Assembly (NCBI GenBank): GCA_965644315.1
Contig: CBFFRQ010000069.1
Location: 1,116,001 to 1,180,000, forward strand
Direction: 5' to 3'
Source of the DNA: Caecitellus pseudoparvulus
Taxonomy: Eukaryota; Protista; Bigyra: Bicosoecida
Length of the DNA stretch: 64,000 nt
In this document: piece after piece, positions 1 to 64,000 of the stretch
Position numbering within the stretch: position 1 is the stretch's first letter
Layout of the letters: every line of letters begins with the position of its first letter
Program-made: the position numbers and the translations under genes
Notes under the pieces: generated by a model
The model's input: the letters and a program-made list of their open reading frames with translations, nothing else
Databases searched by the model: none
What the model was told of the DNA's origin: nothing

Positions 1-1
1 A

Positions 2-250
2 GGCGCCACCGGCCTGACGTTCAACGGGAACGCGGCAGGTGCATTCAGCCTGACGTTCACGAGCGGAAACTGGAACACCCCCCAGACAGTCACCGTCGCC
101 AGCGCCGACGACAACGTAGACTCGTCAGGCGGCACTGGCTCCTACACTGCCTCTCTCACTGTCAGTGCCAGCTCGGCAGATTCGTTCTACAACTCTGCCA
201 CCATCTCCCCCGGCACTGGCATCACGGCCACCGTCTTTGAAGATGAGAGC
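2..250 (+). other. Calx-beta-like / Ig-like adhesin domain (C-terminal part)
   Basis: Motif LTFTSGNWNTPQTVTVASADD...ITATVFEDE resembles the LTFTxxNWNxPQTVTVxAxDD signature of Calx-beta-like repeats (recognised by eye). Confidence 0.7.
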
Positions 251-3200
251 ACCACACCGTGTACCCGTGTGTGTGCTCCAGGCCAGTTCGCCCCCACAGG
301 TGTGGCTGGTGACGAGCAGCTCTGCCTGCCCTGCCCCCAGGGCTCCTTCTGCCCCGGCGGCGACTGCAGCGTCACACCGTCAGCGTGTGCCGCAGGGCGC
401 TATGCAGACACGTTCGGAGCGTCTGCGGCGGGGGACTGCCCGACGTGCAGTGCCGGGCGGTACACAGCCGCCACAGGTGCCACTGCTTGCACGGTTTGCA
501 GTGCAGGCAACCAGTGCCCGTCCACCACCTCCGCGGGCACAGCGTGCCCGGCAGGAACCTTTTCCCTCGCCGGCGCAGATTCCTGCACGCCTTGCGCAGA
601 TGGCTTCTACAACACAGGCACGGGGCAGACGACCTGCACCGAGTGCCCCTCGGCGTCATTTTGCCCCACCACCGCCAAGGACTCGGCACCCACCGCGTGC
701 CCAGCAGGCCGCTTTTCCACCTCTGGCCAAACGGCGTGCTCCGAATGTGCTCCCGGCAAGTCATGCTTCGCCGGTGCGCCCACCACGGCCGTGTGTCCTG
801 CAGGCACGTTTGCAGATGGCGGGGACACGCAGCACTGCATCGGCTGCCCCATTGGCATGGTCTGTGAAGCACCCGGCTCCGCGCCCACTCCCTGCCCGGC
901 TGGGAAGTTCTCAGCAGGCACAGCTGCCACCTGCACCGCCTGCCCGAGTGGCAGGTATCAGACCAGCGCCGGACAAGGCTCGTGCGCGCTGTGTCCTGAC
1001 GGATCCTCGTGCTTGGACCCCGCCTCCGCGCCCACCACCTGCCCCGCTGGACGGTATGCGGAGGCTGGGGATGGATACTGCAGGGCGTGTGACTACCTGG
1101 GTGGGCAGTACCAGCCTGCTACGGGGCAGTCCACGTGCGCCTCATGCCCAGCAGGGGACGAGTGCGTGTCGTCTCAGGGCACTGCGGCAGTGGCGTGCCC
1201 CGCTGGATCCGTCTCAGGTTCGGGCGTCGGCGTGTGCACTCAGTGTGCAATCGGTCGTCGGGTGAACGGCGCGTCGACGAATTGCCCTTTGTGCCGCGAG
1301 GGGCGGAAATGCCCATCTCCCCAAGTGGGGGAAGTGGACTGCGAGGTGGGCACGTTTGCTAATGGGGATGGCGTGCGCACAGTGTGCACACCCTGCCCTG
1401 TAGGGGAGGAGTGTGGCTCTACGCGACTGAATATGGGCACGGCGTGCACAGCCGGGCGGTATGCCCCCGTGGCAGGCATGTCAGCTTGCTTGGACTGTCC
1501 AGAGGGGCACTCCTGCCCTAACGTCATGTCGGCAACACCCTGCCCAGAAGGCCGCTACTCGCCTGCAGGGGACAGCACGTGCACCAACTGCGCAGCTGGC
1601 AGCTACTGCCCGGACCCAGCTAGCGGGGCCATTGCTTGCCCTGCAGGCACGTACTCTGCAGCAGGCTCTGTGGCATGCAGCACCTGCCCTGCCGGTTCAT
1701 CTTGCTCTGGCACGGGCACGACAGCTTGCGCCACTGGCCGCTACTCCCTGGCTGGGGAGAGCACCTGCACCGCTTGCCCCGTCGGCTTCGAGTGCCCAAC
1801 CACCACAATGCCCCCGCGCCGGTGTTCTCAAGGGTACTATGCCGACTCGACGCTGTCGACGACCTGCACGATCTGCACGGCAGGCAGTTTTTGCTTGGAC
1901 CCCACCGTGGACCCTGCGTCATCGCTCTGCCCCGCTGGCACCTACTCTTTCCAAGGCCAAGTTGCTTGCACGCAGTGCCCCGCGGGGTACCAGTGCCCCA
2001 GCACGGATGCCACCATCACAGCGCCCTCACCATGTCCGAACGGCAGGTACTCGGCTGCTGGTGTCGCAACTTGCACTGCAACCTCCCCCGACTCTGCTCC
2101 CGACCCGCGCGTCGTACTTGCAGCGAGTTGTGGCGATGGTGAAGTGCTCACATCTGACGGGCGCCGATGTGAGCCCTGCCCCGGCGGGTCACGGTGCCCT
2201 GACAGCACGACCACCGTTGCGTGCGCCGCGGGCCAGATTTCAGCACCCGGCCAGGTGGCGTGCACACCATGCCCTGCCGGCTTCGAATGCCCTTTCTCCG
2301 ACGGGCAGCACATTGTGCCATGTTTGCCTGGCACCTTCTCGCCCTCTGGGGACTCCACGTGCCAGACCTGCACTGGGGATCAAGAATGCCCCACCATGCT
2401 GACAGCAACGGGGGGCGCGGCAGGCTGCCCTCGTGGCACCGGGCAGATCGGCCCAGATGGTCGCGTGCGCTGCCTGGACTGCCCCCCAGGCTTCCTTTGT
2501 CGGGCCATTGCGGGGGACACTTTTTCACTCGTGCCCTGCACCGCCGGCAGGTACCGTGCCGAGTCAGAGGACGCAGGGCGGGAGGCAGAGAACATCGCTG
2601 ATGGCGTGTCGCAGTGCCCACAATGCCCGAGCGGCTTCGCGTGTCCCCGCCCAGACCAGCCCCCCAAACGGTGCCCAGCTGGCCGCTTCTCTCCTGCCGG
2701 AGCAACATCATGCACCCTTTGTCCAGCTGGCTCGTTTTGCGACGAAGGTGCGACGGCAGCGACACAGTGCTTTCAAGGCAGCTGGAGCGCTGCCGGGTCT
2801 GCAGTTTGTGCCTTTTGCACGCCTGGCTATGACTGCAACTCCCGTGGGAACACCAGTCCGACGGGAGCCGGCGTCTTGGGCACGAATCTTTTCTTCTTGG
2901 CCGAAGGGCAGGATATTCTGACGGCGGATGCCAACCAGGTGCGGTGCCCCGCTGGCACTTTTTCCAAGCCCTCTGGGTATCGTGTCTTCGCCAGCTCAGA
3001 GACAGCTTGCCAACCTTGCCCGGCAGGGGAGTACTGCCTGGTGGACGCTGGGGACCTGGGCACAAACCGTTTCGTGTGCCCAGCTGGCCATTTCTGCCCC
3101 AAAGGCACGTCATCTGCAACTGCTCACCCTTGCCCGGCAGGGCGATACAACCCTGCAACTGGCTCTGTCTCTCTGCATGCGTGCTTGCCGTGCCCTTCCG

Positions 3201-6200
3201 GCTCCATCTGCGGGGCTGGGGCGGCAGCCGTTTCCCCCTGTGCTGCTGGCTTCCTTTGCCCTCCGTACTCAACGGCAGATACCATGGTGCCTTGTCCTCC
3301 CGGCAAGTTTGGCTCGGCAACGAACCTGGCCACGGAAGGCGGGTGCTCTGTTTGCCCAGCGGGTTCGTACTGCGAAGGGTATGGCACGAGCACGGCAACG
3401 GCATGCCCGGCTGGGACTTATAACCCAGTACAGAGGGCCACCTCGAGAGGAGCATGTCTGCGCTGTGACCCTGGCACGGTGTGCACGACAACTGGGCTGG
3501 ACGCCCCCGACGGTGCCTGCGACCCAGGCCACTATTGCCCCCCTGGATCGATTTCCCCATCTGCCCTGGAGTGCCCCGCAGGCCGATACTATCCTGGCAC
3601 AGATGCTGCCAGAGCAGAGGACTGCACCGTGTGTCCCCCGGGTTCCTCGTGTGCCGCCGGGGCGACGGCAGTAGCAGCCTGCGGTGCTGGGTACTTCTGC
3701 CCTGAAGGCACAGGCGACCCCAGCACTCTGGAGTTTGCGTGCCCTCCTGGTCGCTTCTCCGCCGCAACGTCCAACACACAAGCATCAGACTGCACTGAGT
3801 GCACGATTGGGTCTTACTGCACCGGTGGCCAGGCAGCAGTTGATGGGCCTTGCCCTGCAGGGCACTTTTGCCCAGCAGGGACGGGCAACTTCTCGGTTAC
3901 GCCGTGCGCAGCGGGCAGCTTCATTGGCTCCACTGGCTCCACTGTTCAGGGTGACTGCACGCCTTGCACACAGGGGCACTATTGCCCCGAGGGCTCCACA
4001 GCGCCCACGCAGTGCCCAGCGGGGACTTTTGCGAACATCACCGCCGTGCAGGACTTCAACCGGACTGGGGCAGGGCTTGCAGGTGCAGAATGTGGTGTCT
4101 GCCCTGGCGGGTTCAGGTGCACCGCTGGCTCCATTGACCCAGTGGCTTGCCTAGTAGGCGAGTACTCTGCCCCTGGTGCCGAGGCATGCACACCCTGCCT
4201 CTTCGGGCACTTTTGCGACTCCACTGGGATTTCTGCTGAGGTTATGGGGAGGGACAAGCGATGCCCCGCAGGACTCCACTGCCCCACTGGTACTGACCAC
4301 GTGCCTGTGAGCCCTGCTGATGACTGCCCCCTTGGCAACTTTTGTCCAGAGGGGGCAGGCGCTGAGCCCCGCGATCCATACCCAGTGCCATGCCCACCAG
4401 GATTGTTTGCCAACGAGACTGGGCATCCTGTATGTGACCCCTGCCCCCGTGGTACGTACTGCCTGGAGGGCGCCACAGACCCAACTGGGCTGTGTGCTCC
4501 GGGGTACTACTGCCCCATAAACTCCACTCGCTCAACCGAGGAGCCCTGCCCGGGGGGTACCTACATGCCCACAAGCGGGGCGCAGCAGGTGTCAGACTGC
4601 CTCACATGCCCAGCAGGCTCCATCTGCCCCCCCGGCACGTCCGATCCGTTGCTGCCCGCAAACATCGCCCCGGTGGGGTACTACTCGGATGCTGGACAGG
4701 CCATCCCGACTCCTTGCCCTCCGGGCCGCTTCGGCAACGTATCTGGGGCGGCAGTTGTCACTGACTGCCCAGAGTGTGACCCAGGCAAGTACTGTGATAC
4801 TGCTGGGTTGACGACACCTGCAGGAGACTGCGACCCAGGCTTCTTCTGCACTCTTGGTTCACCGACCGCCCAGCCTGCATTCAACGGCCCCATCACGTTC
4901 TTGAGGGTATCCCCAGTGTATGGGGACATCTGCCCAGTAGGGGCATACTGCCCCGCAGGCACTGATGTCCCGCTCGCCTGCCCAGTGGGGACGTTCATGA
5001 ACGAAACCAAGAAGTCGTCGCCTGACGACTGCGTCCCCTGCACAGCTGGTTCTTTCTGTGCCGGGGCTTCAGCACAGGGAGTCACCGGGCCATGTGCCGA
5101 AGGCTACTTCTGCACTGGTGGAGCAATCAACGCAACACAGTTTGAGGCTGGCATGGGCCAGTACGCCCCAGAAGGCAGCTCCCTGCCGCTGGAGTGTGAT
5201 GTCGGCACCTTCAACAACCTGACTGCACAAGGCTCTTGCTTCCCGTGTAGGGCTGGTGAATACTGCCCATCTGCGTCCATGAGCGATGGAATTGACTGCC
5301 CGTTGGGGCAGTACTGCCCTGCGGGCTCGGAGTCCCCGACGCCATGCCCCCCAGGCAAGTACGGAAATGCCACTCGCGGCGAAGCCGAGTGGCAAGTGTG
5401 TACAGATTGTGACATTGGCAAGTACTGTGCGACTCAGGGACTGACCACACCCACCGGAGACTGTGATGCTGGGTACCTGTGTGCGGCCGGCTCGAATGTC
5501 TCGCAGCCAGAGGAAAATCGATGCCCGCCCGGAAACTACTGCCCAGTAGGTTCGACTGCAGCGCAGCCCTGTCCAGCTGGTCGGTACACTGACCCCCGCG
5601 AAACTGGGCTGGAGTCAGCTGCCGATTGCCATGCTTGCCCACCTGGCCAGTTTTGCCTCGGCGGCACTGCAGGCACGGACGGGCCCTGCTCTGCAGGGTA
5701 CTTCTGTCTCGGGGCCTCAGACACCCCCACTCCCCCTGCTGGGGCCACTGGAGACGAGTGCCCAGTCGGATTTATTTGCCCAGCAGGATCGTCATCGCCA
5801 GATGCCTGCCCTGCAGGAACCTACCAGAACAACACTCAGCAGTCGTCTTGCATCACTTGCCCTCCGGGGCTGTACTGCCCCGATTTAGGCACTGTGCACC
5901 CGCTGGAGTGTCCTGCAGGTCATTTCTGCCTAGCTGGTACTCAAGGAGACTGGGTTCCTTGCTCGAACGGTACGTTCAACCCGCTCCAGGGCCAAGGCTC
6001 GCCTGATGCTTGTCTTGCATGCAGCGCAGGCAGGTACTGCCCCTCTCAAGGCATGACTGCAGCCGGTCCTCTCTGTGCAGAGGGGCACGTGTGCCCAGAC
6101 CCTGCTGGCTCTGCTCTAGGCGCTTTCAACCCGCTTGGGGGAAATGCTTTGACTGGGGATGCACACCGGTGCCCGGCAGGCTTTTACTGTGGGGTCGGCA

Positions 6201-9200
6201 CGTCAGACCCTGTGCCTTGCCCGATAGGAAGGTACTCTCCCGCTCTTGGGGCCGCAAACATCTCGGACTGTTTGTTTTGCGACGAAGGCTATTTTTGTAA
6301 CGTTACGAACATGACTGCGCCTGCTGGGCCATGCGACGCAGGGCATTTCTGCCGGCGCGGTGTGAACACGTCAGCTCCTGCCTATGGCGTGACAAGCTCC
6401 TCCGGACAAGACTTTGGCGGAGATGTCTGCCCGCCAGGGCACTACTGCCCAGTGGGCACCGTGGAGCCATTGCCGTGTGCTGAAGGCACGTTCAACGATG
6501 CAGAAGGCCGTGCAGATCCTTGCCCAGTGTGCCCAGCGGGGTACTGGTGCAGCTTTGCAGCCTCAAATTTCACTGGGACCAGCGTGTCGGGGCCGTGCCC
6601 AGCCGGACACTGGTGTCCTGCGGGAACCAGTGACCCGACAGCTGAACCGTGCCCAGCGGGTACATTCCGGTTGCTGCAAGGAGCAGTCGCCGAGTCGGAC
6701 TGCCAGCTTTGCACTGCTGGCAGCTATTGCGAAGGTGTGGGGAACATCGTGCCCGATGGCTTGTGCGACCCTGGCTACTTTTGCGGCAACGGCAGTGACT
6801 CAAGCACACCCTCTCAGCTTTTTGGACTGGGCCAGGGTGACATTTGCCGCCCCGGTGAGATTTGCCCAGCAGGCTCTGAGAATGCCACATTGTGCCCGGC
6901 TGGGAGTTTTTGCGCGAACTACTCGAGGGGCTTGACCTCTGGGGATGGACTGTGTGCTGCGGGCTACTTCTGCAACAACGGTTCGTGGAGTGAGGCACCC
7001 ACAGGGCAGCTGACCAGGTACGGGGAGCCCATGGGCGACATCTGTCCTGCTGGGCACTACTGCCCAGCAGGGACGTGGATGCCTATCGAGTGCCCCGCTG
7101 GAACTGTGGCGATCGAGAACGGCTCATCCTCGCTGGCGGACTGCCAGGCATGTCCTCCAGGGTCCTTCTGCCCCACACCTGCCACTCTGACACCCCTCTC
7201 GCAGTGCGCTGCTGGGCATTTTTGTCCAGCGGGCTCCACGTCAGCAACCCAGGTGACCTGTCCACCGGGTCACTCGTGCCAAGCAGGCGACTGGGAGGCC
7301 ACCCCCTGCACCAACGGCTCATTCCAAGCACTAGCCGGCCAGAGTACCTGTGATGTGTGCCCTGCTGGGTCCTTCTGCCCAGTTGGCACAATTGTTCCCT
7401 TTCCCTGCCCCCCGGGTTCTTTCTGCCCAGAAGGTAGCTGGGCAGCCTTGAACCACTTGTGTCCAGCGGGCACCTTCTCCAATGCGACTGGTCTAGCCAG
7501 CCAAGATCAGTGCTCAGCTTGCCCACCTGGCTCATTCTGCGCTGGGGCAGGCCTCACCGAGCCTTCTGGAGACTGTGAAGCGGGCCACTTTTGCCTTGGG
7601 AATGCGACGGTTCCGGCTCCCAATGCTGGGGATTGTGCTCCCGGCTTTACATGCCCCTTGAACGTGTCAGACCCCAACCCAGACAGCTGCGTGGGCAGCC
7701 TGTGCCCCCCAGGCTACTACTGTCCTGGGGGCTCGCCTTCTGCTTTGCCATGTCCACGTGGCCGGTGGTCTGCTGAGGAAGGCTTGCAGGCAGTTGGGCA
7801 GTGCAGCATTTGCCCGCCAGGGTTTTTCTGCTCCCAGGAAGCACAGACCAGCCCCATCACAAGTCCGTGCACTGCCGGCTTCTTTTGCCCTGGAGGCGAC
7901 GGTGCCGCCACCATGCCGTGCCCCGCTGGGAACAGGTGCCCCACCGGCTCGGCAGAGCCACAAGCATGCCCGCTTGGCACGTACATGCCCAACACCCAGT
8001 CCGCGACCTGCGATCCATGCCCTGCAGGTGCAACCTGTGGGGTGGGCACTGTGCTTCCTGACGCCTGTCCTGCCGGTTTCTTCTGCACCGGGGGTGCTGT
8101 CGTCGGCACGGAGGAACCCTGCCCACCAGGAACGTACCAGCCCTCCCTGAACCAGACATCCTCCGCTGCTTGCTTGGCTTGTCCGGCTGGGCAGTACTGT
8201 GCAGACTCAGGCCTCCGAGCGCCAACTGGGCCGTGTGCTGCAGGGTTTGTCTGCTCTGGGGGCTCTCAGGTCCCAAATCCGACGGCTGCCTCTGGGAACG
8301 GGTACGTCTGTCCTGCAGGTCACTATTGCCCTCTTGGCTCCAGCACCGAGCAGGCTTGCCCTGCGGGCACCTTCACGCCACCTGAGAGTGTGGGTGGAGT
8401 GGGGCCTGTGCATTGCCTTCCCTGCACAGCGGGCTTTGTCTGCCCCAGTTCTGCACAGACCACTGCTTCTCAGCCCTGCCCAGCAGGCTCATTCTGCCCG
8501 GCTGGCACCAGCTCCGCTGCTTCAGCCATACCTTGCCCCCCGGGGCACTTCTGTTCTGGAGGCAATGCCGTGCCCCAGCCATGCGCGGAGGGCACCGCCC
8601 AGGCAAACTCGGGTGGGACTGCGTGCGCGGCTTGCCCCGCTGGGCAGGTCTGCAACTCTCAAGGTATGGTCAGCGGGACTCCGTGTCCCGCGGGTTACTT
8701 TTGCAGTGGCGGCTCAGTGTCTGGCTTCGAGACACCCTGTCCCGCTGGCACTTTCTCTGCCTCCACAGGCCTGTCCTCGGCCAGCGCCTGCACTGTCTGT
8801 CCTGCAGGGCAGTACTGTGACGTTCCAGCATTGACTGCACCGGCAGGACCATGCTGGGCAGGCCACTTCTGCGCCGGCGGAGCGGTTGTTCCTAACCCGA
8901 CCGACGGCACTACAGGCGACAGGTGTGCGGCGGGCTACGTATGCGTGGAGGGCAGCACAACAAACTCGCCTGGGGCAGGCAGCGTGGATGGGTATCCTTG
9001 CCCAGCTGGAAGCTTCTGCGAGGCAGGTGTTGCTGTGCAAGCGGCATGCGGCCCGGGGTTGTACCAGCCCGCTTCCGGGCAGTCCTCGTGTTTGCCCTGC
9101 CCGGCAGGAGGCTACTGCGCTGGCAACTCATCCACGCCTGAACCTTGCCCGGATCGGTACTTCTGCCCCGAGGGCAGCACAGCCCCCACCTTGTGTCCTC

Positions 9201-12200
9201 CAGGCACCATTGGGAACGGAACAGGGCTGTCAGCGGCGGCTGACTGCGCACCCTGTCCAGCGGGACAGTTCTGCGTGGATGGCACGCCCAGCGGCCCATG
9301 TGCGGCTGGTTATGTCTGCGAAGGAGGGGCTTCCGTTCCGAACCCCGCAGGCGCTATTTGTCCTGAGGGCTCGTACTGTGTGTCAGGCACCACTTCTGCT
9401 GTACTTTGCCCAGCTGGCACCTTCCGAGACTCACCTGGTGCGCGAAGTGCTGATGAGTGCGGCCCCTGCCCCCAAGGATCTCTGTGCAGCGACAACACAA
9501 CTGTCCCAGTGCCGTGCTCCAGGGGCTTCTACTGCCCCGCAGGTTCGCCGCCAGTTCCATGCCCGTTGGGCACTTACAACCTGCAGCTGTCCGCGTGGAG
9601 CATGCAGAATTGCACGGCCTGCCCACCAGGGTTTGACTGCAACGCCACTGGCATCGGGAACCTCACATCTGCCGAGTTCGGATGCCCTGCTGGCTCGTAC
9701 TGCCCCCTGGGAACTGGTGGGACGCCCATTCCCTGTGCTGAAGGGACATTCCGCGGGACTCCTGGTGCTGGGGCACCCGCAGATTGTCCAGCATGTCCAC
9801 CTGGCTTCACTTGCGGTCCTGGCACCGTCGTGCCAACGCAGTGCCCAGCAGGGTTTCATTGCCCTCTTGGGAGCCAGTTACCCAGGCTGTGTGCCGCTGG
9901 CACTTTCTGCCCGCCTGGCTCAGCAGCTGAGATTCCGTGCACTGCAGGCTTCTTCTGCCCAACCAATGGGACGCACACCCCGACCCCGTGTGCTGCGACC
10001 TTCAACACTTCGGCAGGAGACGCAGCCCCCTACTGCCCTGTTGGCTCACAGTATCCATTGGTGTGTCCAGCAGGCACACGGGGGATCTCACTGGAGCCTT
10101 CGGTGAATGAAACTGGTGGGGTGATCGCGGGTGTTTTCACGGACACTGTGACAGGGGAATCCCTGACGACTCTTACAGCAGGCTTTGATGTCACCGCTGT
10201 GGGCCTGTCAAAGGATGCCACATGCCGACCGTGCCCCGCAGGCACGTACTCTGCCGAGCCCAGCAGCCGACAGTGCTTGCCATGTCCAGCTGGCTTTGTC
10301 TGCTTGGGTGGGACGTCAAGTGCCTCCCCAAGGAGCGCCACTGCGCACGCAGGGTACCCTTGTCCGAGGGGCAGCTTTTGCCCTGAAGGCTCGGCCATCG
10401 AGCAGCCCTGCCCTGTGGGATCCTTCAATGGCCTCACAGGTCAGCCCAGCAACAGCTCTTGCTTGCTCTGCAGCCCCGGCACCTTCAACGGTGAGGAGGG
10501 ACAGGCCTCGTGCCGACCTTGCTCCGCTTCATCTTCGTCGCGCGCAGGCGCCACCACTTGCCAGTGCGAGGCCCTGAACCGCATATTCCAACCCAGTGAC
10601 GGTTGGTGTGTGTGTGATGCCTTCCACGAGTTCTTTGACGAGTCGTTTGTGCGCAGGAGCGAAGAGGACGGGACTGAGCCATGCCAGCCTCAGGTGTACG
10701 ACGTGTGCTTCCAGGGCGAAGCTCGGCAATCTGACACTGGGAAGTGTTTGGACATGGACACTGCCTGTGCAGGGCAGTGCGAGAGTGGCCAGGGCACGTA
10801 TGATGGGAGAACAGGCCTCTGTGACTGCGCCGACCAGACCCCACTACGAGAGATTTGTGATGCAGCCTGTCAACTCACAGCTCCCCGCATGAGGCTGGAC
10901 GCTACGACAGGTCTGCTTCGCATGGAAACCTTGGTATCTGTTGGGCCCACTGAAAGCCAGAACGTGTACAACACGACTTTGCTCCGCATGGAAGATGTAC
11001 CGGGCTTCCTCACAGACGGCCTGGTCTGTGTGGATGGGCTCGCTGACGGCCTGAACACTCAAGATCCGGCGACCGCCGAGCGCTTCATCGTCACGCAGTT
11101 GTCTGAAGCCGAGTTGCAAGCCGCCGCCAGCTCCAATGCCGGTGCTTGCACAGTTCAGAGCGTGATCATGACTGAACAGGGCTTTACTGGGCAGTATGGT
11201 ACGAGCCCACGTGTGCTGGACACGCTCACAGATGCGTATACCCTCCCCGTTGCAGCATTCAATTCTTCAGGTGCAGCAAACTCCTCCACAGCTCGTCGTC
11301 TGCTCAGTGGGGATGAAGAGGGCCCACTAAGCCCCCTGTTGGATCTTGACAACACAGTGCGCATGTCCCTTGCCCTGCAGGGCTTGCTTCGAAGTGACAC
11401 GGCTTTGGCCCCATCAGCTGCGGCCAGGTACCTGCTCGGGCTTCAGCAGCTTCCCTTGCACCTCGCACATGCCCGCATCGCCGTGCCGCGGTCAGTCATG
11501 GAGGCGTTGCCTCTTGATGCTTGGCAAGGGGCGGAGGTCGCATCGCTTCCTACTCAGTCGCGAAGAAGGCGTCTTCAAAGGCCGACTTCGGCTGCCGCAT
11601 TCACGGACTCACCGCTTGTGGCCAACCCTCTAATGTGCATTCGGTTGGGGGACAGCGTGATGTGGGACCTGCGTGGGGGCGATTCCAATTACCCCGTGTA
11701 TCTGAAGGACTCGCTGCTGAACACGAATCCTTCGTTCGATTATGGCCGTTTCCGGCGCCTTTCGACCGCCATGAAGTCCACCGCCAACGTGACGTCCTTC
11801 GGGTACTCCTTCACAGAGCCGGGGACGTACGTCTTCGGCAATGCCGGCAACCCCTCTCACAAGCTCATTGTCACAGTCATGGAGTCCGGCAGTACGTGCC
11901 CAACTGAGGGCCCGATCGAACCGATGAGAGTCGAGAGGGTGAACCAAGTTGGCGCACGGCGCAATGATGATGTCTTCCTGGAGATCAACCGCTCCATGGC
12001 CCTTGCAATTTCCCTTTCGTTCTTGGTCCTGGTGCTTGCACTTGTGGCTGGGTTTGCTTACTTCCACACGCTTCCGTGGGAGGAGTCGAATTTGGGCAGA
12101 GTCACATACCGTGACAAGGGCCGCACGTCATCCATCCTGGCCTTGCACAAGACAACTGCGGCAGCTGCCACCCAAGCTGAGCGGGATGCTTCCAAGGGAG

Positions 12201-15200
12201 CTGCCTCAATCTCTGTGCCTGCAGAAGGGCAGGAGTCGAAGTCTGCGCCTTCAGGTGCAGCGGTGAGTTTGGAGGATGGTTCCAACAGCGACAGTGATGG
12301 TGATGTGGTGGTTGTGGAAGATGGCACTGCGCACCTTTTGACGGCAACGGACGATGCTGCAATGATCAGTGCGACCAAGAAGGACTCGCAAGAGGCGACG
12401 GGCCAGTGGACAAATGTCGCTGAGGCCGTGCTCGCTCGCAGGTCGGGGCTGGTTGGTGACGTCACACGCATGGACGTCGCCGACATGGACCTCGTGAACG
12501 TGCTGGAGTCTTTGGAGTCGCACCAGGATGCGCTGTCCGCGGGCTTCCTGGACCAAGAGCGGCAGGCGCGTGTGGTGGAGAAGACTATCCACTCTGAGGC
12601 TGACAGCATCAAACGCATGCTTGGCACGGCTGCTTACGAGCGGCAGATGCGGGATGCGCTGTATACTCCAGAAGACGACGCTGTGCGAGTCGCTGCTGCA
12701 AAGCGGGTCATGGCAGAGCTTCGCAGGCAAGATGGCTTCCAGGGTGCATTGGCGAAGGCGCAGAGCCGTTTGCTGGATGCTCTGCTGGAGCTGACCGACC
12801 AGTTGAAGCCAGGTGCTGTTCAGCTCGCTGAGGTTTCAGTTGACCAGCTGAGGGCCGATGAGGTACAGCTGTCACACGAAGATGAAGATGGAGCACGGAT
12901 TGTCGTGGATTTGAACGGCGATAGTGTCATTGGTGCAGTGCGGGATGGAGTCATGAAGCTGCAAGCGGCAGTGGACCAATGCGCTAAACTGGTGGACGAT
13001 GACCGTGTTCGGGCCGCTGGTGACGCACCCATGTGGCGCCTGGTTTCTGCCTTGGGTCTTGGCAATGCTCGCGCCGTCAGCAGCGCCCTGGAGGGTGCAC
13101 GTGCAGGAGAAGAGAACCTAGCGGAAACCCTCCGCAGACTGATGGAGTCCTTGGAACCATTTGCCGACACAGCCCCTGGCCTCCAGACGGAGTTGCACGC
13201 AACAGTGTCCGAGTTCGGCCGCCTGCTTGCCGGGACAACCCACGTACCAAGCGTAGCCGATCTCATCCACATTCGTGCACGCAGGGCCCAGCACGCAGCC
13301 GCTACGGCAGGCTCGCGCCGGACATCCATCTCTTCAACCACCTCTCAGAGTGGCACGAGGCGGCCCAGTCTTGCTATTCCACAGGAGCCGGACTTTGCTC
13401 TCGGACCGGAGCTTGGCAGCGACGATGAGGGTGGCATGCGCAACCCTCTTGAAGCTGACGATGGCGAAGCTGCGTCTGGGAGCGCTTCTTCACCAGGCAG
13501 CTCACGTCGCTCCGTTTCCAAGTTTGACGTGGAGGCATCGGAGCTCATCGATCGCTCTGAAGTTCAGTGGCTGGACCAAGAAGAGTATGTGCAGGAGATT
13601 GACAGTTCGAGCAAGCGTGTCGCATCCCGCCTTCGTCTGCTGTACACCGACCTTGCCCACGTGCTGAGTATGTTGTATGCCCAGGTTCCTAAGATGCACG
13701 ATGATTGCATGGACCTGTTGGTTTCGGTGCGAAAGCATCAAGCGAGTCTCCGTGATGAGTTGCATGACTTCGTGGAAAGCCAAGCCGGCACAGCAGGCGA
13801 TGTGGCCGACGAGGATGAGCCTGGTCTTGGAGACGACGACTTGCTCAAGTATCTTCAGCAGCTTGACCACGTGTTGCACGGGCACGTTGTTCTGAAGGAC
13901 GGGAATGTCGCGTCTACGGATGGCATTGTGCCGCTCAAGACGGCGGCAGCCCTGCTTGGTCGGGAGCAGACCTCCACATCGTCCACTCGCCAACCCGATG
14001 CTGGTGGCGCCGGCGAAATTTTCGGTGCTGATGAAGGCATCGAAGCCGTCGACTCTGGCGATGAAGATAGCGATGGGGAAACTGAGAAGGATTCCAGTGC
14101 TCAGTCGGCAGCTGGTTCTACGCGTAACGCAGGCATGGCGGCTGTGTCCTCTGCCATGGAAGCTGTTGTGGACAGGGAGAGTTCTAAGAGGGAGGATGTG
14201 GTGCGAAAGGCTCTTGAAGGTGTGGATGACATGGAGAAGTCTTCCCGCCGTGCCTCTATCGCCGACACAGCCGCGGAGGACGCTGAGGGGCTTGCAGAGG
14301 CTGTGGGCATGACAGCAGCAGACGCCTCACGACTGGCAGCCGTGGCAGAAGCAGATGCAAAGGCTGCTGCAGATGCCGTGGAAGCTGATGCAGAGCGTGC
14401 TCGAGAAGACCTTGAACTGGAGCTGAGGGAGCAGCGCCTGGAAGCCATAGAACGGAAGGCCAAGCAAGCTCAGCTTGGCGTTGTTGCGGAGATGGAGGAA
14501 GAAGTGGCGAAGGCCGCAACTGCCAAGGCTGACGCATTGGAAGCTGAGCGCCAAGCAGCTGACGCTGAGTTCAGGGAGGAGCAGCAAGATATGCGCACTG
14601 CCATGGCAAAGCGGCAGGAGGAGGCTGCAGCAGCACGTGAAAGCCGGCTTGCTGAGCTGAGGGGGCAGTTGGCTGCAGCTCAGACAGCAGCCAGCACAGG
14701 TGCTGAAGGAGCGCTTGAGACCGCCAAGGCTGCAGCTGCTGCCGCGGCAGAGCTGGAGGCTACACAGGAGCGAGAAGAAGCTTTGGCTGAGGCCAAGGCT
14801 GCCGTGGAGGCTTCAAGTGCAGACGCCAACGCAGAGCTGGAGGCCCTGGCCGCAGCTCACCAGGCGCGCATGGTGGAGCTGGAAGAATCCCTCGCGGCAG
14901 AGGCTGCCGCAGCGCGGAAAGCCCTCACGGCAGAACTGTCGGAGAAGAGGGACCAGCAAGAGGCCGAGCTGGAGGCTAGGCAGCAGGCAGAGCTGGAAGC
15001 TGCAGTGGACGCTGCTGCACGGGAGGCTCTTGTGCGCGGCCACGCGGAGGAACGAGCAAGCCTGCTTGCGCAGTTGGCGGAAGAGGAAGCTCGGAAGGCT
15101 AGCAGCCTGGAAGCACGCTTGAAGGCGGCAGGGAAAGACACGGAAACAAAACGAGCAGCCTTGCTCAAACAACATGAGGAAGAAGTTCTGAAGGTCGACC

Positions 15201-18200
15201 AGCGGGCATCTGCGAACCGAGACAAGCAGCGCGCGAAATTGGAACGCCAGCTGGAGGCGCGACGCAACCGGCGGGCTGTCGCCAAAGCCAAGAAGCGGGA
15301 GGAGGAGATCGCCAAGGCTGAAGCTGATGCTGCTGCCGCTGAAGCTCGGGGTGATCTTGAGGCCGCAGAGCGCATTCGGGCCACCATCCGAGCCATCCAT
15401 GGGGCGCAAGATGCTGCCGCCCCAGCAGATGCAGAGACCCACGCGGCAGCATTGGCAGCTGCTGAAAAGGCGGCAGCGGACGCCTCTGCTTCTGCTTTCC
15501 AGCGGGAAGCAAAGATCGCCTCGGCGAATGCCCGCGCAGACCAGGCGGTCGCTGAAGTCATGAGGGGCCTGGAGAGCATGCGACAGCAAGGTGAGGCAGA
15601 GCTGCTCTCAGGAAACCGCGAGAAGGCGGCGCGGAAGGAGGAGATGATTGCCGCCCGGCTGGCGACGCAGGTTGCCGCGGCAGGCGAGGACTCAGCTGCT
15701 GCGGCTGCTGCTCGGGCGAAAGCGGCAGAAGATCTCCGTGCCCACCGCTCCAGGTTGCTGCAAGAGCTTGAACATGAGCGTGAGGTGCTGAGCACCAAGA
15801 TGGCTGCGGCGGAGGCTGAAGCGGCGGCGCAGGTGAAGCTCATTCGGGCGAAGCAGGCCGATGAAGTTGCGGCTCTGCAGCTGGGCTTCTCTCAAGCGCT
15901 TGGCAAAGCCTTGAAGGGTGTGCAGTCTGAGGCTGAGCAAAAGGCTGCCTCGGCACAGGACCGCTTGGCCGATCGGCGCATGGCGCGTCTGCACGCCATC
16001 ATGGCCAAAGCCGAAGCACAGCGTGTCGCCATTCAGAGTGACAGGGAAAAGGCTGCTTCTGCGCTGGCTTCCAGGCTGCAGGCTCAGGCAGCATCAGCTG
16101 CAGACTGGGAGGCTGACTTGCTTGCCAAGGTAGCCAGCGTCTCTGGCGGTGGTGTGGGTGCTGGCGGCAGCAGTGTGGCCATGGACGCTGTCGCAGCCGC
16201 CAGGGCTGCTGCGCTGGAAGCCGAGAATGAGGCAGAGCGCCTTCGCCTTGCGGCGGAGCAGGCTGCGGAGCGGCAGCGGCTTGAAGATGAGGCTGAGGCC
16301 GCAGCTGCGACAGCCCGCCAAGCAGCAGCAGAGGCGGCAGCTGCCGAGCAAGCACGGCTGCTTGATGCCAAGCGTGCAGAGCAAGCTGCTGCTTTGGCGC
16401 GTGCCCGGGGGTCCGCGGAGGAGCTGGAGCGCATCAAGGCAGCCCAAGAATCAGAGATGGCCGAGTACTCTGCCGCTATGTCTGCCAACAAGGCTGACCA
16501 GCTCGCCCGCACCAATGCCAAGCTCGAAGCTCGCCGAGCACGAAAACGCCGTGCGTTGGAGCGGAAGCAAGAGGAGGAGCGCAGGGCGGCAGAGGCAGCG
16601 CACGGGCGTGCAGTCGCCGGAGTGGAGGCGCAAGCTGCTGCCGCCCGCGAGAAAGAAGCCCTTGCAGCGGTGCTGGCAGACGGATCCATTGGCCCAGACC
16701 GCAAGGCAGATGCGATTGAGGCTGTGCTCGGCGAGCGCCACACGCGTGAGACAGCAGAGTTGCTGGCAGCGCAGTATGCTGAGCGCCAAGCCCGCCGAAA
16801 AGCCTTGCTGGAGACTTTGTACGAAGAGAAGCGCGGTGACATCGCTGAAGCAGTGTCTGACTTGCGGGCCCAAGGGGCGTCAGATGAGGACATCCAGGCT
16901 GCAGAAGCGGCCATCTCCGACGCCTTCACGCAGAAAATCGCCGCAGCGGAAGCAGAGCTGGATGCGGAGCTGAGTGGTAAGCATTCTGGCGAAAAGATTG
17001 AATTGCGCCAGCGGCAGCTCGCAGAAGTCTCTGATGCCTTCTCGTCCCTTGCACCGGAAGACATTCTGCGACGGCATGAGATGCAGGCGGAGGCGGAGGA
17101 GGCGGAAGAACTTGCAAGCTTCCAGCGGGAGATGGAGGCCCAGAAGGAAGCCCGGCTTGCAGAGCTCAAGGCTGAACAAGAGGCAGAGGAGGCGATGTGG
17201 CGGGAAGAGCAAGAAGCAGCCATGCGCGCGCTGGAGGAGGAGCACGAGCAGCTGCTTGCGCGGCAACAAGAGTCGGCAGCCAGGCAGCGCCGACATGCCG
17301 AAGAAGTTGCGGCCAAGGAGGAGGCTGAAGCGCGTGCCGCGGCCGCTCAAGCAGAAGGGGCGTCTGAAGAGGAGCGGGAGCGCATCATGGCCGCCTACAA
17401 GGAGGATGCCTTGCGTCGAGCCACAGCAGAGGAAGACGAACGGGGCAGGCAGGAGGCAGCCATGAAGGCGCGCCTGGCAAAGCGGCGCGCAGCCAAGCAA
17501 GCCAAGTTGCAGGCGAAGATGGAGGCCAAGCGCAAAGCCATGGCTGAGGCTGGGGCAGCCAAGTTTGCCCAGGCAGTCTCCACCGTTCGCACGAACATGG
17601 GGCGCACAATGTCGAACCTTGCGGAGCGCGCCAAACGCCGGTCCATGGCTTCCATGGCTCGGCTGGTGCCGGGGGCTCCTGGCAAGTCAGCGTTGCGGGG
17701 GCGCAGAGGCTCGATGGGGGGCAGGCTGTCCGCAAGAGCATCCGTGGCTGGGCTGGGGTCAGCCCGCACAAGCGCGCGACTTGCAGCCGCCGCATCCATG
17801 CGGCAGGCACCCGGCAGCACCCCGCTTGCAGCCAAGTATGCTGCTGCCAAGGTGGATGTCGGTGCTTTGATGGGGCGGGTGGACAAACTGGAGCAGGCCC
17901 TCTCTGCCATTGCCGCTCGTCCCAACTCCTTGTTCACGCCTGGAGCAGTGCCGGCGGGGGGCGCCGAAGGGGGGCCTCCTGGTGGCGCGCCACTCTCCAG
18001 TCGCAGCGTCATGTCTGCGCGGCAAAACACAGAGAGTATCATGGCCCTCATGCCAGAGGCGGTCGCTACGGCAGTCATGAGCGTCAAGAAGGGTGTGGCT
18101 GACTTCGCACCTGCTCGCGAAGACGGTGTGCTACAGATCGTGCACGACGAATCCGGCAGCCTGAACCACAGGCAAGTACAGCACCTGGGCTTTGCTCGAA

Positions 18201-18805
18201 CGCTCGTAACACTAGCTGGCATGGACACCAATAGCTTGGGTGATGAGGGCATTTCTCTGCTGCCCGCCCGGGCATTCCCCTCGTCCATGTCTGCCGCCAA
18301 CACGTTCCGCAGCCAGTACTTTTTCGACCACTCTCGCCGCCCACGTCGCCTGTACGTCCGGACGGCAGCACTTGACCGAGTCTCCACTCTGTACTCCAAC
18401 ATGAACCACCTCCTTGCTGTTATCCAGCACTCGCCAGAAGACCTGTCTCAAGACAGCTCCCCAGAGGTCATTGCCACATTGAATCGCCATCTGCTCTTGG
18501 CAGGGCAGCAGTTGTTCAAGTCCATGGCGCAAGCATCAGGGGGTGACTTCGAGCAGTGGGCAGCAGCTGGAGCTCCCGCAGCCAGTGCAGGGGTCCCACC
18601 GACTGGATCTGCAGCACGCCCGCCCACTGCCGCAACGCAGAGCCTTGCGCTGCCGCTGTCTGGCCTCAAGAACACATTCAGCAAAGGCACGCCTTCCGCC
18701 CGCGCTGTAGCAGGCGAGGGGCTTGGGGAGGAGTTCAGCCCGGAAAGCATGGCCGATCGCTTGGCAGCTTACAAAGCCGCTGTCTCGCACAAGCGCAAGG
18801 TTTGA
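2..18805 (+). CDS. Giant type I membrane protein (5'-truncated, >=6267 aa): Calx-beta-like domain, GCC2/GCC3 (ephrin-receptor-like/TNFR-like) Cys-rich repeat array, juxtamembrane globular domain, single TM, long cytoplasmic coiled coil
   Basis: The frame of ORF 269..18805 is open back to base 2 (GATGLTFNGNAAGAFSLTFTSGNWNTPQTVTVASADD...), so the GTG at 269 is not the start. CPxGxYC/CPxGT repeats run to ~10870. TM segment MALAISLSFLVLVLALVAGFAYF at ~11996-12065, followed by an A/E/R/K-rich helical tail. TGA at 18803-18805. Confidence 0.9.
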   Translation, partial: GATGLTFNGNAAGAFSLTFTSGNWNTPQTVTVASADDNVDSSGGTGSYTASLTVSASSADSFYNSATISPGTGITATVFEDESTTPCTRVCAPGQFAPTGVAGDEQLCLPCPQGSFCPGGDCSVTPSACAAGRYADTFGASAAGDCPTCSAGRYTAATGATACTVCSAGNQCPSTTSAGTACPAGTFSLAGADSCTPCADGFYNTGTGQTTCTECPSASFCPTTAKDSAPTACPAGRFSTSGQTACSECAPGKSCFAGAPTTAVCPAGTFADGGDTQHCIGCPIGMVCEAPGSAPTPCPAGKFSAGTAATCTACPSGRYQTSAGQGSCALCPDGSSCLDPASAPTTCPAGRYAEAGDGYCRACDYLGGQYQPATGQSTCASCPAGDECVSSQGTAAVACPAGSVSGSGVGVCTQCAIGRRVNGASTNCPLCREGRKCPSPQVGEVDCEVGTFANGDGVRTVCTPCPVGEECGSTRLNMGTACTAGRYAPVAGMSACLDCPEGHSCPNVMSATPCPEGRYSPAGDSTCTNCAAGSYCPDPASGAIACPAGTYSAAGSVACSTCPAGSSCSGTGTTACATGRYSLAGESTCTACPVGFECPTTTMPPRRCSQGYYADSTLSTTCTICTAGSFCLDPTVDPASSLCPAGTYSFQGQVACTQCPAGYQCPSTDATITAPSPCPNGRYSAAGVATCTATSPDSAPDPRVVLAASCGDGEVLTSDGRRCEPCPGGSRCPDSTTTVACAAGQISAPGQVACTPCPAGFECPFSDGQHIVPCLPGTFSPSGDSTCQTCTGDQECPTMLTATGGAAGCPRGTGQIGPDGRVRCLDCPPGFLCRAIAGDTFSLVPCTAGRYRAESEDAGREAENIADGVSQCPQCPSGFACPRPDQPPKRCPAGRFSPAGATSCTLCPAGSFCDEGATAATQCFQGSWSAAGSAVCAFCTPGYDCNSRGNTSPTGAGVLGTNLFFLAEGQDILTADANQVRCPAGTFSKPSGYRVFASSETACQPCPAGEYCLVDAGDLGTNRFVCPAGHFCPKGTSSATAHPCPAGRYNPATGSVSLHACLPCPSGSICGAGAAAVSPCAAGFLCPPYSTADTMVPCPPGKFGSATNLATEGGCSVCPAGSYCEGYGTSTATACPAGTYNPVQRATSRGACLRCDPGTVCTTTGLDAPDGACDPGHYCPPGSISPSALECPAGRYYPGTDAARAEDCTVCPPGSSCAAGATAVAACGAGYFCPEGTGDPSTLEFACPPGRFSAATSNTQASDCTECTIGSYCTGGQAAVDGPCPAGHFCPAGTGNFSVTPCAAGSFIGSTGSTVQGDCTPCTQGHYCPEGSTAPTQCPAGTFANITAVQDFNRTGAGLAGAECGVCPGGFRCTAGSIDPVACLVGEYSAPGAEACTPCLFGHFCDSTGISAEVMGRDKRCPAGLHCPTGTDHVPVSPADDCPLGNFCPEGAGAEPRDPYPVPCPPGLFANETGHPVCDPCPRGTYCLEGATDPTGLCAPGYYCPINSTRSTEEPCPGGTYMPTSGAQQVSDCLTCPAGSICPPGTSDPLLPANIAPVGYYSDAGQAIPTPCPPGRFGNVSGAAVVTDCPECDPGKYCDTAGLTTPAGDCDPGFFCTLGSPTAQPAFNGPITFLRVSPVYGDICPVGAYCPAGTDVPLACPVGTFMNETKKSSPDDCVPCTAGSFCAGASAQGVTGPCAEGYFCTGGAINATQFEAGMGQYAPEGSSLPLECDVGTFNNLTAQGSCFPCRAGEYCPSASMSDGIDCPLGQYCPAGSESPTPCPPGKYGNATRGEAEWQVCTDCDIGKYCATQGLTTPTGDCDAGYLCAAGSNVSQPEENRCPPGNYCPVGSTAAQPCPAGRYTDPRETGLESAADCHACPPGQFCLGGTAGTDGPCSAGYFCLGASDTPTPPAGATGDECPVGFICPAGSSSPDACPAGTYQNNTQQSSCITCPPGLYCPDLGTVHPLECPAGHFCLAGTQGDWVPCSNGTFNPLQGQGSPDACLACSAGRYCPSQGMTAAGPLCAEGHVCPDPAGSALGAFNPLGGNALTGDAHRCPAGFYCGVGTSDPVPCPIGRYSPALGAANISDCLFCDEGYFCNVTNMTAPAGPCDAGHFCRRGVNTSAPAYGVTSSSGQDFGGDVCPPGHYCPVGTVEPLPCAEGTFNDAEGRADPCPVCPAGYWCSFAASNFTGTSVSGPCPAGHWCPAGTSDPTAEPCPAGTFRLLQGAVAESDCQLCTAGSYCEGVGNIVPDGLCDPGYFCGNGSDSSTPSQLFGLGQGDICRPGEICPAGSENATLCPAGSFCANYSRGLTSGDGLCAAGYFCNNGSWSEAPTGQLTRYGEPMGDICPAGHYCPAGTWMPIECPAGTVAIENGSSSLADCQACPPGSFCPTPATLTPLSQCAAGHFCPAGSTSATQVTCPPGHSCQAGDWEATPCTNGSFQALAGQSTCDVCPAGSFCPVGTIVPFPCPPGSFCPEGSWAALNHLCPAGTFSNATGLASQDQCSACPPGSFCAGAGLTEPSGDCEAGHFCLGNATVPAPNAGDCAPGFTCPLNVSDPNPDSCVGSLCPPGYYCPGGSPSALPCPRGRWSAEEGLQAVGQCSICPPGFFCSQEAQTSPITSPCTAGFFCPGGDGAATMPCPAGNRCPTGSAEPQACPLGTYMPNTQSATCDPCPAGATCGVGTVLPDACPAGFFCTGGAVVGTEEPCPPGTYQPSLNQTSSAACLACPAGQYCADSGLRAPTGPCAAGFVCSGGSQVPNPTAASGNGYVCPAGHYCPLGSSTEQACPAGTFTPPESVGGVGPVHCLPCTAGFVCPSSAQTTASQPCPAGSFCPAGTSSAASAIPCPPGHFCSGGNAVPQPCAEGTAQANSGGTACAACPAGQVCNSQGMVSGTPCPAGYFCSGGSVSGFETPCPAGTFSASTGLSSASACTVCPAGQYCDVPALTAPAGPCWAGHFCAGGAVVPNPTDGTTGDRCAAGYVCVEGSTTNSPGAGSVDGYPCPAGSFCEAGVAVQAACGPGLYQPASGQSSCLPCPAGGYCAGNSSTPEPCPDRYFCPEGSTAPTLCPPGTIGNGTGLSAAADCAPCPAGQFCVDGTPSGPCAAGYVCEGGASVPNPAGAICPEGSYCVSGTTSAVLCPAGTFRDSPGARSADECGPCPQGSLCSDNTTVPVPCSRGFYCPAGSPPVPCPLGTYNLQLSAWSMQNCTACPPGFDCNATGIGNLTSAEFGCPAGSYCPLGTGGTPIPCAEGTFRGTPGAGAPADCPACPPGFTCGPGTVVPTQCPAGFHCPLGSQLPRLCAAGTFCPPGSAAEIPCTAGFFCPTNGTHTPTPCAATFNTSAGDAAPYCPVGSQYPLVCPAGTRGISLEPSVNETGGVIAGVFTDTVTGESLTTLTAGFDVTAVGLSKDATCRPCPAGTYSAEPSSRQCLPCPAGFVCLGGTSSASPRSATAHAGYPCPRGSFCPEGSAIEQPCPVGSFNGLTGQPSNSSCLLCSPGTFNGEEGQASCRPCSASSSSRAGATTCQCEALNRIFQPSDGWCVCDAFHEFFDESFVRRSEEDGTEPCQPQVYDVCFQGEARQSDTGKCLDMDTACAGQCESGQGTYDGRTGLCDCADQTPLREICDAACQLTAPRMRLDATTGLLRMETLVSVGPTESQNVYNTTLLRMEDVPGFLTDGLVCVDGLADGLNTQDPATAERFIVTQLSEAELQAAASSNAGACTVQSVIMTEQGFTGQYGTSPRVLDTLTDAYTLPVAAFNSSGAANSSTARRLLSGDEEGPLSPLLDLDNTVRMSLALQGLLRSDTALAPSAAARYLLGLQQLPLHLAHARIAVPRSVMEALPLDAWQGAEVASLPTQSRRRRLQRPTSAAAFTDSPLVANPLMCIRLGDSVMWDLRGGDSNYPVYLKDSLLNTNPSFDYGRFRRLSTAMKSTANVTSFGYSFTEPGTYVFGNAGNPSHKLIVTVMESGSTCPTEGPIEPMRVERVNQVGARRNDDVFLEINRSMALAISLSFLVLVLALVAGFAYFHTLPWEESNLGRVTYRDKGRTSSILALHKTTAAAATQAERDASKGAASISVPAEGQESKSAPSGAAVSLEDGSNSDSDGDVVVVEDGTAHLLTATDDAAMISATKKDSQEATGQWTNVAEAVLARRSGLVGDVTRMDVADMDLVNVLESLESHQDALSAGFLDQERQARVVEKTIHSEADSIKRMLGTAAYERQMRDALYTPEDDAVRVAAAKRVMAELRRQDGFQGALAKAQSRLLDALLELTDQLKPGAVQLAEVSVDQLRADEVQLSHEDEDGARIVVDLNGDSVIGAVRDGVMKLQAAVDQCAKLVDDDRVRAAGDAPMWRLVSALGLGNARAVSSALEGARAGEENLAETLRRLMESLEPFADTAPGLQTELHATVSEFGRLLAGTTHVPSVADLIHIRARRAQHAAATAGSRRTSISSTTSQSGTRRPSLAIPQEPDFALGPELGSDDEGGMRNPLEADDGEAASGSASSPGSSRRSVSKFDVEASELIDRSEVQWLDQEEYVQEIDSSSKRVASRLRLLYTDLAHVLSMLYAQVPKMHDDCMDLLVSVRKHQASLRDELHDFVESQAGTAGDVADEDEPGLGDDDLLKYLQQLDHVLHGHVVLKDGNVASTDGIVPLKTAAALLGREQTSTSSTRQPDAGGAGEIFGADEGIEAVDSGDEDSDGETEKDSSAQSAAGSTRNAGMAAVSSAMEAVVDRESSKREDVVRKALEGVDDMEKSSRRASIADTAAEDAEGLAEAVGMTAADASRLAAVAEADAKAAADAVEADAERAREDLELELREQRLEAIERKAKQAQLGVVAEMEEEVAKAATAKADALEAERQAADAEFREEQQDMRTAMAKRQEEAAAARESRLAELRGQLAAAQTAASTGAEGALETAKAAAAAAAELEATQEREEALAEAKAAVEASSADANAELEALAAAHQARMVELEESLAAEAAAARKALTAELSEKRDQQEAELEARQQAELEAAVDAAAREALVRGHAEERASLLAQLAEEEARKASSLEARLKAAGKDTETKRAALLKQHEEEVLKVDQRASANRDKQRAKLERQLEARRNRRAVAKAKKREEEIAKAEADAAAAEARGDLEAAERIRATIRAIHGAQDAAAPADAETHAAALAAAEKAAADASASAFQREAKIASANARADQAVAEVMRGLESMRQQGEAELLSGNREKAARKEEMIAARLATQVAAAGEDSAAAAAARAKAAEDLRAHRSRLLQELEHEREVLSTKMAAAEAEAAAQVKLIRAKQADEVAALQLGFSQALGKALKGVQSEAEQKAASAQDRLADRRMARLHAIMAKAEAQRVAIQSDREKAASALASRLQAQAASAADWEADLLAKVASVSGGGVGAGGSSVAMDAVAAARAAALEAENEAERLRLAAEQAAERQRLEDEAEAAAATARQAAAEAAAAEQARLLDAKRAEQAAALARARGSAEELERIKAAQESEMAEYSAAMSANKADQLARTNAKLEARRARKRRALERKQEEERRAAEAAHGRAVAGVEAQAAAAREKEALAAVLADGSIGPDRKADAIEAVLGERHTRETAELLAAQYAERQARRKALLETLYEEKRGDIAEAVSDLRAQGASDEDIQAAEAAISDAFTQKIAAAEAELDAELSGKHSGEKIELRQRQLAEVSDAFSSLAPEDILRRHEMQAEAEEAEELASFQREMEAQKEARLAELKAEQEAEEAMWREEQEAAMRALEEEHEQLLARQQESAARQRRHAEEVAAKEEAEARAAAAQAEGASEEERERIMAAYKEDALRRATAEEDERGRQEAAMKARLAKRRAAKQAKLQAKMEAKRKAMAEAGAAKFAQAVSTVRTNMGRTMSNLAERAKRRSMASMARLVPGAPGKSALRGRRGSMGGRLSARASVAGLGSARTSARLAAAASMRQAPGSTPLAAKYAAAKVDVGALMGRVDKLEQALSAIAARPNSLFTPGAVPAGGAEGGPPGGAPLSSRSVMSARQNTESIMALMPEAVATAVMSVKKGVADFAPAREDGVLQIVHDESGSLNHRQVQHLGFARTLVTLAGMDTNSLGDEGISLLPARAFPSSMSAANTFRSQYFFDHSRRPRRLYVRTAALDRVSTLYSNMNHLLAVIQHSPEDLSQDSSPEVIATLNRHLLLAGQQLFKSMAQASGGDFEQWAAAGAPAASAGVPPTGSAARPPTAATQSLALPLSGLKNTFSKGTPSARAVAGEGLGEEFSPESMADRLAAYKAAVSHKRKV
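257..10870 (+). repeat. Protein-level tandem array of Cys-rich GCC2/GCC3 (ephrin-receptor-like) repeats, ~3500 aa
   Basis: Recurring CPxGx(Y/F)CPxG...PxxCPxGT...CxxC units, diverged at DNA level, with many N-x-S/T sequons. Confidence 0.9.
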
Positions 18806-18973
18806 TGCAGGCATTCGAGCCTGACACAATGCAGAAAGGGAAGCCTGCTGCCGGGCACATCCCACACGACTGACCGACGCAGTCTTGACAGCTTCACTTC
18901 GAAGGTAGAGTTTGGCCTTGACTCTGGAAACGCTATCGCGCTCGTGGTAGACCAGCGTTTCCACTGGTAGAGT

Positions 18974-18993
18974 GAAACGCCACGAAACGCCAC
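18974..18993 (+). repeat. 10-bp direct repeat GAAACGCCAC x2 immediately before the USE1 ATG
   Basis: Sequence gaaacgccac-gaaacgccac-a-ATG. Function unknown. Confidence 0.6.
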
Positions 18994-18994
18994 A

Positions 18995-20152
18995 ATGGAT
19001 GTTTCTGAGCAGCTGGAGGTGTTGCAAGCGGCAGTTGTTGCATTCAGCGCTGAAATTTCTCAGATTCTTGAGCTCACACATGCTCTGCAAGGGTGCCATG
19101 GCTGGTCAGTAGCCATGGTGAGCAGTGGCCTTCCTGCTGCAGTCCACGTTGTGCAGGTGAGAGAGTTCATCGCCTTGCTTGGTGTGTAGCACACGCATGC
19201 AGCTTGGCGCCGATTCTTTCGACAGAGTATAAGAGATCTCATGCATTCCATGCACTCAGTGCAGCACCATATCGATTCCCACAGCCTTGAAGCATCCGGG
19301 GATGAGGGAGAAGACTTCTTAGCGTCAGCTGTTGATGCTGTGGCAGGCAGCCGTGCGAAGCTCCAGGAAGCTACCACTGCTGCCCGTTGCATATGTGCCG
19401 CGGCCCCAACATCTCAAGCAGCGCACCTTTCATCAGCTTGTGCTCTCCCAAGTGACTTGCCTTGCTTCTCCCTCGTTCGTCCACTTCAGGCAAGGCAGGT
19501 GGCCGGGTCAATCTCCATGCTCGCAGCGTACCCTGCGACCCGGCCGCTTGCAAGGGCATTTAATGAGCTCAGGGAGGAAGGCATGTCACTCTTAAGGCTC
19601 CATAAAACAACCGCTGGATGGTCAGGTGCTGTTGCCTGCAATCAGCTTGTCCCTGCGGCGTTGGCTCTCTCTCCGACTCCAAGTGCCCAACAGCCAAGTG
19701 AGGTGGGGGAATCGAAGACTCTCGAGGTGCTTCTCGGAATCCAAGGAGGAAAGCCATGCTCGAGTGAATGGAGGGTAAAACACCCAGTGGCATTGGAGCG
19801 CATGCAGCTATTTTATGGGGCGAATGAGGATGGCGCTGAGCTGGCGAGTCATGACGCTCTGAGAGCTGCAGAGGACGCTGTCTTGTCTGAGGAGCTCTCT
19901 GGCCTTGCAGCATCATTAAAGGAGGCTTCTCTGTCTCTGCAGCTGACGTTGCAAGGCGACATGGCTGTTCTGGACAGCACAGAGCGCGCGATCCAAGGAA
20001 ACCTCGCCTCCATTTCCACCACCTCAACGGAGCTGGCCGCCCAGAGCGCGGGTGCCACCTTTACTTTCTTTGGAACGCTGCTCCTCCTAGGCGCTTGTGG
20101 AATTATGTTTGTGGCAACCTACCTTGCCATTCGGTTCCTTCCCAAGGTATGA
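18995..20152 (+). CDS. USE1: USE1-like ER Qc-SNARE (vesicle transport protein), 2 exons, ~362 aa
   Basis: Exons 18995-19156 and 19226-20152. A phase-0 intron 19157-19225 (GTGAGA...GACAG) removes an in-frame TAG. C-terminal SNARE-like helix LSEELSGLAASLKEASL...QGDMAVLDSTERAIQGNL plus tail-anchor TM ending IRFLPKV, typical of Use1. Confidence 0.75.
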
Positions 20153-20165
20153 GGTAGTCTGGAAT

Positions 20166-22590
20166 TCATTTGAATGTTCCTGTCGCAGGCGCGGAGGCAC
20201 CTGTGACTGGCACGGGGTCGAACCCCATCGCAACCCTGTACTTCCTCCGCTCAGTATTCGTGAGCTTGTCACTGAGCCAGTTCCCGCTCGACGTGCGCTC
20301 ACGAAACCGCTTGCGCTTGTTGCCATCAAAGATTCGCTCCAAGTCGCACGTGCTAATTTCAGCGAAGATCAAGTCAGGATCCGGCCCCCCAGTGCCGTAT
20401 TGAGCATGAAGGGAAGACTCCAAGTTCTTACCGCGCGCCCAGTCTGGAATGTGTTTCTTTTGTTTAACTTCGTCTTCGTCATCAGAGCTCTCCTCCTTGT
20501 CGCTCATGACATAGTTCGCCTCAGCTTGAGTCGCACTCACCGCCGGCACTGGAGGCTGAGGAGGTGGTACCTCCACTGCGGGCTGCCCCTGGTGAGCGGG
20601 TTCAGCTTGAGCAGGCGGGTGGCATACAGCGCTCGGGAGTTGCGGAAAAGATGGGGCTGCAGCTGACAAAGGGGCTGACGGAGGTGGGGCTGCCAGGGCG
20701 CCCAGTCCACTTGCTGTAGGTGCCGGCTCAGCCCCCACTTTCTGCATCTGCGCATGCGTGCCGTGTGAGGCTGGTCCCACCTGTGCAGCAGCAAGGGCCA
20801 CTTCTGAGACCGTGGAAGCTGTAGAGCTTGCAGCGGACGACGCGCTCTCAACAGATTCATGCGCGCCACTGCCTTGCTGCCGAGGCGGGCCCACCTCAGT
20901 CCTCGCAGGGTCAGCTGGCTGAGCTTCAAGAGCAGTCGCTGCAGACGGTCTGATGCTGGGTGCTGCCTCACGTGCAGTGCTGGGAGGCGCAGGGGATGAC
21001 TTGGCCTGGCCGCTGCGTTCTGCAGCTGCAGCTCGAGCTTTTTGCTTTGCCAGCCATTCACGCTCTCGAGCCCGCGCACGCTCACGAGCCGCCTTCGCAG
21101 CCGCCATAATTTGCTCCTCTTCACTCAACTCAGCTGATGCTGGTGCTGGGGGGTGCTGAGTTGCGGCTTCAGACTCTGTGGTTGCAACAGGCAGTGCTGC
21201 TGCCCCAGATTGAGTGCCTAAGTCCCCACTCTCCCCCACGTGGGTGGGACAACTTCGGGCATCCTCTTGAACGGTGGGCTTCTCCACTGATGGCGGCGGC
21301 GTCGTTCTGTGCCCCTTGAGCGCAGCTGAGATGGAGTCTTTGGACACAGAACTGACATCGGCCACAGGGCTGCTGGCAGCAGGTGCCCGCTCAGCAGAGT
21401 CAGAAGTGCGGATAGCTTCGCCTACGTCAGCCGAGGCTTCAGGTTTGGGTTCAGGCTCGGCTTCGGCCTCCGCATCAGCCTCTGGTGGCATGACCAAATC
21501 AATGCCTGCCTGAGATGAGGCGTGCGATGCAGGTGAATCCATGGTTTGTGCAGCTTCGGGAAGTGGCTTCGGAGGTGACGTGCTTTCAGGAGCTGCCGCC
21601 GGGATAGGTTGACCTGCAGAGTCACTATGTGCAGGCGCCTCTGGCTTCTTCAAGCAGGCATGCTCTGCATCTTCCTCCCGAGGCGATACTGTGTAGTCTG
21701 TTGTCTGGGCAGCCACTGGTTCATCAACTTCTTCAGGTGCTGGCTGCCCTGCGCTGGACGCAGGCGAGGCAGCAACTTGGCTGGACTGCTTGGCAGTCTC
21801 CCAACGCTTGCGGGCATCTTGGACCAGTGCTGCGCGAAGTCGTGCAATGAGTTCTTTCTTAACCCCCCCCTTCACCAAGCCACGTTTGCCGAGCTCTTTG
21901 CGGAGCTGCACCACCTTCAGGCCTGCTGGGTCGAACTCCAGCTCCAGCTCGTCATCGCCTGGCACCTGAACACTCGCTTCACTCGCTGCATCAGATGAGC
22001 AGCTTCGCTTCCTCGCTTTGTTGCGCGAATTCCCGTCCTTGGCGACTTCATTGGATTCCTGTGAGGGTAATGGGTGGCATGGTTGGCTTGCACCACTGGC
22101 ACAAGGACAAGCATGTCACGCACGGAATCCAGCGATGCCCTTTTCCCCCCTCCAACTGCACCGGAGACGTGAAAAACGTGGTAGTGAAGCAAAGGCAAGT
22201 TGATAGCAGCATGGTAATGCCTGTCTCACCGTTCTTGCTCACTGCTCCAGAGATCGACTGCGAAGAGAGGCGGGCGCCGTGCGCCCTTTGCGCGCTAACG
22301 GGCGGACAAAGCAACCTCACCACAGCATCAGACTCGACGTCAGACTCGGGTTCTACCCCAACTAGAATACTGTGAAGCAAAAATACATCGATTGAAGCAA
22401 CCTTTGGTCACTCGTTTGTCTTCAAAGGAACGTACGGAGTATGAAGCTCATGAATGGCGCGGAATTTGACCTTCACCCAGTCAGAGATACCCGCCGCGCT
22501 GGCATCTAGCTTTTCGCCGTACGAGTCACAAAGGCGATTGAGCTTGTTCACAAGTTGATCAAACGGAGTCTTGCTGTGGGGTGGCTCCAT
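20166..22590 (-). CDS. INCENP: INCENP (inner centromere protein) homolog with internal SAP domain and C-terminal IN-box, 5 exons, ~718 aa
   Basis: Proposed exons 22590-22436, 22369-22321, 22257-22230, 22155-22124, 22058-20166; all introns GT-AG, 63-74 nt, phases consistent. IN-box: SDKEESSDDEDE..IPDWARGKNL...DPDLIF...CDLERIF...RERTSSGNW (~20221-20516). SAP: LKVVQLRKELGKRGLVKGGVKKELIARL (~21824-21932). Confidence 0.85.
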
Positions 22591-22627
22591 CTTCACACGT
22601 TGAGCTCAAGCTCCGAGAACCTCGCAG

Positions 22628-22635
22628 TTTCGCGC
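22628..22635. promoter_or_regulatory. Possible E2F site TTTCGCGC, 38 bp upstream of the INCENP ATG
   Basis: Exact match to TTTSSCGC upstream of a mitotic gene. A related TTTTGGCG lies on the minus strand about 10 bp away. An 8-mer can occur by chance. Confidence 0.35.
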
Positions 22636-22763
22636 AACGAAAACGCCAAAAGTGACACCTAGCGGATGGTGTGCCACGCAGCAGGTGCATCTGCGGCCAA
22701 GGAGGCTTCCTTCCAGGCTGAGCAAGGACGAAAAGGGTGTTTATTTTTGGGCGATAATCTGAT

Positions 22764-25715
22764 CTACCTCCTCCCCCTTTGACTCATGCCCCTCTCTTCC
22801 TCGATATCTCCAAGAAGCAGTGACACCTCCATGTCGCTTGTGCCTCCGCCAATGACCATGTGCCCTGCGGTGCTACCACGGCGCGAAGGACTTGCAGGAG
22901 TCTGAGCAGAGCCCTCTCCGCTCGCGCCTACATGCTTTACTTCAATCTTCAGCTCCGAGCCGGGCACAAAACTCCGCTCCGACACAGTTACGGACATGCC
23001 TTTCTTTGCTGCCAGCTCGTTGAGAAGTGGGCAAACCATGAGCTTCAGGCCAGCAGAGACAGCTTCTGAGGGGTTTTTCAAGGACAAGCAACGAGAAGAT
23101 TCGTCAATGGGAGAAGCAGCCTTGCGCAACCACCCCATCAGACGTGCCTGCTCCTTCTCCTCGGCTGTGATGAAGTTGATAATCTCCACGATTGGAGGGG
23201 AATCCAGCGATATGGAACCCGATAGCGGGGCACTGTCGAGGGAGATGACATTCCACTCGAGCTTGGACTCTGCAATGTCAAGTCTCTGCTGCAAGCTGGA
23301 CAGCGTATGCTCGAGTTCTGACACTTTGGTTGACTTGGCACTGAGCGCGATCTGAGCCTCGGTTTTTTCACTTTCGCAAGCTTCGATGAGCTGCATCGCA
23401 TCATCAAGTTGCTGCTGCTTAACTTTGGCCGAGTCCCTCAACTGCTCAAGTTCTTTCGAGTCCGCAGAGCAGGCTGCCATACATGTCGCCAAAGCTAAGC
23501 TTTGGCTCTCAAGCTCTGACTCACTTCCTCGCAACTTCGCTACCACAGCGGTCAACTTTGCCCGTACTTCGCCGAGAGACACACGTGCAGCATCACGTTG
23601 AGCCTCCGCCGCCTCCCGTGCAGCCGTCACACTGGCCACCTCCTCACGCAGACCAGACACCTCTGCCTCCGCCGCCTCCCGTGCAGTCGTCACACTGGCC
23701 ACCTCCTCGCGCAGACCAGACACCTCTGCCTCCGCCGCCTCCCGTGCAGCCGTCACACTGGCCACCTCCTCGCGCAGACCAGACACCTCTGCCTCCGCCG
23801 CCTCCCGTGCAGCCGTCACACTGGCCACCTCCTCGCGCAGACCAGACACCTCTGCCTCCGCCGCCTCCCGTGCAGCCGTCACACTGGCCACCTCCTCACG
23901 CAGACCAGACACCTCTGCCTCCGCCGCCTCCCGTGCAGCCGTCACACTGGCCACCTCCTCGCGCAGACCAGACACCTCTGCCTCCGCCGCCTCCCGTGCA
24001 GCCGTCACACTGGCCACCTCCTCGCGCAGACCAGACACCTCTGCCTCCGCCGCCTCCCGTGCAGCCGTCACACTGGCCACCTCCTCGCGCAGACCAGACA
24101 CCTCTGCCTCCGCCGCCTCCCGTGCAGCCGTCACACTGGCCACCTCCTCACGCAGACCAGACACCTCTGCCTCCGCCGCCTCCCGTGCAGCCGTCACACT
24201 GGCCACCTCCTCGCGCAGACCAGACACCTCTGCCTCCGCCGCCTCCCGTGCAGCCGTCACACTGGCCACCTCCTCGCGCAGACCAGACACCTCTGCCTCC
24301 GCCGCCTCCCGTGCAGTCGTCACACTGGCCACCTCCTCGCGCAGACCAGACACCTCTGCCTCCGCCGCCTCCCGTGCAGCCGTCACACTGGCCACCTCCT
24401 CGCGCAGACCAGACACCTCTGCCTCCGCCGCCTCCCGTGCAGCCGTCACACTGGCCACCTCCTCACGCAGACCAGACACCTCTGCCTCCGCCGCCTCCCG
24501 TGCAGCCGTCACACTGGCCACCTCCTCGCGCAGACCAGACACCTCTGCCTCCGCCGCCTCCCGTGCAGTCGTCACACTGGCCACCTCCTCGCGCAGACCA
24601 GACACCTCTGCCTCCGCCGCCTCCCGTGCAGCCGTCACACTGGCCACCTCCTCACGCAGACCAGACACCTCTGCCTCCGCCGCCTCCCGTGCAGCCGTCA
24701 CACTGGCCACCTCCTCACGCAGACCAGACACCTCTGCCTCCGCCGCCTCCCGTGCAGTCGTCACACTGGCCACCTCCTCACGCAGACCAGACACCTCTGC
24801 CTCCGCCGCCTCCCGTGCAGCCGTCACACTGGCCACCTCCTCACGCAGACCAGACACCTCTGCCTCCGCCGCCTCCCGTGCAGTCGTCACACTGGCCACC
24901 TCTCCATATTGACCGGGCACAGTTCCATCAATTTGCTCGTTCGGTTTCGTTGACGTCGCAGTGCCGATCTCGGATACCGCGCTCAAACCATCACTGGCTG
25001 GCATGGCAGCAGCTTCTAGCTCAGAAATCCGTGAGCGAGCTTGGGCTAGATCGTGCTGGAGCGATCTGAGTTGCTGGCTGCTTGTTTCAGCATCGAGCAC
25101 GCTCTCTGCTGCTGTACAGGTAGTGGGGTGCGCACCTTCCCCACGGGATTCTGCCATGCCCGGCGTTTCTACTGAAGCAGTAGACGCTGCGCGGAGAGAC
25201 TCCAGCTCAGACTCTAAGCGGGAAATTTCCTCATGCTGAAGTGTCTTGACAGCCTCCACCTCTCGTCGAATCTGCGCTTCGTGCTCAGCGCTAGCAGAGG
25301 CAAGCTGTGCCTCGTACTTTTCTCGACAAGCTTGCACAGCAGATTTTTTCGACTCAGCTTGGCTGCCCAAGGCCCTTTCTGTATCTGCGAGCCGCTGCTG
25401 AAGCTCCTCCACCGCTTGGTGTGAAGTGTGGCTGCGCCAGCGCACGAATGCTTGGCGGATGGAATCGAGCCTTCGTCGACGACGCCCTGTCCGTTCCCAA
25501 AGCATCAAGTGAGACAGTAGCACTTTCAAACTAGGTTTACCATTTCGGCTCCCTTGCGAGGAGAGATCGTCCATCCATTTTCGCGTCGCTGCCGTGCTTG
25601 GGAGCGGCGTTTCGCCGCTGGGGCTGAGGCTCCGCTGAAACGCCAACAGCGGGCCAAGCACAGCAGCATTGGAAACTGCTCCGATAAATGAAGCACTCAT
25701 GGCGGCTCTTTCCAT
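22764..25715 (-). CDS. Long coiled-coil protein (~980 aa) with 21 near-identical 21-aa repeats and a C-terminal unnamed globular domain
   Basis: Part of ORF 22764..26015. The likely start is ATG 25715 or 25700, because the further upstream part overlaps the 3' end of the SEC14 gene. The repeat EVASVT(A/T)AREAAEAEVSGLRE is flanked by heptad-rich helices. Confidence 0.8.
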   Translation of the reverse strand: MERAAMSASFIGAVSNAAVLGPLLAFQRSLSPSGETPLPSTAATRKWMDDLSSQGSRNGKPSLKVLLSHLMLWERTGRRRRRLDSIRQAFVRWRSHTSHQAVEELQQRLADTERALGSQAESKKSAVQACREKYEAQLASASAEHEAQIRREVEAVKTLQHEEISRLESELESLRAASTASVETPGMAESRGEGAHPTTCTAAESVLDAETSSQQLRSLQHDLAQARSRISELEAAAMPASDGLSAVSEIGTATSTKPNEQIDGTVPGQYGEVASVTTAREAAEAEVSGLREEVASVTAAREAAEAEVSGLREEVASVTTAREAAEAEVSGLREEVASVTAAREAAEAEVSGLREEVASVTAAREAAEAEVSGLREEVASVTTAREAAEAEVSGLREEVASVTAAREAAEAEVSGLREEVASVTAAREAAEAEVSGLREEVASVTAAREAAEAEVSGLREEVASVTTAREAAEAEVSGLREEVASVTAAREAAEAEVSGLREEVASVTAAREAAEAEVSGLREEVASVTAAREAAEAEVSGLREEVASVTAAREAAEAEVSGLREEVASVTAAREAAEAEVSGLREEVASVTAAREAAEAEVSGLREEVASVTAAREAAEAEVSGLREEVASVTAAREAAEAEVSGLREEVASVTAAREAAEAEVSGLREEVASVTTAREAAEAEVSGLREEVASVTAAREAAEAQRDAARVSLGEVRAKLTAVVAKLRGSESELESQSLALATCMAACSADSKELEQLRDSAKVKQQQLDDAMQLIEACESEKTEAQIALSAKSTKVSELEHTLSSLQQRLDIAESKLEWNVISLDSAPLSGSISLDSPPIVEIINFITAEEKEQARLMGWLRKAASPIDESSRCLSLKNPSEAVSAGLKLMVCPLLNELAAKKGMSVTVSERSFVPGSELKIEVKHVGASGEGSAQTPASPSRRGSTAGHMVIGGGTSDMEVSLLLGDIEEERGMSQRGRR
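23602..24903. repeat. Coding minisatellite: ~20.7 copies of a 63-bp unit
   Basis: Unit gcctccgccgcctcccgtgcag(c/t)cgtcacactggccacctcctc(g/a)cgcagaccagacacctct, with only two variable positions. Confidence 0.97.
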
Positions 25716-25861
25716 ACACTGGGCATCAATTGGGGTCAAGCTGTGGTGAAATGTGTGGTAGGTGCACTCACAACATGCATTCACGTAGAATCCCACGCAG
25801 CTTTTCGAAGGCAAAGCTGGCGCGTCGCGCCAGGCATCAAGCACGCCAGTAATCTGAAAGA

Positions 25862-27724
25862 CTACCTGTGGGGAACAGTTTTCGCTTTGCTTGCTGCCCG
25901 GGCAGAGATCCACTGGGGCTGCATCGACAGGCTCTCTGCCATGCCATCCTTGGACCAAACTGTCAGGCGCCTGGCAATCACTTTCGACTTCATCCAAGAG
26001 TAAGCATTGCTCCACCGTAGAACAACCACATGGGCGCCCTTTCCCTCGGGCCTCACAAAGTGAGAGGTTTTGGGAGAGTCTTCTGCGACGGTGGGCGCTG
26101 CAGCTCCAGCACCTGCAGCTGCAGGAGGAGTGGCTTGCTCTGCGCTAGGAGGCTCAGCGCTGCCAGAGGGGGCCTCAGGTTCTGCTTCAGAAGCCTGCGG
26201 CTGCAGCGAAGTCGTCACATTCGGCCGGGGTGGACTTGCTGACCAGTATGCGCCCAAACGCGGAACTGCCCACGTGGAGCTGCTGTTGTACCTGACACTT
26301 GGCAGGCTGGCCTCCACCGGGTAGTGGCTCTTTGCCTGCTTCACACGCCCAGCTGACTGGATGCAGTGCCATGCTTCTGTGGGTGTGTGTTTGAAGGACT
26401 TGGCTCTCAGCGATTGAAAGCCGTAGACCTCGCTGGCTCCGCTGAACGGTACTTCATGGCCTAAGACGGCCGACTCTGTGCTTCCATCGTCATACATACT
26501 TGCTTTGACGCGCACCACAGCGTACCCTGTTTGCGAGTCGCCCACTGGTGGAGACACATCACACTCAGCGGGCAGGCCAGCCCGCAGCGCCTCAGAGGGT
26601 GGAAGCAGGTATGCACTGAACTCAACGTCCCGGCTGTCCGACACGCTGAACTCCCAAGACAAAGCTTCGCCTTCTGCAAGTACGACTGCGAGCTCACAAA
26701 CTCGCCCTGCGGCCAACTCGATGGTCTCACCTTCTGAACCAAAGCCAGCTGCAAAGTGGGGTGGCAATACTCCACCCAAGTGGATGCCGTGGTCTGTTGT
26801 GCTGCCGCCAAGCACATCAGGCAGAGAGGCAACGTCGATGCCCTTGGCCTCAAGAGCAGCGGAAAACTTGCTCCCATGAATGGAAATTTTGTTCCGCGTT
26901 CCTTCGTCCAAGAAAACAGACACGATGGCCCAGATGCCGGTGAAGAAAGCAGGTGCGTTCACCAGGCTAACAGTGCGGACAACTTCAGGATAGTTGTCTT
27001 CCTCAAGCCTTACACGCTTCTGGATGGCGGCATACACTGCAGGGGTCGCATGCCTCATGGCCAAACCGGCCATGTCCACAATGCAGTTCATCTTGTGGCG
27101 GCTTGTGCCATCAGCAGCACGGCAACTGCGCATGAACTCCTCTTGGCACTCATGATACCAACACACGTATCGCAGAAAGTCCTCCTCCCCGAGAGCATCG
27201 AACACTGGGGCAATATCAGTTCTACCCGTGAACTCGAGAAGGACCGGGAAACCATCCTGCAGCACGGCCCGGCAGAGTCTCATCTTCAGCTAGACATGCA
27301 TGGTAGGCTCGGCAGACATACCTTGTCTCTCCCGAAGAAGCTGCTGGGGTAGTACTTACGGAGGACCTCAGGCTCCCAAAACCACTCCCTAACCGTGTCT
27401 GCTTTGAACTCCTGCGCCAAGCGAGTGCAGCGAGCGCTCCAGGCTCTGCTGAGTACGTGCGGAATTCGCACTCAAAGCTCATACCTTGCGCCATGTCAGT
27501 GCTTCGCGGTACTGCGCTTCGGCAGCATCCAGGTCCTTCTTCCTGGCGCAAATGAATCTATGCAGACACTGTGGGGACTTCCAGTACTCTGATGCCTCAA
27601 CATCGCCAGTGCGCTTGCGCAGCTGCTGGACCAGATCCCACTCCTCATCAGAGTGCACGAACGTCGCTCGCCCAGCAGCCTCGGCAGCGCTCGTTGCCGC
27701 AGGGCCTTCCTCTTTTGCCGCCAT
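25862..27724 (-). CDS. SEC14-like lipid-binding protein (CRAL-TRIO_N + CRAL-TRIO + GOLD), 3 exons, ~574 aa
   Basis: Exons 27724-27485, 27411-27322, 27256-25862 (introns GTATGA..GCAG 73 nt and GTATGT..GCAG 65 nt). Motifs LHRFICARKKDLDAA..WRK, FGRDKDGFPV, IVDMAGL, EDNYPEVVRTVSLVNAPAFF..IW..VSVFLDEGTRNKI, and GOLD end LRWSNAYSWMKSK. Confidence 0.9.
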
Positions 27725-27964
27725 GGTTGCCTAGCAAATTAGCTCTTGAGTTCCAGGCACGTGACGGACGGTTGCATCAATAGTGCCGGCGCGAACAGTG
27801 TGACCGACAGTCCCTAGAAATTTGACAGCTTGTGTGCACCGACGCTTGCAAGTTCAAAACCAATGTCCTCCACACCTCAGAGTGAGGCTGGCCCTGCAAG
27901 TTGCTTATGAGCACCTTGTGGTGAGCTGCTTCGGCACGAGGCTTCTTTCAACGCGACAGCAGAC
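27725..27964. promoter_or_regulatory. Putative bidirectional promoter (240 bp) between divergent SEC14-like and EMC1 genes
   Basis: Head-to-head start codons at 27724 (-) and 27965 (+). No specific motif identified. Confidence 0.5.
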
Positions 27965-30900
27965 ATGGTTTGGTTCGTTCAGGTAGCATTTGCTGCAGTG
28001 GCTGTGGCAGTTTGCCACGCCCAGCTCGTTGAAGTCGGGCAGCACGAGTGGATGCGAAAGCACGTTGGAGATGTCCAAACAGCAGCTCTTGTCCACCGCT
28101 CGTTCTTCGCCAGCTCACGACAGGGTGCGCTTGCGTCGGTGTCGGCGCGCACAGGCAACCTGAAGTGGAGGCAGACCATCGAGAAAGGTAAGTTTGCGCC
28201 ACTCACACGCCCCAAGGAACAGCCATGCCGATCCTGGCTGTTGTTGATGGCCCTGAGCCTGTGCATGATTTTGCCTTGGCCTCCCTCTCAGGTTCACTCT
28301 TGCGCGACCTCACGGCATCCAGTTCCTCAGTCACTGCGGCATTGACAGGCGCACCTGCAGGGCTCTGCTTTGTTCGTCAATGGGAAGCGGACTCTGGAAC
28401 TCTCGTCTGGGACGATGTAGTACGCGTATCTGCGACGGGGTCCACGGGCTCCCCGGTGCCTGCTCCTGTTCAAGTTGCTACACTTGTTGGGGAAGGAGAC
28501 GTGGAGGTGAGTGCGGAAATTGACGACGCTGACAGCTGTGCCAGTCACTGCCTGTGTTCGTTGCTGCTTTGGCGCAGACTGTCGCCCTTTGCGGCACCAT
28601 GCTCCAGGGCTGGGCTAAGCACGGGCGTCCAGCATGGAGCTGGTCATTGCCTCCCATGAAGTCGGCACATACTGCGGCGCACGTGCTGGGCATGGTGCAC
28701 AGCCGCGGAGCGGTGTATGTTGGAGTGTTGTTGGTAGCTTCAAAGGGGCAGGGCTCCATTGAGGTGCACGTGCTTCGTGCAAAGACAGGAGAACTGCTGA
28801 GGACCACCCCACTGGACGCCTTTTCTGATGAGGATTCATTGGCATCTGAGGCCATGGGGGGACGCTTCGCGCTGGCTGTCACCAGCCGAGGTGCCATGGC
28901 AGCTTTGATCACCGCGAATGGAAGTGTGTCAGCTGTCGGTCTTGCTGAAGGTGAAACATACTCTGTGTCTGGCACCGCTGGGCCGTGGAAGTCTATCCAA
29001 ACTCTTCAAGCTGCTGGGTTCAAGGGTGAAGCAGCCGCACCAGAAGCGTTTGAGCTGGTCGACCAAGTCGGGCACCACGCGGTGCTTGTGCCAAAGGACA
29101 CTGCTTTGGAGCTGGTTCGATTTTCACTGCGCACTCCTCATTCTGGGGTCTTCGCCGCCGCGTCACCCGGCGGGCTTGTGCTTGGAGCGAGGAGCGGCGC
29201 GCAGGTTGCAGTTCGGTTTGGGGACCAGGAGCACACATGGGCTGCCGGTTCCAGCGCAGGAAACTCCATAGTTGCAGCTTGGGCAAGTGTGTTTGCTCGG
29301 AAGCATGGCGTGGGCGTCCGGATGGTTGCCAAGCTTGAAAACTTGGGCCTGCGCGGGCAGACAGTCCTCTTCAGCGGGCATGAGGAAGCACTTGACGAGG
29401 AAGGCCCACGGAAGACTTCCCACAGTTGGAGCCGTGATGAAACTCTTTCAGCGGTAACGCACACCGTTGCTCTTGAGGCTGCTCCGTCAAGCTTGACGAA
29501 TGGGAAAACAAGCAGTGAGGACGGCAAGCATGCTGGCACCAGTTTGCATAGCGATCCAGCCTTGTCTTTCCAGTCCAGGATACAAGACCAAGCCTCAAGG
29601 GTTCCATCAGCACTAGCTTCATTTGCCGAGCTCCTCTCTACCATTGCGACGAATCCCGGTGCGGCGATTTTGCGGTGGGCGGCCAGCTCGAAGACCAACC
29701 GGGCAATGATGTCAGCCATCGGGCTCGAGCCTCCACCCACCCCCCGGACCCCTGCACCAGAGGCTTACGGATTTGACAAGACGCTGGTGATGCTTGCAAG
29801 GACAAGTCCTTCATCTGCGGAGCTTGTGGCAGTGCGTGCGGAAACAGGCCGGGAGCTGTGGCGCGTGCCTGGCTCAACCCTCGTAGCGGCCTCCTCTCAA
29901 CACACCCGGGAGGGCCAAATGACGTGCAATCTCATTGCGTCTCGAAAGCACCAGGCTGGTCAAGCTGCACCGGAAGTGATAGTGGTGCAGTCGTGGACGT
30001 CGGGGTCCACGCTCGTCTCTTGGCTGGATGGCTGGACCGGGGCTGTTCTTCGCCAGCAGGAGCTGAGCAGCCAAACTTCACATGTCATCGCCCTGGCAGC
30101 TGCGGCACCAGAGCTGGAAATGAGCACACCCATCCTCCTGTTAGGGCCGCTTGTTGAAGAAGACGGCCTCGTTTCTGTATCTGCGCACATGGCGCCAGCG
30201 CTCCCTGCCGTGGCCGCAGCCATCCAGGTGCTGCAACGTCAGATTATTGCCCATGTGCAGCACCCAACGCGGCCTGGGGCGCTCGTTGGTCTTCGATTCA
30301 GCGAACCACAGGCTTTCACCAGCTCGTCTCCGCTGGTGATGAGTGAGTCTTGGAGGGCATCCTCGCCGCTTGGCTCTGGTTTTACGAGCTCGTTTGCTTC
30401 ACTTCGGCCCAGGGATGATGCGCCCCCTGCCCCTGTCGGCCTGCCACTTGGAGATGATTCCGTTCTCATTCGATACCTTTCTCCTCACATTATTGCGCTG
30501 GTCAGCGAGAGCTCCGCCGGAGGCGGTGGGCCCCTGCCTGACTTGGTGTCGCCCGAAGCGAGCACTTTTGAGCAAGCAACTGCAAACGTTCATGGAGAAG
30601 GTGCTGGGGCTGCACATGTAAGTGGTGCAGCTCCGAATCACATCACTGTGCGACTCATTGACGCAGTGTCTGGGCGCACCTTGTTTGAGAAACAACATGT
30701 GGACTGTGCCGGTCCGGTTCACATCGTTCGGCTAGGAAACTGGGTGTCTTACTCATACTTGAACATGAGGACCGCTTCCTCTGAACTTTCGGTCATCGCA
30801 ATGTTTGCTGGTGCCCTTGGAGCTCATGAGGTCACTCCATGGGGAGGCGCTGACCAGCACTTGCCCGCATTTGAGTCCTCAGCGGACCGTGTGGAGCCTC

Positions 30901-31394
30901 AATCTGTGAAGATGCACACTTTCATTCTACCTCGCCAGCCCGCTCTGTTGGCGGCTTCCGAAACGCGGGAATCAATTACTCCTCAGCAAGTGCTGCTGGC
31001 CACTGAGAGCGGCTCAGTGATGGCGCTGCCTGCCCCACTGCTGGACCCTCGTCGCCCATTGGCCCCTCCGTCTGCCCACGAGAAAGCAGAGAAGCTGCTC
31101 CAATACGCACCGTTCCTGCCACTGTCCCACGAGGCCTTTGTGACGAAGGATGTGGTTGTGCCGCACATCACCCACCTGATTAGCACACCTACACAGCTGG
31201 AGTCAACGACCCTTGTCGTTGTTTGTGGACTGGACATTTTTGCCGGCAGACACCACCCCGTGAAAGCCTTTGATGTGTTGCCAGAAGATTTTAACGCGCC
31301 CCTTCTCATAGTGCTCATGGTGGCGCTTGCCGTCGGGACCGTGTACTTGCAACGACTGCTCAGGAGCAAGCAGCTGCGTGACAGCTGGAAGTAG
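27965..31394 (+). CDS. EMC1: ER membrane protein complex subunit 1, 3 exons, ~1084 aa
   Basis: Exons 27965-28187, 28292-28506, 28578-31394 (GTAAGT and GTGAGT donors). Signal peptide, then EVGQHEW..HVG and PQQ-like ARTGNLKWR. C-terminal EMC1 motifs DDSVLIRYLSPH, LIDAVSG, LLDPRRP, TQLESTTLVVVCGLDIF..P.KAFDVLPEDFN + TM + W. Confidence 0.93.
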
Positions 31395-31746
31395 CAAGCA
31401 GCCCTTGCAGGCAGGCGAATTCATGTGTGGTTCGCCCAGTGACAGTTTACATGGCCCCGGTCCCTCCCGTGCCGCAGCACCGCTCCACCTTTCCGTTGCC
31501 GCAAAGCCAGATCTCGAGCAAAAACGCAAGTCTAATAAGGCACAGAATTCCTGTGTGACCACCGTTGAAGCAAGCTTTGCTGCAGACACTCTCGAAGTGC
31601 CTGCTCTTTGTTGCGCGTGGTGCAGCTGCTGAAGCAGAGATAGGCTACTGCCGCACGCGTTTGAGGCCATGTGGCGCAGCACACGCTGCCTCGCACTCTG
31701 CGGCACACTGCTCCATTGCGGTCTCTCAATAGCTAAAGGTAGGATA

Positions 31747-34700
31747 ATGACTTCATTCTTGTTTTCCTTGGAGGGAAACGTGCTGCTCATGGCACTGCTG
31801 GCGATCGTGCATACTGCTGCGTTTCGTGTCTATGGTGTTTCGCCCAGAGCTGCAGCTGCAGCGCTCTCTCTGCCACGTGCACCCCTACCCGCCCCCACAG
31901 GATCAACACTAGAATCTGTCAGCCACCTAGAAGAGCATCGCTCAGGTATGCTTTGCTTGTGTGCAGCAGCAGCGCGTTTCCAGCAGCCTGAGCGGCACTG
32001 TGAGCACTTCCGCGTGCCACGCACTTGCAATGCGCAGGTCCTGGAGCGCCAGCTACTGTGGATCTCTTTGTCGCCTCCTCTTCTGCGCTCAGAGTTGATT
32101 TCACTCCACCAGAGGATGACGGAGGAGCATCAGTCACAGCGTTCAAAGTTGAGTGGGACACGGCGCCACCAGTTCAAGAGATTCAGGTGATCAGCACCTC
32201 CCTTGACCTGGGGCCAAATGAGATTCAAGAAGTCTCAACTTCAGGCATTCATGAAGATGAAGTCCAAGTGATCAAAACATCAGTCGATGAACTTCCCGAA
32301 GTCCAGATTGTCTCGACTTCTGCTGCGCCTGGTGAAGTGCTTGGAGGCTCTTTCTCACTCCTACTTGACTTGTCTTCACGCGGAGGGGCAAGGTTCACCT
32401 CAGGAAGCATTCCTCACCACGCAACGTCAGCACAGTTTGCAGCCCTGCTCGAGGCTATGCCCCCAATTGAACGGGCCAATGTGAGCCGGGCGGGCCCAAA
32501 TGGAGAGGGGGGCTACCAGTGGACAGTCACGTTTCTTTCACTTCACGGTGATGTCCCCGAGCTTGCCGTGGCCACATCCTCGTTGACTGGAACGGGTTCA
32601 GAAGTCAGCATTCGCACCGTTCAAGACGGGATGACCATCAGCGGCTCCTTCAAGTTGGCATTCCAAGGAGCAGAGACAGCGGCAATCCCTCACGACGCAA
32701 GTGACGCAGAGCTCGCTACGGCTCTCATGGATCTGGTGAGCATTCCGTCGGTAGAGGTAAACAAGGTGTTCGAGGATGCAAGCGGGGGCTCGGAGTGGGC
32801 TGTAACATTCAACAGCCCATACAATCGGGGAGACGTTCCTTCGCTGACAGCAGTCTCGATGCTGAATGGCCCGAATCCAAGCATATCCATTTGCTCGGAT
32901 GGCAGCCAGACTGGGATTTGTCAGAACACGACGACCCTGTCCAGGAGGGGAAATGAGCTGGCAGGCTCTTTCTCTCTGGCATTCGGGGGGCAAGAAACAG
33001 GCCCCATCCCTCACAATGTCAGCGCAGCTGGGCTCAAGGGGGCTCTGGAGAGCCTTAGCGGCATCGGTACAGTCGATGTGAGCCAGGGACCAGTCGATCA
33101 GACGGGGGGGTCAAGTTGGCAAGTCCTCTTTGCTACAGATGCCGGAAACCTCCCGCTCTTGTCTGCTCGGTCCTTCCTCACAGGCACGGGCGCGACAGTG
33201 CAAGTCAACACTGTTCACAACGGCACTGTACAAGAACAACAGCGCCTTTCGCTGGATCCCGCTGCTTCTGGGCAGTTTGGTATTGTGCTCCCCAGCCCTT
33301 GGTTTGCTGTGGCAGTATCCCCTGCCATTTGGATCGAAGCAGGCAATTGCACCCAAACTGCAAACAATGTCAGAGCCGCGCTGCAGGCGACAGTTAGTGT
33401 CGGCGCCGTGAATGTGGCATGTGCCTCTGACAGTCTGCTGGACATGGTGATCACTTTCATGGAGAAGGCTGGCGACTTTCCGCTGGTAGGACTGCAAACA
33501 GTCCCAGCCCCCAACTTCCCAAACCTTACAGTCCCCTACTCAGGACAGCCGCCGATGGTCACTGGCGTTGTTGATGGCACAGGTGTGAAGCTTGGAGGGA
33601 TGCTTGCTCTTTCCCACGGTGGAGAGCGAACTGGTTACCTCCCATTCAACGCTTCAGCTTCCCAGCTGCAGTCTGCGCTTCAGGCCATCCCATCGCTGGG
33701 CCGGGTTCAGGTGTCACGGGCAACGTCAGGTCCTAACGACGAGCAATCATGGTCTGTCACCTTTGTGGATGCAGTCGGGCCACAACAGCTGATAGGGCTT
33801 GATGCTGTTACTCTCACTGGCACGCGTGTTTCGGCCTCTGTGCGGAAGCAGCGAGAGGGAACCTTGCCTGGCTTCAATCAAGGTCCTGGAGGACTTGCCT
33901 TCGGCAGTGCCGTCGTTACAGACCTGACTGTATCAAGCTACATGATCGATAACCTCCGTCAAGGTGTCCCGTACTTTGTCCGTGTGTCAGCAGCAACTGC
34001 AGCAGGCTACGGTCCAGCCAGGGTCGCTCAGCCAGCAAGCGGCACCCCTTTTCCACAGCTCCCAGCAGGACCGCAAGAGGTGAGCTTGCAGTCAAAGTCT
34101 GGAGATTCTTTGGTGGTGTCTTTTCTGCCTACTCCTGACGATGGAGGTCTCGAGATTGTTGAGTACTTGGTGGAGCTCGATACAGCCCCATTTGCCGACG
34201 AGATTCAAGAAGTGGAGGTTACAACAGCTGTCACCAACGAGGTGCAGAGAGTCACGACCGCGGCAAACGATGAAGATGAAGTGCAGGTCATCCGGTTACT
34301 ATCGACTGCTTCTTCGACCAATATTGTCAATGAGGTTCAGGCCGTTGCGTGCAATGGTGTGGGGGGCGCATTCCGCCTGAACTTTGACGGCCACTTTACG
34401 GACGCGATATCGTTTGACGCCCCCCTTACATCGACTGGCCGCGGAGATTCTGTCGAAGAGGCCTTGGAGCGACTGCCTAACCTTGTCGATGTAATGGTTG
34501 AAAATTCTGGTGGACCCTCGGCTTCTCAGCAAGTGGCGTGTGCTGGCGGAACGCCACAGGAAGTCTTGGTTACCTTCATCGACACACTGCCTTTCCAAGG
34601 GGATGTACCCTTAATGACTGCAGACTTCGAAAGTCTGGAAGGGTTCAAGCATATCTCAATTAGTGAAGTGACGCAAGGCTCCGCGCCACTCTCCGGCAAC

Positions 34701-37700
34701 TTCGACTTGCACTTTGCCGGTGCCACCACAAGTATTGCCGTGACTGCATCTGCTGCCCAAGTGCAAAACGCCCTCACTGCCCTGCCCGCCATTGATGATG
34801 TCATAGTTGTAGAGCAGCTGAGCACAGCCTGCCCGTCCAGCGTAGGATGTGTGGATTGGCTTGTTTCTTTCACTGGCTCACAGGTAGGCGGCGATGTTCC
34901 CGCCTTGGAGGCCACGTGGGATACCCTGAAGGGAAACGGGGCCGCCGTTTCTATCTGCAGCGGGTCCTCTTGCACAGGCGCCCATCCCCTGCCATCTTCT
35001 GCTTTCCATGATGGAAATGAGCTGCGTGGCACGTTTTCTCTCTCATTGCTTGGCCACTCGACGCCGGAACTTCCCTTCGACGTGTCAGACACGGTGCTGC
35101 AGTCTGCTTTGAATTCTCTCCCAAACGTTGGATCCGTGAATGTGAGCAGAAGCATGCCAGATGAGCAAGGTGGATACTCCTGGGATGTGGAGTTTACCAG
35201 CCTTCCTGGGTCCTTCCCGCCCGGGAGCGGCAACGCCGCTCAGCTGGAGGTCGATGCGTCAAACCTTCAAGGGGTTGGGGCTCAAGCTGCCGTGTCCACT
35301 ATTCAGGACGGCTCACCGGGCCTTAGCGGCTCATTCTCTCTGGCGATGGGAAGTGACGAAACTGAACGTCTCCGCTTTGACGCGACTGCGGGCGAGGTGC
35401 GGGGAGCGCTTGAAAGGCTGACCAGTGTTGGCTCTGTTGAGGTTCAACGACGCACGACGTCGACTGGATTCAAGTGGCAGATAACTTTCGCGGGCTGTCG
35501 TGCATTGCCCCCCATTAACATTTTTGGTGAGAATGTGCAACAGTGCAGTCCAGGGAACCTCCCTGAGATTGCTGTAGACACGACCCAGCTTCAGGATATG
35601 GGCTTGAGTTCACCATCTGCGAAGCAGGTGCAGGCTGGGTCTGGAGATGGACCTGAGTACACCGTGCGCAGCTTCCGGGACCTCACAAGTCCCCTGCCGT
35701 ACCAGGTCCAATTTGAGGGCCTTCGACAAGGTGCTTTGTACTATGTTCGCGTCGCGACAAGGTCCCTGCTCTCGGCCGGCACTCGAGTACTGTCCTCCCC
35801 TCCTTCATTGGCTCCTTCCAACCAAGTGCCTTCCGCACCACCAGCCCCCGCACTGAGCTCTTCGACACCAAACTCCCTCTTCTTGAACTGGGAAGCACCC
35901 TTGCACACTGGAGGAGCACCGATCACCGGCTATCAGCTTCAGATGAACACCTGGGCGGGCGGGGAAGAGTGGCAGCTTGTGTACGACGGAACACTCGCTG
36001 CTAGCACGCGAAGTGCAGAGGTGTCAAAGCCTATGATTGAGGCTGGTAGACGGTATCGATTTCGAGTATTGGCTATGAACAGTGTTGGGTCATCTCTGCC
36101 TTCAGAAGTGGGAATTTTTGCAGCACGGGCCCCAGTGGAGCCGATGCCACCTCCTTTGCCTCAACCGTGGACCGGGACAGGCCACGGGCTTCCTCAAATC
36201 TCCGGTGATGCTGTGGTCGCAGCATTGCTTTCACCACCGCACGACAATGGAGGATCACAAGTGCTGGACTTTAGTGTCAAAGTTGTCGGTGCAGGCTTGC
36301 AGACCGCAACAGAAGCCACCATGGGTGACCTTGAGCAGCAGTTGGTGCGCGTGGACTTGTCGCATGGCACTTCCGGGGTGTTCCGTCTGAGTTACGGGGA
36401 ATGGGAAACGCGAGCGCTCTCTGTTTCTAACATTTCGCAGCTCCTTGACATGAACGACGTCGCTGCAGAGTTTGAGGGCGCTTTTTCAGCAGGGGGGGGG
36501 TTCGGAGGTCTTGTACTAGCGACTGCAGCGTCCTCTGGACCTGTGCTGCAGGTGACGCTTACCTTCACAGGTGTTGGGGGGAGCCTTCCGAATCTGAGAA
36601 TAACTTCCGAGGATTTGGCCAGTCCTTCTGCTGTCTCCGTTTCGCCCGTTTCCGCAGGTGCAGGCCAACCTCTTGTGCAGCAGTTTGTAGCAACAGCCAC
36701 TGGTGTGCCTGCTGCCGCTTCGGTTGAGTTCCGATCCTCTGATGGACAATCGGCGATCGTGTCTCTCGATGACCCCGCTCATTCGGTCGCGTCTGCTTTA
36801 TCTTCGATGGGCCGGCGGGTTAGCTGCTTCATTCGTACCCCCTCCTCTGCCCAGCGAATCTACATCATCGTGACCCACGGTGGAATGCCCGTTACCGCCG
36901 ACCCGGCACTCTCCGCACTGGCGACAGGTGCTCAAGTGGAGACTACCGTGCTGAAGAAACGGAGCTTCGTGCATGTTGAGTACGGGTTGCTGGAGGGGTC
37001 TGTCTATCAATTGACTGCCCGAGTGAGAAACGCAGTGGGCTGGTCTGGGGAGAGTGGCCAAGCCAGCATCCTTGCAGCTTCTGCACCGTACGCACAACCC
37101 GCACCTTCCTACACTGATGTTCAACCAACAAGCATTGCCTTAGAGTGGGCTGCTCCTGGCCAAGACGGGGGGTCACCTGTGACTGGATTCAAGGTTTTCA
37201 TGTTCCCATCTGTCCCACGCAACACGGCCGCACGCCCACAAGCTGTCGATGTAGAGTCACAACGAGTTGAATTGTCTGTTACAGCCCCCACAGATGAGAT
37301 TCAGCGGATCGAAGTCAATGCTTCGAGTGGCTCTTTCTCCGTCTTGTACACGAGCAGATCCAGTGGAGCAGTGGTCAACGCTGGACCACTGGATGTACAA
37401 GACGGGCTCTCAAACGTTGCCCTTCTTCAGTCTTCCTTCCGAGCGCACTGCCGCCAAGTGCCGGAGCTTTGCAATGTTGTTGTGACCAATGGAGCTGGTG
37501 TGGCCCCACTGGCATTGCATGTGCAGTGGCCAAGTATTCATGGTGACATTCCCACGCTTGGCGTCATCGACGGCACTCTGGACCCGCAGAACAGCGTGTC
37601 CGCATCGGAGCTCGTGAGAGGTGGATCAACGCTTGGAGGTGACTTCACTCTGTCGATGGGAGGCCTACATACAAGGCACATCTCTGTGGCAGCATCAGCG

Positions 37701-40700
37701 AGCACTCTTCAGGCGGAGTTAGAGAGCTTGGGTTCGATTGGGCAGGTAATTGTGCAAGGCCCTCACAAGCTCGACGGCCACGGTTCGGTGGCATGGGACA
37801 TCTTGTTCGTTGACTCTGTGGGGAACCTCCCGCAGCTGCAAGTCTCGTCAGGGCGCCTCGAAGGGAAGAATGCCTTCGGTCGCGTGTTCACGGTGGTGGA
37901 TGGCTCAACCGCAGTTCTGGCTTGGGATGGAACAGGCAAGGCAAACACTCACTCCGCTTTGATCCATGGTTTAGTTCCGGATAACACGTACGCCTTCAAG
38001 GTTGTTCCCCTCAATGCTGCCGGCAATGGAGTGCCGTCTGCAGCCTCCCAGACGGTCGTGACTAGATCTGGCGCCTCAGCCGCTCACTCAACGGCCAGAG
38101 GTGCTGCGCTGCGCCAAGGCATGGCAGGGGTCGTGTTTGAGCAGCAGCAGGTGCTCGTCATGGCACAAGGCTCGCCGAGTAACCTCGTGGGTGCTTCTTT
38201 CAAGCTCCGTCTGGGAAGTCATGGCGCTTTGTCGGAGCCCATCTCGGCAGCTGCTAGCCCAAGTGATGTTGAGCGTGCATTGTCTGGATTGTCGTTCACA
38301 GATGGCGTCTCATCGTCGACCATCATGAATGTCAGGGTGTCACGCGCAACACATGAATCTGATGGTAGTGCCTTTACCATCACCTTCCTGGGAAATCCTG
38401 GAAATCTTCCAGAGTTGCAACCACTTGAAGAGCTTGGTTTTGCTGGTGGTGCTCACGTGCAGGTCAGGGAGTTCGTGGAAGGCTCTGCGAATCAGTTCGT
38501 CATTGAACCCAGAAAGGCCAACGGCCAAGTGGTCCGCGACATCTTGACAGCAGAGGGCTTCAGCGGCTCGGATGTGTTCCTTACCGAATTGTGGGACGAT
38601 GCCGAGCAAGGCGAGCAAGGGACGCACACTTGGGCTGCTGATGGTGAAGTGGCCTCGTACAACCCGCCTGTGTATGAGATCCAGCATGTCACGCTTCGCA
38701 CTCCCGTGGGGGCACAGGCAACTTCTTTCTTGTTGGAGTTTGGGAATGCGCTCTACCCGCTTGGTGTTCACACGACGAGCGTCTTGAACGCCTCCTCATC
38801 CGCGGGTGACCTGCAAACTGCCCTCCAGCTTCTCCCAGGCTTGGGGGCTGTTGACGTGACAAGGACTGAAACTTTGGGTACGCTTTCAACGACAGTCTGG
38901 GCTGTTACTTTCCTCGGTACGCTTGGAGATGTTCCGTTGATGCGAGGCCTCGCGGTTTCGCTGAGCCAGAATGCTTCCGTGCTCGTCACGCCCCAGCAGG
39001 ATGGCGTGGCTGAGGTGCAAACTGTGACAACCTCCTCGACAAGTCAGTACGTGCCAGAGATACAGCGTCTGTCTTTCTTGGGGTTCTCTGGGGATGTGTT
39101 TGACCCTTCTGGGCCTAGTGCAGTCTTCTCGATTGACTATGAAGGAGGAGCGGTGGATGTTGACACTTCCGTTGATACGCCTTCCTCCTTGGAGGAAAAG
39201 CTGGAGGCATTGCCCGGAATCGACGACGTGGAGGTGCTTTGGAATGTTCAAGATAGTGTGCTGGATGTTTCCTTCCATCAGCCCACGGGTGATGTCAGCG
39301 CGATATCAGCTTCGCTTCTGTCCTCAAGTGATGGGTGCGCCGCCACGAGTGCATGCAAGCTTGTCTGTGACGAAGCCCGCAAAGGCTCCACGGCCATGCA
39401 GGGCACTTTTGTTCTGGCCTTCGGTGAAGGTGATGGGAGTGTCTCGGGCAGTATTCGACATGATGCTACTGCCGCCGAGGTGCAGTCCGCGCTGGATTCA
39501 CTGGCGCCCATTGGTGGCACAGCAGTGCAACGGCACCGCTTTGGATCGAATGGCTTCAGATGGACTGTCACATTTATCAAGAACGCGGGAAATCTTCCAA
39601 TGCTGCAGGCACTGCCCCAAGTGCATGAGATCCAGAGGATTGAATTGACGGGGGGCAGCCCGACGCCGATTCAAGGCGGCTTCTCACTTCTACTTGGACA
39701 CGAAAGAACTGCTGTCCTTCCTTTCGATGCGACGGCAGATGAAGTGAAGAACGAACTGCAAGGCCTGAACGCCCTGCACCATGTCGAGGTCTCGAGACAA
39801 GGGCCCATCGGAAACGGCCAGTTTTCTTGGACAGTCACGTTCCGGGACCCTGCGGGGGACGTGCCAGCGCTTCAAGCGGATGGAACTCACCTGCAGGGCT
39901 CCTCCGCCGAAATCACCGTTGAGACTCTGGAGGAAGGAGTGTCCAGAAGTCTTGTAGGCCCACAGGCGTCAGTGCGCGTCGAAGAGCGCGTCGCTGGCCT
40001 TCCAAGCTACACAGGAAGGTACACCCCTGCTCAAGTCGGGCCGTACTTCCTGGCGGTGCGCCAACTCCTGCCGGGGGGCCTCCAAGCGAGCTACTATGAC
40101 AACCAGTGGCTTCAAGGGGCGGCATCAATGACTCGCACAGACCCTGTCATTGACTTCAACTGGGGCACAGGTCTGGTCACTCATTTTGGTAGAGACTATG
40201 TCTCTGCAAGGTGGCACGGGAAAATCGTGCATGCCCGCTCAGAGGTTGTAGCTCTGCACCTTTCTGGAGACGAGGGATTCCGCCTTTACTTTGACCATGA
40301 ACTCGTCATTGACAGGTGGGACTCATGCTGCTCGCCAGCCCATGCCAAGGTAAACTTCACGGCGAAGGCTTTCCACGACTTGAAGGTCGAGTTTCGGGAG
40401 CAGCTAGGGCCAGCATTCATCAGGTTGCAGTGGACTTCAGACACACTGCCACTGGAAGTTATTCCTCCAACAGCACTGTACTCGGCTGAACACATTCTTG
40501 GTTCACCGTTCAGCCTTGAGGTAGTGCCGGGTGCTGCCGACTACCCGTTCACTGATGCGAATGGTGCCGGCCTGTCCCACGCTGTGGCTGGGGTCACCTC
40601 TAGCTTCATTATTCAGGCAAAAGACTCTGTCGGTAGCAACAAGACTTCTGGTGGTGATTCCTTCTCTGTTACATTGGAAGGGGGCGCAGGCCCCATCCCG

Positions 40701-43700
40701 CAGCAGCTCTCGCTCCCGACGCAGTACATCGGAGGCGGGCAGTACTTGGTCTCATACACGACCACACTGTCAGGCAACTATTCCCTGAGCATTCTCGCAG
40801 GGGTGAGTAAAGGGTCGCTGACTTCTTCTGGTCAGCACATTCAGTGTGGCCTCGGAAGTGAATTTGCTTGCAGTCCTTTCAATGTTGTGGTTGCACCCGG
40901 AGCCACCACAGCAAGGACATCCGACGCTCTTTCAGGCGATGGGCTTCTACGAGGAGTAGTTGGGGAGGTCGCGCAATTTCATATCCAAGCAAAGGACACT
41001 TTCGGAAACCTGAAGCAAAGTGGGGGGGACTCCTTTGAGGTAAATGTGGTGGGGGTGTTGACCAACACCACGTACGCTGCCGACGTGTCCGATCTCGGAG
41101 ATGGCACATACTCGGTGCAGTACACAGCACTTCAGTCGGGTGAATACGACGTGATGGTTTCACTCGATGAACAACGCGTACTCACTCTTGGCACTCTTCA
41201 GCCTGCCCGCATCAGTGTCGTGCACGGAGCGCTGCACGGACCAAGCTGCACAATGGCTGGCCCTAACCTTGATGCCTCAACTTCTGGTGAGGAGGCAAAC
41301 GTCACAGTTTATGCTCGAGACGCATTTGGAAACTTGCGCACCGGAAAGGGACAAGGTGACGGCCAATCAGATGTCTTCTGGCTTACAGCGACCCATGCGG
41401 CTACTGGGGCTGTGGTAGAGTCAAGCTCCGTGAGGCACACTCTGGCCATCCAGGCAGATGGAGGCACATTCTCTATCGAAGCTATGGGCAAGTCAACCCC
41501 ATCTCTTCCTTTCGATGTGCCGCCGACAGTGCTGTCTGCAACCATCCTTGAGTATTGTGGCGTGGAAGTCAAGGTGCAGGAGGTGTCTGCTTTGCCAAGC
41601 AGACAGCTTCTGCTGACCCCGCTTCGACCAAGCACAGCGTGGTATGCCATGCATATGTGGGAAGTGAAAAGTGCTGCCCTGGTCTTGGGCTTGGGCCTCG
41701 GCTCTGCTCAGATTGAAACGGCAGCCTCTGGGCGGGGGGTTTACCCCATGTTGTTCACTTTGTACCAAGCGGGGCCGTGGCAGATGAACATAACGACTCC
41801 AGAGGGGCGCCATGTCAATGGTTCACCTCGCTCTGTCAACGTCAGTGTGTCCGGACCCGATGCAAGGTCTTCGGAGGCATATGGGCAGGGCCTTGTCGGG
41901 GGCATCGCAGGGGAGACTCTGCAGTATGGGGTTCAAGTTCGTGATGCAGGAGCTGTCGAAGAGCAAGTTATTCTCATTGTCTCGGAAGATGTACCCGAAA
42001 GGCCTGATGAGTATGCTTTCACGTGCTTGTCAGCCACAAGCTTAACCGTGAGCATCGCAGGAATAGCTTCTGAGCCTGTAGCCAGCTCTGGGTCGACCTC
42101 GACAGCGACTGCATTGGCAGACGCGCTCTCCGCACATCCACTGCTGGCAACTGCAGTTTCAAGTGGCCGGGCATCTGTTTCAGTCACTTTGCGATCAGGG
42201 TCGGCCAGCCCATTGTGTGGAGCTGGAGAGCTCGTGCACGTGTCCGTGTCAGGCATGGGGCACCTGCCTGCCGTTCAAGTTCTGACTCAGCCGAGTGCCC
42301 GGGCTACGATGGTCCATGCTGAACATTCGAGGGGCACGTCGAATTCCCGCATGGAAACCGTTCTTGTGTCTTGCATGGCTGAATCAGGTTCTGTGACGTT
42401 CGGCTTCAGGGGCTTGTCAGTTAATGTTTCGGCGGCCGCCCCGCTGTCTGGATCAGCTTCATCTGTGGAAGGGCTTCTGAACTCCATGGGCAGCATGGGA
42501 CAGGTGCGAGTCACAGGCAACGGCACGCAGCTCTGCTCCACGGGCGATGTCTTCATTACATTCCTTTCGTTGACAGGCAACGTCGAGCTGCCAAGTGTGT
42601 TCCCTGCAGCCAACATTTCGGTGTCTGAGGTCCTCCCTGGGATCCACCCACACTCTGGTACGTTCCGACTTGCCTGGGGACACGATACAACGGAGCCCAT
42701 CCGGCATGATGCTTCTGCTTCGGAGGTCTCAGCTGCTTTGGAGGGCCTAGAAAGTTTTGGGGCAGCCACCGTGACAGAGACCTTCGTGGGAACGTTGGCG
42801 GGTGGGAGAGCAAAATCCGTGGCGTGGTCAGTCACGTTTGACAGGTATGGCTTCCCCGCCATGATCGGAAACGTCCAAGCACTTGCCCCGCTGTTTTCTT
42901 CTTCTGCGCTGCAAGCTCCGTTAGGGGCAACAAGCTCGCCACGGGTGACAGTCACCGTCGTCAACGAAGGCACACAGGGAAATCCAAGACCCCAAGGAGT
43001 GGACTTGCCCGTCGTCTCTGCGTCGGTCAACCATACGTCATTGGACACCACAGTGGGAGGGAGGGAGCTTGTCCATGTCAACTGCACTGCTGATAATGGG
43101 ACCTTGCGATTGATTTTCTCACATGTTGAAGTGGTGCTGAGCAGTACCGCATCCTTGAGCACGGCGTCATCCACGCTGAACTCAGCCTCCACCATTGCCG
43201 CGGTGGGAGGGGTGGTGGTCACTAGTGATAGGGACTCCTCAATTTGCTCTCCCAGTGGATCCTCCATCCTCATTGCCTTTGTCGCAGACGGAGACATGTC
43301 GCAGCTGGTTGCGGATGGGCAGGACCTGGCTCTGAGTGGTGGCCGTGGAAGCGTGGTTGTGTCCCTTGCCACCAATGGAGGTCTGCAAGTGACTCCGTCC
43401 CAAGAATCGGGCCTCTACAGTGTATCCTACACTCCAGTTCTGAAGGGGCAGTACATTGTCCAGACGTTCCTCAACGGGGGTCTTGTCTCGACTTCACATG
43501 ACGTTATCGTTACAGTGCTGCCGTCTGAAGTTCGCGCACATGCACCCAGCTGCAGCCACACCGCTCAAGCGTTTGCAGTCCAGGGAGAGGAAGAGACTTT
43601 CCTGATACAGGCACGTGATGTCCACATGAACGAGCTTGATGGACCTCTTGCTAGCCGTGATGAGTTCTTGGTTTTTGTTGATGGTGTTGCGGCTACCGAA

Positions 43701-46700
43701 GCTGGGCATTCTGGCGAGCATGTGCGCTTGCGAGCAGAAGTGTCTAGCGACGCACCAAACACTGATGGAACCTACAAAGTGGCATACCTTCCCACTAAGG
43801 CAGGGACGTTTAAAGTGCACGCATCTTTGCGGCGCTCAGGGGGCCTCTTGGCGACCTACTTCAGAAGCTCCGACTTTTCCAGCCCTGTGCTGGCCGACGC
43901 TGTTGGGAACCTAACCCACTGCCCCCCCAACCTCATTGAATGTGATTCAACTCGTGTGGATTCCGCCGTTGACTTTGATTGGGGGCTGCTGGCTCCCCTG
44001 CCGGACTTCCCCGGCGACTTTTTCAGCGTCAGATGGAGTGGAGATGTCCTCTCACCATACACAGGAGCAATCCGCTTCACAGTCATCGCAGACGATGGAG
44101 CACGACTCATCATCAACGGAAAAGCCATCATTGACCAGTTTGACTTTTCGGAGGATCGCATGGGAGGCACAATTGAACTTGTAGGAGGGCGCATGTACAG
44201 TATTCAGCTGGAAGTCAAGGAAAGCACCGGGCGCGCTTCTGCGAAGCTGGAATGGAGCTACCCGGGTAGAACTTCTCATACTGTCCCAAGTTCGCACCTC
44301 TTCTTCACTCGCCATATCGCACGCTCCCCTTCCACCGTGGTCATCGTCCCAGGCGCAGTTTCTGCGATGGCAACCACCGCGGCTGGACATGGACTGGTTG
44401 GCTCCGTTGCTGGGAGTGTGGCCTCCTTCACGATCACAGCCAGGGACTCCGCCGAGAACGTCAGGTTCAACAGTGGTGCGGATTCTTTCCAAGTAGAAGT
44501 GGTGGGGCAAAGCGATTGGGCCTTGCAAGGGCGCACGAACGATCAAGCAGGAAGCGCTCCGCATAGCGTGCCTGCCCTAGTGCAACCCGTTGACTGGCGA
44601 AGCTTACCTGGCACAGCCAGCATTCAGGCGGGGTCTTCTACGCTATACAGCTCCATTGACTTGACTTCACATGTTCAGCGGGGGGACCGCCTTGTTATTG
44701 GTCAGGAGTTGCACACAGTGTCATTCGAGGGACAGTTTGACTCACGTCAAGTGCCGCTGCAGCGAGCGCTTGGAGGAGACGCCGTATCAAACTTGACTGT
44801 CTTTGCTGCCGGACCTGCAACTGGAACTCACGCTGTGTCTTTCACTCCCACCGTTCGGGGGCAATACTCTGTTTCTGTGCTCAGGCCGGCCGTGCAGGAA
44901 GTGCAGTACTTCAGCATCTCAGCCTCGACGGCAATTCGCGGCACCTTCGCAATTGAAGCAATGGGGAAGAGATCGCTTGCTTTAAACGTGGCATCAACTG
45001 AGTCAAGCCTGATGGCATCGATCTCGGCCATGGGCCCCGCCTTCGCCTCGGTGACAGTGTCAGTGGTTCCTCCAGCGCTGAGTGCAAACATGAGCCTTGC
45101 ATGGTTCGTAACGTTCAGCCCAGAAGATGGCAATGTGGAGCTGCTGAGACTTGACACCCGTGGGTTGGTTGCAAACGATTTGTCGGTGGACATGCGAACC
45201 CTGACCGAAGGTGTCCGCAAGCAGCACATCTCCGGATCCCCCTTCTCCATGACTGTCGTGCCATCTGACAGCAGCGCCGCTATGTCCACTGCATTCGGAA
45301 GCGGGCTCTCCTCAGCCACTGCGGGGAAAGTAGCGAATTTCACCATTCAGTCAAAGGATGAATATGGAAATAATCGGTTGACTGCTCAGGGCCCAGAGGA
45401 CTACGTGATATTTGGCTCGCTGGCCTCCCCGGCGGACTCCAGCGTCGAGGCGCGAAGCAGTGGTTTCAACGCGACCTACCGCCACCTGGATGACGGAAAG
45501 ACGGAAGTCACATATGTAGCGAACGTTACTGGAGACTACATTATCTCCGTTGGTATGGTTGATAGGAAAGCCAAGTACCTGCTTCAAGTACGTTTGCCAA
45601 GGGGCCCACGAAGCACGGGCGAGTTCCTCTTCTCATGGGCCGGGCATGACTCAGTGCCTCTTGCATCTGATGCTGAGGCAGCTGATGTCAGTGAGGCCTT
45701 GTCTCGCATGCCTGGCATTCGAAATGTGGATGTGACTGGTGAGATTCACTCAGACGGGGCGGACTTTGAAATTGCCTTCATCCACGATGCTGCGCTTGAG
45801 CTGGACCTTGTTCTAGCTACTGGTCAGAGTTCACCTTCCGCGGCCATCGTGACCTTGACGAAAGTGCAGCCAATGTCCTTGCGCCACATCAAAACTCAGG
45901 CTCAGCCCATTCTCAACGAAGTGCAGACACTAGTCGTTCAAGGGGAACCTCATGACACCTTCCAACTTATGCGGGCAGGGCAGCGCACTGTCCCGCTTCA
46001 CATCGGGTCTACGAGCCAAGAAGTGCAGGATGCCCTCCACGCACTTTCATCAGTGCACTCCGTTCAAGTGGAGGCACTTCCCCCTGCAGGGAACTCATCA
46101 TCATGGCACGTTACGTTCTTGGCGCAAGCACTGGATGGGAGGCTTACCCACCACACACACCTCGGGCCGCAACCACTCCTCACAGTGCATGCCTCAGAGG
46201 ACAACGTCACCTCGGCCTCATTCAGTGCGCTTGTTCTTCCCACAGCTCAGCGAGGGGCTGCGCCGTTTCTTACTCGCGTACTCCCTTCGAGTCTTGCCGC
46301 TACGATGACGTCGGCGACAGAAGATGCAACACGAGGCTTAACCTCCGGCACCTATAACACCACTGCATCATTCCACATTGAAGAGCGTGATGCGTTCGGT
46401 AATCGCATCTACTCTGACCACGACGTTGAAGTGCAAGTTCTGAGGCTTACGAGGGGCAGCAGCATTGCAGGGTCGCTAGCGTTGCAGCTGTCTGGATTCC
46501 GTACACCCTTCCTCCAGGCTCAAGGTCTCAGCGCCGCAGCTATAGAGGTCGAGCTAGAAGCACTGCCTATAATCGGATCTGTCTCAGTGCTTGAGAGAAA
46601 TTTGTCCACTTCTGTGGTCGAGTTCGCCGTCACCTTCAATAGTGATGCTGGAGATCTGCCACCACTGGCTGTGGAAACGAAAAACTTTGCAACAGGCATG

Positions 46701-49700
46701 TCTGCCGAAATTCTTGCTTGTGAGCGATTCCAACACCAACGAGTAACGCTTTTGGCACCAAGTAACTCAAGCATTGGAGGAGAATTCGCCTTGGTCTGGA
46801 ATGGACACGAGTCCTCGCGGCTAAGTGTCGAGGCGAGCAATGAGGACGTGCGACGTGCTCTGCAGGCACTGCCAGGCGTGCTCTCAGCCCGCGTAGCAAC
46901 ACCACCCGCCTTAGAACTTGGACAAATCCGAAACTGGGACGTCTTTTTCGAGTCGGTCACCTCTCCGCTGTCTCTGCTAGTCCCTGAAGGCCGCTGGCTG
47001 GTCGGGTCAGGGAGCCGAGTGGTCGTCGAGGAGGCATGCCCGGCAGGGCACACTTTCGCCACCACTGCTGGGAGGCTGCCTCCTGCCTTCTACCTTCAAC
47101 TCTCGGGGCCTGAAACTGTGTCAGGTGTCGTGACCCCTGCCGGGGCCGGCATGCACCTTGCACAGTATAAGGTCCCGAGGAGCGGGGACTACAGGATGGA
47201 CGTCTCTCTGCTGACCCCAGGAGGGCTGCTTGGGGAATACTTCAGTAATCGATGGCTGCACGGGGCTGCAGCCATGAAACGGGTGGACAGCCATGTCAAT
47301 TTCTTCTGGAAGACTCTCATCCTTCCAACGGCAGAGGACTTCGTTTCCATTCGGTGGACAGGCTTCATTGTGTTTCCATTCAGTGAACGCTTCACCTTTA
47401 CTGCTCACGTCAATGATGGGTTGAAGCTTTGGATCGGCGACGAAGTAGTGATTGATGCCTTTGACCTTGCATTCAATTCCTCGACTCAAGGAGACTTTGC
47501 GGAAGCTCGAGGCACACTGTCTTTCAAGGCTGTGAAAGACCAGCCCTACCCTGTACAAATCGAGTATCGGGAGAACACTGAAAGCGCAGTGGCAAGACTA
47601 TACTGGCAGAGTTCCTCCCAGCCAAGGGTCCTGGTTCCACCTGCTCACTTGTACTATGCAGCTGAGCCCATCTCAGGTTCCCCATTCACCATTCAATCTG
47701 TGGGTATCGTCCCAAGGCGTCCACAGGGTGTCGAGGTGGAGGTGCTGTCCTCCCAGGGCTTGCGTGTACAGTGGACACCGCCACTGGAAGATGGAGGGTC
47801 TGCCATTTCTCAGTACCAAGTTCAATGGTACACTTCTCAGCCTGAGGTTGAGATTCAAACGCTTGTGCTGTCGGGTGTGTCCGGCAGCGCTGAGGCAAGC
47901 CTCTTCATTGTCAGCTTCCAAGGCTTTCACACTGAAGCAATGGCTGTGGGCAGCCCTTCCAATGCTGTTGAGGAGCAGATAGAACGGATGCCGGGAATTG
48001 GTGATGTCCAAGTTGTGTGTGCAACTCAGGAGCAATGGGGGCAGCTGCCTTGCCCTCAAGACACCGCCGGGCGTGTCGTGTATGAAGTGGCTTTCCTCTC
48101 GTACGTCAGACAAGTCCATGCGGCGCCCCATGGAAACTACGCAACAGCTGATGTACCTAATTTGGAGGTGCAAGGTGCCCTCGGTGTCGGCCAGCATGAG
48201 GTGTGCGTCTCAGGGCACGTGACCGTGGCTTGCAACGCATCGCAGTCGCGTGACGGGGGAGACTATGGGGGCTTTTGCTCCCCAGCTGCAGATAACCCGT
48301 GCGGCATCGTTTCAGCCAGCGACCTGCAAGCCTCTCACAGAAAACTGCAGTACGATATCCAACGCCTGTCACCGGGAGTTGAGTACTACGTGCGGGTATT
48401 GGCGTACAACTCGCAAGGCTGGGGTTTCGCCACAACTGCCAAGACTGAAGTCCCGCGTGATACACCGGAGCCACCACAAAGCCCTTCACTTCGTCTCTTT
48501 GGAGACGAGCCTGATGCTCTCCTTGTCCAGTGGGAAGCCCCCAAGAGCGACCGAGGAGCACCGGTGACACACTTCACAGTGTCTTGGCGGGCCGTGAATG
48601 AGTCAAGCTCACCCTGGCTTGAAGCCACATTGCCTGTTTCCGAAGCAGCATCAGGCATGCAAGGGCCGGACCATTTTTCCTACGTCATCAAGGAGCTACA
48701 GCCTGGATACGAAGTTGGAGTTACGGTTCAAGCCACCAATGCTGTCGGTCGCAGCTCTCGGGCGGCGACCATGCCCCACTCAGCGGTGCCATCTGCACAA
48801 GCAGATGTGATTGAAGCCGGGGGCGTTACAGTTGAAGCGCGCTATGTGGGAGCTGGTGTCTCGGTACATGAGTCCAGCAGCACCCTGCACGTTTCCTGGG
48901 TCCCGCCTCAGGATGCTCGAGGCTCGCAACTTGAGTCATTCAGAGTAACTGCATGCTCTGGTCCAGGAAGGCAGGAGATTCAGTCAGTTGCGATCGAGAA
49001 CTCTGAGGGGGGTTCATTTCAATTGCAGATCTCGTCCGAGACGAGTATTCCTTTGTCGTGGAACGCCACCGCAAAGGAAGTCAGGTCTGCCCTCCTCGGC
49101 TTCAACAGTGTTTCCGACGTTCAAGTTGAACGTGTTGATGTTCTACCTGCACCAGCTACGTCTAGTGGCGGAGTGCGCTGGTATCTCAACTTTGAAGAGG
49201 ACATGGGACAAGTGGCACCTGTGGTTGTGCATGATGAGCACTTAATTGGCTCTGGCCCACCAGGAACCCTCTCAGTGACAGTCCAAGTGGGTCTGACTGT
49301 CCAAGCTTCGGCGACAGCATCGTTGTCACAAGGCGGCCAAGAAATAGTTGTGAATACTGCTGACATGGTGGAAAGGGTGGATGAACTAGACTGGGTGCAG
49401 TACGGGTCAAGTTCGAGCAACACTGCACGAGTGTCGCAAGTTCAAACCGACGGGGCTTTGACACGGCTTCGCCTTGAGAGCAGCCTCGAACCAACGAGTT
49501 CTGGAAGCGGTGCACTACTGGTTGGTCAAACTCCACGTGGGAAGATGTGCGGGGGTCAAACGATGCGCTTCGTTCAGTTCGAGGCCACTCAGCCTCGCTA
49601 CGAGCTGACACTTGAAGATTTGAAGCCTGGAGCTTCCATTGCAGTGTCCGTCAGTACCATGAGCAACAGAGGGCTTTCAAAGAGCAGGCTTGCAACGCCA

Positions 49701-52700
49701 GGTTCCATTGCTCCTCCTTTGCAAGCACCCGATAGGCCACAGTCTGCGATGCTCTCCTCCCCTTCGTCTTCCTCTCTGCAGGTCAGCTTCCGTGCACCCA
49801 CATCAAATGGGGGTTCTCCGATCACTCAGTACATCGTCGAGTGGGACATGAGCTCAAACTTCAGCGGGGGACCACAGGCGAAGCCCTTAGGGCAGCACTC
49901 GATTGAAGTGCAACCAGGAGCTTGTGAAGTCACGCCATGCCGTCATGAGTTTGGCGGGCTAGAGACCGGACAGGAGTATTTCGTTCGGGTGTTTGCTTTC
50001 AACCGTTTCGGGTTCAGCGCTCGGTCTGCATCGCCTGTGCCAGCATCCATGGCGCCGACCACCTTTGCCATGCCGCCGAGTCGCGTTCTGGTGACACCGT
50101 CTGGCTCTGACGCTGTGAATGTGTCCTTTCCTGCTTCCGAGTCCGTGGGGGGGGCCGCGGTGTCCAAGTACAAGATTGAATGGGACGCGCAAGGCCCACC
50201 GCCTGTGCAGACAGAAGCCCTGTACTCCCTCCATGATGTTTTCACGATTGTGATCTCGGGAGCGGAGAACAACTTGGCCGGCTCGTTTCGCCTTGTACTG
50301 GATGGCGCTCGCACCGCTTCATTGGCAGCTGACGCGACACCAGCCGACGTGGCTTCGCAGCTGGAGAGCTTGCCCAGTGCAGGCAGCGTCGCTGTCTCGC
50401 GCCGCCAACTAGCCATGACGTGGGGCTTTGCGTGGGATGTGACGTTCCTTGCGTACAATGCTATGCCGCATGCTTTCACCCTGGAGAGCTCGCTCCGCGG
50501 TTCAAACCTGCACTCTGAGATCAAAAGAACTGTGTCGGCACTAGCAGGTTTTGAGCGACAAGTGGTCGCTTTGGAGAGTGGTGACACTCGCACACTAGTA
50601 GGGTCATTTGCGTTGAGTTTTGAGGGACACCAAACCGTGCTCTTGCCTGTGAACGCCTCTGCAGACCAAGTCCAGCGCGCAATCGATGCACTGGAGACCG
50701 CTGGGGAGGTGCTGGTGCAGTCCAGCACAACCATCACAACCCGCTCATTCACAGTGACGTTCTTAACTAGGCTGGGAAACCTGCCAGAGCTCATTGTTTC
50801 AGTACAGAACTGCTTAGATATGTCAGCAGGCAGTCCACGCCCAACGTTTGAGGTGGCTGAGATCCAGGCAGGGCGTTTGCCATCTATGGCGGGTCCCCTA
50901 CGTGGCTCAACAGAAGTGCATGCCCATACCGATGCACAAGCACCATACTCTGTCGTAATAGACGGGCTAGAAATGGGAATCGGATACCATTTCCGAGTTT
51001 CGGCTTGGAATGGAGTCGGTGACACGTTCGGCAAGTCCCAGTACGCCTCCCCTGCGCTGGTGACTCCTGCCCGCAAGCTCGGGCGCCCGGCAAGCGTTTC
51101 ATCCGAGCACATTTCTGCAGACTCCTTGATGGTCTCATGGCAGAATGCGGCAGGCACTGGTGAGCACCTCATTGATGCGGTAGAGGTGGAGTGGGATACG
51201 TCAACACCTGCCATGGAGCAGCAGCGACTGACTCTCTCTGCAACAGGTCAGCTGACTGGCAGCGTCGACGTGTCGCTCCGGGGAGACAACACTGCAACAG
51301 TCAGCGCGGCATCAAGTGAAGAAGAGGTGAAGCAGGCAATTGAGCAACTTGGGGGAGCAGGGATCGTACGGGTGACGGCATCCCCCGCATACCCCTCTGG
51401 GACGGCGTTTCATGTTCACTTCCTCACAGCCGTTGGAGATCTCCCAGAGCTGCTCGTGGTGAGGAACGGTCTTGAGGGGCTTGATGCCCGCGTAAGTGTC
51501 TTGACCCTTGTGGATGGTGCTGAGCCAGACTTTGACGGAGGGAGTGTTGGTGTTCAAGTCCTCCCTCTCGGACAGGTACTGGTCCCGGCTGAGCCTGAGG
51601 TGCAAATCATCTCTCTGGTATCTGAGGCAAATGACCTGCATGGTGACGTGTTCATAAACTATGCTGGACAAACAGGCGCATTCCCACTTGAACCAATCGA
51701 TACCGCCGAAGATGTCAAGGGCAAGCTGCAAGCGCTGCCCGGAATTGGGACAGTCGAAGTGTCGAAGCGAGTGCTGAACCAAACGACGAGTGTCCCGCGA
51801 CAGCGGCAAGAGGTTTCTTGGGCCGTGACATTTTCTGACGAACCTGGGATCGTCCAGCCACTCATCATGCTGCAGACAGACCCTGCAGCGCAGAAGGGAA
51901 CTGCTGTTGCTGGAGGGCGGGCTGGGAGCAGCCACGGCCTCAAGGGTACTGCAGCCGTCGCGACAGTCAGAAGGGCCACACTGGGTGCCGTCCCTCAAAG
52001 TGTCCACCTCCCTCTTGGACGAAGTGACATGACTTTCTTCGTGCGAGCAAGGTTTTTAGGTTCTCAGGGCCCTGGGCCGTTCAGCACTGCGCGCTTCGGC
52101 TCGAGGTTGGCGCCTGCCCCGCCTCAACCAGTGCAAGACGCGCTGGTGGCGAAGCTGGGACCTTCAAGCGTGGAGATCTCTTGGATGCCATCCCAGATAG
52201 GTACGTCAGCCTCCAGGTACGTGGTGCAGTGGTCTCCTTCAAGTTCTTTCGAGACTGGTGTTCAGGAAGCCAGTGTCTCGGCGAACGACACACTCGCGCA
52301 CGCTTCCGGGCGCTTGGCCACTGCCGTGCGCAATCTGGCATCCACGCCCACCTACTTCCGTGTTCTCGCTGCTTCCAGCATCGGCTACAGTAGACCGACT
52401 CTCGCACACCTTGATCCTTGGCATGCAGCCCAAACGTTTACCCTCTCGCTGACAAGCTCAGTCCCAGAGAATGGCACCTTCCAGCTTGAGGCTGGAGGTG
52501 TTCAGACAGCGCCCATTCCAGCATCATCGTCCGCGCAAGAACTTCAGGGCTTTCTGGCACAATTGCCCTTGGTGCCTTGTGTTTCTGTGCGGCTGCTTGA
52601 CGAGTCGGCTGTGGCGGATCCATTCGCCAACTTCACAACCAAACGGACCTGGACCCTGCACTTCCACTGTCAAGAAAAGAACTCTACGACATCGCTGGCA

Positions 52701-55700
52701 GTCAGCTCATACAACACGTCGATCATGCCGGTCATCGTGCGTGCTTCAGAAGCCGCTCCTGGAAACGTGGTCGACCTCGGTGTGCCTTCGGCGCCTCTCG
52801 CACCTGTTGCTTCGCTGCACGTCGTATCAGGGGAATACCTGGGTGTCATCATTCGACCTGCAGAGAATTTTGGGCAAAGCCCCACAGAAAAGTACATCGT
52901 GGAGTGGGACACAAGTCCCTTCTTTGCAGGCTTGACCTCCCCGGGTGAAGCCGCCTCACGTTCCGAGACCGTGTCAGCCGCGTCGTGCAGGTTGCTGCCC
53001 TTAAGCGACTACTGTGACTGGGACACCGCAACCGGTACTGTCCGCTTCAAGCTCCCCGGGAGTGACTCTCACCCCTTGGTCGAAGGCTCGCAATACTACG
53101 TCCGGGTGCAGGCAGTGGACACTCTCAGCAAACAGTCTGCCCCGACCCTTACTAGCCCCCAGTCCGCGACGCCCCTTCCGCAACTTCCACACACACTGGA
53201 CAGCTTGCACGTCAGCAGGTCGCCAAACTATGTATCCAACCAACTCTTGCTCTCTGTCGCAGCCCCCAGTGTTGACGAGAACGGGTTCAAAGTTCATGCT
53301 GGCGGGAGCGAGGTAGTTGCCTGGCGAGTCGAGCTGGCGGCCAATCCGGACTTTCACGGTTCCCGACAAGTAGACATTCCAAATTACGTCGACGGCACAG
53401 CAAACAGTGTCCAACAGTGCCTGAATGGGGTTCCTTGTCATATGCAACTCGGAGCTGAGGTCCAAGCGGTGGATGTTTCATCACGAGAAGGCAGCTTCAA
53501 TTCGGGCAGCTTTAGACTGTCCGTGCAGGGCAGCTCAACGCCATGCTTGGCTGTGAACTCCTCTGCAGCCTCGGTGCAAGCAAATCTTGACGCTCTACTT
53601 GGCTCAAGTGGGCTTTTTGCTGTTGCATCTGCTGAACTGTCCAACGGGCTGAGAACCCACAGGCGCTTCTTTATTCGTTTTGCTGGAGCAGACGTGAGTG
53701 GGGACCAGCCTCTGCTCCAAGTGAGCTTGGAAGGATGCCAGGCGTTTGCAGCAGGGCCGGGGCTGACTGGCTCTGGATTCGATGTTTCTGTCCAGCGCCT
53801 GATCCCAGGCTCCCTGCTGGAGCAGGGCACTGTGTACCATATTCGTGCCAGGGCCGTCACAGCAGTCGGCGCCGGCGCTCCAGCAGTCGCAACGGGCAGC
53901 CCAATCTACCCGGCGGGCCTTGCCTCCCCACCAGCCGGTCCGGTGACTGTGGAAGCCGTGGTGGACAACAGTCTCGAGCTCTTTGTTCGCTGGGCGGCTC
54001 CAGCAAATCAAGGAGGGGCTTCTTTGTCTGGGTATGTTGTTCGCTGGCGGGCGGCCCCATTAGGATCGCCACAAGGGCCATGGTGCGGCACTGGGAATGA
54101 TACAGACTGTTTGTTTGTTGAGGCGCACTCAACCAGCGCAACGCTGCCCGTGCCAATCGCGGGGGTTCCCTACCAGGTGGCCGTCTTCGCCCGAACTTTC
54201 CGTGGTGACGGAGCTGTCGCACTTGCCACCCCAACATGCCAAGCTGGGTTGGAAGACTGCATTCCTCACGTGCCAGGATTCCCTGACCGCATCGTCTCTC
54301 GAGCTTTGCCTTCACAGCCAATGAACTTCATTGCTGGGGGGCTTCTGTCTCCGAACGCTTTCTCAGCTTCCAGCGTACAGCTGTCGTGGGCCGAGCCAAC
54401 AGACGACGGAGATGCCCCCATCTTGAAGTACAAAGTAGAGTGGGACACGTCTCCAACATTCGATTCCAGTGTGAGTGGTATGCCACTGTCATTTGATTCT
54501 GCGTTGGGCATGTCCCCAGAAATCCTGGGGCCTTTTTCGGCAGGCGAAGTGTTCTACGAGGTGACAAGCCTGCAGCCAGGTGTGACCATGTTCTTCAGAG
54601 TCACAGCTGCAAACAGTCTTGGCTTTGGCGTTGAATCTGCCCTGCAGTCATCCACGCCCTTGGAGCTGCCATCTGTGCCAACAGACGTACTGCTTGTCAC
54701 TCAGCCAGAATCCGAGTCTGCCGAGAAGCAAGGCACGTCCTTGATTGTGCAACTGAGTCAACCTGTGAGCATCGGTGGGTCCTCAATCATTGAGTACTTT
54801 GTCGAGTGGGCCTTGGAGTCTTTTGATGGGGAAACCCCAGACCAACAGGTTGTCAGCATTGACGTGTCTGGAGGTGCAGCTGTCGGTGGTTTCCTGCGCT
54901 GCCGCCTGGACACTTCACCCGCCGCCTGCCCACACTGCCCGGTGCAAGGTGTTTTCGTTTCACCTCGCTTCTCCGTCTCTGCTTCAGCCTCGGAGGTCAA
55001 GCAGGCCATTGAAGTGATGCCGAATACCGGCCAAGTTGCTGTCAGCGGTGGTGTGCCGTCGACGAACGGATCCACCGCATGGGTGATCACTTTCCTGCAC
55101 GTGACAGGTCCGATGCCAAGTCTCACCATAGACACCAGCCACGTAACTTCCAGTACATCGCTGGCAGATGTGACGGTTTCAGTGAATTCCGTAGATCCGC
55201 GACGCGTCCCAGGCAGGACGGTGTCAGGCTACTGTCAAGGGCAGCCTAGCTGCCATCGCGTGGCCCCAGCACCCGAACCGCACAGCCCTACTCAGGTTTC
55301 AATCACTGGTCTTGTCCCAGGTGAAAGGATCTTTGTTCGGGCCACTGCACGCAATGCGCTGGGGCTTGGTCCCACCCAAGTCAGTGCACCAGTCTCCCTG
55401 TCGCCACCACTCCAACCTCCCAGTCCGCCCACCTCGGCCACCAACTTACTCGGCAAACCCACACTGTATAGGCTGGGGTCGAACATGCTTCAAGTGGCGT
55501 ATGGTCCTCCACGGTTTGATGGTGGGGACCCGGTTGTGAAGTATAAAATCGAATGGGATCCGTCTCCATTGTTCGACTCCGGGGGCACAGGCCCGGGTGG
55601 AGAGAGTCGCCCGATCGCATGGGCTGAAGTCCCTGCACCAGCCACCCAAGATGGCGCGCAGTTCTTCACTGTTGCCTTGCCCCCTAATCTGCAAGCAAAC

Positions 55701-58700
55701 GTGCCCGCTGGTGGGGTTCTCATCGCAGGTCATGACACAACTCACCCATCAACTGAACCGCTGCCGTTGCTAGCGGGGACTCTGTACTACGTCCGTGTAT
55801 TTGCATTCAACAGCGAACGTCGATACGGGGAGCCAGCTTTGTCAGATCCCAAGGCGTTGAAAACTTTCAGTGCGCCAGCTGCGCCGGCTGACGTCCAGGT
55901 GTCTGCTGCGTCAGGCACGAGCCTGCGAGTCACTTGGGCAGAACCCAGCGGCAACGGTGATCCTGTCAGCTCCTATGAGGTCGCGACGTACGAGTACAGC
56001 CCTGAAGCTCCCCATTTTGGTCAATCAGAGGTTCAAAGAGTCACCATTGGGGCGAATGGCAGCGCAGTCCCAGATGGATCCTTCACCTTGTCCTTTGGAT
56101 ACGGGCTGGAGGAGACCCTGCCTGGGACAGTCGCTGTCACTAACGTGCAGATCATCTCAAGTACTGGGATACCAGGGTACACCATCAATGGCACCTTCAG
56201 TGTCGCTTTCTCTTCAGTGGCATGCCTTGATTGCGCAGACCGCAGTGTGCAGTCGACGTCAGAGTTGCCCTTCAACGCTGACGCTGCCCAGCTTGAGTCT
56301 GCACTGGAAATGCTGAAGAACCTGGGAGATGTTGCAGTTTCTCGAGTCAGCAGAGATTCAACCTTGCACGGCGTCGGCGCATTCTCCTGGATGATCACCT
56401 TCAGCGCTGATGCCTTCACCTCCGCCACCAGTCCACTCCCAACGCTTGAAGTCACCAGCAGCTTAGGAAGCCCTGGAGCTACTTTTGAGCCCGTGCAGCA
56501 CTTCACAGATGTTGAAACTACACATGACTTGACCCCATATGTCTCCAGATGCGACCGCATCAACATTGGATCCTTCAAGTTTACAGTACATGCTAACGAG
56601 GCGCTTCCTTACACCGCGCGCCACCTGCCACTGGCGGATCCTTCGGACTGCAGCCGCGACAAGCAGTACCCTCGCACAACAATTGAGCAAGTCAAGGCAA
56701 GCATTAGGCCTAGAACTGTGCAGCTCTCACCGTCCAGCTCGGCTGGACACGTCGAAGCTGCTTTGGAAGCGCTGTACAGTGTTGGCGATGTTGCTGTTTC
56801 GCGAACTCTCGCAAATGACAGCGCTTCTGTCCATTTTGACGTGACCTTTTCATCCATGACAAATCCAAACGAGGGGACCATTGGAGAGCATGCTCTGCGT
56901 GACGTTCTACCGCTCCTCCAACTCAACGCACGAGGTATCAGAGGCAGTGGCAATGCGAGCACGTGCACAGTTGAACGCAGAGTCGAGGGGAGAACTCCCA
57001 AGAACTATCGAAGGATGCTTGTTCATCACAACAGCGACTCATTAGTGCAGAGCGCGATTGTTTCCGGTCTTGTGCAAGGCACACCATACTTCGTTTCGGT
57101 CAAGGCTTTCAACAAAGCGGGGCATGGCGCACTGGCGCAACCCTCGCCGCCATCAGCTATTCCTCAGGCCGCGCCTGAGACTGTGGAGGGTGTGCGCCTC
57201 CTTCATAATGATAAATCTTCCGTTCTTGTAGAGTTTGACGAAGTCAAGGAGGACGGTGGATCTGAAGTCCGCGAGTACTTTGTTGAGTGGGACACATCTC
57301 AGACGTTCAACAATGCTGGGTCAGGGTACGGCTTCACCACCACTGTGCTCTCACATGCTCGCCAGCGAGTTACAACTCAATCTCCAGTCGCTCCTATCAC
57401 GGGATCCTTTTCTCTCGCTACTGGAACCTTTGATGGTGCACTGCAAGTGCCTGTAGCAGGAGGGAACATTCGATTCACTCTGACTCCAGGCTCGACGACG
57501 ATCACAGTGTCGCACGGAGGTCCAGATCTTCGTCGTTTTGTAGTACCAGGCGAAGGGATTCGAGTGAACAACGTGGACTACTCCGTCCACGCTTCCATCC
57601 CCATCACCAGTGTGAGCATCCCGCTTGCTGAGCCTGGTGATGCCACGAAGTCTGCCCCATACGCAGGCCCATACCTTGAGGGGCAGCCGGTATTCACCGC
57701 CACGACACGTGTTGGCGCGGTGATAGCAACGAGTGGTTTCGACTCTATACAGACAGTATTCCAGACGGGTTCTGGGAATGAAGCTTATGATGCGTCAGAA
57801 ACTCTGAGCAGAGGTGACCTGATTCGTATTGGCAACCACGGAAGCCAGGTGCAGTACAGGGTGCGCGGAGTGAGGCCGGGTTTTGTAGACCTAGCCCCTG
57901 TGCAGGATACAGGTGCCACCCAAGCAGCCTCCTTTGACAACGACGGGATGAACATGGTTAACGTCCCGATGTACGCCATGGAGAAGACGGTGCCATTGAT
58001 AGCAAACTCTTCATGTGATTCCATTGAAGCTGCCCTGGAGGCTCTCCCAAGCATCCCTGCGGTATCATGTCGGCGGTCCATCATGCAGAATGGCTTCTCC
58101 TGGGATGTGTCAATTGAGGGGGTGTCTAGTTTCTCTAGTTTCGTGCCTAATGAGCTAGACTTGCTGGGAGGTGGCTTGACGGGCGTCGCGCAGGTCAATC
58201 GCGTCTCGATTGGAAAGCATGTCATCGTCGGCTTAGACTCCTCGAAAAGGATCCATGCTCGAGTGTCAGCAGTGAACAATAAGGGCAGGGGTGTCCCTGC
58301 TGTGTCAGCCCCCACCGCTATCATGCCCAGGGACACGGTGCCATCTGAACCCCTGCGGGTGTTGGCCAGGCCAGCATCTGACTCCGAGGTACGAGTAGAA
58401 TGGGACGAGCCTGTATCTGATGGAGGGCAGCAGATCACGAAGTATGAAGTTGAGTGGGACAGAGCAGCTTCCTTTGACTCTGGTGCAAGTGGTCGTCCGT
58501 TGGGGTCCACGTTTGTCCCCGCAAAGGATGCGGCTGGCGCCCCAGACACTCACGTGCTCAGAGTGTCCTGTGACGACGACAGCTTGGGCGGCACCTTCAG
58601 CATTGTGTTGCTCGGGGTTCGCAGTCGACAGCTTCCCCATGACGTTACCTCTCAAGATCTTCAAGAAGCAGTTGCAGAGCTGCCGCTCGTCAGAAGCGTC

Positions 58701-61700
58701 ACTGTTCACCGGAACATTGCCGTTAATGGCTTTGCGTGGAAGCTGTCGATCTCTATCCGGCACACTGAGCAAGACCTTGGCGGAGTGCTGAGCGTGGATG
58801 GGACCGGCTTAACTGGCCTAAACCCAACTGCTGCTCTTGACGCTTTGCACGAAGTGCAGATGTTGCGCTGTGAAGGCGGGGTGGCGGGCGGGATCCGCTT
58901 GTCATTCCGCGGGAACGGAGTAGAAGTCAGCCATTCAGCCACGCCGCACGCCTTGGCAACTGCCCTGCAGACGCTACCACTCCTAGGCAACGTCAAAGTC
59001 ACATCTGCGTTTTCCTCCATATGTGGGGCCCAGGTCAGGCGCACGAGTATCACTTTCATGCAGCAGCAAGGCGATGTGCCCCTCCTCGGCTCTGACACAG
59101 CCGGTGTCAGCCTTGAAGAGGCCCGGAAGGGGCAGCTCCAGTACTCACCAGGACGAAGCCCCTTCGGGTTGACTGTCTCTGGGCTGAATGATACGGAGAG
59201 GTATTACTTTAGGGTTGCGTCGTACAACATCCTAGGCCACGGCAAATTCTCGCTTGCCAAAGCAAGGTGGCATGAGCAGCCAAGCACAGCCCATTCACCT
59301 GCAACTACCTGGCCCGACGCTCCCCGCGGGGCCTTGTTCACACAGGTTGACAGCTCAAGAGCAAACTTGACTGTCCGCCTCCCCCCCTTGACAAGTGGGG
59401 GTGGAGGAATCGCCGCGTACGTCCTCTCTTTGGATCCACAACCGACTTTCACGAGCGCCGCAGATTGTGGGAGCCGTACAGAAAAGCAACTCATCCAAGT
59501 GTCCATGTCTTCACCTCCATCAGGACAAGTTGATCAATTGAAGCTGGAGTTCGCGTTCCATGGATATGTTGTAGAAACCCAGTGCCTCAGCCTGAGCTTG
59601 GACACTTGGACAGGATTCGAGACTGCCCTGGAAAACGAGTTGGCGTCCACGAACCCTTTCGTCACGGTCGATGTAACCATCGTCGGCGATTCTTCTGCAG
59701 AAACGGAGTACGGGAGGTCCATTGTGCTGGAGTTCGCTGAGCACTCCTTGCCATTTGCTGACATTCCTCAAGCACGTGTGGTGACCTGCTCAGGCTCTTT
59801 TTCGGCAAGCTACGTCAGCTCCACCATCCAAGATGGTCGTGGAGACGGTACCAATTCCGTGGGGTCGTGTGAGGCGCAGTTTCTGGCTCCCATCAAGCAA
59901 GAAATCTTCTCAGGCAACTCCTTCGTGGTATCTGGACTTGTTCCTGGCGTCCCGATGTTTGGCAAGCTGCATGCAGTAAACAGTGCGGGGTTGCAAGGAC
60001 CTGCGTTCTACCTGTCGGACCCGTTGGTCTTGAAAGCCCCTCCCTTGCCTCCGGCAGGTGCGGAGGTCACCCCACTCTCGGAACACAGCCTCTTTGTGGA
60101 CGTCACGCCATCCTTGGGGAGCACTAGCTTGGGAAATGAGGGCAGCACCATTCATTCCTACACTGTATTTGCAGCCGGTGCTTCGATCGAGGAGGCCGAG
60201 GTGCAGCACGTAACCGTGGATGTCGATGCTGACACGCTCAGTGCTGGTGAACTGCGCCTTGTAGCCGACGGCTACTACACTGAGTGCCTTCCACTTCCGC
60301 TATCAGGATCAGACGTCGAAGTTGAATTAGCCCTTCTCCCAATGATTAAGCGTGTAGCAGTCGTGGACCAAGCGAACGGCACCCTGCATGTGGAGGTCAC
60401 AGAGAGCGGTGACGTTCCACAGTTGGGCTTCTCAACTGCCGGTTGCCAGCCTGTGTCACCGCCAGGCAGTCTGCAAGGAAAGGAAGTCGTGACAATCAAC
60501 AACGGGTACTCACTACCAAAGCCAACCATCTTACGTGTAGCGACGGAGAGCAGCTTTCCGATCGCCGGAAACGTGAACGTGTTGGGCGGCTTTCATGGAA
60601 CCCTCGATGAACAAGTTTGCCCAGCATGTGCATCTCTTGACCTTGGGGAGGATCCCAGGTTTGTCCTGTTGACGGGATTCCCCCTTGCAATCGCTGAACT
60701 GGCAGTAGGCCAGCGGGTGAGAGTGGATGGCGTGGAGCACACCATCGCGTCCTTGACTGTTCATGAGCAAGGCATCCGTCTATCCACTGCCCAACCCCAC
60801 CCACGCAGTTTCTTTGGAGAGCCACTCTTTGTAGACGAGACTTACGTGGGGATCGGGCGTTTGAACGAAACTGACTCTACGATGCTCCAAACACGTCGCG
60901 ACCTGTCCAGCCGCCTGCGTGGCCCGGGAGCGACCATCAAAGTCGGTGACCATGTTCACACAGTCATGTCCGTTTCAGGGCATGTGGTGATGGTTGCGGA
61001 GCCCATTCTGGGTCAGCGGTCGGCAAACATTCCTTTGTTTGTTCGGGATGAAGTTCAGATTCCCTTCGACGCGACTGAGCAAGTAATCGTTGCTCACATG
61101 GCTCAGCTTGCTGGTGCTGGGCGCGTCAATGTCCAAACCTGGGGCCCTGGGGCCAATGGAGCGATGGTGTGGGAATTGGAAATGCGGAGCACGAGGCCTG
61201 GAGACGCTGTTTCTCCACAGTTGCAAGTGTCTGCTGTGGACGCTGCTGGCGTGGTGACGCTTGAAGCTCCTGCAGGAAGTGGTAATGCCGCTGGCCTTGT
61301 CAGCTGGACCCAGCAGGGGGGAACATGGGGCGAAATTCGACCATCTTCGTCCCTCGCAACAACTCGAAGCGCTGTTGAGGTTCAACGAGTGTCGGTCTTG
61401 ACGCGAGGGTCACTGCCTGCCAGCATGCAGTTTGCTCTGATTGACTGGGACACACCTGCGAACGAGGTGCAGATTGACATCGACTCATCCCCGGAACATG
61501 TGCAGAGCCTACTGCATGAGCACCTTCGAGTGCTTGGCCGAGTGTCAGTGAGCTCTGAGCCACTGCCAGCCGGATTCAATGGGGCGGTGTGGCAAGTGAC
61601 ATTTTCGTCCAACCAAGCGTCGCTGCCCCTCCTCGGCCTCGGTCCGATTCAGTGCCCAGAGGAGGCGGCCCATGTGACATGCCCAGTTGCATCTGACATG

Positions 61701-64000
61701 TCTGAGTTCACTGTGAATAAGGTTCACGTTGGTGCGGCTGCCGGGACGCGGGCCACTTTGTCTGGCTTGTCACAGGGAGAGAGTGCGATTGTTTTCGTCT
61801 CAGCACAATCCTCTGCTGGCACTTCGTCTACGACACTCACCAAGAGCGGCTCGGGCAACGTATTGGCATTGTGGACTGACGTTGGGGAGCAGCCCCCAAG
61901 CGTCAAGAACGTGCAGGTCCGCAGCGTCAGTGCTACTGAAGCAGAGGTGGCGTTCGATGGTGTTGGAGAGGAATTCGACGCTTCGACCTACATTTTGGAG
62001 GTTTCGACAACGGACGGGGTGGAAGAAGTGCAGAGTATCACCGTTGCACACCCAGATGGGGTCTCAGGGACCTTTCAGCTCAAGTTGGCGTCAGAAGTAA
62101 CGGTCCCCCTGCGCCACAATGCCAGTGAGGTTGAAGTAGCTGCAGCCTTGAAGCAGATGAAGGCCATCAGTCGAGCAACCGTGCATCGGCAAAGTCTGGA
62201 CTCAAACCTTGACGGTGCAGTCGACGGGTACAAGTGGATCCTTCGCATGAGGAGCAGTGATGTCCATCAGACGCCCGATCTTCCCGACCTTGTCGTTGTC
62301 AGCAGCTTATCTCCAGCATCAGCGGGAATCAACTCGTGCCCCTCCCAGTGTGTGGATGGCTCGCCACCAGCAGACTACGCAGCTTTGCGGCTGTCGTCAA
62401 GGTCCTCAAATCAGCGCCATGAATGTGCCGCCTTTGCCGATGGACTTTTCTCAGGACCTTGCATGGCAGGAGAAAGCACGGTGTTTACTATCATGTCGTC
62501 AGTCGCTGACGATGATAGAAGCTCGTACGGTGGCTCATTTGTGCTCTCCTACGGCGGAAAAGAAACACGGCTCCTCTCAGCCACTGCCTCCGCAGCAGAC
62601 GTCCAAGCCCAGCTTGCAGACGTGATAGGCACTGACTTTTCCGTTGAAGTCGATCGTTACGAGTACACGCAGACTGGAGCGCCAGAGGTACACCAACAGC
62701 AGTGGGGGATCAAGTGGCACGCGAGGATCACGCCTTCCGGAGCCATTGATGTTGAGGACCTCTCTGTGTTGACCCACTCATTCACTGGTGAAGATGCTGC
62801 AATTGCTGTGTTCAGGAGCATCTTTGTTGAGACATCAACCGCCCGGGGTCCGCTCAATGGCGCGTTCGTGGTCCGTGCACAGCACGAACAAACAGCCCCC
62901 CTGTCTGTTGATGCATCGGCTGAAGCAGTACAAGAAGAAGTGGAGGCGCTGCTGGGTGTCGGAAAGGTCCATGTTGATCGCACTTTAAGCTATCGAGCAA
63001 GTGGGGCACGCGTGGTTGGCAGGCCAGGCGATGGCTTTGTCCGCAGTTCGATGGATGTCTCTTCAAGCGCCTTCCCTGTAAGTCAGGGCTCTCGTTTACT
63101 CATAGCAGGCGATGAATTCTCAGTCTGCCATGATGGTGTTGCAGCGGTGAATCTGGATGCACAGGCAATTCCTCTGTGTGAAGCAGCCAATCCGAACGTG
63201 CAGGCGACGTTCTCGGGCCCAGGAAGCGCCCCACTAGACTTGCTGGTCCACGCAAACGGGTACCAGTGGTGCATCACCCTCATGGTCAGTGTGCACAATG
63301 TGCAGGATTTCTTTGCCATCCCAGGGCCTGGGTTCGCTGGAGTCGGCTCTGTTCTCCGAACTTCAACAGGAGCTGGCCTCCGCCCGTTCACTGTGCACGT
63401 TGGACAGCCTAGCCCAGTGCACACAATCGTGCTGAAGGACCCATTCTTCAACACAGCTACATCTGTAAGCTATCCAGATGTCGGGTTCCGCTTGGAGTTC
63501 GACGGAAGGCAGACAGAGTGCCTGAGGTGGCACAGTGACGACGGGGAAGCGCTGTCAAGCAAGCTGACAGCCGCCATCCAAGACGTTGGCGGAGAACCAC
63601 ACGTGCAAGCTCATGCAGTCAAGCGAGGCTCCGGTCTTGAACCTGACTTTTTTGGCTACACTATCACCGTCTCATACTCCGGAGCTGCAGAGAGTCTAGT
63701 CAGCATCCCCCAGCTATCCGTCACAACTGCAGGGTGCACAGATCCCGCGTACCCTGGAACTGTGCTTGCCGACGAAGCAGTCCTGCACTCAAGGTCCCTC
63801 CCATGGCGCGAGACGTTCTTGTCCCTGGAGCCGGGCCGGGAGTACCAAGTAAGGGTGTCTGCTGAGAACTCCTTCGGCATTGGTGAACCGTCGGACGCTG
63901 TCCACTTCACGACGCCAAACTTGGCCCAGACCCCTGGAGCAGTGCAGGCTGTAAACCTTGTAGATCTTCACACTGGGGACGGGGTGGAGGTCTTCTTTAA
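31747..64000 (+). CDS. Giant secreted/surface multidomain protein (>10,700 aa, 3'-truncated): leader, 5 FN3, ~9 filamin-type Ig domains with 3 PA14 inserts, >=19 FN3, dozens of inserted EVQ-type modules
   Basis: Exon 1 31747-31945 (hydrophobic leader LLMALLAIVHTAA; alternative ATG 31789). Phase-1 intron 31946-32037 (GTATGC..TGCGCAG). Exon 2 begins GPGAPATVDL..PPEDDGGASVTAFKVEWDT. The frame (codon starts divisible by 3) is open after TGA 32001. Hand translation at many points and at the end (..PGAVQAVNLVDLHTGDGVEVFF) stays in that frame, and the ORF track lists no + ORF in it, consistent with no stop. Confidence 0.93.
32038..38065 (+). other. FN3 block 1 (5 FN3 domains, 4 of them split by inserted modules)
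   Basis: N-halves such as PPEDDGGASVTAFKVEWD pair with C-halves YFVRVSAATAAGYG (~33970), YYVRVAT (~35740), YRFRVLAMNSVG (~36055), YQLTARVRNAVG (~37005), YAFKVVPLNAAG (~37990). Confidence 0.85.
40074..40481 (+). other. PA14 domain 1 (inserted in a filamin domain)
   Basis: GGLQASYYDNQW..RTDPVIDFNWG..DYVSARWHGKI..GDEGFRLYFDHELVIDRW..LKVEFRE..IRLQW..IPPTALY. Confidence 0.85.
43839..44306 (+). other. PA14 domain 2 (inserted in a filamin domain), intact DD motif
   Basis: GGLLATYF..RVDSAVDFDWG..DFFSVRWSG..ADDGARLIINGKAIIDQF..IQLEVKE..KLEWS..VPSSHLF. Confidence 0.88.
47220..47657 (+). other. PA14 domain 3 (inserted in a filamin domain)
   Basis: GGLLGEYFSNRW..RVDSHVNFFW..DFVSIRWTGFI..VNDGLKLWIGDEVVIDAF..QIEYRE..RLYWQS..VPPAHLY. 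Confidence 0.85.
47706..64000 (+). other. FN3 block 2 (~19 complete FN3 domains plus the start of another; many split by inserts)
   Basis: Repeated DGG..I..Y.VEWDT N-halves and Y.VRV.A.N..G.G C-halves, e.g. ~48385, 49977, 50985, 55785, 57087, 59202, 63844. Confidence 0.85.

What the first reader, a model, noticed from the sequence alone, without database searches (positions are those of the whole stretch)
32170..35640. Bracket-paired strand complementation: n clustered EVQ strands followed by exactly n strand-less modules
Seen: the ~100-aa module normally reads E(V/I)Q.I....GG.F.L.F.G..T..I...A.A..V..AL..L..IG.V.V.R....W.VTF....GD(V/L)P.L.....L.G....V.V....G. Inside FN3 #1, four EIQ/EVQ strands occur back to back (32170-32330). 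Four modules lacking that strand follow (~32340, 32640, 32960, 33590), while the module at ~33225 carries its own EQQ strand. FN3 #2 repeats this 4:4 (strands 34200-34350; modules ~34360, 34690, 35020, 35320) and FN3 #5 does it 2:2 (~37255-37900). Inference: each module is inserted after the first strand of the previous one, so the chain runs out and returns. That would build a two-chain side branch projecting from the FN3 backbone, i.e. a branched bottle-brush architecture from one polypeptide.
Basis: partly seen in the sequence, partly recalled or inferred. Interest (0 to 1): 0.9.

Follow-up and report, generated by a model that had tools for sequence, protein, structure and literature searches.

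The report
Nested strand-donating domains branching off FN3
In a giant secreted protein of a protist, groups of four small domains are threaded inside one another: the chain first lays down one strand for each domain, then returns and builds the rest. Models predict a double-tethered side arm that starts and ends in one loop of a fibronectin-type domain, an unusual way to build a branched protein.

Summary
An open frame of more than 10,665 aa (32004 to the window end, eukaryotic) holds FN3 domains split in the C-C' loop. FN3 #1 and FN3 #2 each carry four E-V/I-Q strands about 13 residues apart, followed by four ~100-aa modules that have no first strand of their own. The whole 587-aa unit is conserved at 30-40% identity in 27 aligned homologues.

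AlphaFold2 with that alignment gives confident models (pLDDT 88.8 and 90.8).
- Whole FN3 domains from the PDB superpose on the two rejoined halves (Z 12-14).
- Single-domain PDB matches span strand 4 + module 1, strand 3 + module 2, strand 2 + module 3 and strand 1 + module 4. That is last-in-first-out pairing.
- ESMFold2, without an alignment, docks strands 1-3 in trans onto modules 2-4 (ipSAE 0.64, best control 0.03).
- A cysteine pair linking strand 1 to module 4 is gained and lost together across homologues.

The module is homologous to the C-terminal-extension domain of mycobacteriophage Bxb1. By sequence, Bxb1 gp23 carries a 3-deep nest split at a different point. I rate it a new variant of nested domain insertion.

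The parts
32004..63998 (+). Open frame of a giant secreted protein, more than 10,665 aa. It runs off the window end. About 14 split and about 10 intact FN3 domains, and 43-44 modules.
32040..32174 (+). FN3 #1, N-part (strands A-B-C)
32178..32321 (+). Unit 1 strand cluster. Four E-I/V-Q first strands starting at 32178, 32220, 32259 and 32298.
   Evidence: matrix scores 16.4-19.8
32340..33227 (+). Unit 1 strand-less modules 1-3 (32340-32633, 32637-32906, 32955-33227)
33234..33563 (+). Unit 1 embedded self-contained module. Its own EQQ strand is at 33234; the diverged module core was hit at about 33351-33497.
33591..33863 (+). Unit 1 strand-less module 4. By homology to unit 2 it is inferred to take strand 1.
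33876..34061 (+). FN3 #1, C-part (strands C'-E-F-G)
   Evidence: profile 69-96 at 33942-34031
34062..34193 (+). FN3 #2, N-part (strands A-B-C)
34200..34355 (+). Unit 2 strand cluster. S1 34200-34223, S2 34239-34262, S3 34278-34301, S4 34332-34355.
34359..34682 (+). Unit 2 module 1, contiguous with S4. It is the turn at the distal tip of the arm.
   Evidence: range 47..165
34689..34955 (+). Unit 2 module 2, completed by S3
   Evidence: (range 27..278; 9d93_Ma Z 13.4)
35019..35318 (+). Unit 2 module 3, completed by S2
   Evidence: range 13..378; lowest-error contacts
35322..35639 (+). Unit 2 module 4, completed by S1
   Evidence: range 1..485; cysteine pair in homologues
35646..35822 (+). FN3 #2, C-part (strands C'-E-F-G)
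37086..38048 (+). FN3 #5 with a probable 2:2 nest. Strands at 37254 (weak) and 37296; modules at about 37326-37628 (weak) and 37632-37907.
31669..31738 (+). Probable first exon. It has a signal-peptide-like start and ends at an AG|GTAGG donor, in another frame than the giant frame. The exons were not joined.
   Evidence: read from the sequence; inference

Best explanation
The region encodes two paralogous 'arm' units of a giant secreted eukaryotic protein, probably from a stramenopile.

Each unit is an FN3 domain opened in its C-C' loop. The insert is a homotypic, recursively nested array of an alpha/beta module with the order b1 - b2 - helix - b3 - b4 - b5. Each module is inserted after strand b1 of the module outside it.

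The chain therefore leaves the FN3 and runs outward, donating one E-V-Q strand to each module in turn, about 13 residues per module. It turns in the distal module, the only contiguous one. It then runs back, building the rest of modules 2, 3 and 4, and re-enters the FN3.

The donated strand lies between b4 (WxVTF) and b5, so it is an interior strand of the sheet. Every junction between modules is crossed by two covalent linkers.

Shown in silico: the pairing register, the FN3 closure and the conservation. Inferred: that the arm is a stiff side branch; that folding proceeds from the inside out (S4+M1 first, S1+M4 last); and that the protein acts in surface or matrix adhesion, like other FN3-rich secreted giants. 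No ligand is known for the module.
For: - Conservation. 1,637 proteins match the unit and 147 do so at E of 1e-30 or better. Many align over residues 1-587. In the 28-row alignment the four strands each keep a position-specific flavour, and three of their Q residues are at least 90% conserved.
- AF2 models. pLDDT 88.8 with pTM 0.66, and pLDDT 90.8 with pTM 0.72.
- FN3 closure. Z 12-14.2, rmsd about 2 A, model range 1..587.
- Register. All 50 matches fall into the four last-in-first-out range classes. An Atlas two-module protein aligns over model residues 74-397, starting at S3 and skipping module 1.
- Independent predictor. ESMFold2 without an alignment gives ipSAE 0.64/0.65/0.64 against a best control of 0.03. 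The mark was reached by 51 of 78 solved complexes and 2 of 108 mismatched pairs. The runs share at least 83% of contacts and the partner's pLDDT is at least 74. The lowest-error contacts put S2 against b4 and b5 of module 3. The interface covers b4 and b5 of modules 2, 3 and 4 and nothing in module 1.
- Cysteine pair. A Cys at S1+8 and a Cys just before b5 of module 4 are both present in 13 homologues, both absent in 11, and never mixed. The tree needs two coordinated changes.
- Bracket grammar across the family.
- Precedent. The homologous Bxb1 gp23 shows a nest by sequence.
Against: - All structural evidence is prediction. No coordinates were available to me, so the register rests on first and last aligned residues, on the contact list, and on covariation.
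- The calibration of the complex test is for separate proteins, not for a peptide cut from a chain.
- The cysteine covariation amounts to only two evolutionary events.
- Unit 1 was not folded.
- Split FN3s that hold two tandem self-contained modules (SMSM, 38 cases) show that nesting is not strictly required for insertion into the loop.
- Strand detection is incomplete (1,232 strands against 1,745 modules). Only half of the FN3-bounded segments have equal counts.
Confidence: 0.8

Rival explanations
1. Intermolecular donor-strand exchange. The strand cluster of one molecule fills the strand-less modules of another, as in chaperone-usher pili, cross-linking the giants into a network instead of closing an arm in cis.
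For: The strands do dock in trans in the complex test, so the interface itself does not need a covalent connection. The protein looks secreted and matrix-like.
Against: Equal numbers of strands and modules sit inside the same FN3 loop. The FN3 halves need the insert's two ends to be brought together. S4 is contiguous with module 1. The cis models are confident. The S1 to module-4 cysteine pair fits a fixed partner.
Confidence: 0.07
2. The E-V-Q cluster is an independent element, either a short beta meander or a spacer. The following modules are a truncated variant that folds without a first strand.
For: Only the sequence pattern itself. Predictors can over-complete familiar folds.
Against: Two predictors place each strand inside a module. 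The strand lies between b4 and b5, so its loss would split the sheet. The pLDDT of the module chain drops from 81 to 73-74 when the strands are replaced by unrelated peptides, which is a weak hint. Counts match across the family.
Confidence: 0.05
3. The strands do complete the modules, but in a register other than last-in-first-out, for example S3 with module 4.
For: None found. The strand sequences are similar enough that sequence alone cannot assign partners.
Against: None of the 50 structural matches has such a range. S2 contacts module 3 at errors under 1 A. The S1 to module-4 cysteine pair points the same way. Linkers of 5-12 residues between strands could not reach non-adjacent modules.
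Confidence: 0.03

Closest known systems
C-terminal extension (CTE) and CTE-like domains of mycobacteriophage Bxb1: gp14 capsid, gp19 tail tube, gp23 tail-tip cage/Dit (PDB 9d93, 9d9w). Also the phage Patience capsid protein (8giu).
   Same: Same fold and detectable sequence homology. Profile against gp23: E 3.5e-29. Against gp14: E 7e-5. Structural match Z 13.4, rmsd 1.8 A, 103 residues aligned, 32% identity. gp23 even keeps the N-E-V-Q ... GGxFxL motif. By sequence, gp23 is itself a 3-deep nest: two N-parts, one whole module, two C-parts.
   Different: These are phage virion decorations, not eukaryotic secreted giants. In gp23 the split lies after b3, so half a domain is displaced. Here it lies after b1, so a single strand is displaced. 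Depth is 3 in gp23 and 4 here, with 9-10 in homologues. The insert is not in an FN3. The CTEs are dispensable and immunodominant, and their function is unknown (PMC8704799). I could not read the Bxb1 structure paper, so I do not know whether the nest in gp23 was noted there.
Nested heterologous domain insertions: integrin beta subunit (PSI > hybrid > beta-I) and the pneumococcal pilus adhesin RrgA (from general knowledge, not tested here)
   Same: One domain is inserted in a loop of another, and that one in a third. The chain goes out and comes back, and the inserted domain projects.
   Different: Those nests use different folds and are 2-3 levels deep. Here the same module is inserted into itself recursively, leaving a run of orphan first strands.
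Donor-strand complementation in chaperone-usher pili (from general knowledge)
   Same: An incomplete beta fold is completed by a strand that lies elsewhere in the sequence.
   Different: In pili the fold is Ig-like, the missing strand is the last one, and the donor is another subunit. Here the donor is in the same chain, the strand is the first one, and the fold is a CTE-like alpha/beta module.
FN3 domains with an insert in the C-C' loop, such as insulin receptor FnIII-2
   Same: FN3 tolerates a large insert at this loop. Chain 4zxb_E aligns to the rejoined FN3 with 91 residues across chain range 595-807.
   Different: The insulin receptor insert is largely disordered. Here it is an ordered array of 4-5 domains.

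Membership tests
Fibronectin type III domain (split by insertion) | Seven-strand beta sandwich recognisable by profile | tested here: met
   Pfam fn3 matches the intact copy at E 4e-30. An in-protein profile finds N-parts and C-parts flanking the inserts.
Fibronectin type III domain (split by insertion) | The two halves form one FN3 fold in 3D | tested here: met
   Whole FN3 domains superpose at Z 12-14.2, rmsd about 2 A, 90-100 residues, model range 1..587. This is a predicted model only.
Phage CTE-like domain (Bxb1 gp14/gp19/gp23) | Sequence homology to the solved domains | tested here: met
   hmmsearch of A2 against PDB sequences: gp23 3.5e-29, gp14 7.2e-5, gp19 0.016. The reverse check with the module profile on the Bxb1 proteins also hits.
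Phage CTE-like domain (Bxb1 gp14/gp19/gp23) | Same fold | tested here: met
   9d93_Ma Z 13.4 at rmsd 1.8 A; 9d9w_Aa Z 10.8; 8giu_1 Z 9.9. The next best matches have Z 7 or less.
Phage CTE-like domain (Bxb1 gp14/gp19/gp23) | Appended to a phage virion protein | tested here: not met
   The neighbouring genes are eukaryotic (EMC1, INCENP, CRAL-TRIO). Homologues come from an oomycete and from diatom-dominated clusters. The fold is shared but the context differs.
Nested (recursive) domain insertion | Each outer domain is made of two sequence segments that bracket the inner ones (last-in-first-out) | tested here: met
   Range classes, contacts, cysteine pair. Predictions and covariation only, not experiment.
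Chaperone-usher type donor-strand exchange | Ig-like pilin lacking its C-terminal strand, completed by another subunit | tested here: not met
   The fold is alpha/beta and CTE-like, the missing strand is the first one, and the donor is in the same chain. Exchange between molecules was not tested.
Any Pfam family for the module | A hit above the gathering threshold | tested here: not met
   No family was found for the modules or for the Bxb1 gp23 and gp14 CTE regions.

The most novel reading that the evidence does not exclude
Recursive self-insertion of one small domain after its first strand is a general building principle in a large stramenopile protein family. Depth reaches at least 9-10, with strand zippers at an exact 13-residue period. 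The result would be long, double-tethered hairpin rods that branch from an FN3 backbone, making a truly branched 'bottle-brush' from one polypeptide. Its folding order would be obligatorily inside-out. The same fold nests independently, at a different split point, in an actinophage tail protein, which suggests this fold is unusually permissive to self-insertion.
Probability: 0.55. Interest if true: 0.85.

Novelty: new variant of a known kind. Interest (0 to 1): 0.78.

Why it matters
Tandem-domain proteins are normally beads on a single string. If this holds, one chain can build side branches whose two ends meet in a single loop, with every inter-domain junction crossed twice. That bears on three things.

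- Stiffness and force resistance. The mechanics of a double-tethered rod can be tested by single-molecule pulling.
- Folding order. The outermost domain cannot be completed until the whole insert has been made.
- How repeats evolve. The route would be insertion of a copy into the first hairpin of a copy, not tandem duplication.

It also gives a fold, and a eukaryote-phage relationship, to an abundant uncatalogued domain of diatom and oomycete surface giants. For annotation there is a simple rule: count the orphan E-V-Q strands to predict the depth of the arm.

Tried and rejected
- The genome search 'relatives' found no relatives, because the genome is eukaryotic and the collection holds only bacteria and archaea.
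- Mutual information between strand and module columns in 29 sequences was dominated by gappy, variable columns and gave nothing usable.
- tblastn of one module against the phage collection found nothing at 1e-3. The link to Bxb1 came from structure and profile searches instead.
- Searches of this scan's earlier findings near the place and for 'EVQ' returned nothing.
- Literature searches for nested or recursive domain insertion, intramolecular donor-strand complementation and giant FN3 proteins found no description of this architecture. The Bxb1 structure paper (PMC12124961) is not held.
- Pfam gave only spurious weak hits (POTRA_1, Archease) for the modules.
- A recent DNA tandem duplication or an assembly artefact is rejected: no tandem repeats and the unit is conserved in distant homologues.
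Full report
CONTEXT

The window is eukaryotic, although the genome tool's collection is prokaryotic. Neighbouring open frames encode EMC1 (28554-31391, +), an INCENP-like protein, a CRAL-TRIO protein and a long coiled-coil protein. The genome search reports no relatives among bacteria and archaea.

The finding lies at the start of an open frame that runs from 32004 to the end of the window, 10,665 codons. Just upstream, in another frame, an ATG at 31669 opens a signal-peptide-like stretch that ends at an AG|GTAGG donor. The protein is therefore probably secreted, with one or more small 5' introns.

Homologues include a 'secreted protein' of the oomycete Thraustotheca clavata and clusters dominated by diatoms and oomycetes. 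A stramenopile origin is likely but not shown.

CHECK OF THE OBSERVATION

- Strand motif. E[VILM]Q occurs 37 times against 5.8 expected. A strand matrix built from the homologue alignment gives 32 hits at 8 bits or more, against 1.3 in shuffles.
- Strand clusters. The two clusters of four start at nt 32178, 32220, 32259, 32298 and at nt 34200, 34239, 34278, 34332.
- Modules. An iterated profile of the ~100-aa module finds 43-44 copies in the frame. These include nt 32340, 32637, 32955, 33591 and nt 34362, 34689, 35019, 35322.
- Extra module. The diverged module with its own EQQ strand sits between modules 3 and 4 of unit 1.
- Missing first strands. Consecutive strand-less modules are joined by about 8 residues, which leaves no room for a first strand.
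- Split FN3. A profile made from the intact FN3 at 35829-36131 shows the FN3s around the clusters are split. The N-part stops at profile position ~55 and the C-part resumes at ~69. This happens about 14 times along the protein.
- FN3 #5. The 2:2 case is real but weaker, with one weak strand (ESQ) and one weak module.
- No artefact. There is no DNA tandem repeat in 32000-36000.

CONSERVATION

A full HMMER scan of 1.84 billion representatives with residues 687-1273 (window:34062-35822) found 1,637 proteins at E of 1e-3 or better and 147 at 1e-30 or better. Many align across all 587 residues.

In the 28-row alignment A1 (30-40% identity):
- the FN3 N-part, the four strands, the four modules and the FN3 C-part are collinear;
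- three of the strand glutamines are at least 90% conserved;
- each strand has its own flavour. For example, S4 always reads E-V-Q-x-V-x-C-D-A before GGxF.

Units 1 and 2 of the window are collinear paralogues (33% identity over 490 residues, E 1e-46). Unit 1 differs by one extra self-contained module.

STRUCTURE PREDICTION

AlphaFold2 with A1 gave pLDDT 88.8 and pTM 0.66. All four strands are beta strands with pLDDT above 90.

No coordinates are exposed to me, so I read the topology indirectly, in three ways.

1. FN3 closure. A search of 48,161 PDB representatives returned whole FN3 domains (90-100 residues aligned, Z 12-14.2, rmsd about 2 A) whose aligned range in the model is 1..587. The two halves, 480 residues apart, therefore form one FN3. 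The secondary structure puts the insert between strands C and C'.

2. Register from a second model. I folded strands plus modules without the FN3 halves (A2, window:34188-35642). This gave pLDDT 90.8 and pTM 0.72.
   - In its numbering the strands are 5-12, 18-25, 31-38 and 50-56. The modules are 59-162, 171-258, 280-373 and 380-482.
   - The PDB-wide search returned single domains of 70-103 aligned residues in just four range classes: 45-48..163-166, 27-31..260-278, 8-16..372-380, and 1-3..482-485 plus one poor row at 9..473.
   - These correspond to S4+M1, S3+M2, S2+M3 and S1+M4. No row has any other combination. Four rows (21, 35, 36 and 47) have rmsd above 5 A and are uninformative.

3. 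Atlas match. An ESM-Atlas two-module protein aligns 179 residues over model-1 residues 74-397. It starts at S3 and skips module 1.

INDEPENDENT PREDICTOR AND CONTACTS

I cut the chain after S3 and asked whether the 44-residue S1-S3 piece binds the remainder (S4 plus modules 1-4). ESMFold2, which did not use the alignment, gave:
- ipSAE 0.64, 0.65 and 0.64, against a best control of 0.03;
- the mark was reached by 51 of 78 solved complexes and 2 of 108 mismatched pairs in the tool's calibration;
- at least 83% of contacts are shared between runs, and the partner's pLDDT is at least 74.

The lowest-error contacts put S2 (residues 18-23) against 331-336 and 368-373. These are the WxVTF strand (b4) and the last strand (b5) of module 3.

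The interface on the large chain consists of b4 and b5 of modules 2, 3 and 4. Nothing in module 1 takes part, because its groove is already filled in cis by S4. The donated strand is thus interior to the sheet.

When the strands were replaced by unrelated peptides, the pLDDT of the module chain fell from 81 to 73-74. This is only a weak hint that the modules need the strands.

Caveat: the test is calibrated for separate proteins, not for a peptide excised from a chain.

COVARIATION

In 13 homologues a cysteine eight residues after the S1 glutamate co-occurs with a cysteine just before the last strand of module 4. In 11 homologues both are absent. No sequence has only one of the two.

On a quick maximum-likelihood tree the pattern needs two coordinated changes. 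One is a joint loss in P0019, inside the clade that has both. The number of events is small, but they support contact between S1 and module 4 independently of any predictor.

THE RULE ACROSS THE FAMILY

I reduced 152 proteins to tokens for strands, modules and FN3 parts.

- Strand-run length correlates with the length of the next module run (r = 0.59). Two hundred shuffles gave a mean of 0.03 and a maximum of 0.14.
- Among 250 FN3-bounded segments, counts lie on the diagonal or show a deficit of detected strands. Strands outnumber modules in only 9 segments.
- Of 77 equal-count segments with n of at least 2, 76 are properly bracketed, against 21.8 expected for random order.
- Recurrent words are SSSSMMMM (15), SSMM (13) and SSSSMMMSSMMM (6).
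- Some homologues carry 9-10 strands at an exact 13-residue period, followed by 9-13 modules. One example is P0013, strands at 2704-2810.

These proteins are related to each other, so the counts are not independent events.

WHAT THE MODULE IS

Pfam has no family for it.

By structure and by profile it is homologous to the C-terminal extension domains of mycobacteriophage Bxb1:
- gp23 tail-tip cage/Dit: E 3.5e-29, Z 13.4, rmsd 1.8 A, 32% identity;
- gp14 capsid: E 7e-5, Z 10.8;
- gp19 tail tube: E 0.016;
- phage Patience capsid protein: Z 9.9.

More distant look-alikes, at Z 5-7, are FliD D2/D3, domains of phage sheath and nozzle proteins, and RRM-like ferredoxin folds.

The Bxb1 extensions are surface-exposed, dispensable and immunodominant, and their function is unknown (PMC8704799). 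The distal tail protein is said to carry three CTE-like domains (PMC13252515).

Scanning gp23 with my module profile shows:
- two N-parts (E-V-Q strand, b2, helix, b3; profile 3-47) at residues 282-328 and 342-387;
- one whole module at 403-523;
- two C-parts (profile ~40-98) at 507-565 and 560-606.

By sequence, then, gp23 is a 3-deep nest of the same fold, split after b3 instead of after b1. I could not check this against the coordinates, nor read the structure paper.

MECHANISM, WITH SHOWN AND INFERRED PARTS

Shown in silico: the chain leaves the FN3 C-C' loop and lays down S1 to S4 outward, one per module. It turns in the contiguous S4+M1 module, returns through M2, M3 and M4, and closes the FN3.

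Inferred:
- each junction is double-tethered, so the arm should be stiffer than a single-file array;
- folding should go from the inside out;
- successive split FN3s would give a branched, brush-like molecule;
- the role is extracellular adhesion or matrix.

The rival explanations are trans exchange between molecules, an independent strand element, and another register. They are listed with their evidence in the Rival explanations section. Together I give them about 0.15.

COMPARISON AND NOVELTY

Nested insertion is known from general knowledge for heterologous domains (integrin beta, RrgA), and strand donation is known between pilus subunits. By sequence, the same fold is nested in phage gp23.

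What I did not find described is homotypic, recursive nesting that displaces only the first strand, to depth 4 here and 9-10 in homologues, inside FN3 loops of eukaryotic giants. I rate it a new variant of a known kind. It is well supported computationally and untested experimentally.

LIMITS

- There are no experimental data and no coordinates.
- Unit 1 and the deep nests were not folded.
- No RNA evidence is available.

Noticed in passing
window 20169-31391: The genome is eukaryotic. EMC1 C-terminal domain (28554-31391 +), an INCENP/SAP protein (20169-22115 -), a CRAL-TRIO protein (25865-27289 -) and an 1,126-aa coiled-coil protein (22767-26144 -), all as long uninterrupted frames. The genome search finds no relatives in its prokaryote collection.
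   Followed up: partly
window 2-18802 (+): A second giant open frame of 6,267 codons that runs off the window start. It has Ephrin_rec_like (cysteine-rich) repeats and no E-V-Q modules. The stretch 14-18 kb has strong GC skew (+0.13 to +0.18) and AT skew (+0.22 to +0.23).
   Followed up: no
window 31669-31738 (+): A signal-peptide-like ATG start that ends at an AG|GTAGG donor, in a different frame from the giant frame. A possible acceptor lies at about 32038. This suggests small 5' introns. The exons were not joined.
   Followed up: partly
P0013 residues 2704-2810; also P0004 2818-2979 and P0025 2795-2900: Homologues with 9-10 E-V-Q strands at an almost exact 13-residue period after an FN3 N-part, followed by 9-13 detected modules. 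These are candidates for very deep nests and long arms.
   Followed up: partly
L001 10928-12985 (Bxb1 gp23, residues 258-620): By profile coordinates, the three CTE-like domains of the phage distal tail protein are nested as N1 N2 [whole module 3] C2 C1, split after the third strand. Not checked against PDB 9d93 coordinates.
   Followed up: partly
window 55872-57165: Another first-reader note (s1-641894) reports a four-level 'matryoshka' here. My maps show an FN3 N-part at 55875-56015, a strand at 56034, modules at 56184 and 56712, and an FN3 C-part at 57045-57134. This fits a further nested unit with an extra insert between the modules.
   Followed up: no
window 38100-47700 (residues ~2040-5230 of the giant frame): A long stretch without FN3 domains. 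The modules there mostly carry their own strand (1:1), with at least one 2:2 pair (strands at 39012 and 39057). Large intervals between modules match none of my profiles.
   Followed up: no

What the first reader, a model, noticed from the sequence alone, without database searches (positions are those of the whole stretch)
31747..64000. Hidden >10,700-aa gene occupying half the window, absent from the ORF track
Seen: one + frame appears stop-free from 32004 to 64000 (~10,665 codons) and joins a signal-peptide-like exon through a clean 92-nt intron. It encodes ~24 FN3, ~9 filamin and 3 PA14 domains plus dozens of inserted modules. Established: these are extracellular/scaffold beta-sandwich and lectin-like folds; I recall similar giants in oomycetes being loosely labelled 'titin'. 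Inference: a very large surface fibre or adhesin, such as a coat or prey-capture structure, with no characterised function that I know of.
Basis: partly seen in the sequence, partly recalled or inferred. Interest (0 to 1): 0.85.

Follow-up and report, generated by a model that had tools for sequence, protein, structure and literature searches.

The report
Giant secreted fibre protein gene
Half of this window is the front two thirds of one real gene for a 15,400-residue secreted protein of a marine stramenopile, built largely from an unnamed module that also decorates bacteriophage particles and occurs in the solved proteins of flagellar hairs; what the giant does is still unknown.

Summary
The + frame is stop-free from 32004 past the window's end to a TGA at window coordinate 78078. 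That is 15,346 codons in one 46-kb exon (1.6 MDa). A short hydrophobic first exon joins it through an in-frame GT..AG intron of 92 nt. Homologues fix both ends. Theirs begin with a signal peptide 20-40 residues before my residue 1 and end where mine ends.

No possible membrane helix follows exon 1, so the protein is secreted and unanchored. It holds about 41 FN3, 8 filamin and 3 PA14 domains.

Its main part, missed by Pfam-A and NCBIfam, is 68 copies of a ~100-residue alpha/beta module. This module is homologous in sequence and fold to the 'CTE-like' virion domains of mycobacteriophage Bxb1. It also occurs in tubular-mastigoneme (flagellar hair) proteins. AlphaFold puts one such module inside an FN3 loop; longer stacks look nested.

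Relatives are uncharacterised giants of oomycetes (some labelled 'titin'), diatoms, Cantina and Vitrella.

Best reading: an extracellular, multivalent glycan-binding fibre. This function is inferred, not shown.

The parts
31669..31945 (+). Exon 1: signal-peptide-like leader. Candidate start codons at 31669 and 31747.
   Evidence: Read directly. It holds the only strongly hydrophobic stretch of the whole protein: Kyte-Doolittle 15-residue mean 2.41 at residues 12-26 counted from ATG 31747, with a weaker one (1.82) after ATG 31669. Homologues carry a signal peptide at the same place.
31946..32037 (+). 92-nt intron, GTATGC...GCGCAG, phase 1.
   Evidence: The frame is restored across the join. An intron of the same genome, verified by protein conservation in HSP90, has GTGCGT...CGCAG. 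There is no transcript evidence.
32038..64000 (+). Exon 2, window part. It continues without a stop to window coordinate 78077 (L002:1-10000 and L003:1-4077), with TGA at 78078.
   Evidence: Pfam hits to fn3, Filamin and PA14 lie all along it.
32058..32183 (+). N-terminal half (strands A-C) of the first FN3 domain.
   Evidence: Own FN3 HMM, positions 1-46 of 84.
32172..32339 (+). Cluster of four 'EVQ' first strands, about 13 residues apart.
32340..33821 (+). Five CTE-like module cores. Three lack a first strand of their own.
33861..34013 (+). C-terminal half of the first FN3 domain, 560 residues after its N-half.
   Evidence: FN3 HMM positions 35-83.
40125..40481 (+). PA14 domain 1.
   Evidence: Pfam PF07691; own HMM E 1e-59.
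40557..46466 (+). Filamin-repeat region: 4 intact repeats and 4 split by inserts.
   Evidence: Pfam PF00630, E 5e-57; own HMM.
43944..44306 (+). PA14 domain 2.
47274..47657 (+). PA14 domain 3 (also hits GLEYA).
54702..55382 (+). Composite unit that was modelled: FN3 N-half, one CTE-like module, FN3 C-half.
   Evidence: AlphaFold2 on alignment A3: pLDDT 86, pTM 0.79. Residues 43-171 match Bxb1 gp23 (Z 12.6, rmsd 2.0). Whole FN3 domains align over residues 9..227 (Z about 8, rmsd 2.3-2.6).
58815..59165 (+). Single CTE-like module that was modelled.
   Evidence: AlphaFold2 on A1: pLDDT 89.7. Bxb1 gp23 Z 13.1, Bxb1 capsid C-terminal domain Z 10.5.

Best explanation
This is one real two-exon gene of a stramenopile protist. 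It encodes a protein of about 15,413 residues (1.6 MDa). [quoted passage not shown]

Its chain is a backbone of about 41 FN3 and 8 filamin beta-sandwich domains. Into loops of about half of them are inserted 68 copies of a ~100-residue alpha/beta module, which I call CTE-like. The modules sit singly, in tandem, or as stacks in which n first strands come first and n strand-less cores follow. I read those stacks as out-and-back nested arms. Three PA14 lectin-type domains lie in the filamin region.

I infer that it works as a long, branched extracellular fibre that offers many weak glycan- or surface-binding sites at once: a cell-surface coat, hair or adhesive scaffold.

Shown: the gene, its ends, its domains, the homology of the module, and one domain insertion in a predicted model.
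Inferred: secretion, the nesting order of the deep stacks, and the fibre or binding function.
For: Gene:
- 15,346 stop-free codons.
- An ENA assembly of a second population encodes residues 9007-15346 with 34 substitutions, no indel and the same end.
- Residue 1 of exon 2 aligns to residue 21-40 of homologues that start with a signal peptide. The last 700 residues align to the very C-termini of at least 12 homologues.

Extracellular location:
- A hydrophobic leader in exon 1, and a maximum 19-residue hydropathy of only 1.55 across the other 15,346 residues.
- The Thraustotheca clavata homologue AIG55740.1 carries the 'secreted protein' label. The paper on that species' secretome defines it by SignalP, TargetP, WoLF PSORT and no TM helix (PMC4316629). 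I did not check that this accession is in the paper's list.
- 94 N-glycosylation sequons and pI 4.9.

Domains: Pfam fn3, Filamin and PA14. Own HMMs find 68 modules.

Module:
- Profile against the PDB: Bxb1 gp23 at E 1e-46, Bxb1 capsid protein at 3e-7.
- Fold: Z 13.1, 10.5 and 9.9 to Bxb1 and Patience virion domains, well above every other chain.
- PMC13252515 calls these 'CTE-like domains'. [quoted passage not shown]
- PHROGs tail sheath and major tail families; Microbacterium phages at 35% identity.

Insertion: split FN3 HMM hits and the AlphaFold model.

Family: colinear giants in Thalassiosira, Saprolegnia, Aphanomyces, Pythium, Albugo, Phytophthora, Cantina and Vitrella. Some come from transcriptomes.
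Against: - There is no transcript, peptide or localisation data for this gene. The splice and the start codon (31669 or 31747) are models.
- No signal-peptide predictor was available.
- Binding is inferred from what PA14 domains do elsewhere and from one sentence on Bxb1 accessory proteins. No ligand site was examined.
- The nesting order of the deep stacks rests on the order of sequence elements, and by analogy on the order of the Bxb1 gp23 half-domains. It does not rest on a model of the stacks.
- A protein with no anchor needs a partner to stay on the cell, and none was identified.
Confidence: 0.7

Rival explanations
1. It is specifically part of the flagellar hair apparatus, for example the thin terminal or lateral filaments of the tubular mastigonemes, rather than a general cell coat.
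For: The CTE-like module is a domain of mastigoneme proteins. Three small proteins of this genome (L017, L015, L014) match the chains of PDB 9ufe (tubular mastigoneme protein, OCM3, OCM5, OCM6) at E 7e-36 to 7e-18. Their modules hit the giant-derived HMM at E 3e-17 to 3e-8. The L017 alignment runs through the module. The broad module profile also reaches 9ufe chains directly at E 0.013-0.13. The family is found across stramenopiles.
Against: The giant has none of the EGF modules that make up the rest of the mastigoneme proteins. The module also sits next to an F-type lectin domain in another protein of this genome, so it is a general extracellular module. A homologue exists in Vitrella, which is not a stramenopile. 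Other, unverified notes of this scan name different giants that carry true mastigoneme modules.
Confidence: 0.17
2. The gene model is wrong in structure: more exons, a membrane anchor encoded downstream, or several genes read together.
For: No RNA data. Two candidate start codons. The ENA gene call starts at internal Met 9007.
Against: Split FN3 and filamin domains bridge the whole length, so any cut would break a fold. Homologues end exactly at this stop and start just before residue 1. The ENA start lies inside a module. A convergent minus-strand frame starts 60 bases after the stop.
Confidence: 0.06
3. It is an intracellular, titin-like elastic or cytoskeletal protein, as the database labels of its relatives suggest.
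For: FN3 and filamin repeats also build titin and filamin. Relatives are labelled 'titin'.
Against: There is a hydrophobic leader here and in homologues. PA14 domains are present. The module is known only from virion surfaces and extracellular hairs. No kinase, I-set Ig or actin-binding domain was found by Pfam.
Confidence: 0.03
4. It is a decaying or unexpressed relic.
For: None beyond the lack of expression data.
Against: 46 kb without a stop. Modules are only 14-32% identical to each other yet keep the fold-defining residues. A second population has no indel over 6,340 residues.
Confidence: 0.02

Closest known systems
Uncharacterised stramenopile giants: Thalassiosira profunda ACHAXT_009546, Saprolegnia parasitica SPRG_04153 ('Titin') and SPRG_03974, Albugo laibachii CCA13958.1 ('similar to titin isoform N2B'), Aphanomyces, Pythium, Phytophthora, a Cantina marsupialis transcript, and a Vitrella brassicaformis protein
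   Same: Same domain set and order. Same N-terminus (signal peptide, split FN3, cluster of first strands) and same C-terminal FN3 run. 28-35% identity over thousands of residues.
   Different: None retrieved exceeds 7,939 residues; this one has 15,413. None has a studied function, so membership says nothing about what the protein does.
'CTE-like' domains of mycobacteriophage Bxb1 (capsid, tail tube and tail-tip gp23; PDB 9d93, 9d9w, 9d9x) and related actinobacteriophage tail and capsid decorations
   Same: Homologous module: E 1e-46, Z 13.1, about 21-27% identity. Shared motifs EVQ, GxFxL and WxVTF. In the gp23 sequence three modules also appear as N-parts followed by C-parts, which is a nested order.
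   Different: A eukaryotic secreted protein, not a virion part. 68 copies instead of 1-3. Inserted into FN3 and filamin loops. In the giant's stacks the split lies after the first strand; in gp23 it lies later in the module.
Tubular mastigoneme proteins of stramenopiles (PDB 9ufe: OCM3, OCM5, OCM6, 'tubular mastigoneme protein')
   Same: They contain the same module between EGF domains, and they are secreted components of an extracellular fibre.
   Different: They are 200-750 residues long and EGF-rich. The giant has no EGF module and is 20-70 times longer.
Giant bacterial surface adhesins (for example the 1.5-MDa ice-binding adhesin MpIBP; recalled from memory) and PA14-bearing fungal adhesins (Flo, Epa; recalled from memory)
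   Same: MDa size, a long run of beta-sandwich repeats, and lectin-type domains for multivalent binding.
   Different: No RTX or type-1 secretion signal, no GPI anchor and no Ser/Thr-rich stalk were found. Ligand domains are spread along the chain rather than grouped at one tip.

Membership tests
Fibronectin type III domain (Pfam PF00041) | Profile match over the gathering score | tested here: met
   103-286 bits per piece against a cut-off of 25. FN3 structures align to the model with Z about 8 and rmsd 2.3-2.6.
Filamin/ABP280 repeat (PF00630) | Profile match over the gathering score | tested here: met
   191 bits, cut-off 26.9.
PA14 (PF07691) | Profile match over the gathering score | tested here: met
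   111 and 62 bits, cut-off 24; three copies.
PA14 (PF07691) | Calcium- and sugar-binding residues | not tested
   No trusted reference sequences were on hand to align.
Bxb1 CTE-like virion domain | Sequence homology | tested here: met
   E 1.2e-46 to gp23, 3e-7 to the capsid protein, 1.7e-3 to the tail tube.
Bxb1 CTE-like virion domain | Same fold | tested here: met
   Z 13.1 (112 aligned) and Z 12.6 (rmsd 2.0, 103 aligned). The next unrelated folds score Z 8 or less.
Tubular mastigoneme proteins (Ocm/Sig type) | EGF-type cysteine-rich modules around the CTE-like module | tested here: not met
   No EGF family hit anywhere in the giant. The genome's true homologues have EGF_2 and EGF_Teneurin hits.
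Tubular mastigoneme proteins (Ocm/Sig type) | Location in flagellar hairs | not testable with these tools
   Needs proteomics or microscopy.
Titin | Cytoplasmic protein with I-set Ig domains and a kinase domain | tested here: not met
   No Ig I-set or kinase hits. A signal-peptide-like leader is present.
Membrane- or GPI-anchored adhesin | TM helix or hydrophobic C-terminal tail | tested here: not met
   Maximum 19-residue hydropathy 1.55 over 15,346 residues. The C-terminus is polar and conserved as the protein end in homologues.
Stramenopile FN3/CTE giants (unnamed family) | Colinear homology including both termini | tested here: met

The most novel reading that the evidence does not exclude
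The giant is a so far unidentified filament of the stramenopile hair system, or a separate kind of extracellular hair. In that reading the CTE-like module is an ancient building block shared by, or exchanged between, tailed-phage virion surfaces and eukaryotic flagellar hairs. The nested out-and-back stacks would be a general way to build stiff side arms on a protein fibre.
Probability: 0.15. Interest if true: 0.85.

Novelty: new variant of a known kind. Interest (0 to 1): 0.6.

Why it matters
1. Annotation. A 46-kb single-exon gene is invisible to an ORF list cut at window ends. A public metagenome gene call truncates it to start at internal Met 9007. Giants like this are probably under-counted in protist genomes.

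2. An unnamed domain. Its main module hit 15,869 clusters in a library of 1.84 billion representative proteins. Yet it matches no Pfam-A or NCBIfam model. It links three settings never treated together as far as I could find: actinobacteriophage virion decoration, stramenopile mastigoneme proteins, and MDa-scale secreted proteins.

3. Architecture. The protein is not beads on a string. About half of its FN3 and filamin domains carry other domains inside a loop, in places about nine deep. That would make it a branched fibre with doubly tethered arms. If confirmed, it is a striking example of recursive domain insertion.

4. A route to experiments. It gives a concrete candidate for surface or hair proteomics in heterotrophic marine stramenopiles.

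Tried and rejected
- Literature (all 10 searches used). Nothing on SPRG_04153 or on FN3/filamin/PA14 giants of oomycetes. The Bxb1 structure paper (PMC12124961) is not held. The 9ufe paper was not found. An Aurantiochytrium proteome paper had nothing relevant. The Douge phage paper concerns different domains.
So I have no DNA of the second population and no dN/dS.
- The Foldseek PDB search alone gave only weak E-values (8e-3). The nested chain confuses it, with rmsd 15. VIA-align resolved the match.
- A count of first strands against cores in 162 FN3 brackets correlates well (r 0.92). I reject it as a test of nesting, because tandem modules give the same correlation. In two-core brackets the tandem order (49) is commoner than the nested order (7).
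- Self-comparison of the 28 unassigned gaps found only small families, such as an extension in front of the PA14 domains. About 6,000 residues remain outside my four HMMs.
- Organism. HSP90 matches at 100% only in ENA metagenome scaffolds, and at 74-75% in oomycetes and diatoms. I can say it is an unsampled stramenopile, no more.
The exons were handled apart, by reference.
One search repeats that scan by reference.
Full report
THE OBSERVATION

The window (59% G+C, no N) has a + frame without a stop from 32004 to its end: 10,665 codons. The window is G000:C69:1116001-1180000, in a 30.6-Mb assembly of 215 contigs. With the next 40 kb fetched, the frame runs on to a TGA at window coordinate 78078 (L003:4078). 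That is 15,346 codons counted from 32040. The genome search reports the same thing on its own: 'open frame 15358 aa, stops none'. About 3.6% of random codons would be stops at this composition, so chance is excluded. The ORF lister omits the frame only because it runs off the window.

THE 5' END

The sequence shows an ATG at 31747 and 199 nt of open frame with a hydrophobic stretch. The donor is G|GTATGC at 31945/31946 and the acceptor GCGCAG|GT at 32037/32038. The split codon restores the long frame.

One intron of this genome can be verified by protein conservation: the one in HSP90. It reads GTGCGT...CGCAG, so the proposed signals are of the local type.

The exon-1 leader holds the only strongly hydrophobic segment of the protein, with a 15-residue hydropathy mean of 2.41. 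The maximum 19-residue mean over the other 15,346 residues is 1.55, below what a membrane helix needs.

Each was used by reference.

BOTH ENDS ARE FIXED BY HOMOLOGUES

Residue 1 of exon 2 aligns to residue 21-40 of homologues from Thraustotheca, Thalassiosira and several metagenomes. Those begin with a typical signal peptide, followed by the same half FN3 domain and the same cluster of short strands. The last 700 residues align to the very C-termini of at least 12 homologues.

An ENA metagenome protein (P0004, 6,340 aa) equals residues 9007-15346 with 34 substitutions, no indel and the same end. It starts at an internal Met in the middle of a module, so it is a truncated gene call.

The gene therefore encodes 15,413 residues if ATG 31747 is used. 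The exon-2 part alone weighs 1.605 MDa, has pI 4.9, and carries 94 NxS/T sequons.

THE ORGANISM

Neighbouring genes are eukaryotic: EMC1, INCENP and a coiled-coil protein. HSP90 is 100% identical only to ENA metagenome scaffolds, and 74-75% identical to oomycetes and diatoms. The genome has clear homologues of the solved tubular mastigoneme proteins. It is an unsampled stramenopile flagellate.

DOMAINS

Pfam finds fn3, Filamin and PA14, and nothing else of weight. HMMs iterated on the protein itself give these counts:
- FN3: 20 intact domains, plus 21 C-halves and 14 N-halves, about 41 domains in all.
- Filamin: 8 repeats, half of them split.
- PA14: 3 domains.
All filamin and PA14 domains lie between residues 2696 and 5206.

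The largest component is something Pfam does not name: 68 copies of a module of about 100 residues. Its consensus runs EVQ strand, GxFxL, T..L, an ASA..V..AL..L helix, V.V.R, W.VTF, L.G...V.V. No Pfam-A or NCBIfam model matches more than 2 of 78 members. A profile of the module nevertheless finds 15,869 representative proteins at E up to 0.001 among 1.84 billion. Of these, 1,336 score below 1e-30, and the top ones are giants with up to 52 copies.

WHAT THE MODULE IS

A profile search of PDB sequences hits mycobacteriophage Bxb1 'tail tip cage gp23' at E 1.2e-46. It hits the Bxb1 major capsid protein at 3e-7 and the tail tube protein at 1.7e-3.

AlphaFold2 with the 34 paralogous modules as alignment gives a confident model (pLDDT 89.7) with six strands and one helix. 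Structural alignment gave these scores:
- Bxb1 gp23: Z 13.1.
- Bxb1 capsid C-terminal domain: Z 10.5.
- Phage Patience gp22: Z 9.9.
- Bxb1 tail tube: Z 9.4.
Tail-sheath outer domains and FliD D2-D3 follow at Z 6-8, then generic ferredoxin-like folds.

PMC13252515 calls the Bxb1 domains 'CTE-like' and notes three of them in the distal tail protein. [quoted passage not shown] Other phage evidence agrees: PHROGs families 'tail sheath' and 'major tail protein', a direct tblastn hit to Microbacterium phages at 35% identity, and BFVD hits to actinobacteriophage tail and capsid proteins.

THE MASTIGONEME LINK

The module profile also touched chains of PDB 9ufe (OCM5, OCM6, 'tubular mastigoneme protein') weakly, at E 0.013-0.13. 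I tested this through the genome itself.

Three small proteins were found with the module profile (L017, L015, L014). Their modules hit the giant-derived HMM at E 3e-17 to 3e-8. The same three proteins match the 9ufe chains at E 7e-36, 1e-32 and 7e-18. The L017 alignment runs straight through the module, which sits between EGF domains.

So the same module is a part of stramenopile flagellar-hair proteins. It also occurs next to an F-type lectin domain in another protein. The giant has no EGF module and is not a member of the mastigoneme protein family.

ARCHITECTURE

The FN3 HMM often matches as an N-half (positions 1-50) and, hundreds of residues later, as a C-half (45-84), with modules in between.

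I aligned 39 units of the form FN3 N-half, one module, FN3 C-half, taken from the giant and its homologues. I then modelled the one at window 54702-55382. The result had pLDDT 86 and pTM 0.79. Residues 43-171 superpose on Bxb1 gp23 (Z 12.6, rmsd 2.0 A, 103 residues). Complete single FN3 domains of neogenin, titin, LAR and others (75-82 residues aligned) superpose over model residues 9 to 227 (Z about 8, rmsd 2.3-2.6). In the model, then, the FN3 fold is closed by two segments 130 residues apart, and the module is an insert in an FN3 loop.

Where several modules are inserted they are either in tandem or arranged so that n first strands come first and n strand-less cores follow. Three examples:
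- Four strands at residues 45-100, then cores at 101, 200 and 307. A core at 438 has its own strand, and a further core follows at 518.
- Three strands at 13,488-13,525, then three cores.
- About ten strands at 11,690-11,810, then nine strand-less cores at 11,980-12,990.

The simplest reading is recursive insertion after the first strand. The chain goes out through the stack, giving each module its first strand, and comes back completing them. Bxb1 gp23 shows the same kind of order in its sequence: N-parts 268-325, 328-386 and 388-461, then C-parts 506-566 and 562-608.

FAMILY

Colinear relatives at 28-35% identity are listed below:
- Thalassiosira profunda: 6,581 aa.
- Saprolegnia parasitica SPRG_04153: 7,939 aa, 'Titin' in UniRef.
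- Albugo laibachii: 'similar to titin isoform N2B'.
- Aphanomyces, Pythium and Phytophthora proteins.
- A Cantina marsupialis transcript: 6,001 aa.
- An MMETSP transcript: 7,479 aa.
- A Vitrella brassicaformis protein.
The transcripts show that such genes are expressed elsewhere.

The T. clavata homologue is labelled 'secreted protein'. PMC4316629, the paper on that species' secretome, defines that set by SignalP, TargetP, WoLF PSORT and no TM helix. I did not check that this accession is in the paper's own list.

In this genome the module also marks other very long open frames: 11,595 aa on C31 and 7,607 aa on C68, among others. I found no paper on the family.

HOW IT MOST LIKELY WORKS

A signal peptide takes the chain into the ER. 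There is no anchor, so the protein is exported. About 50 beta-sandwich domains would give a rod of the order of 200 nm; this is my estimate, at roughly 4 nm per domain. From that rod project single modules and stacks of up to about nine modules, each junction held by two strands of chain. Three PA14 domains sit in the filamin part.

The module is known only from exposed surfaces of extracellular assemblies (virions, flagellar hairs). PA14 domains bind sugars in other proteins; that is established knowledge of the Pfam family, not tested here. I therefore read the giant as an extracellular, multivalent glycan- or surface-binding fibre: a coat, hair or adhesive scaffold.

I put the specific variant 'part of the mastigoneme system' at about 0.17. 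A wrong gene structure gets 0.06, an intracellular titin-like role 0.03, and a dead gene 0.02.

VERDICT

The finding is real and larger than described. It is a new, extreme member and variant of an uncharacterised stramenopile family of secreted giants. Its interest lies less in its size than in three things: the unnamed module it shares with phage virions and flagellar hairs, the domain-in-domain construction, and the fact that routine gene calling misses or truncates it.

First-reader notes of this scan had already flagged parts of the same gene on the same DNA.

Noticed in passing
window 1-18802 (frame begins 235 bases before the window, in L006): A second giant + strand frame of 6,345 codons. 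It has Ephrin_rec_like cysteine-rich repeats, one predicted TM helix at residues 4076-4104 and a tail of about 2,200 residues. It is probably a type I surface receptor or adhesin. It has no CTE-like modules.
   Followed up: partly
L017:2033-3730 (+), L015:2098-4296 (+), L014:2528-4723 (-), L018:2432-5230 (+): Proteins of 566-933 residues with EGF and CTE-like modules. L017, L015 and L014 are clear homologues of the solved tubular mastigoneme proteins (PDB 9ufe; E 7e-36 to 7e-18). The organism therefore very likely bears tripartite flagellar hairs.
   Followed up: partly
L016:1981-4257 (+): A 759-codon frame that combines an F-type lectin (fucolectin-like, E 6e-10 to PDB 3cqo) with a CTE-like module.
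   Followed up: partly
G000:C31 near 596,000 (-), G000:C68 near 172,600 (+), C87, C68 near 652,400, C69 near 116,000, C53: Other very long open frames (11,595, 7,607, 3,957, 3,770, 3,824 and 2,000 aa) that carry CTE-like modules. This looks like a paralogous family of giants in this genome.
   Followed up: no
window 42287-43375 (-) and 49943-51214 (-): Antisense ORFs of 362 and 423 aa inside the giant exon. They are most likely by-products of G+C-rich coding sequence on the other strand.
   Followed up: no
window 20169-31394: Ordinary eukaryotic genes lie between the two giants: INCENP-like (-), a 1,126-aa coiled-coil protein (-), and EMC1 (+).
   Followed up: partly
PDB 9d93 chain Ma (Bxb1 gp23), residues 268-608: At sequence level its three CTE-like domains are ordered N1, N2, N3 ... 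C2, C1. That is a nested arrangement, like the stacks in the giant but split at a later point of the module.
   Followed up: partly
L012, L013 (ENA scaffolds ZHEN20-1_SAMN07748060 and SAMN07748062): The same or a nearly identical organism is present in two public metagenome assemblies (HSP90 100% identical).
   Followed up: no

What the first reader, a model, noticed from the sequence alone, without database searches (positions are those of the whole stretch)
55872..57165. Four-level matryoshka domain insertion: FN3 > EVQ module > beta-barrel-like insert > EVQ module
Seen, in order: FN3 N-half (LRVTWAEPSGNGDPVSSYEV); module A start (EVQRVT..GSFTLSFG, 56028); insert start (LPGTVAVT, 56118); a complete module B (NVQIIS..GTFSVAF..ELPFNADAAQLESALEML..WMITF..LPTL, ~56142-56500); the rest of the insert (VETTHDLTPYVSRCDRINIG..LPLA, ~56511-56700); the rest of module A (RTVQL..VEAALEALYSVGDVAVSR..FDVTF, ~56712-56990); FN3 C-half (GLVQGTPYFVSVKAFNKAGHG). 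Established: domain insertion is much rarer than tandem fusion, and deep recursion is rarer still. There are no introns here, so present-day exon structure does not explain it.
Basis: partly seen in the sequence, partly recalled or inferred. Interest (0 to 1): 0.85.

Follow-up and report, generated by a model that had tools for sequence, protein, structure and literature searches.

The report
Four protein domains nested like dolls
Inside a giant secreted protein of a small marine eukaryote, one common FN3 domain is interrupted by a second domain, which is interrupted by a third, which is interrupted by a fourth; the nesting is real and conserved, but nesting as deep or deeper is already known elsewhere.

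Summary
Window 55872-57165 lies in one stop-free frame of 15,358 codons.

It reads, in order:
- FN3 N-half
- module A strands 1-2
- 12 residues of a small insert domain
- a complete module B
- the rest of the insert
- the rest of module A
- FN3 C-half

**Profile tests.** Profiles were built without this segment. For all three host families the two pieces cover complementary profile positions in bracket order. Each rejoined pair scores as one full-length domain.

**Homologues.**
- Twelve homologues from other organisms carry the insert uninterrupted. This places module B exactly in its first hairpin turn.
- Eight metagenomic homologues (28-45% identity) keep the four-level order.

**Structure prediction.**
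- AlphaFold closes the split FN3 (Z about 11, 2.2 A).
- Module B alone folds as a compact domain (pLDDT 95).
- Three-dimensional closure of module A and the insert is only indirectly supported.

**What is new and what is not.**
- The "EVQ module" has no Pfam family. It is homologous to repeats of the mycobacteriophage Bxb1 tail-tip cage protein gp23 (E 8e-32), which also parse as nested.
- Deep nesting is not unprecedented: a six-level case is known in cyanobacterial RNA polymerase.
- This scan had already followed up nesting elsewhere in the same protein.

The parts
32004..63998 (+). In-window part of the giant stop-free frame (15,358 codons in the genome) that holds the finding. It has 14 intact FN3 domains, at least 14 split FN3 domains, 62 module cores, and filamin and PA14 domains.
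55872..56027 (+). FN3 N-half (strands A, B, C), segment residues 1-52. Level 1 host, first piece.
   Evidence: Pfam fn3 positions 2-38 of 84. Own FN3 profile positions 2-40, 32.2 bits. The model superposes on solved FN3 domains.
56028..56105 (+). Module A N-part (EVQ strand and GSF strand), residues 53-78. Level 2 host, first piece.
   Evidence: Module profile positions 2-23. Conserved in homologues. Strands E53-61 and E71-75 in the model.
56106..56141 (+). Insert domain N-part (LEETLPGTVAVT, first strand), residues 79-90. Level 3 host, first piece.
   Evidence: Insert profile positions 3-12. The LPGTV motif is identical to the consensus of 12 uninterrupted foreign copies.
56142..56504 (+). 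Module B, complete and contiguous, residues 91-211. Level 4, innermost.
   Evidence: Module profile positions 3-91. AlphaFold alone gives pLDDT 95.3 and pTM 0.87. Fold match to Bxb1 gp23 at Z 11.4 and to the Bxb1 capsid C-domain at Z 10.0.
56505..56705 (+). Insert domain C-part (DLTPYVSRCDRINIG...LPLADPSDC...), residues 212-278. Level 3 host, second piece.
   Evidence: Insert profile positions 13-63, 47.6 bits in the uncut segment. Cys226 and Cys260 are conserved in all four-level homologues.
56706..56987 (+). Module A C-part (helix, strands 3-5), residues 279-372. Level 2 host, second piece.
   Evidence: Module profile positions 26-98. 53-residue core hit at protein residues 8237-8284.
56988..57164 (+). 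FN3 C-half (strands C', E, F, G), residues 373-431. Level 1 host, second piece.
   Evidence: Own FN3 profile positions 68-96, 20.3 bits. The model's range 1..424 aligns to single FN3 domains, about 90 residues at about 2.2 A.

Best explanation
The segment is a true four-level nested domain insertion inside one giant, probably secreted, modular protein.

**Path of the chain**
- It starts an FN3 sandwich (strands A-C) and leaves it at the C-C' loop.
- It lays down the first two strands of an alpha/beta 'EVQ' module (A) and leaves it.
- It lays down the first strand of a roughly 60-residue insert domain and leaves that at its first hairpin turn.
- It builds a whole second EVQ module (B).
- It then returns and completes the insert, module A and the FN3 in that order.

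**Why it can fold (inferred).** Each guest domain has its two ends side by side, so it can sit in a hairpin or loop of its host without breaking the host's fold. The result would be a side arm of three domains standing on an FN3 of the protein's backbone. In other words, it is a branched domain tree made from an unbranched chain.

**History (inferred).** The arrangement arose by stepwise in-frame insertions. A widespread three-level cassette (FN3 > module > insert) came first. Module B was added once, in the common ancestor of this protein and its four-level homologues.

**What is shown**
- the sequence order
- the profile complementarity
- uninterrupted relatives for each host
- conservation of the order
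- predicted closure of the FN3
- autonomy of module B

**What is inferred**
- closure of module A and the insert in 3D
- secretion
- the scaffold or display role
For: **Rejoining tests**
- FN3: 53.0 bits over positions 2-96 of 98, against 32.2 and 20.3 for the halves.
- Module A: 61.5 bits against 43.5 for the C-part; shuffled N-parts give about 43.
- Insert: 59.3 bits against 52.7.

**Split points in the uncut segment**
- Module positions 2-23 | 26-98.
- Insert positions 3-12 | 13-63, with exactly module B between.

**Homologues**
- 12 foreign homologues have FN3-N > EVQ..GGTFTLAFG > LPGTV.V..G.dy..T..DLTP..RGD.I.I... > module core, with the insert unbroken.
- Paralogous three-level units lie in the same protein at residues 8391-8760 and 9510-9735.
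- A colinear orthologue has 45% identity over 431 residues. Seven more homologues are colinear. All come from marine metagenomes.

**Structure prediction**
- AlphaFold model of the segment: pLDDT 71.7.
- About 90 residues spread over 1..424 superpose on single solved FN3 domains at Z about 11 and 2.2 A.
- Residues 50..375 align to Bxb1 gp23 267..610, 161 residues, Z 11.5.
- Module B alone: pLDDT 95.3.

**Context in the same protein**
- At least 14 paired split FN3 domains, each holding 1-9 modules.
- A signal-peptide-like mini-exon with a GT donor lies upstream.
- FN3, filamin and PA14 domains and conserved Cys pairs fit an extracellular protein.
Against: - No coordinates or contact map could be read. 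Contact between the two pieces of module A, and between the two pieces of the insert, was therefore not seen directly.
- Those regions have pLDDT of only about 60-80, and pTM is 0.49.
- The alignment used for folding had only 9 sequences.
- The gain from the 9-residue insert piece is small: +6.6 bits, against +3 for the best of 10 shuffles.
- Profiles cannot tell which N-part belongs to which C-part, because chimeras score alike.
- Expression, secretion and function are untested.
Confidence: 0.8

Rival explanations
1. Tandem rather than nested. On this reading the first EVQ..GSF piece is a decayed remnant. The second module is contiguous: it starts at EPVQHFT, uses GSFKFTV as its second strand, and merely has a long loop. 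That would give only a two-level insertion (FN3 holding two modules side by side).
For: EPVQHFT and GSFKFTV look like the module's strand motifs.
Against: - The module profile does not extend over that stretch. The alignment stays at positions 26-98 and scores 41.3 bits, no better than the C-part alone.
- The stretch instead matches the insert family at 47.6 bits and aligns with 12 uninterrupted inserts.
- EPVQHF is the last strand of module B in the pLDDT-95 model.
- The 'remnant' is conserved in homologues.
Confidence: 0.07
2. Complementation in trans. On this reading the orphan N-part and C-part pieces do not pair within one chain. They pair with pieces of other molecules or of distant units, as in donor-strand exchange, and so polymerise the protein into fibres.
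For: - The protein holds many strand-less modules and clustered spare strands.
- The module profile weakly matches proteins of tubular flagellar hairs, PDB 9UFE, E 0.008.
Against: - The pieces always occur in equal numbers and in bracket order.
- AlphaFold closes the FN3 within the chain.
- The same nested order is seen in a phage protein whose structure is solved as a folded chain.
Confidence: 0.07
3. The 'insert' is not a domain. On this reading it is a long, structured linker, so the nest has three levels of true domains.
For: - It has only about 60-75 residues.
- No significant match to any solved structure or Pfam family; the best are E 0.06-0.07.
Against: - It is a conserved family with invariant G, D and GD positions across 13 copies.
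- It scores 59 bits when rejoined.
- The model predicts five strands there.
- A Cys pair is conserved in it.
Confidence: 0.04

Closest known systems
Mycobacteriophage Bxb1 tail tip cage protein gp23 (PDB 9D93), and the C-terminal domain of the Bxb1 major capsid protein gp14 (PDB 9D9W)
   Same: - Same module family. The profile of the eukaryotic modules hits gp23 at E 8e-32. A profile built only from this protein scores 109.5 bits.
- Fold match of module B to gp23 391..522: Z 11.4, 99 residues, 2.5 A. Fold match to gp14 308..396: Z 10.0.
- gp23 also parses as nested: N-parts at 269-324 and 330-385, a full module from 390, then C-parts at 514-565 and 565-599.
   Different: - It is a phage virion protein, not a eukaryotic giant protein.
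- The host of the nest is another module, not an FN3.
- The entry point is the hairpin between strands 3 and 4, not after strand 2.
- There is no 60-residue insert domain.
- I could not inspect the solved chain or read the paper, so the nesting in gp23 is inferred from sequence.
SI3 region of cyanobacterial RNA polymerase beta' (RpoC2): recursive insertion of sandwich-barrel hybrid motifs
   Same: Recursive A1-B1-C-B2-A2 nesting in one chain, reported as six levels deep. One family serves as both host and guest (PMC13114784).
   Different: - Cytoplasmic enzyme in a bacterium.
- Unrelated folds.
- One nest per protein, not a dozen or more on a repetitive backbone.
Bacterial flagellin (D0-D1-D2-D3) and the cap protein FliD
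   Same: A hairpin-like chain path in which outer domains are made of N- and C-terminal pieces and the tip domain is contiguous (own knowledge). These chains appear among the weak fold matches.
   Different: Different folds. The outer flagellin domains are helical bundles formed on polymerisation. There is no sequence relation.
Insulin receptor / IGF1R second FN3 domain with its insert domain
   Same: An FN3 interrupted by a long insert. Solved chains align about 86 residues spread over about 207 chain residues to the split FN3 of the model. Placement in the C-C' loop is from my own knowledge.
   Different: The receptor's insert is largely unstructured and is cleaved. It holds no folded guest domains and no further nesting.
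Tubular mastigoneme (flagellar hair) proteins, PDB 9UFE
   Same: A full-length but weak profile match of the module: E 0.008 over profile positions 3-99. They are extracellular filament proteins of a protist.
   Different: The match is marginal, was not confirmed by a fold search, and no nesting is known. It is only a lead to a possible role.

Membership tests
Fibronectin type III domain (Pfam PF00041) | Match to the family profile above Pfam's gathering score | tested here: met
   74 bits against a cut-off of 25 for the 1000-residue piece around the segment, as two stretches. The N stretch covers profile positions 2-38. The rejoined halves give one full-length match to a profile of 12 intact FN3 domains of the same protein.
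Fibronectin type III domain (Pfam PF00041) | Seven-strand beta sandwich superposable on solved FN3 domains | tested here: met
   In the predicted model, 83-93 residues spread over 1..424 align to dozens of solved FN3 domains at Z 9.5-11.3 and rmsd 1.8-2.7 A. This is a prediction, not a solved structure.
Module family of Bxb1 gp23 / gp14 C-domain (unnamed; here 'EVQ module') | Significant profile-to-sequence match | tested here: met
   E 8.3e-32 against PDB chain 9d93_Ma. 109.5 bits with a profile made only from this protein. gp14 is weaker, at E 0.05.
Module family of Bxb1 gp23 / gp14 C-domain (unnamed; here 'EVQ module') | Same fold | tested here: met
   The module B model (pLDDT 95.3) scores Z 11.4, 10.0 and 8.8 against Bxb1 gp23, Bxb1 capsid protein and phage Patience. 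The next best match is 5.7.
Module family of Bxb1 gp23 / gp14 C-domain (unnamed; here 'EVQ module') | A curated family entry exists to file it under | tested here: not met
   No Pfam or NCBIfam family matches the modules or gp23. The only hit is a weak PHROG tail-sheath match for a canonical module, E 1.2e-5.
Nested domain insertion (A1-B1-C1-D-C2-B2-A2) | The two pieces of each host cover complementary parts of its family profile, in bracket order | tested here: met
   FN3 positions 2-40 | 68-96. Module positions 2-23 | 26-98. Insert positions 3-12 | 13-63.
Nested domain insertion (A1-B1-C1-D-C2-B2-A2) | Uninterrupted relatives of each host exist | tested here: met
   - 12-14 intact FN3 domains.
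- 16 contiguous modules in the same protein.
- 12 unbroken inserts in other organisms, and one in this protein at residues 4199-4259.
Nested domain insertion (A1-B1-C1-D-C2-B2-A2) | The two pieces of each host are in contact and form one fold in 3D | tested here: inconclusive
   Met for FN3 in the model. For module A and the insert there is only indirect support: the alignment of 50..375 to gp23, and the secondary structure. Coordinates could not be read, and excised constructs could not be folded.
Tubular mastigoneme proteins | Significant sequence or fold match | tested here: inconclusive
   Profile E 0.008-1.4 to three chains of 9UFE. They are absent from the fold-search lists.

The most novel reading that the evidence does not exclude
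The EVQ module, and perhaps the small insert too, may be a self-nesting 'guest' domain family that spreads by inserting copies of itself into hairpin turns of existing domains. On this reading it is shared between tailed phages and marine protists through gene transfer. Giant branched surface proteins of protists would then have been built from a phage decoration domain by a recurrent, possibly directed, DNA-level insertion process rather than by rare accidents.
Probability: 0.12. Interest if true: 0.85.

Novelty: new variant of a known kind. Interest (0 to 1): 0.6.

Why it matters
- **A natural test case for folding.** Here a common, well-behaved domain (FN3) tolerates a 320-residue, three-domain guest in one loop. 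It does so at least 14 times along one chain. This is relevant to protein folding, structure prediction and the design of branched display scaffolds.
- **Domain annotation.** Standard scans see only half-domains here and miss the module altogether.
- **A phage-to-eukaryote link.** The tie between an unnamed eukaryotic module and a structurally solved phage tail-tip protein gives the module a first experimental anchor. It also raises a testable question about exchange of domains between phages and eukaryotes.

Tried and rejected
- **Iterative search for the insert inside the protein alone** found only two copies. A regular-expression scan and foreign homologues were needed instead.
- **Foldseek** was uninformative on the whole model and on module B. 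VIA-align gave the useful matches.
- **tblastn of one module against the phage collection** found nothing.
- **The Bxb1 structure paper** is not in the library, so I do not know what the authors call the domain or whether they noted nesting.
- **The tandem parse through EPVQHFT/GSFKFTV** was rejected.
- **Search for DNA repeats or duplication scars at the junctions** gave only short chance matches.
- **Test of whether module B is a copy of module A.** Their cores are 34% identical, against a mean of 24% among all cores, but they are not each other's nearest paralogues. The origin of B is therefore unresolved.
- **The organism** was not identified.
- **The upstream mini-exon** was not joined to the large frame in any search.

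Full report
**1. Where it lies**

The segment translates without a stop. It is residues 7957-8387 of a frame that opens at window 32004 and runs 15,358 codons, beyond the window end. The genome is 30.6 Mb in 215 contigs.

Upstream features:
- An unrelated EMC1 gene lies just upstream, at 28533-31391.
- A short open stretch at 31669-31738 reads like a signal peptide and ends at a GT donor. The giant frame is therefore probably the main exon of a secreted protein.

Pfam sees FN3, filamin and PA14 domains along the frame. Around the segment it sees an FN3 N-half (profile positions 2-38) and, some 330 residues later, an FN3 C-half.

**2. The repeat families**

- **Module core.** A 53-residue core (ASA..AL..L..G.V.V.R...W.VTF) was built by iteration from module B. 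It occurs 42 times in the window part and 62 times in the whole protein.
- **Full module.** Sixteen contiguous copies define a 104-position module: EVQ strand, G.F.L.F strand, helix, two strands, GD.P.L, last strand. In nearly all copies the G.F.L.F strand touches the core. For the core at 8237 it does not.
- **FN3.** An FN3 profile finds 14 intact domains and at least 14 clean N-part/C-part pairs. These enclose 114 to 1727 residues and 1 to 9 module cores each. A split FN3 is therefore the rule in this protein, and the segment is one of many.

**3.

All profiles were made with the segment masked.

| Host | Rejoined | Pieces alone | Controls |
|---|---|---|---|
| FN3 | 53.0 bits, one domain, positions 2-96 of 98 | N 32.2, C 20.3 | N-half plus shuffled C-half 29-34 |
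| Module A | 61.5 bits, positions 2-99 of 104 | C-part 43.5 | shuffled N-parts about 43 |
| Insert | 59.3 bits, full length | C-part 52.7 | ten shuffles 52.0-55.9 |

Further detail on each host:
- **Module.** The uncut segment shows an orphan N-part (53-76, positions 2-23), a full module (92-200) and an orphan C-part (281-367, positions 26-98). The tandem reading through EPVQHFT/GSFKFTV gains nothing.
- **Insert.** The profile was built from 12 foreign uninterrupted copies. It hits 82-91 (positions 3-12) and 210-262 (positions 13-63). Exactly module B lies between.

**4. Relatives**

A search of 1.8 billion representatives gave 397 hits.
- One is colinear over all 431 residues at 45% identity. 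Seven more are colinear over the parts they cover. Their sources are marine metagenomes.
- Twelve other homologues show the three-level cassette with the insert unbroken: LPGTV.V..G.dy..T..DLTP..RGD.I.I. This pins module B to the first hairpin turn.
- The same protein has three-level units at residues 8391-8760 and 9510-9735.
- The four-level group replaces RGD by RCD and gains a second conserved Cys (C226, C260). This may be a disulfide that steadies the interrupted insert; that reading is inference.

**5. Structure**

- **Segment model.** AlphaFold on the segment with the nine-sequence alignment gave pLDDT 71.7 and pTM 0.49.
- **FN3 closure.** About 90 residues spread over 1..424 superpose on single solved FN3 domains (Z about 11, 2.2 A).
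- **Module B in the segment model.** Residues 91..211 match the C-domain of the Bxb1 capsid protein (Z 9.6).
- **Modules A and B together.** Residues 50..375 align to Bxb1 gp23 267..610 (161 residues, Z 11.5).
- **Module B alone.** It folds at pLDDT 95.3. Its only strong fold matches are mycobacteriophage proteins (Z 11.4, 10.0, 8.8), and the next best is 5.7.
- **Stalk between insert and module B.** Strands 87-98 and 209-216 run unbroken from the insert into module B and back. This suggests a two-stranded stalk; that reading is inference.

**6. What the module is**

- The module profile matches Bxb1 tail tip cage protein gp23 at E 8e-32.
- gp23 itself parses as two N-parts, one full module and two C-parts. 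That is a three-deep self-nest entered at a different hairpin.
- Neither the modules nor gp23 match any Pfam or NCBIfam family.
- A weak match to tubular mastigoneme proteins (E 0.008) hints at extracellular filaments.
- The insert has only sub-threshold hints to a phage head-tail attachment barrel.

**7. Comparison and verdict**

- Domain insertion is common: about 20% of multidomain proteins.
- Nests of six levels are described in cyanobacterial RNA polymerase (PMC13114784).
- Flagellin is a classic four-level hairpin nest (own knowledge).

The principle is therefore known. The new points are:
- the families involved
- the FN3 host used again and again
- a module that acts as both host and guest
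- the tie to a phage protein

An earlier follow-up in this scan (s1-641859) had already reported nested units in another part of the same protein. The present case adds a mixed, four-level example that passes explicit tests.

Noticed in passing
window 32295-62360 (modules) and L004:10928-12982 (Bxb1 gp23): The unnamed eukaryotic module is homologous to repeats of mycobacteriophage Bxb1 tail tip cage protein gp23 and to the C-terminal domain of its capsid protein. gp23 itself parses as three modules nested in one another.
   Followed up: partly
window 31669-31738, donor at 31739: A short ATG-started stretch (MWRSTRCLALCGTLLHCGLSIAKG) looks like a signal peptide and ends at a GT splice donor. 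It is probably exon 1 of the giant gene. A second donor-like site lies just before 32004.
   Followed up: no
window 28533-31391 (+): A separate gene for ER membrane protein complex subunit 1 (EMC1_C, E 9e-52) lies directly upstream of the giant gene.
   Followed up: no
window 2-18802 (+): A second giant stop-free frame of more than 6,267 codons runs off the window start. It has ephrin-receptor-like cysteine-rich repeats and none of the EVQ modules.
   Followed up: no
giant protein residues 60-620, 8391-8760, 11080-11180, 12970-13060, 13896-13990 (partly beyond the window, L001/L003): Guests enter the module at three or more different places: after strand 1 (clusters of spare EVQ strands), after strand 2 (this finding), and in the hairpin between strands 3 and 4 (as in phage gp23).
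   Followed up: partly
window 56545-56553 and 56649-56651 (Cys226, Cys260 of the segment): Homologues with an unbroken insert have RGD. All four-level homologues have RCD plus a second conserved Cys 34 residues on. This may be a disulfide gained together with module B.
   Followed up: no
giant protein residues 11646-13470 (beyond the window, L001/L003): One FN3 is split by 1,727 residues that hold nine module cores.
   Followed up: no
window 44598-44780 (protein residues 4199-4259): The only unbroken, high-scoring copy of the 60-residue insert domain in this protein (48.3 bits). It lies next to a module downstream of filamin/PA14 domains, not inside an FN3 that I could detect.
   Followed up: no
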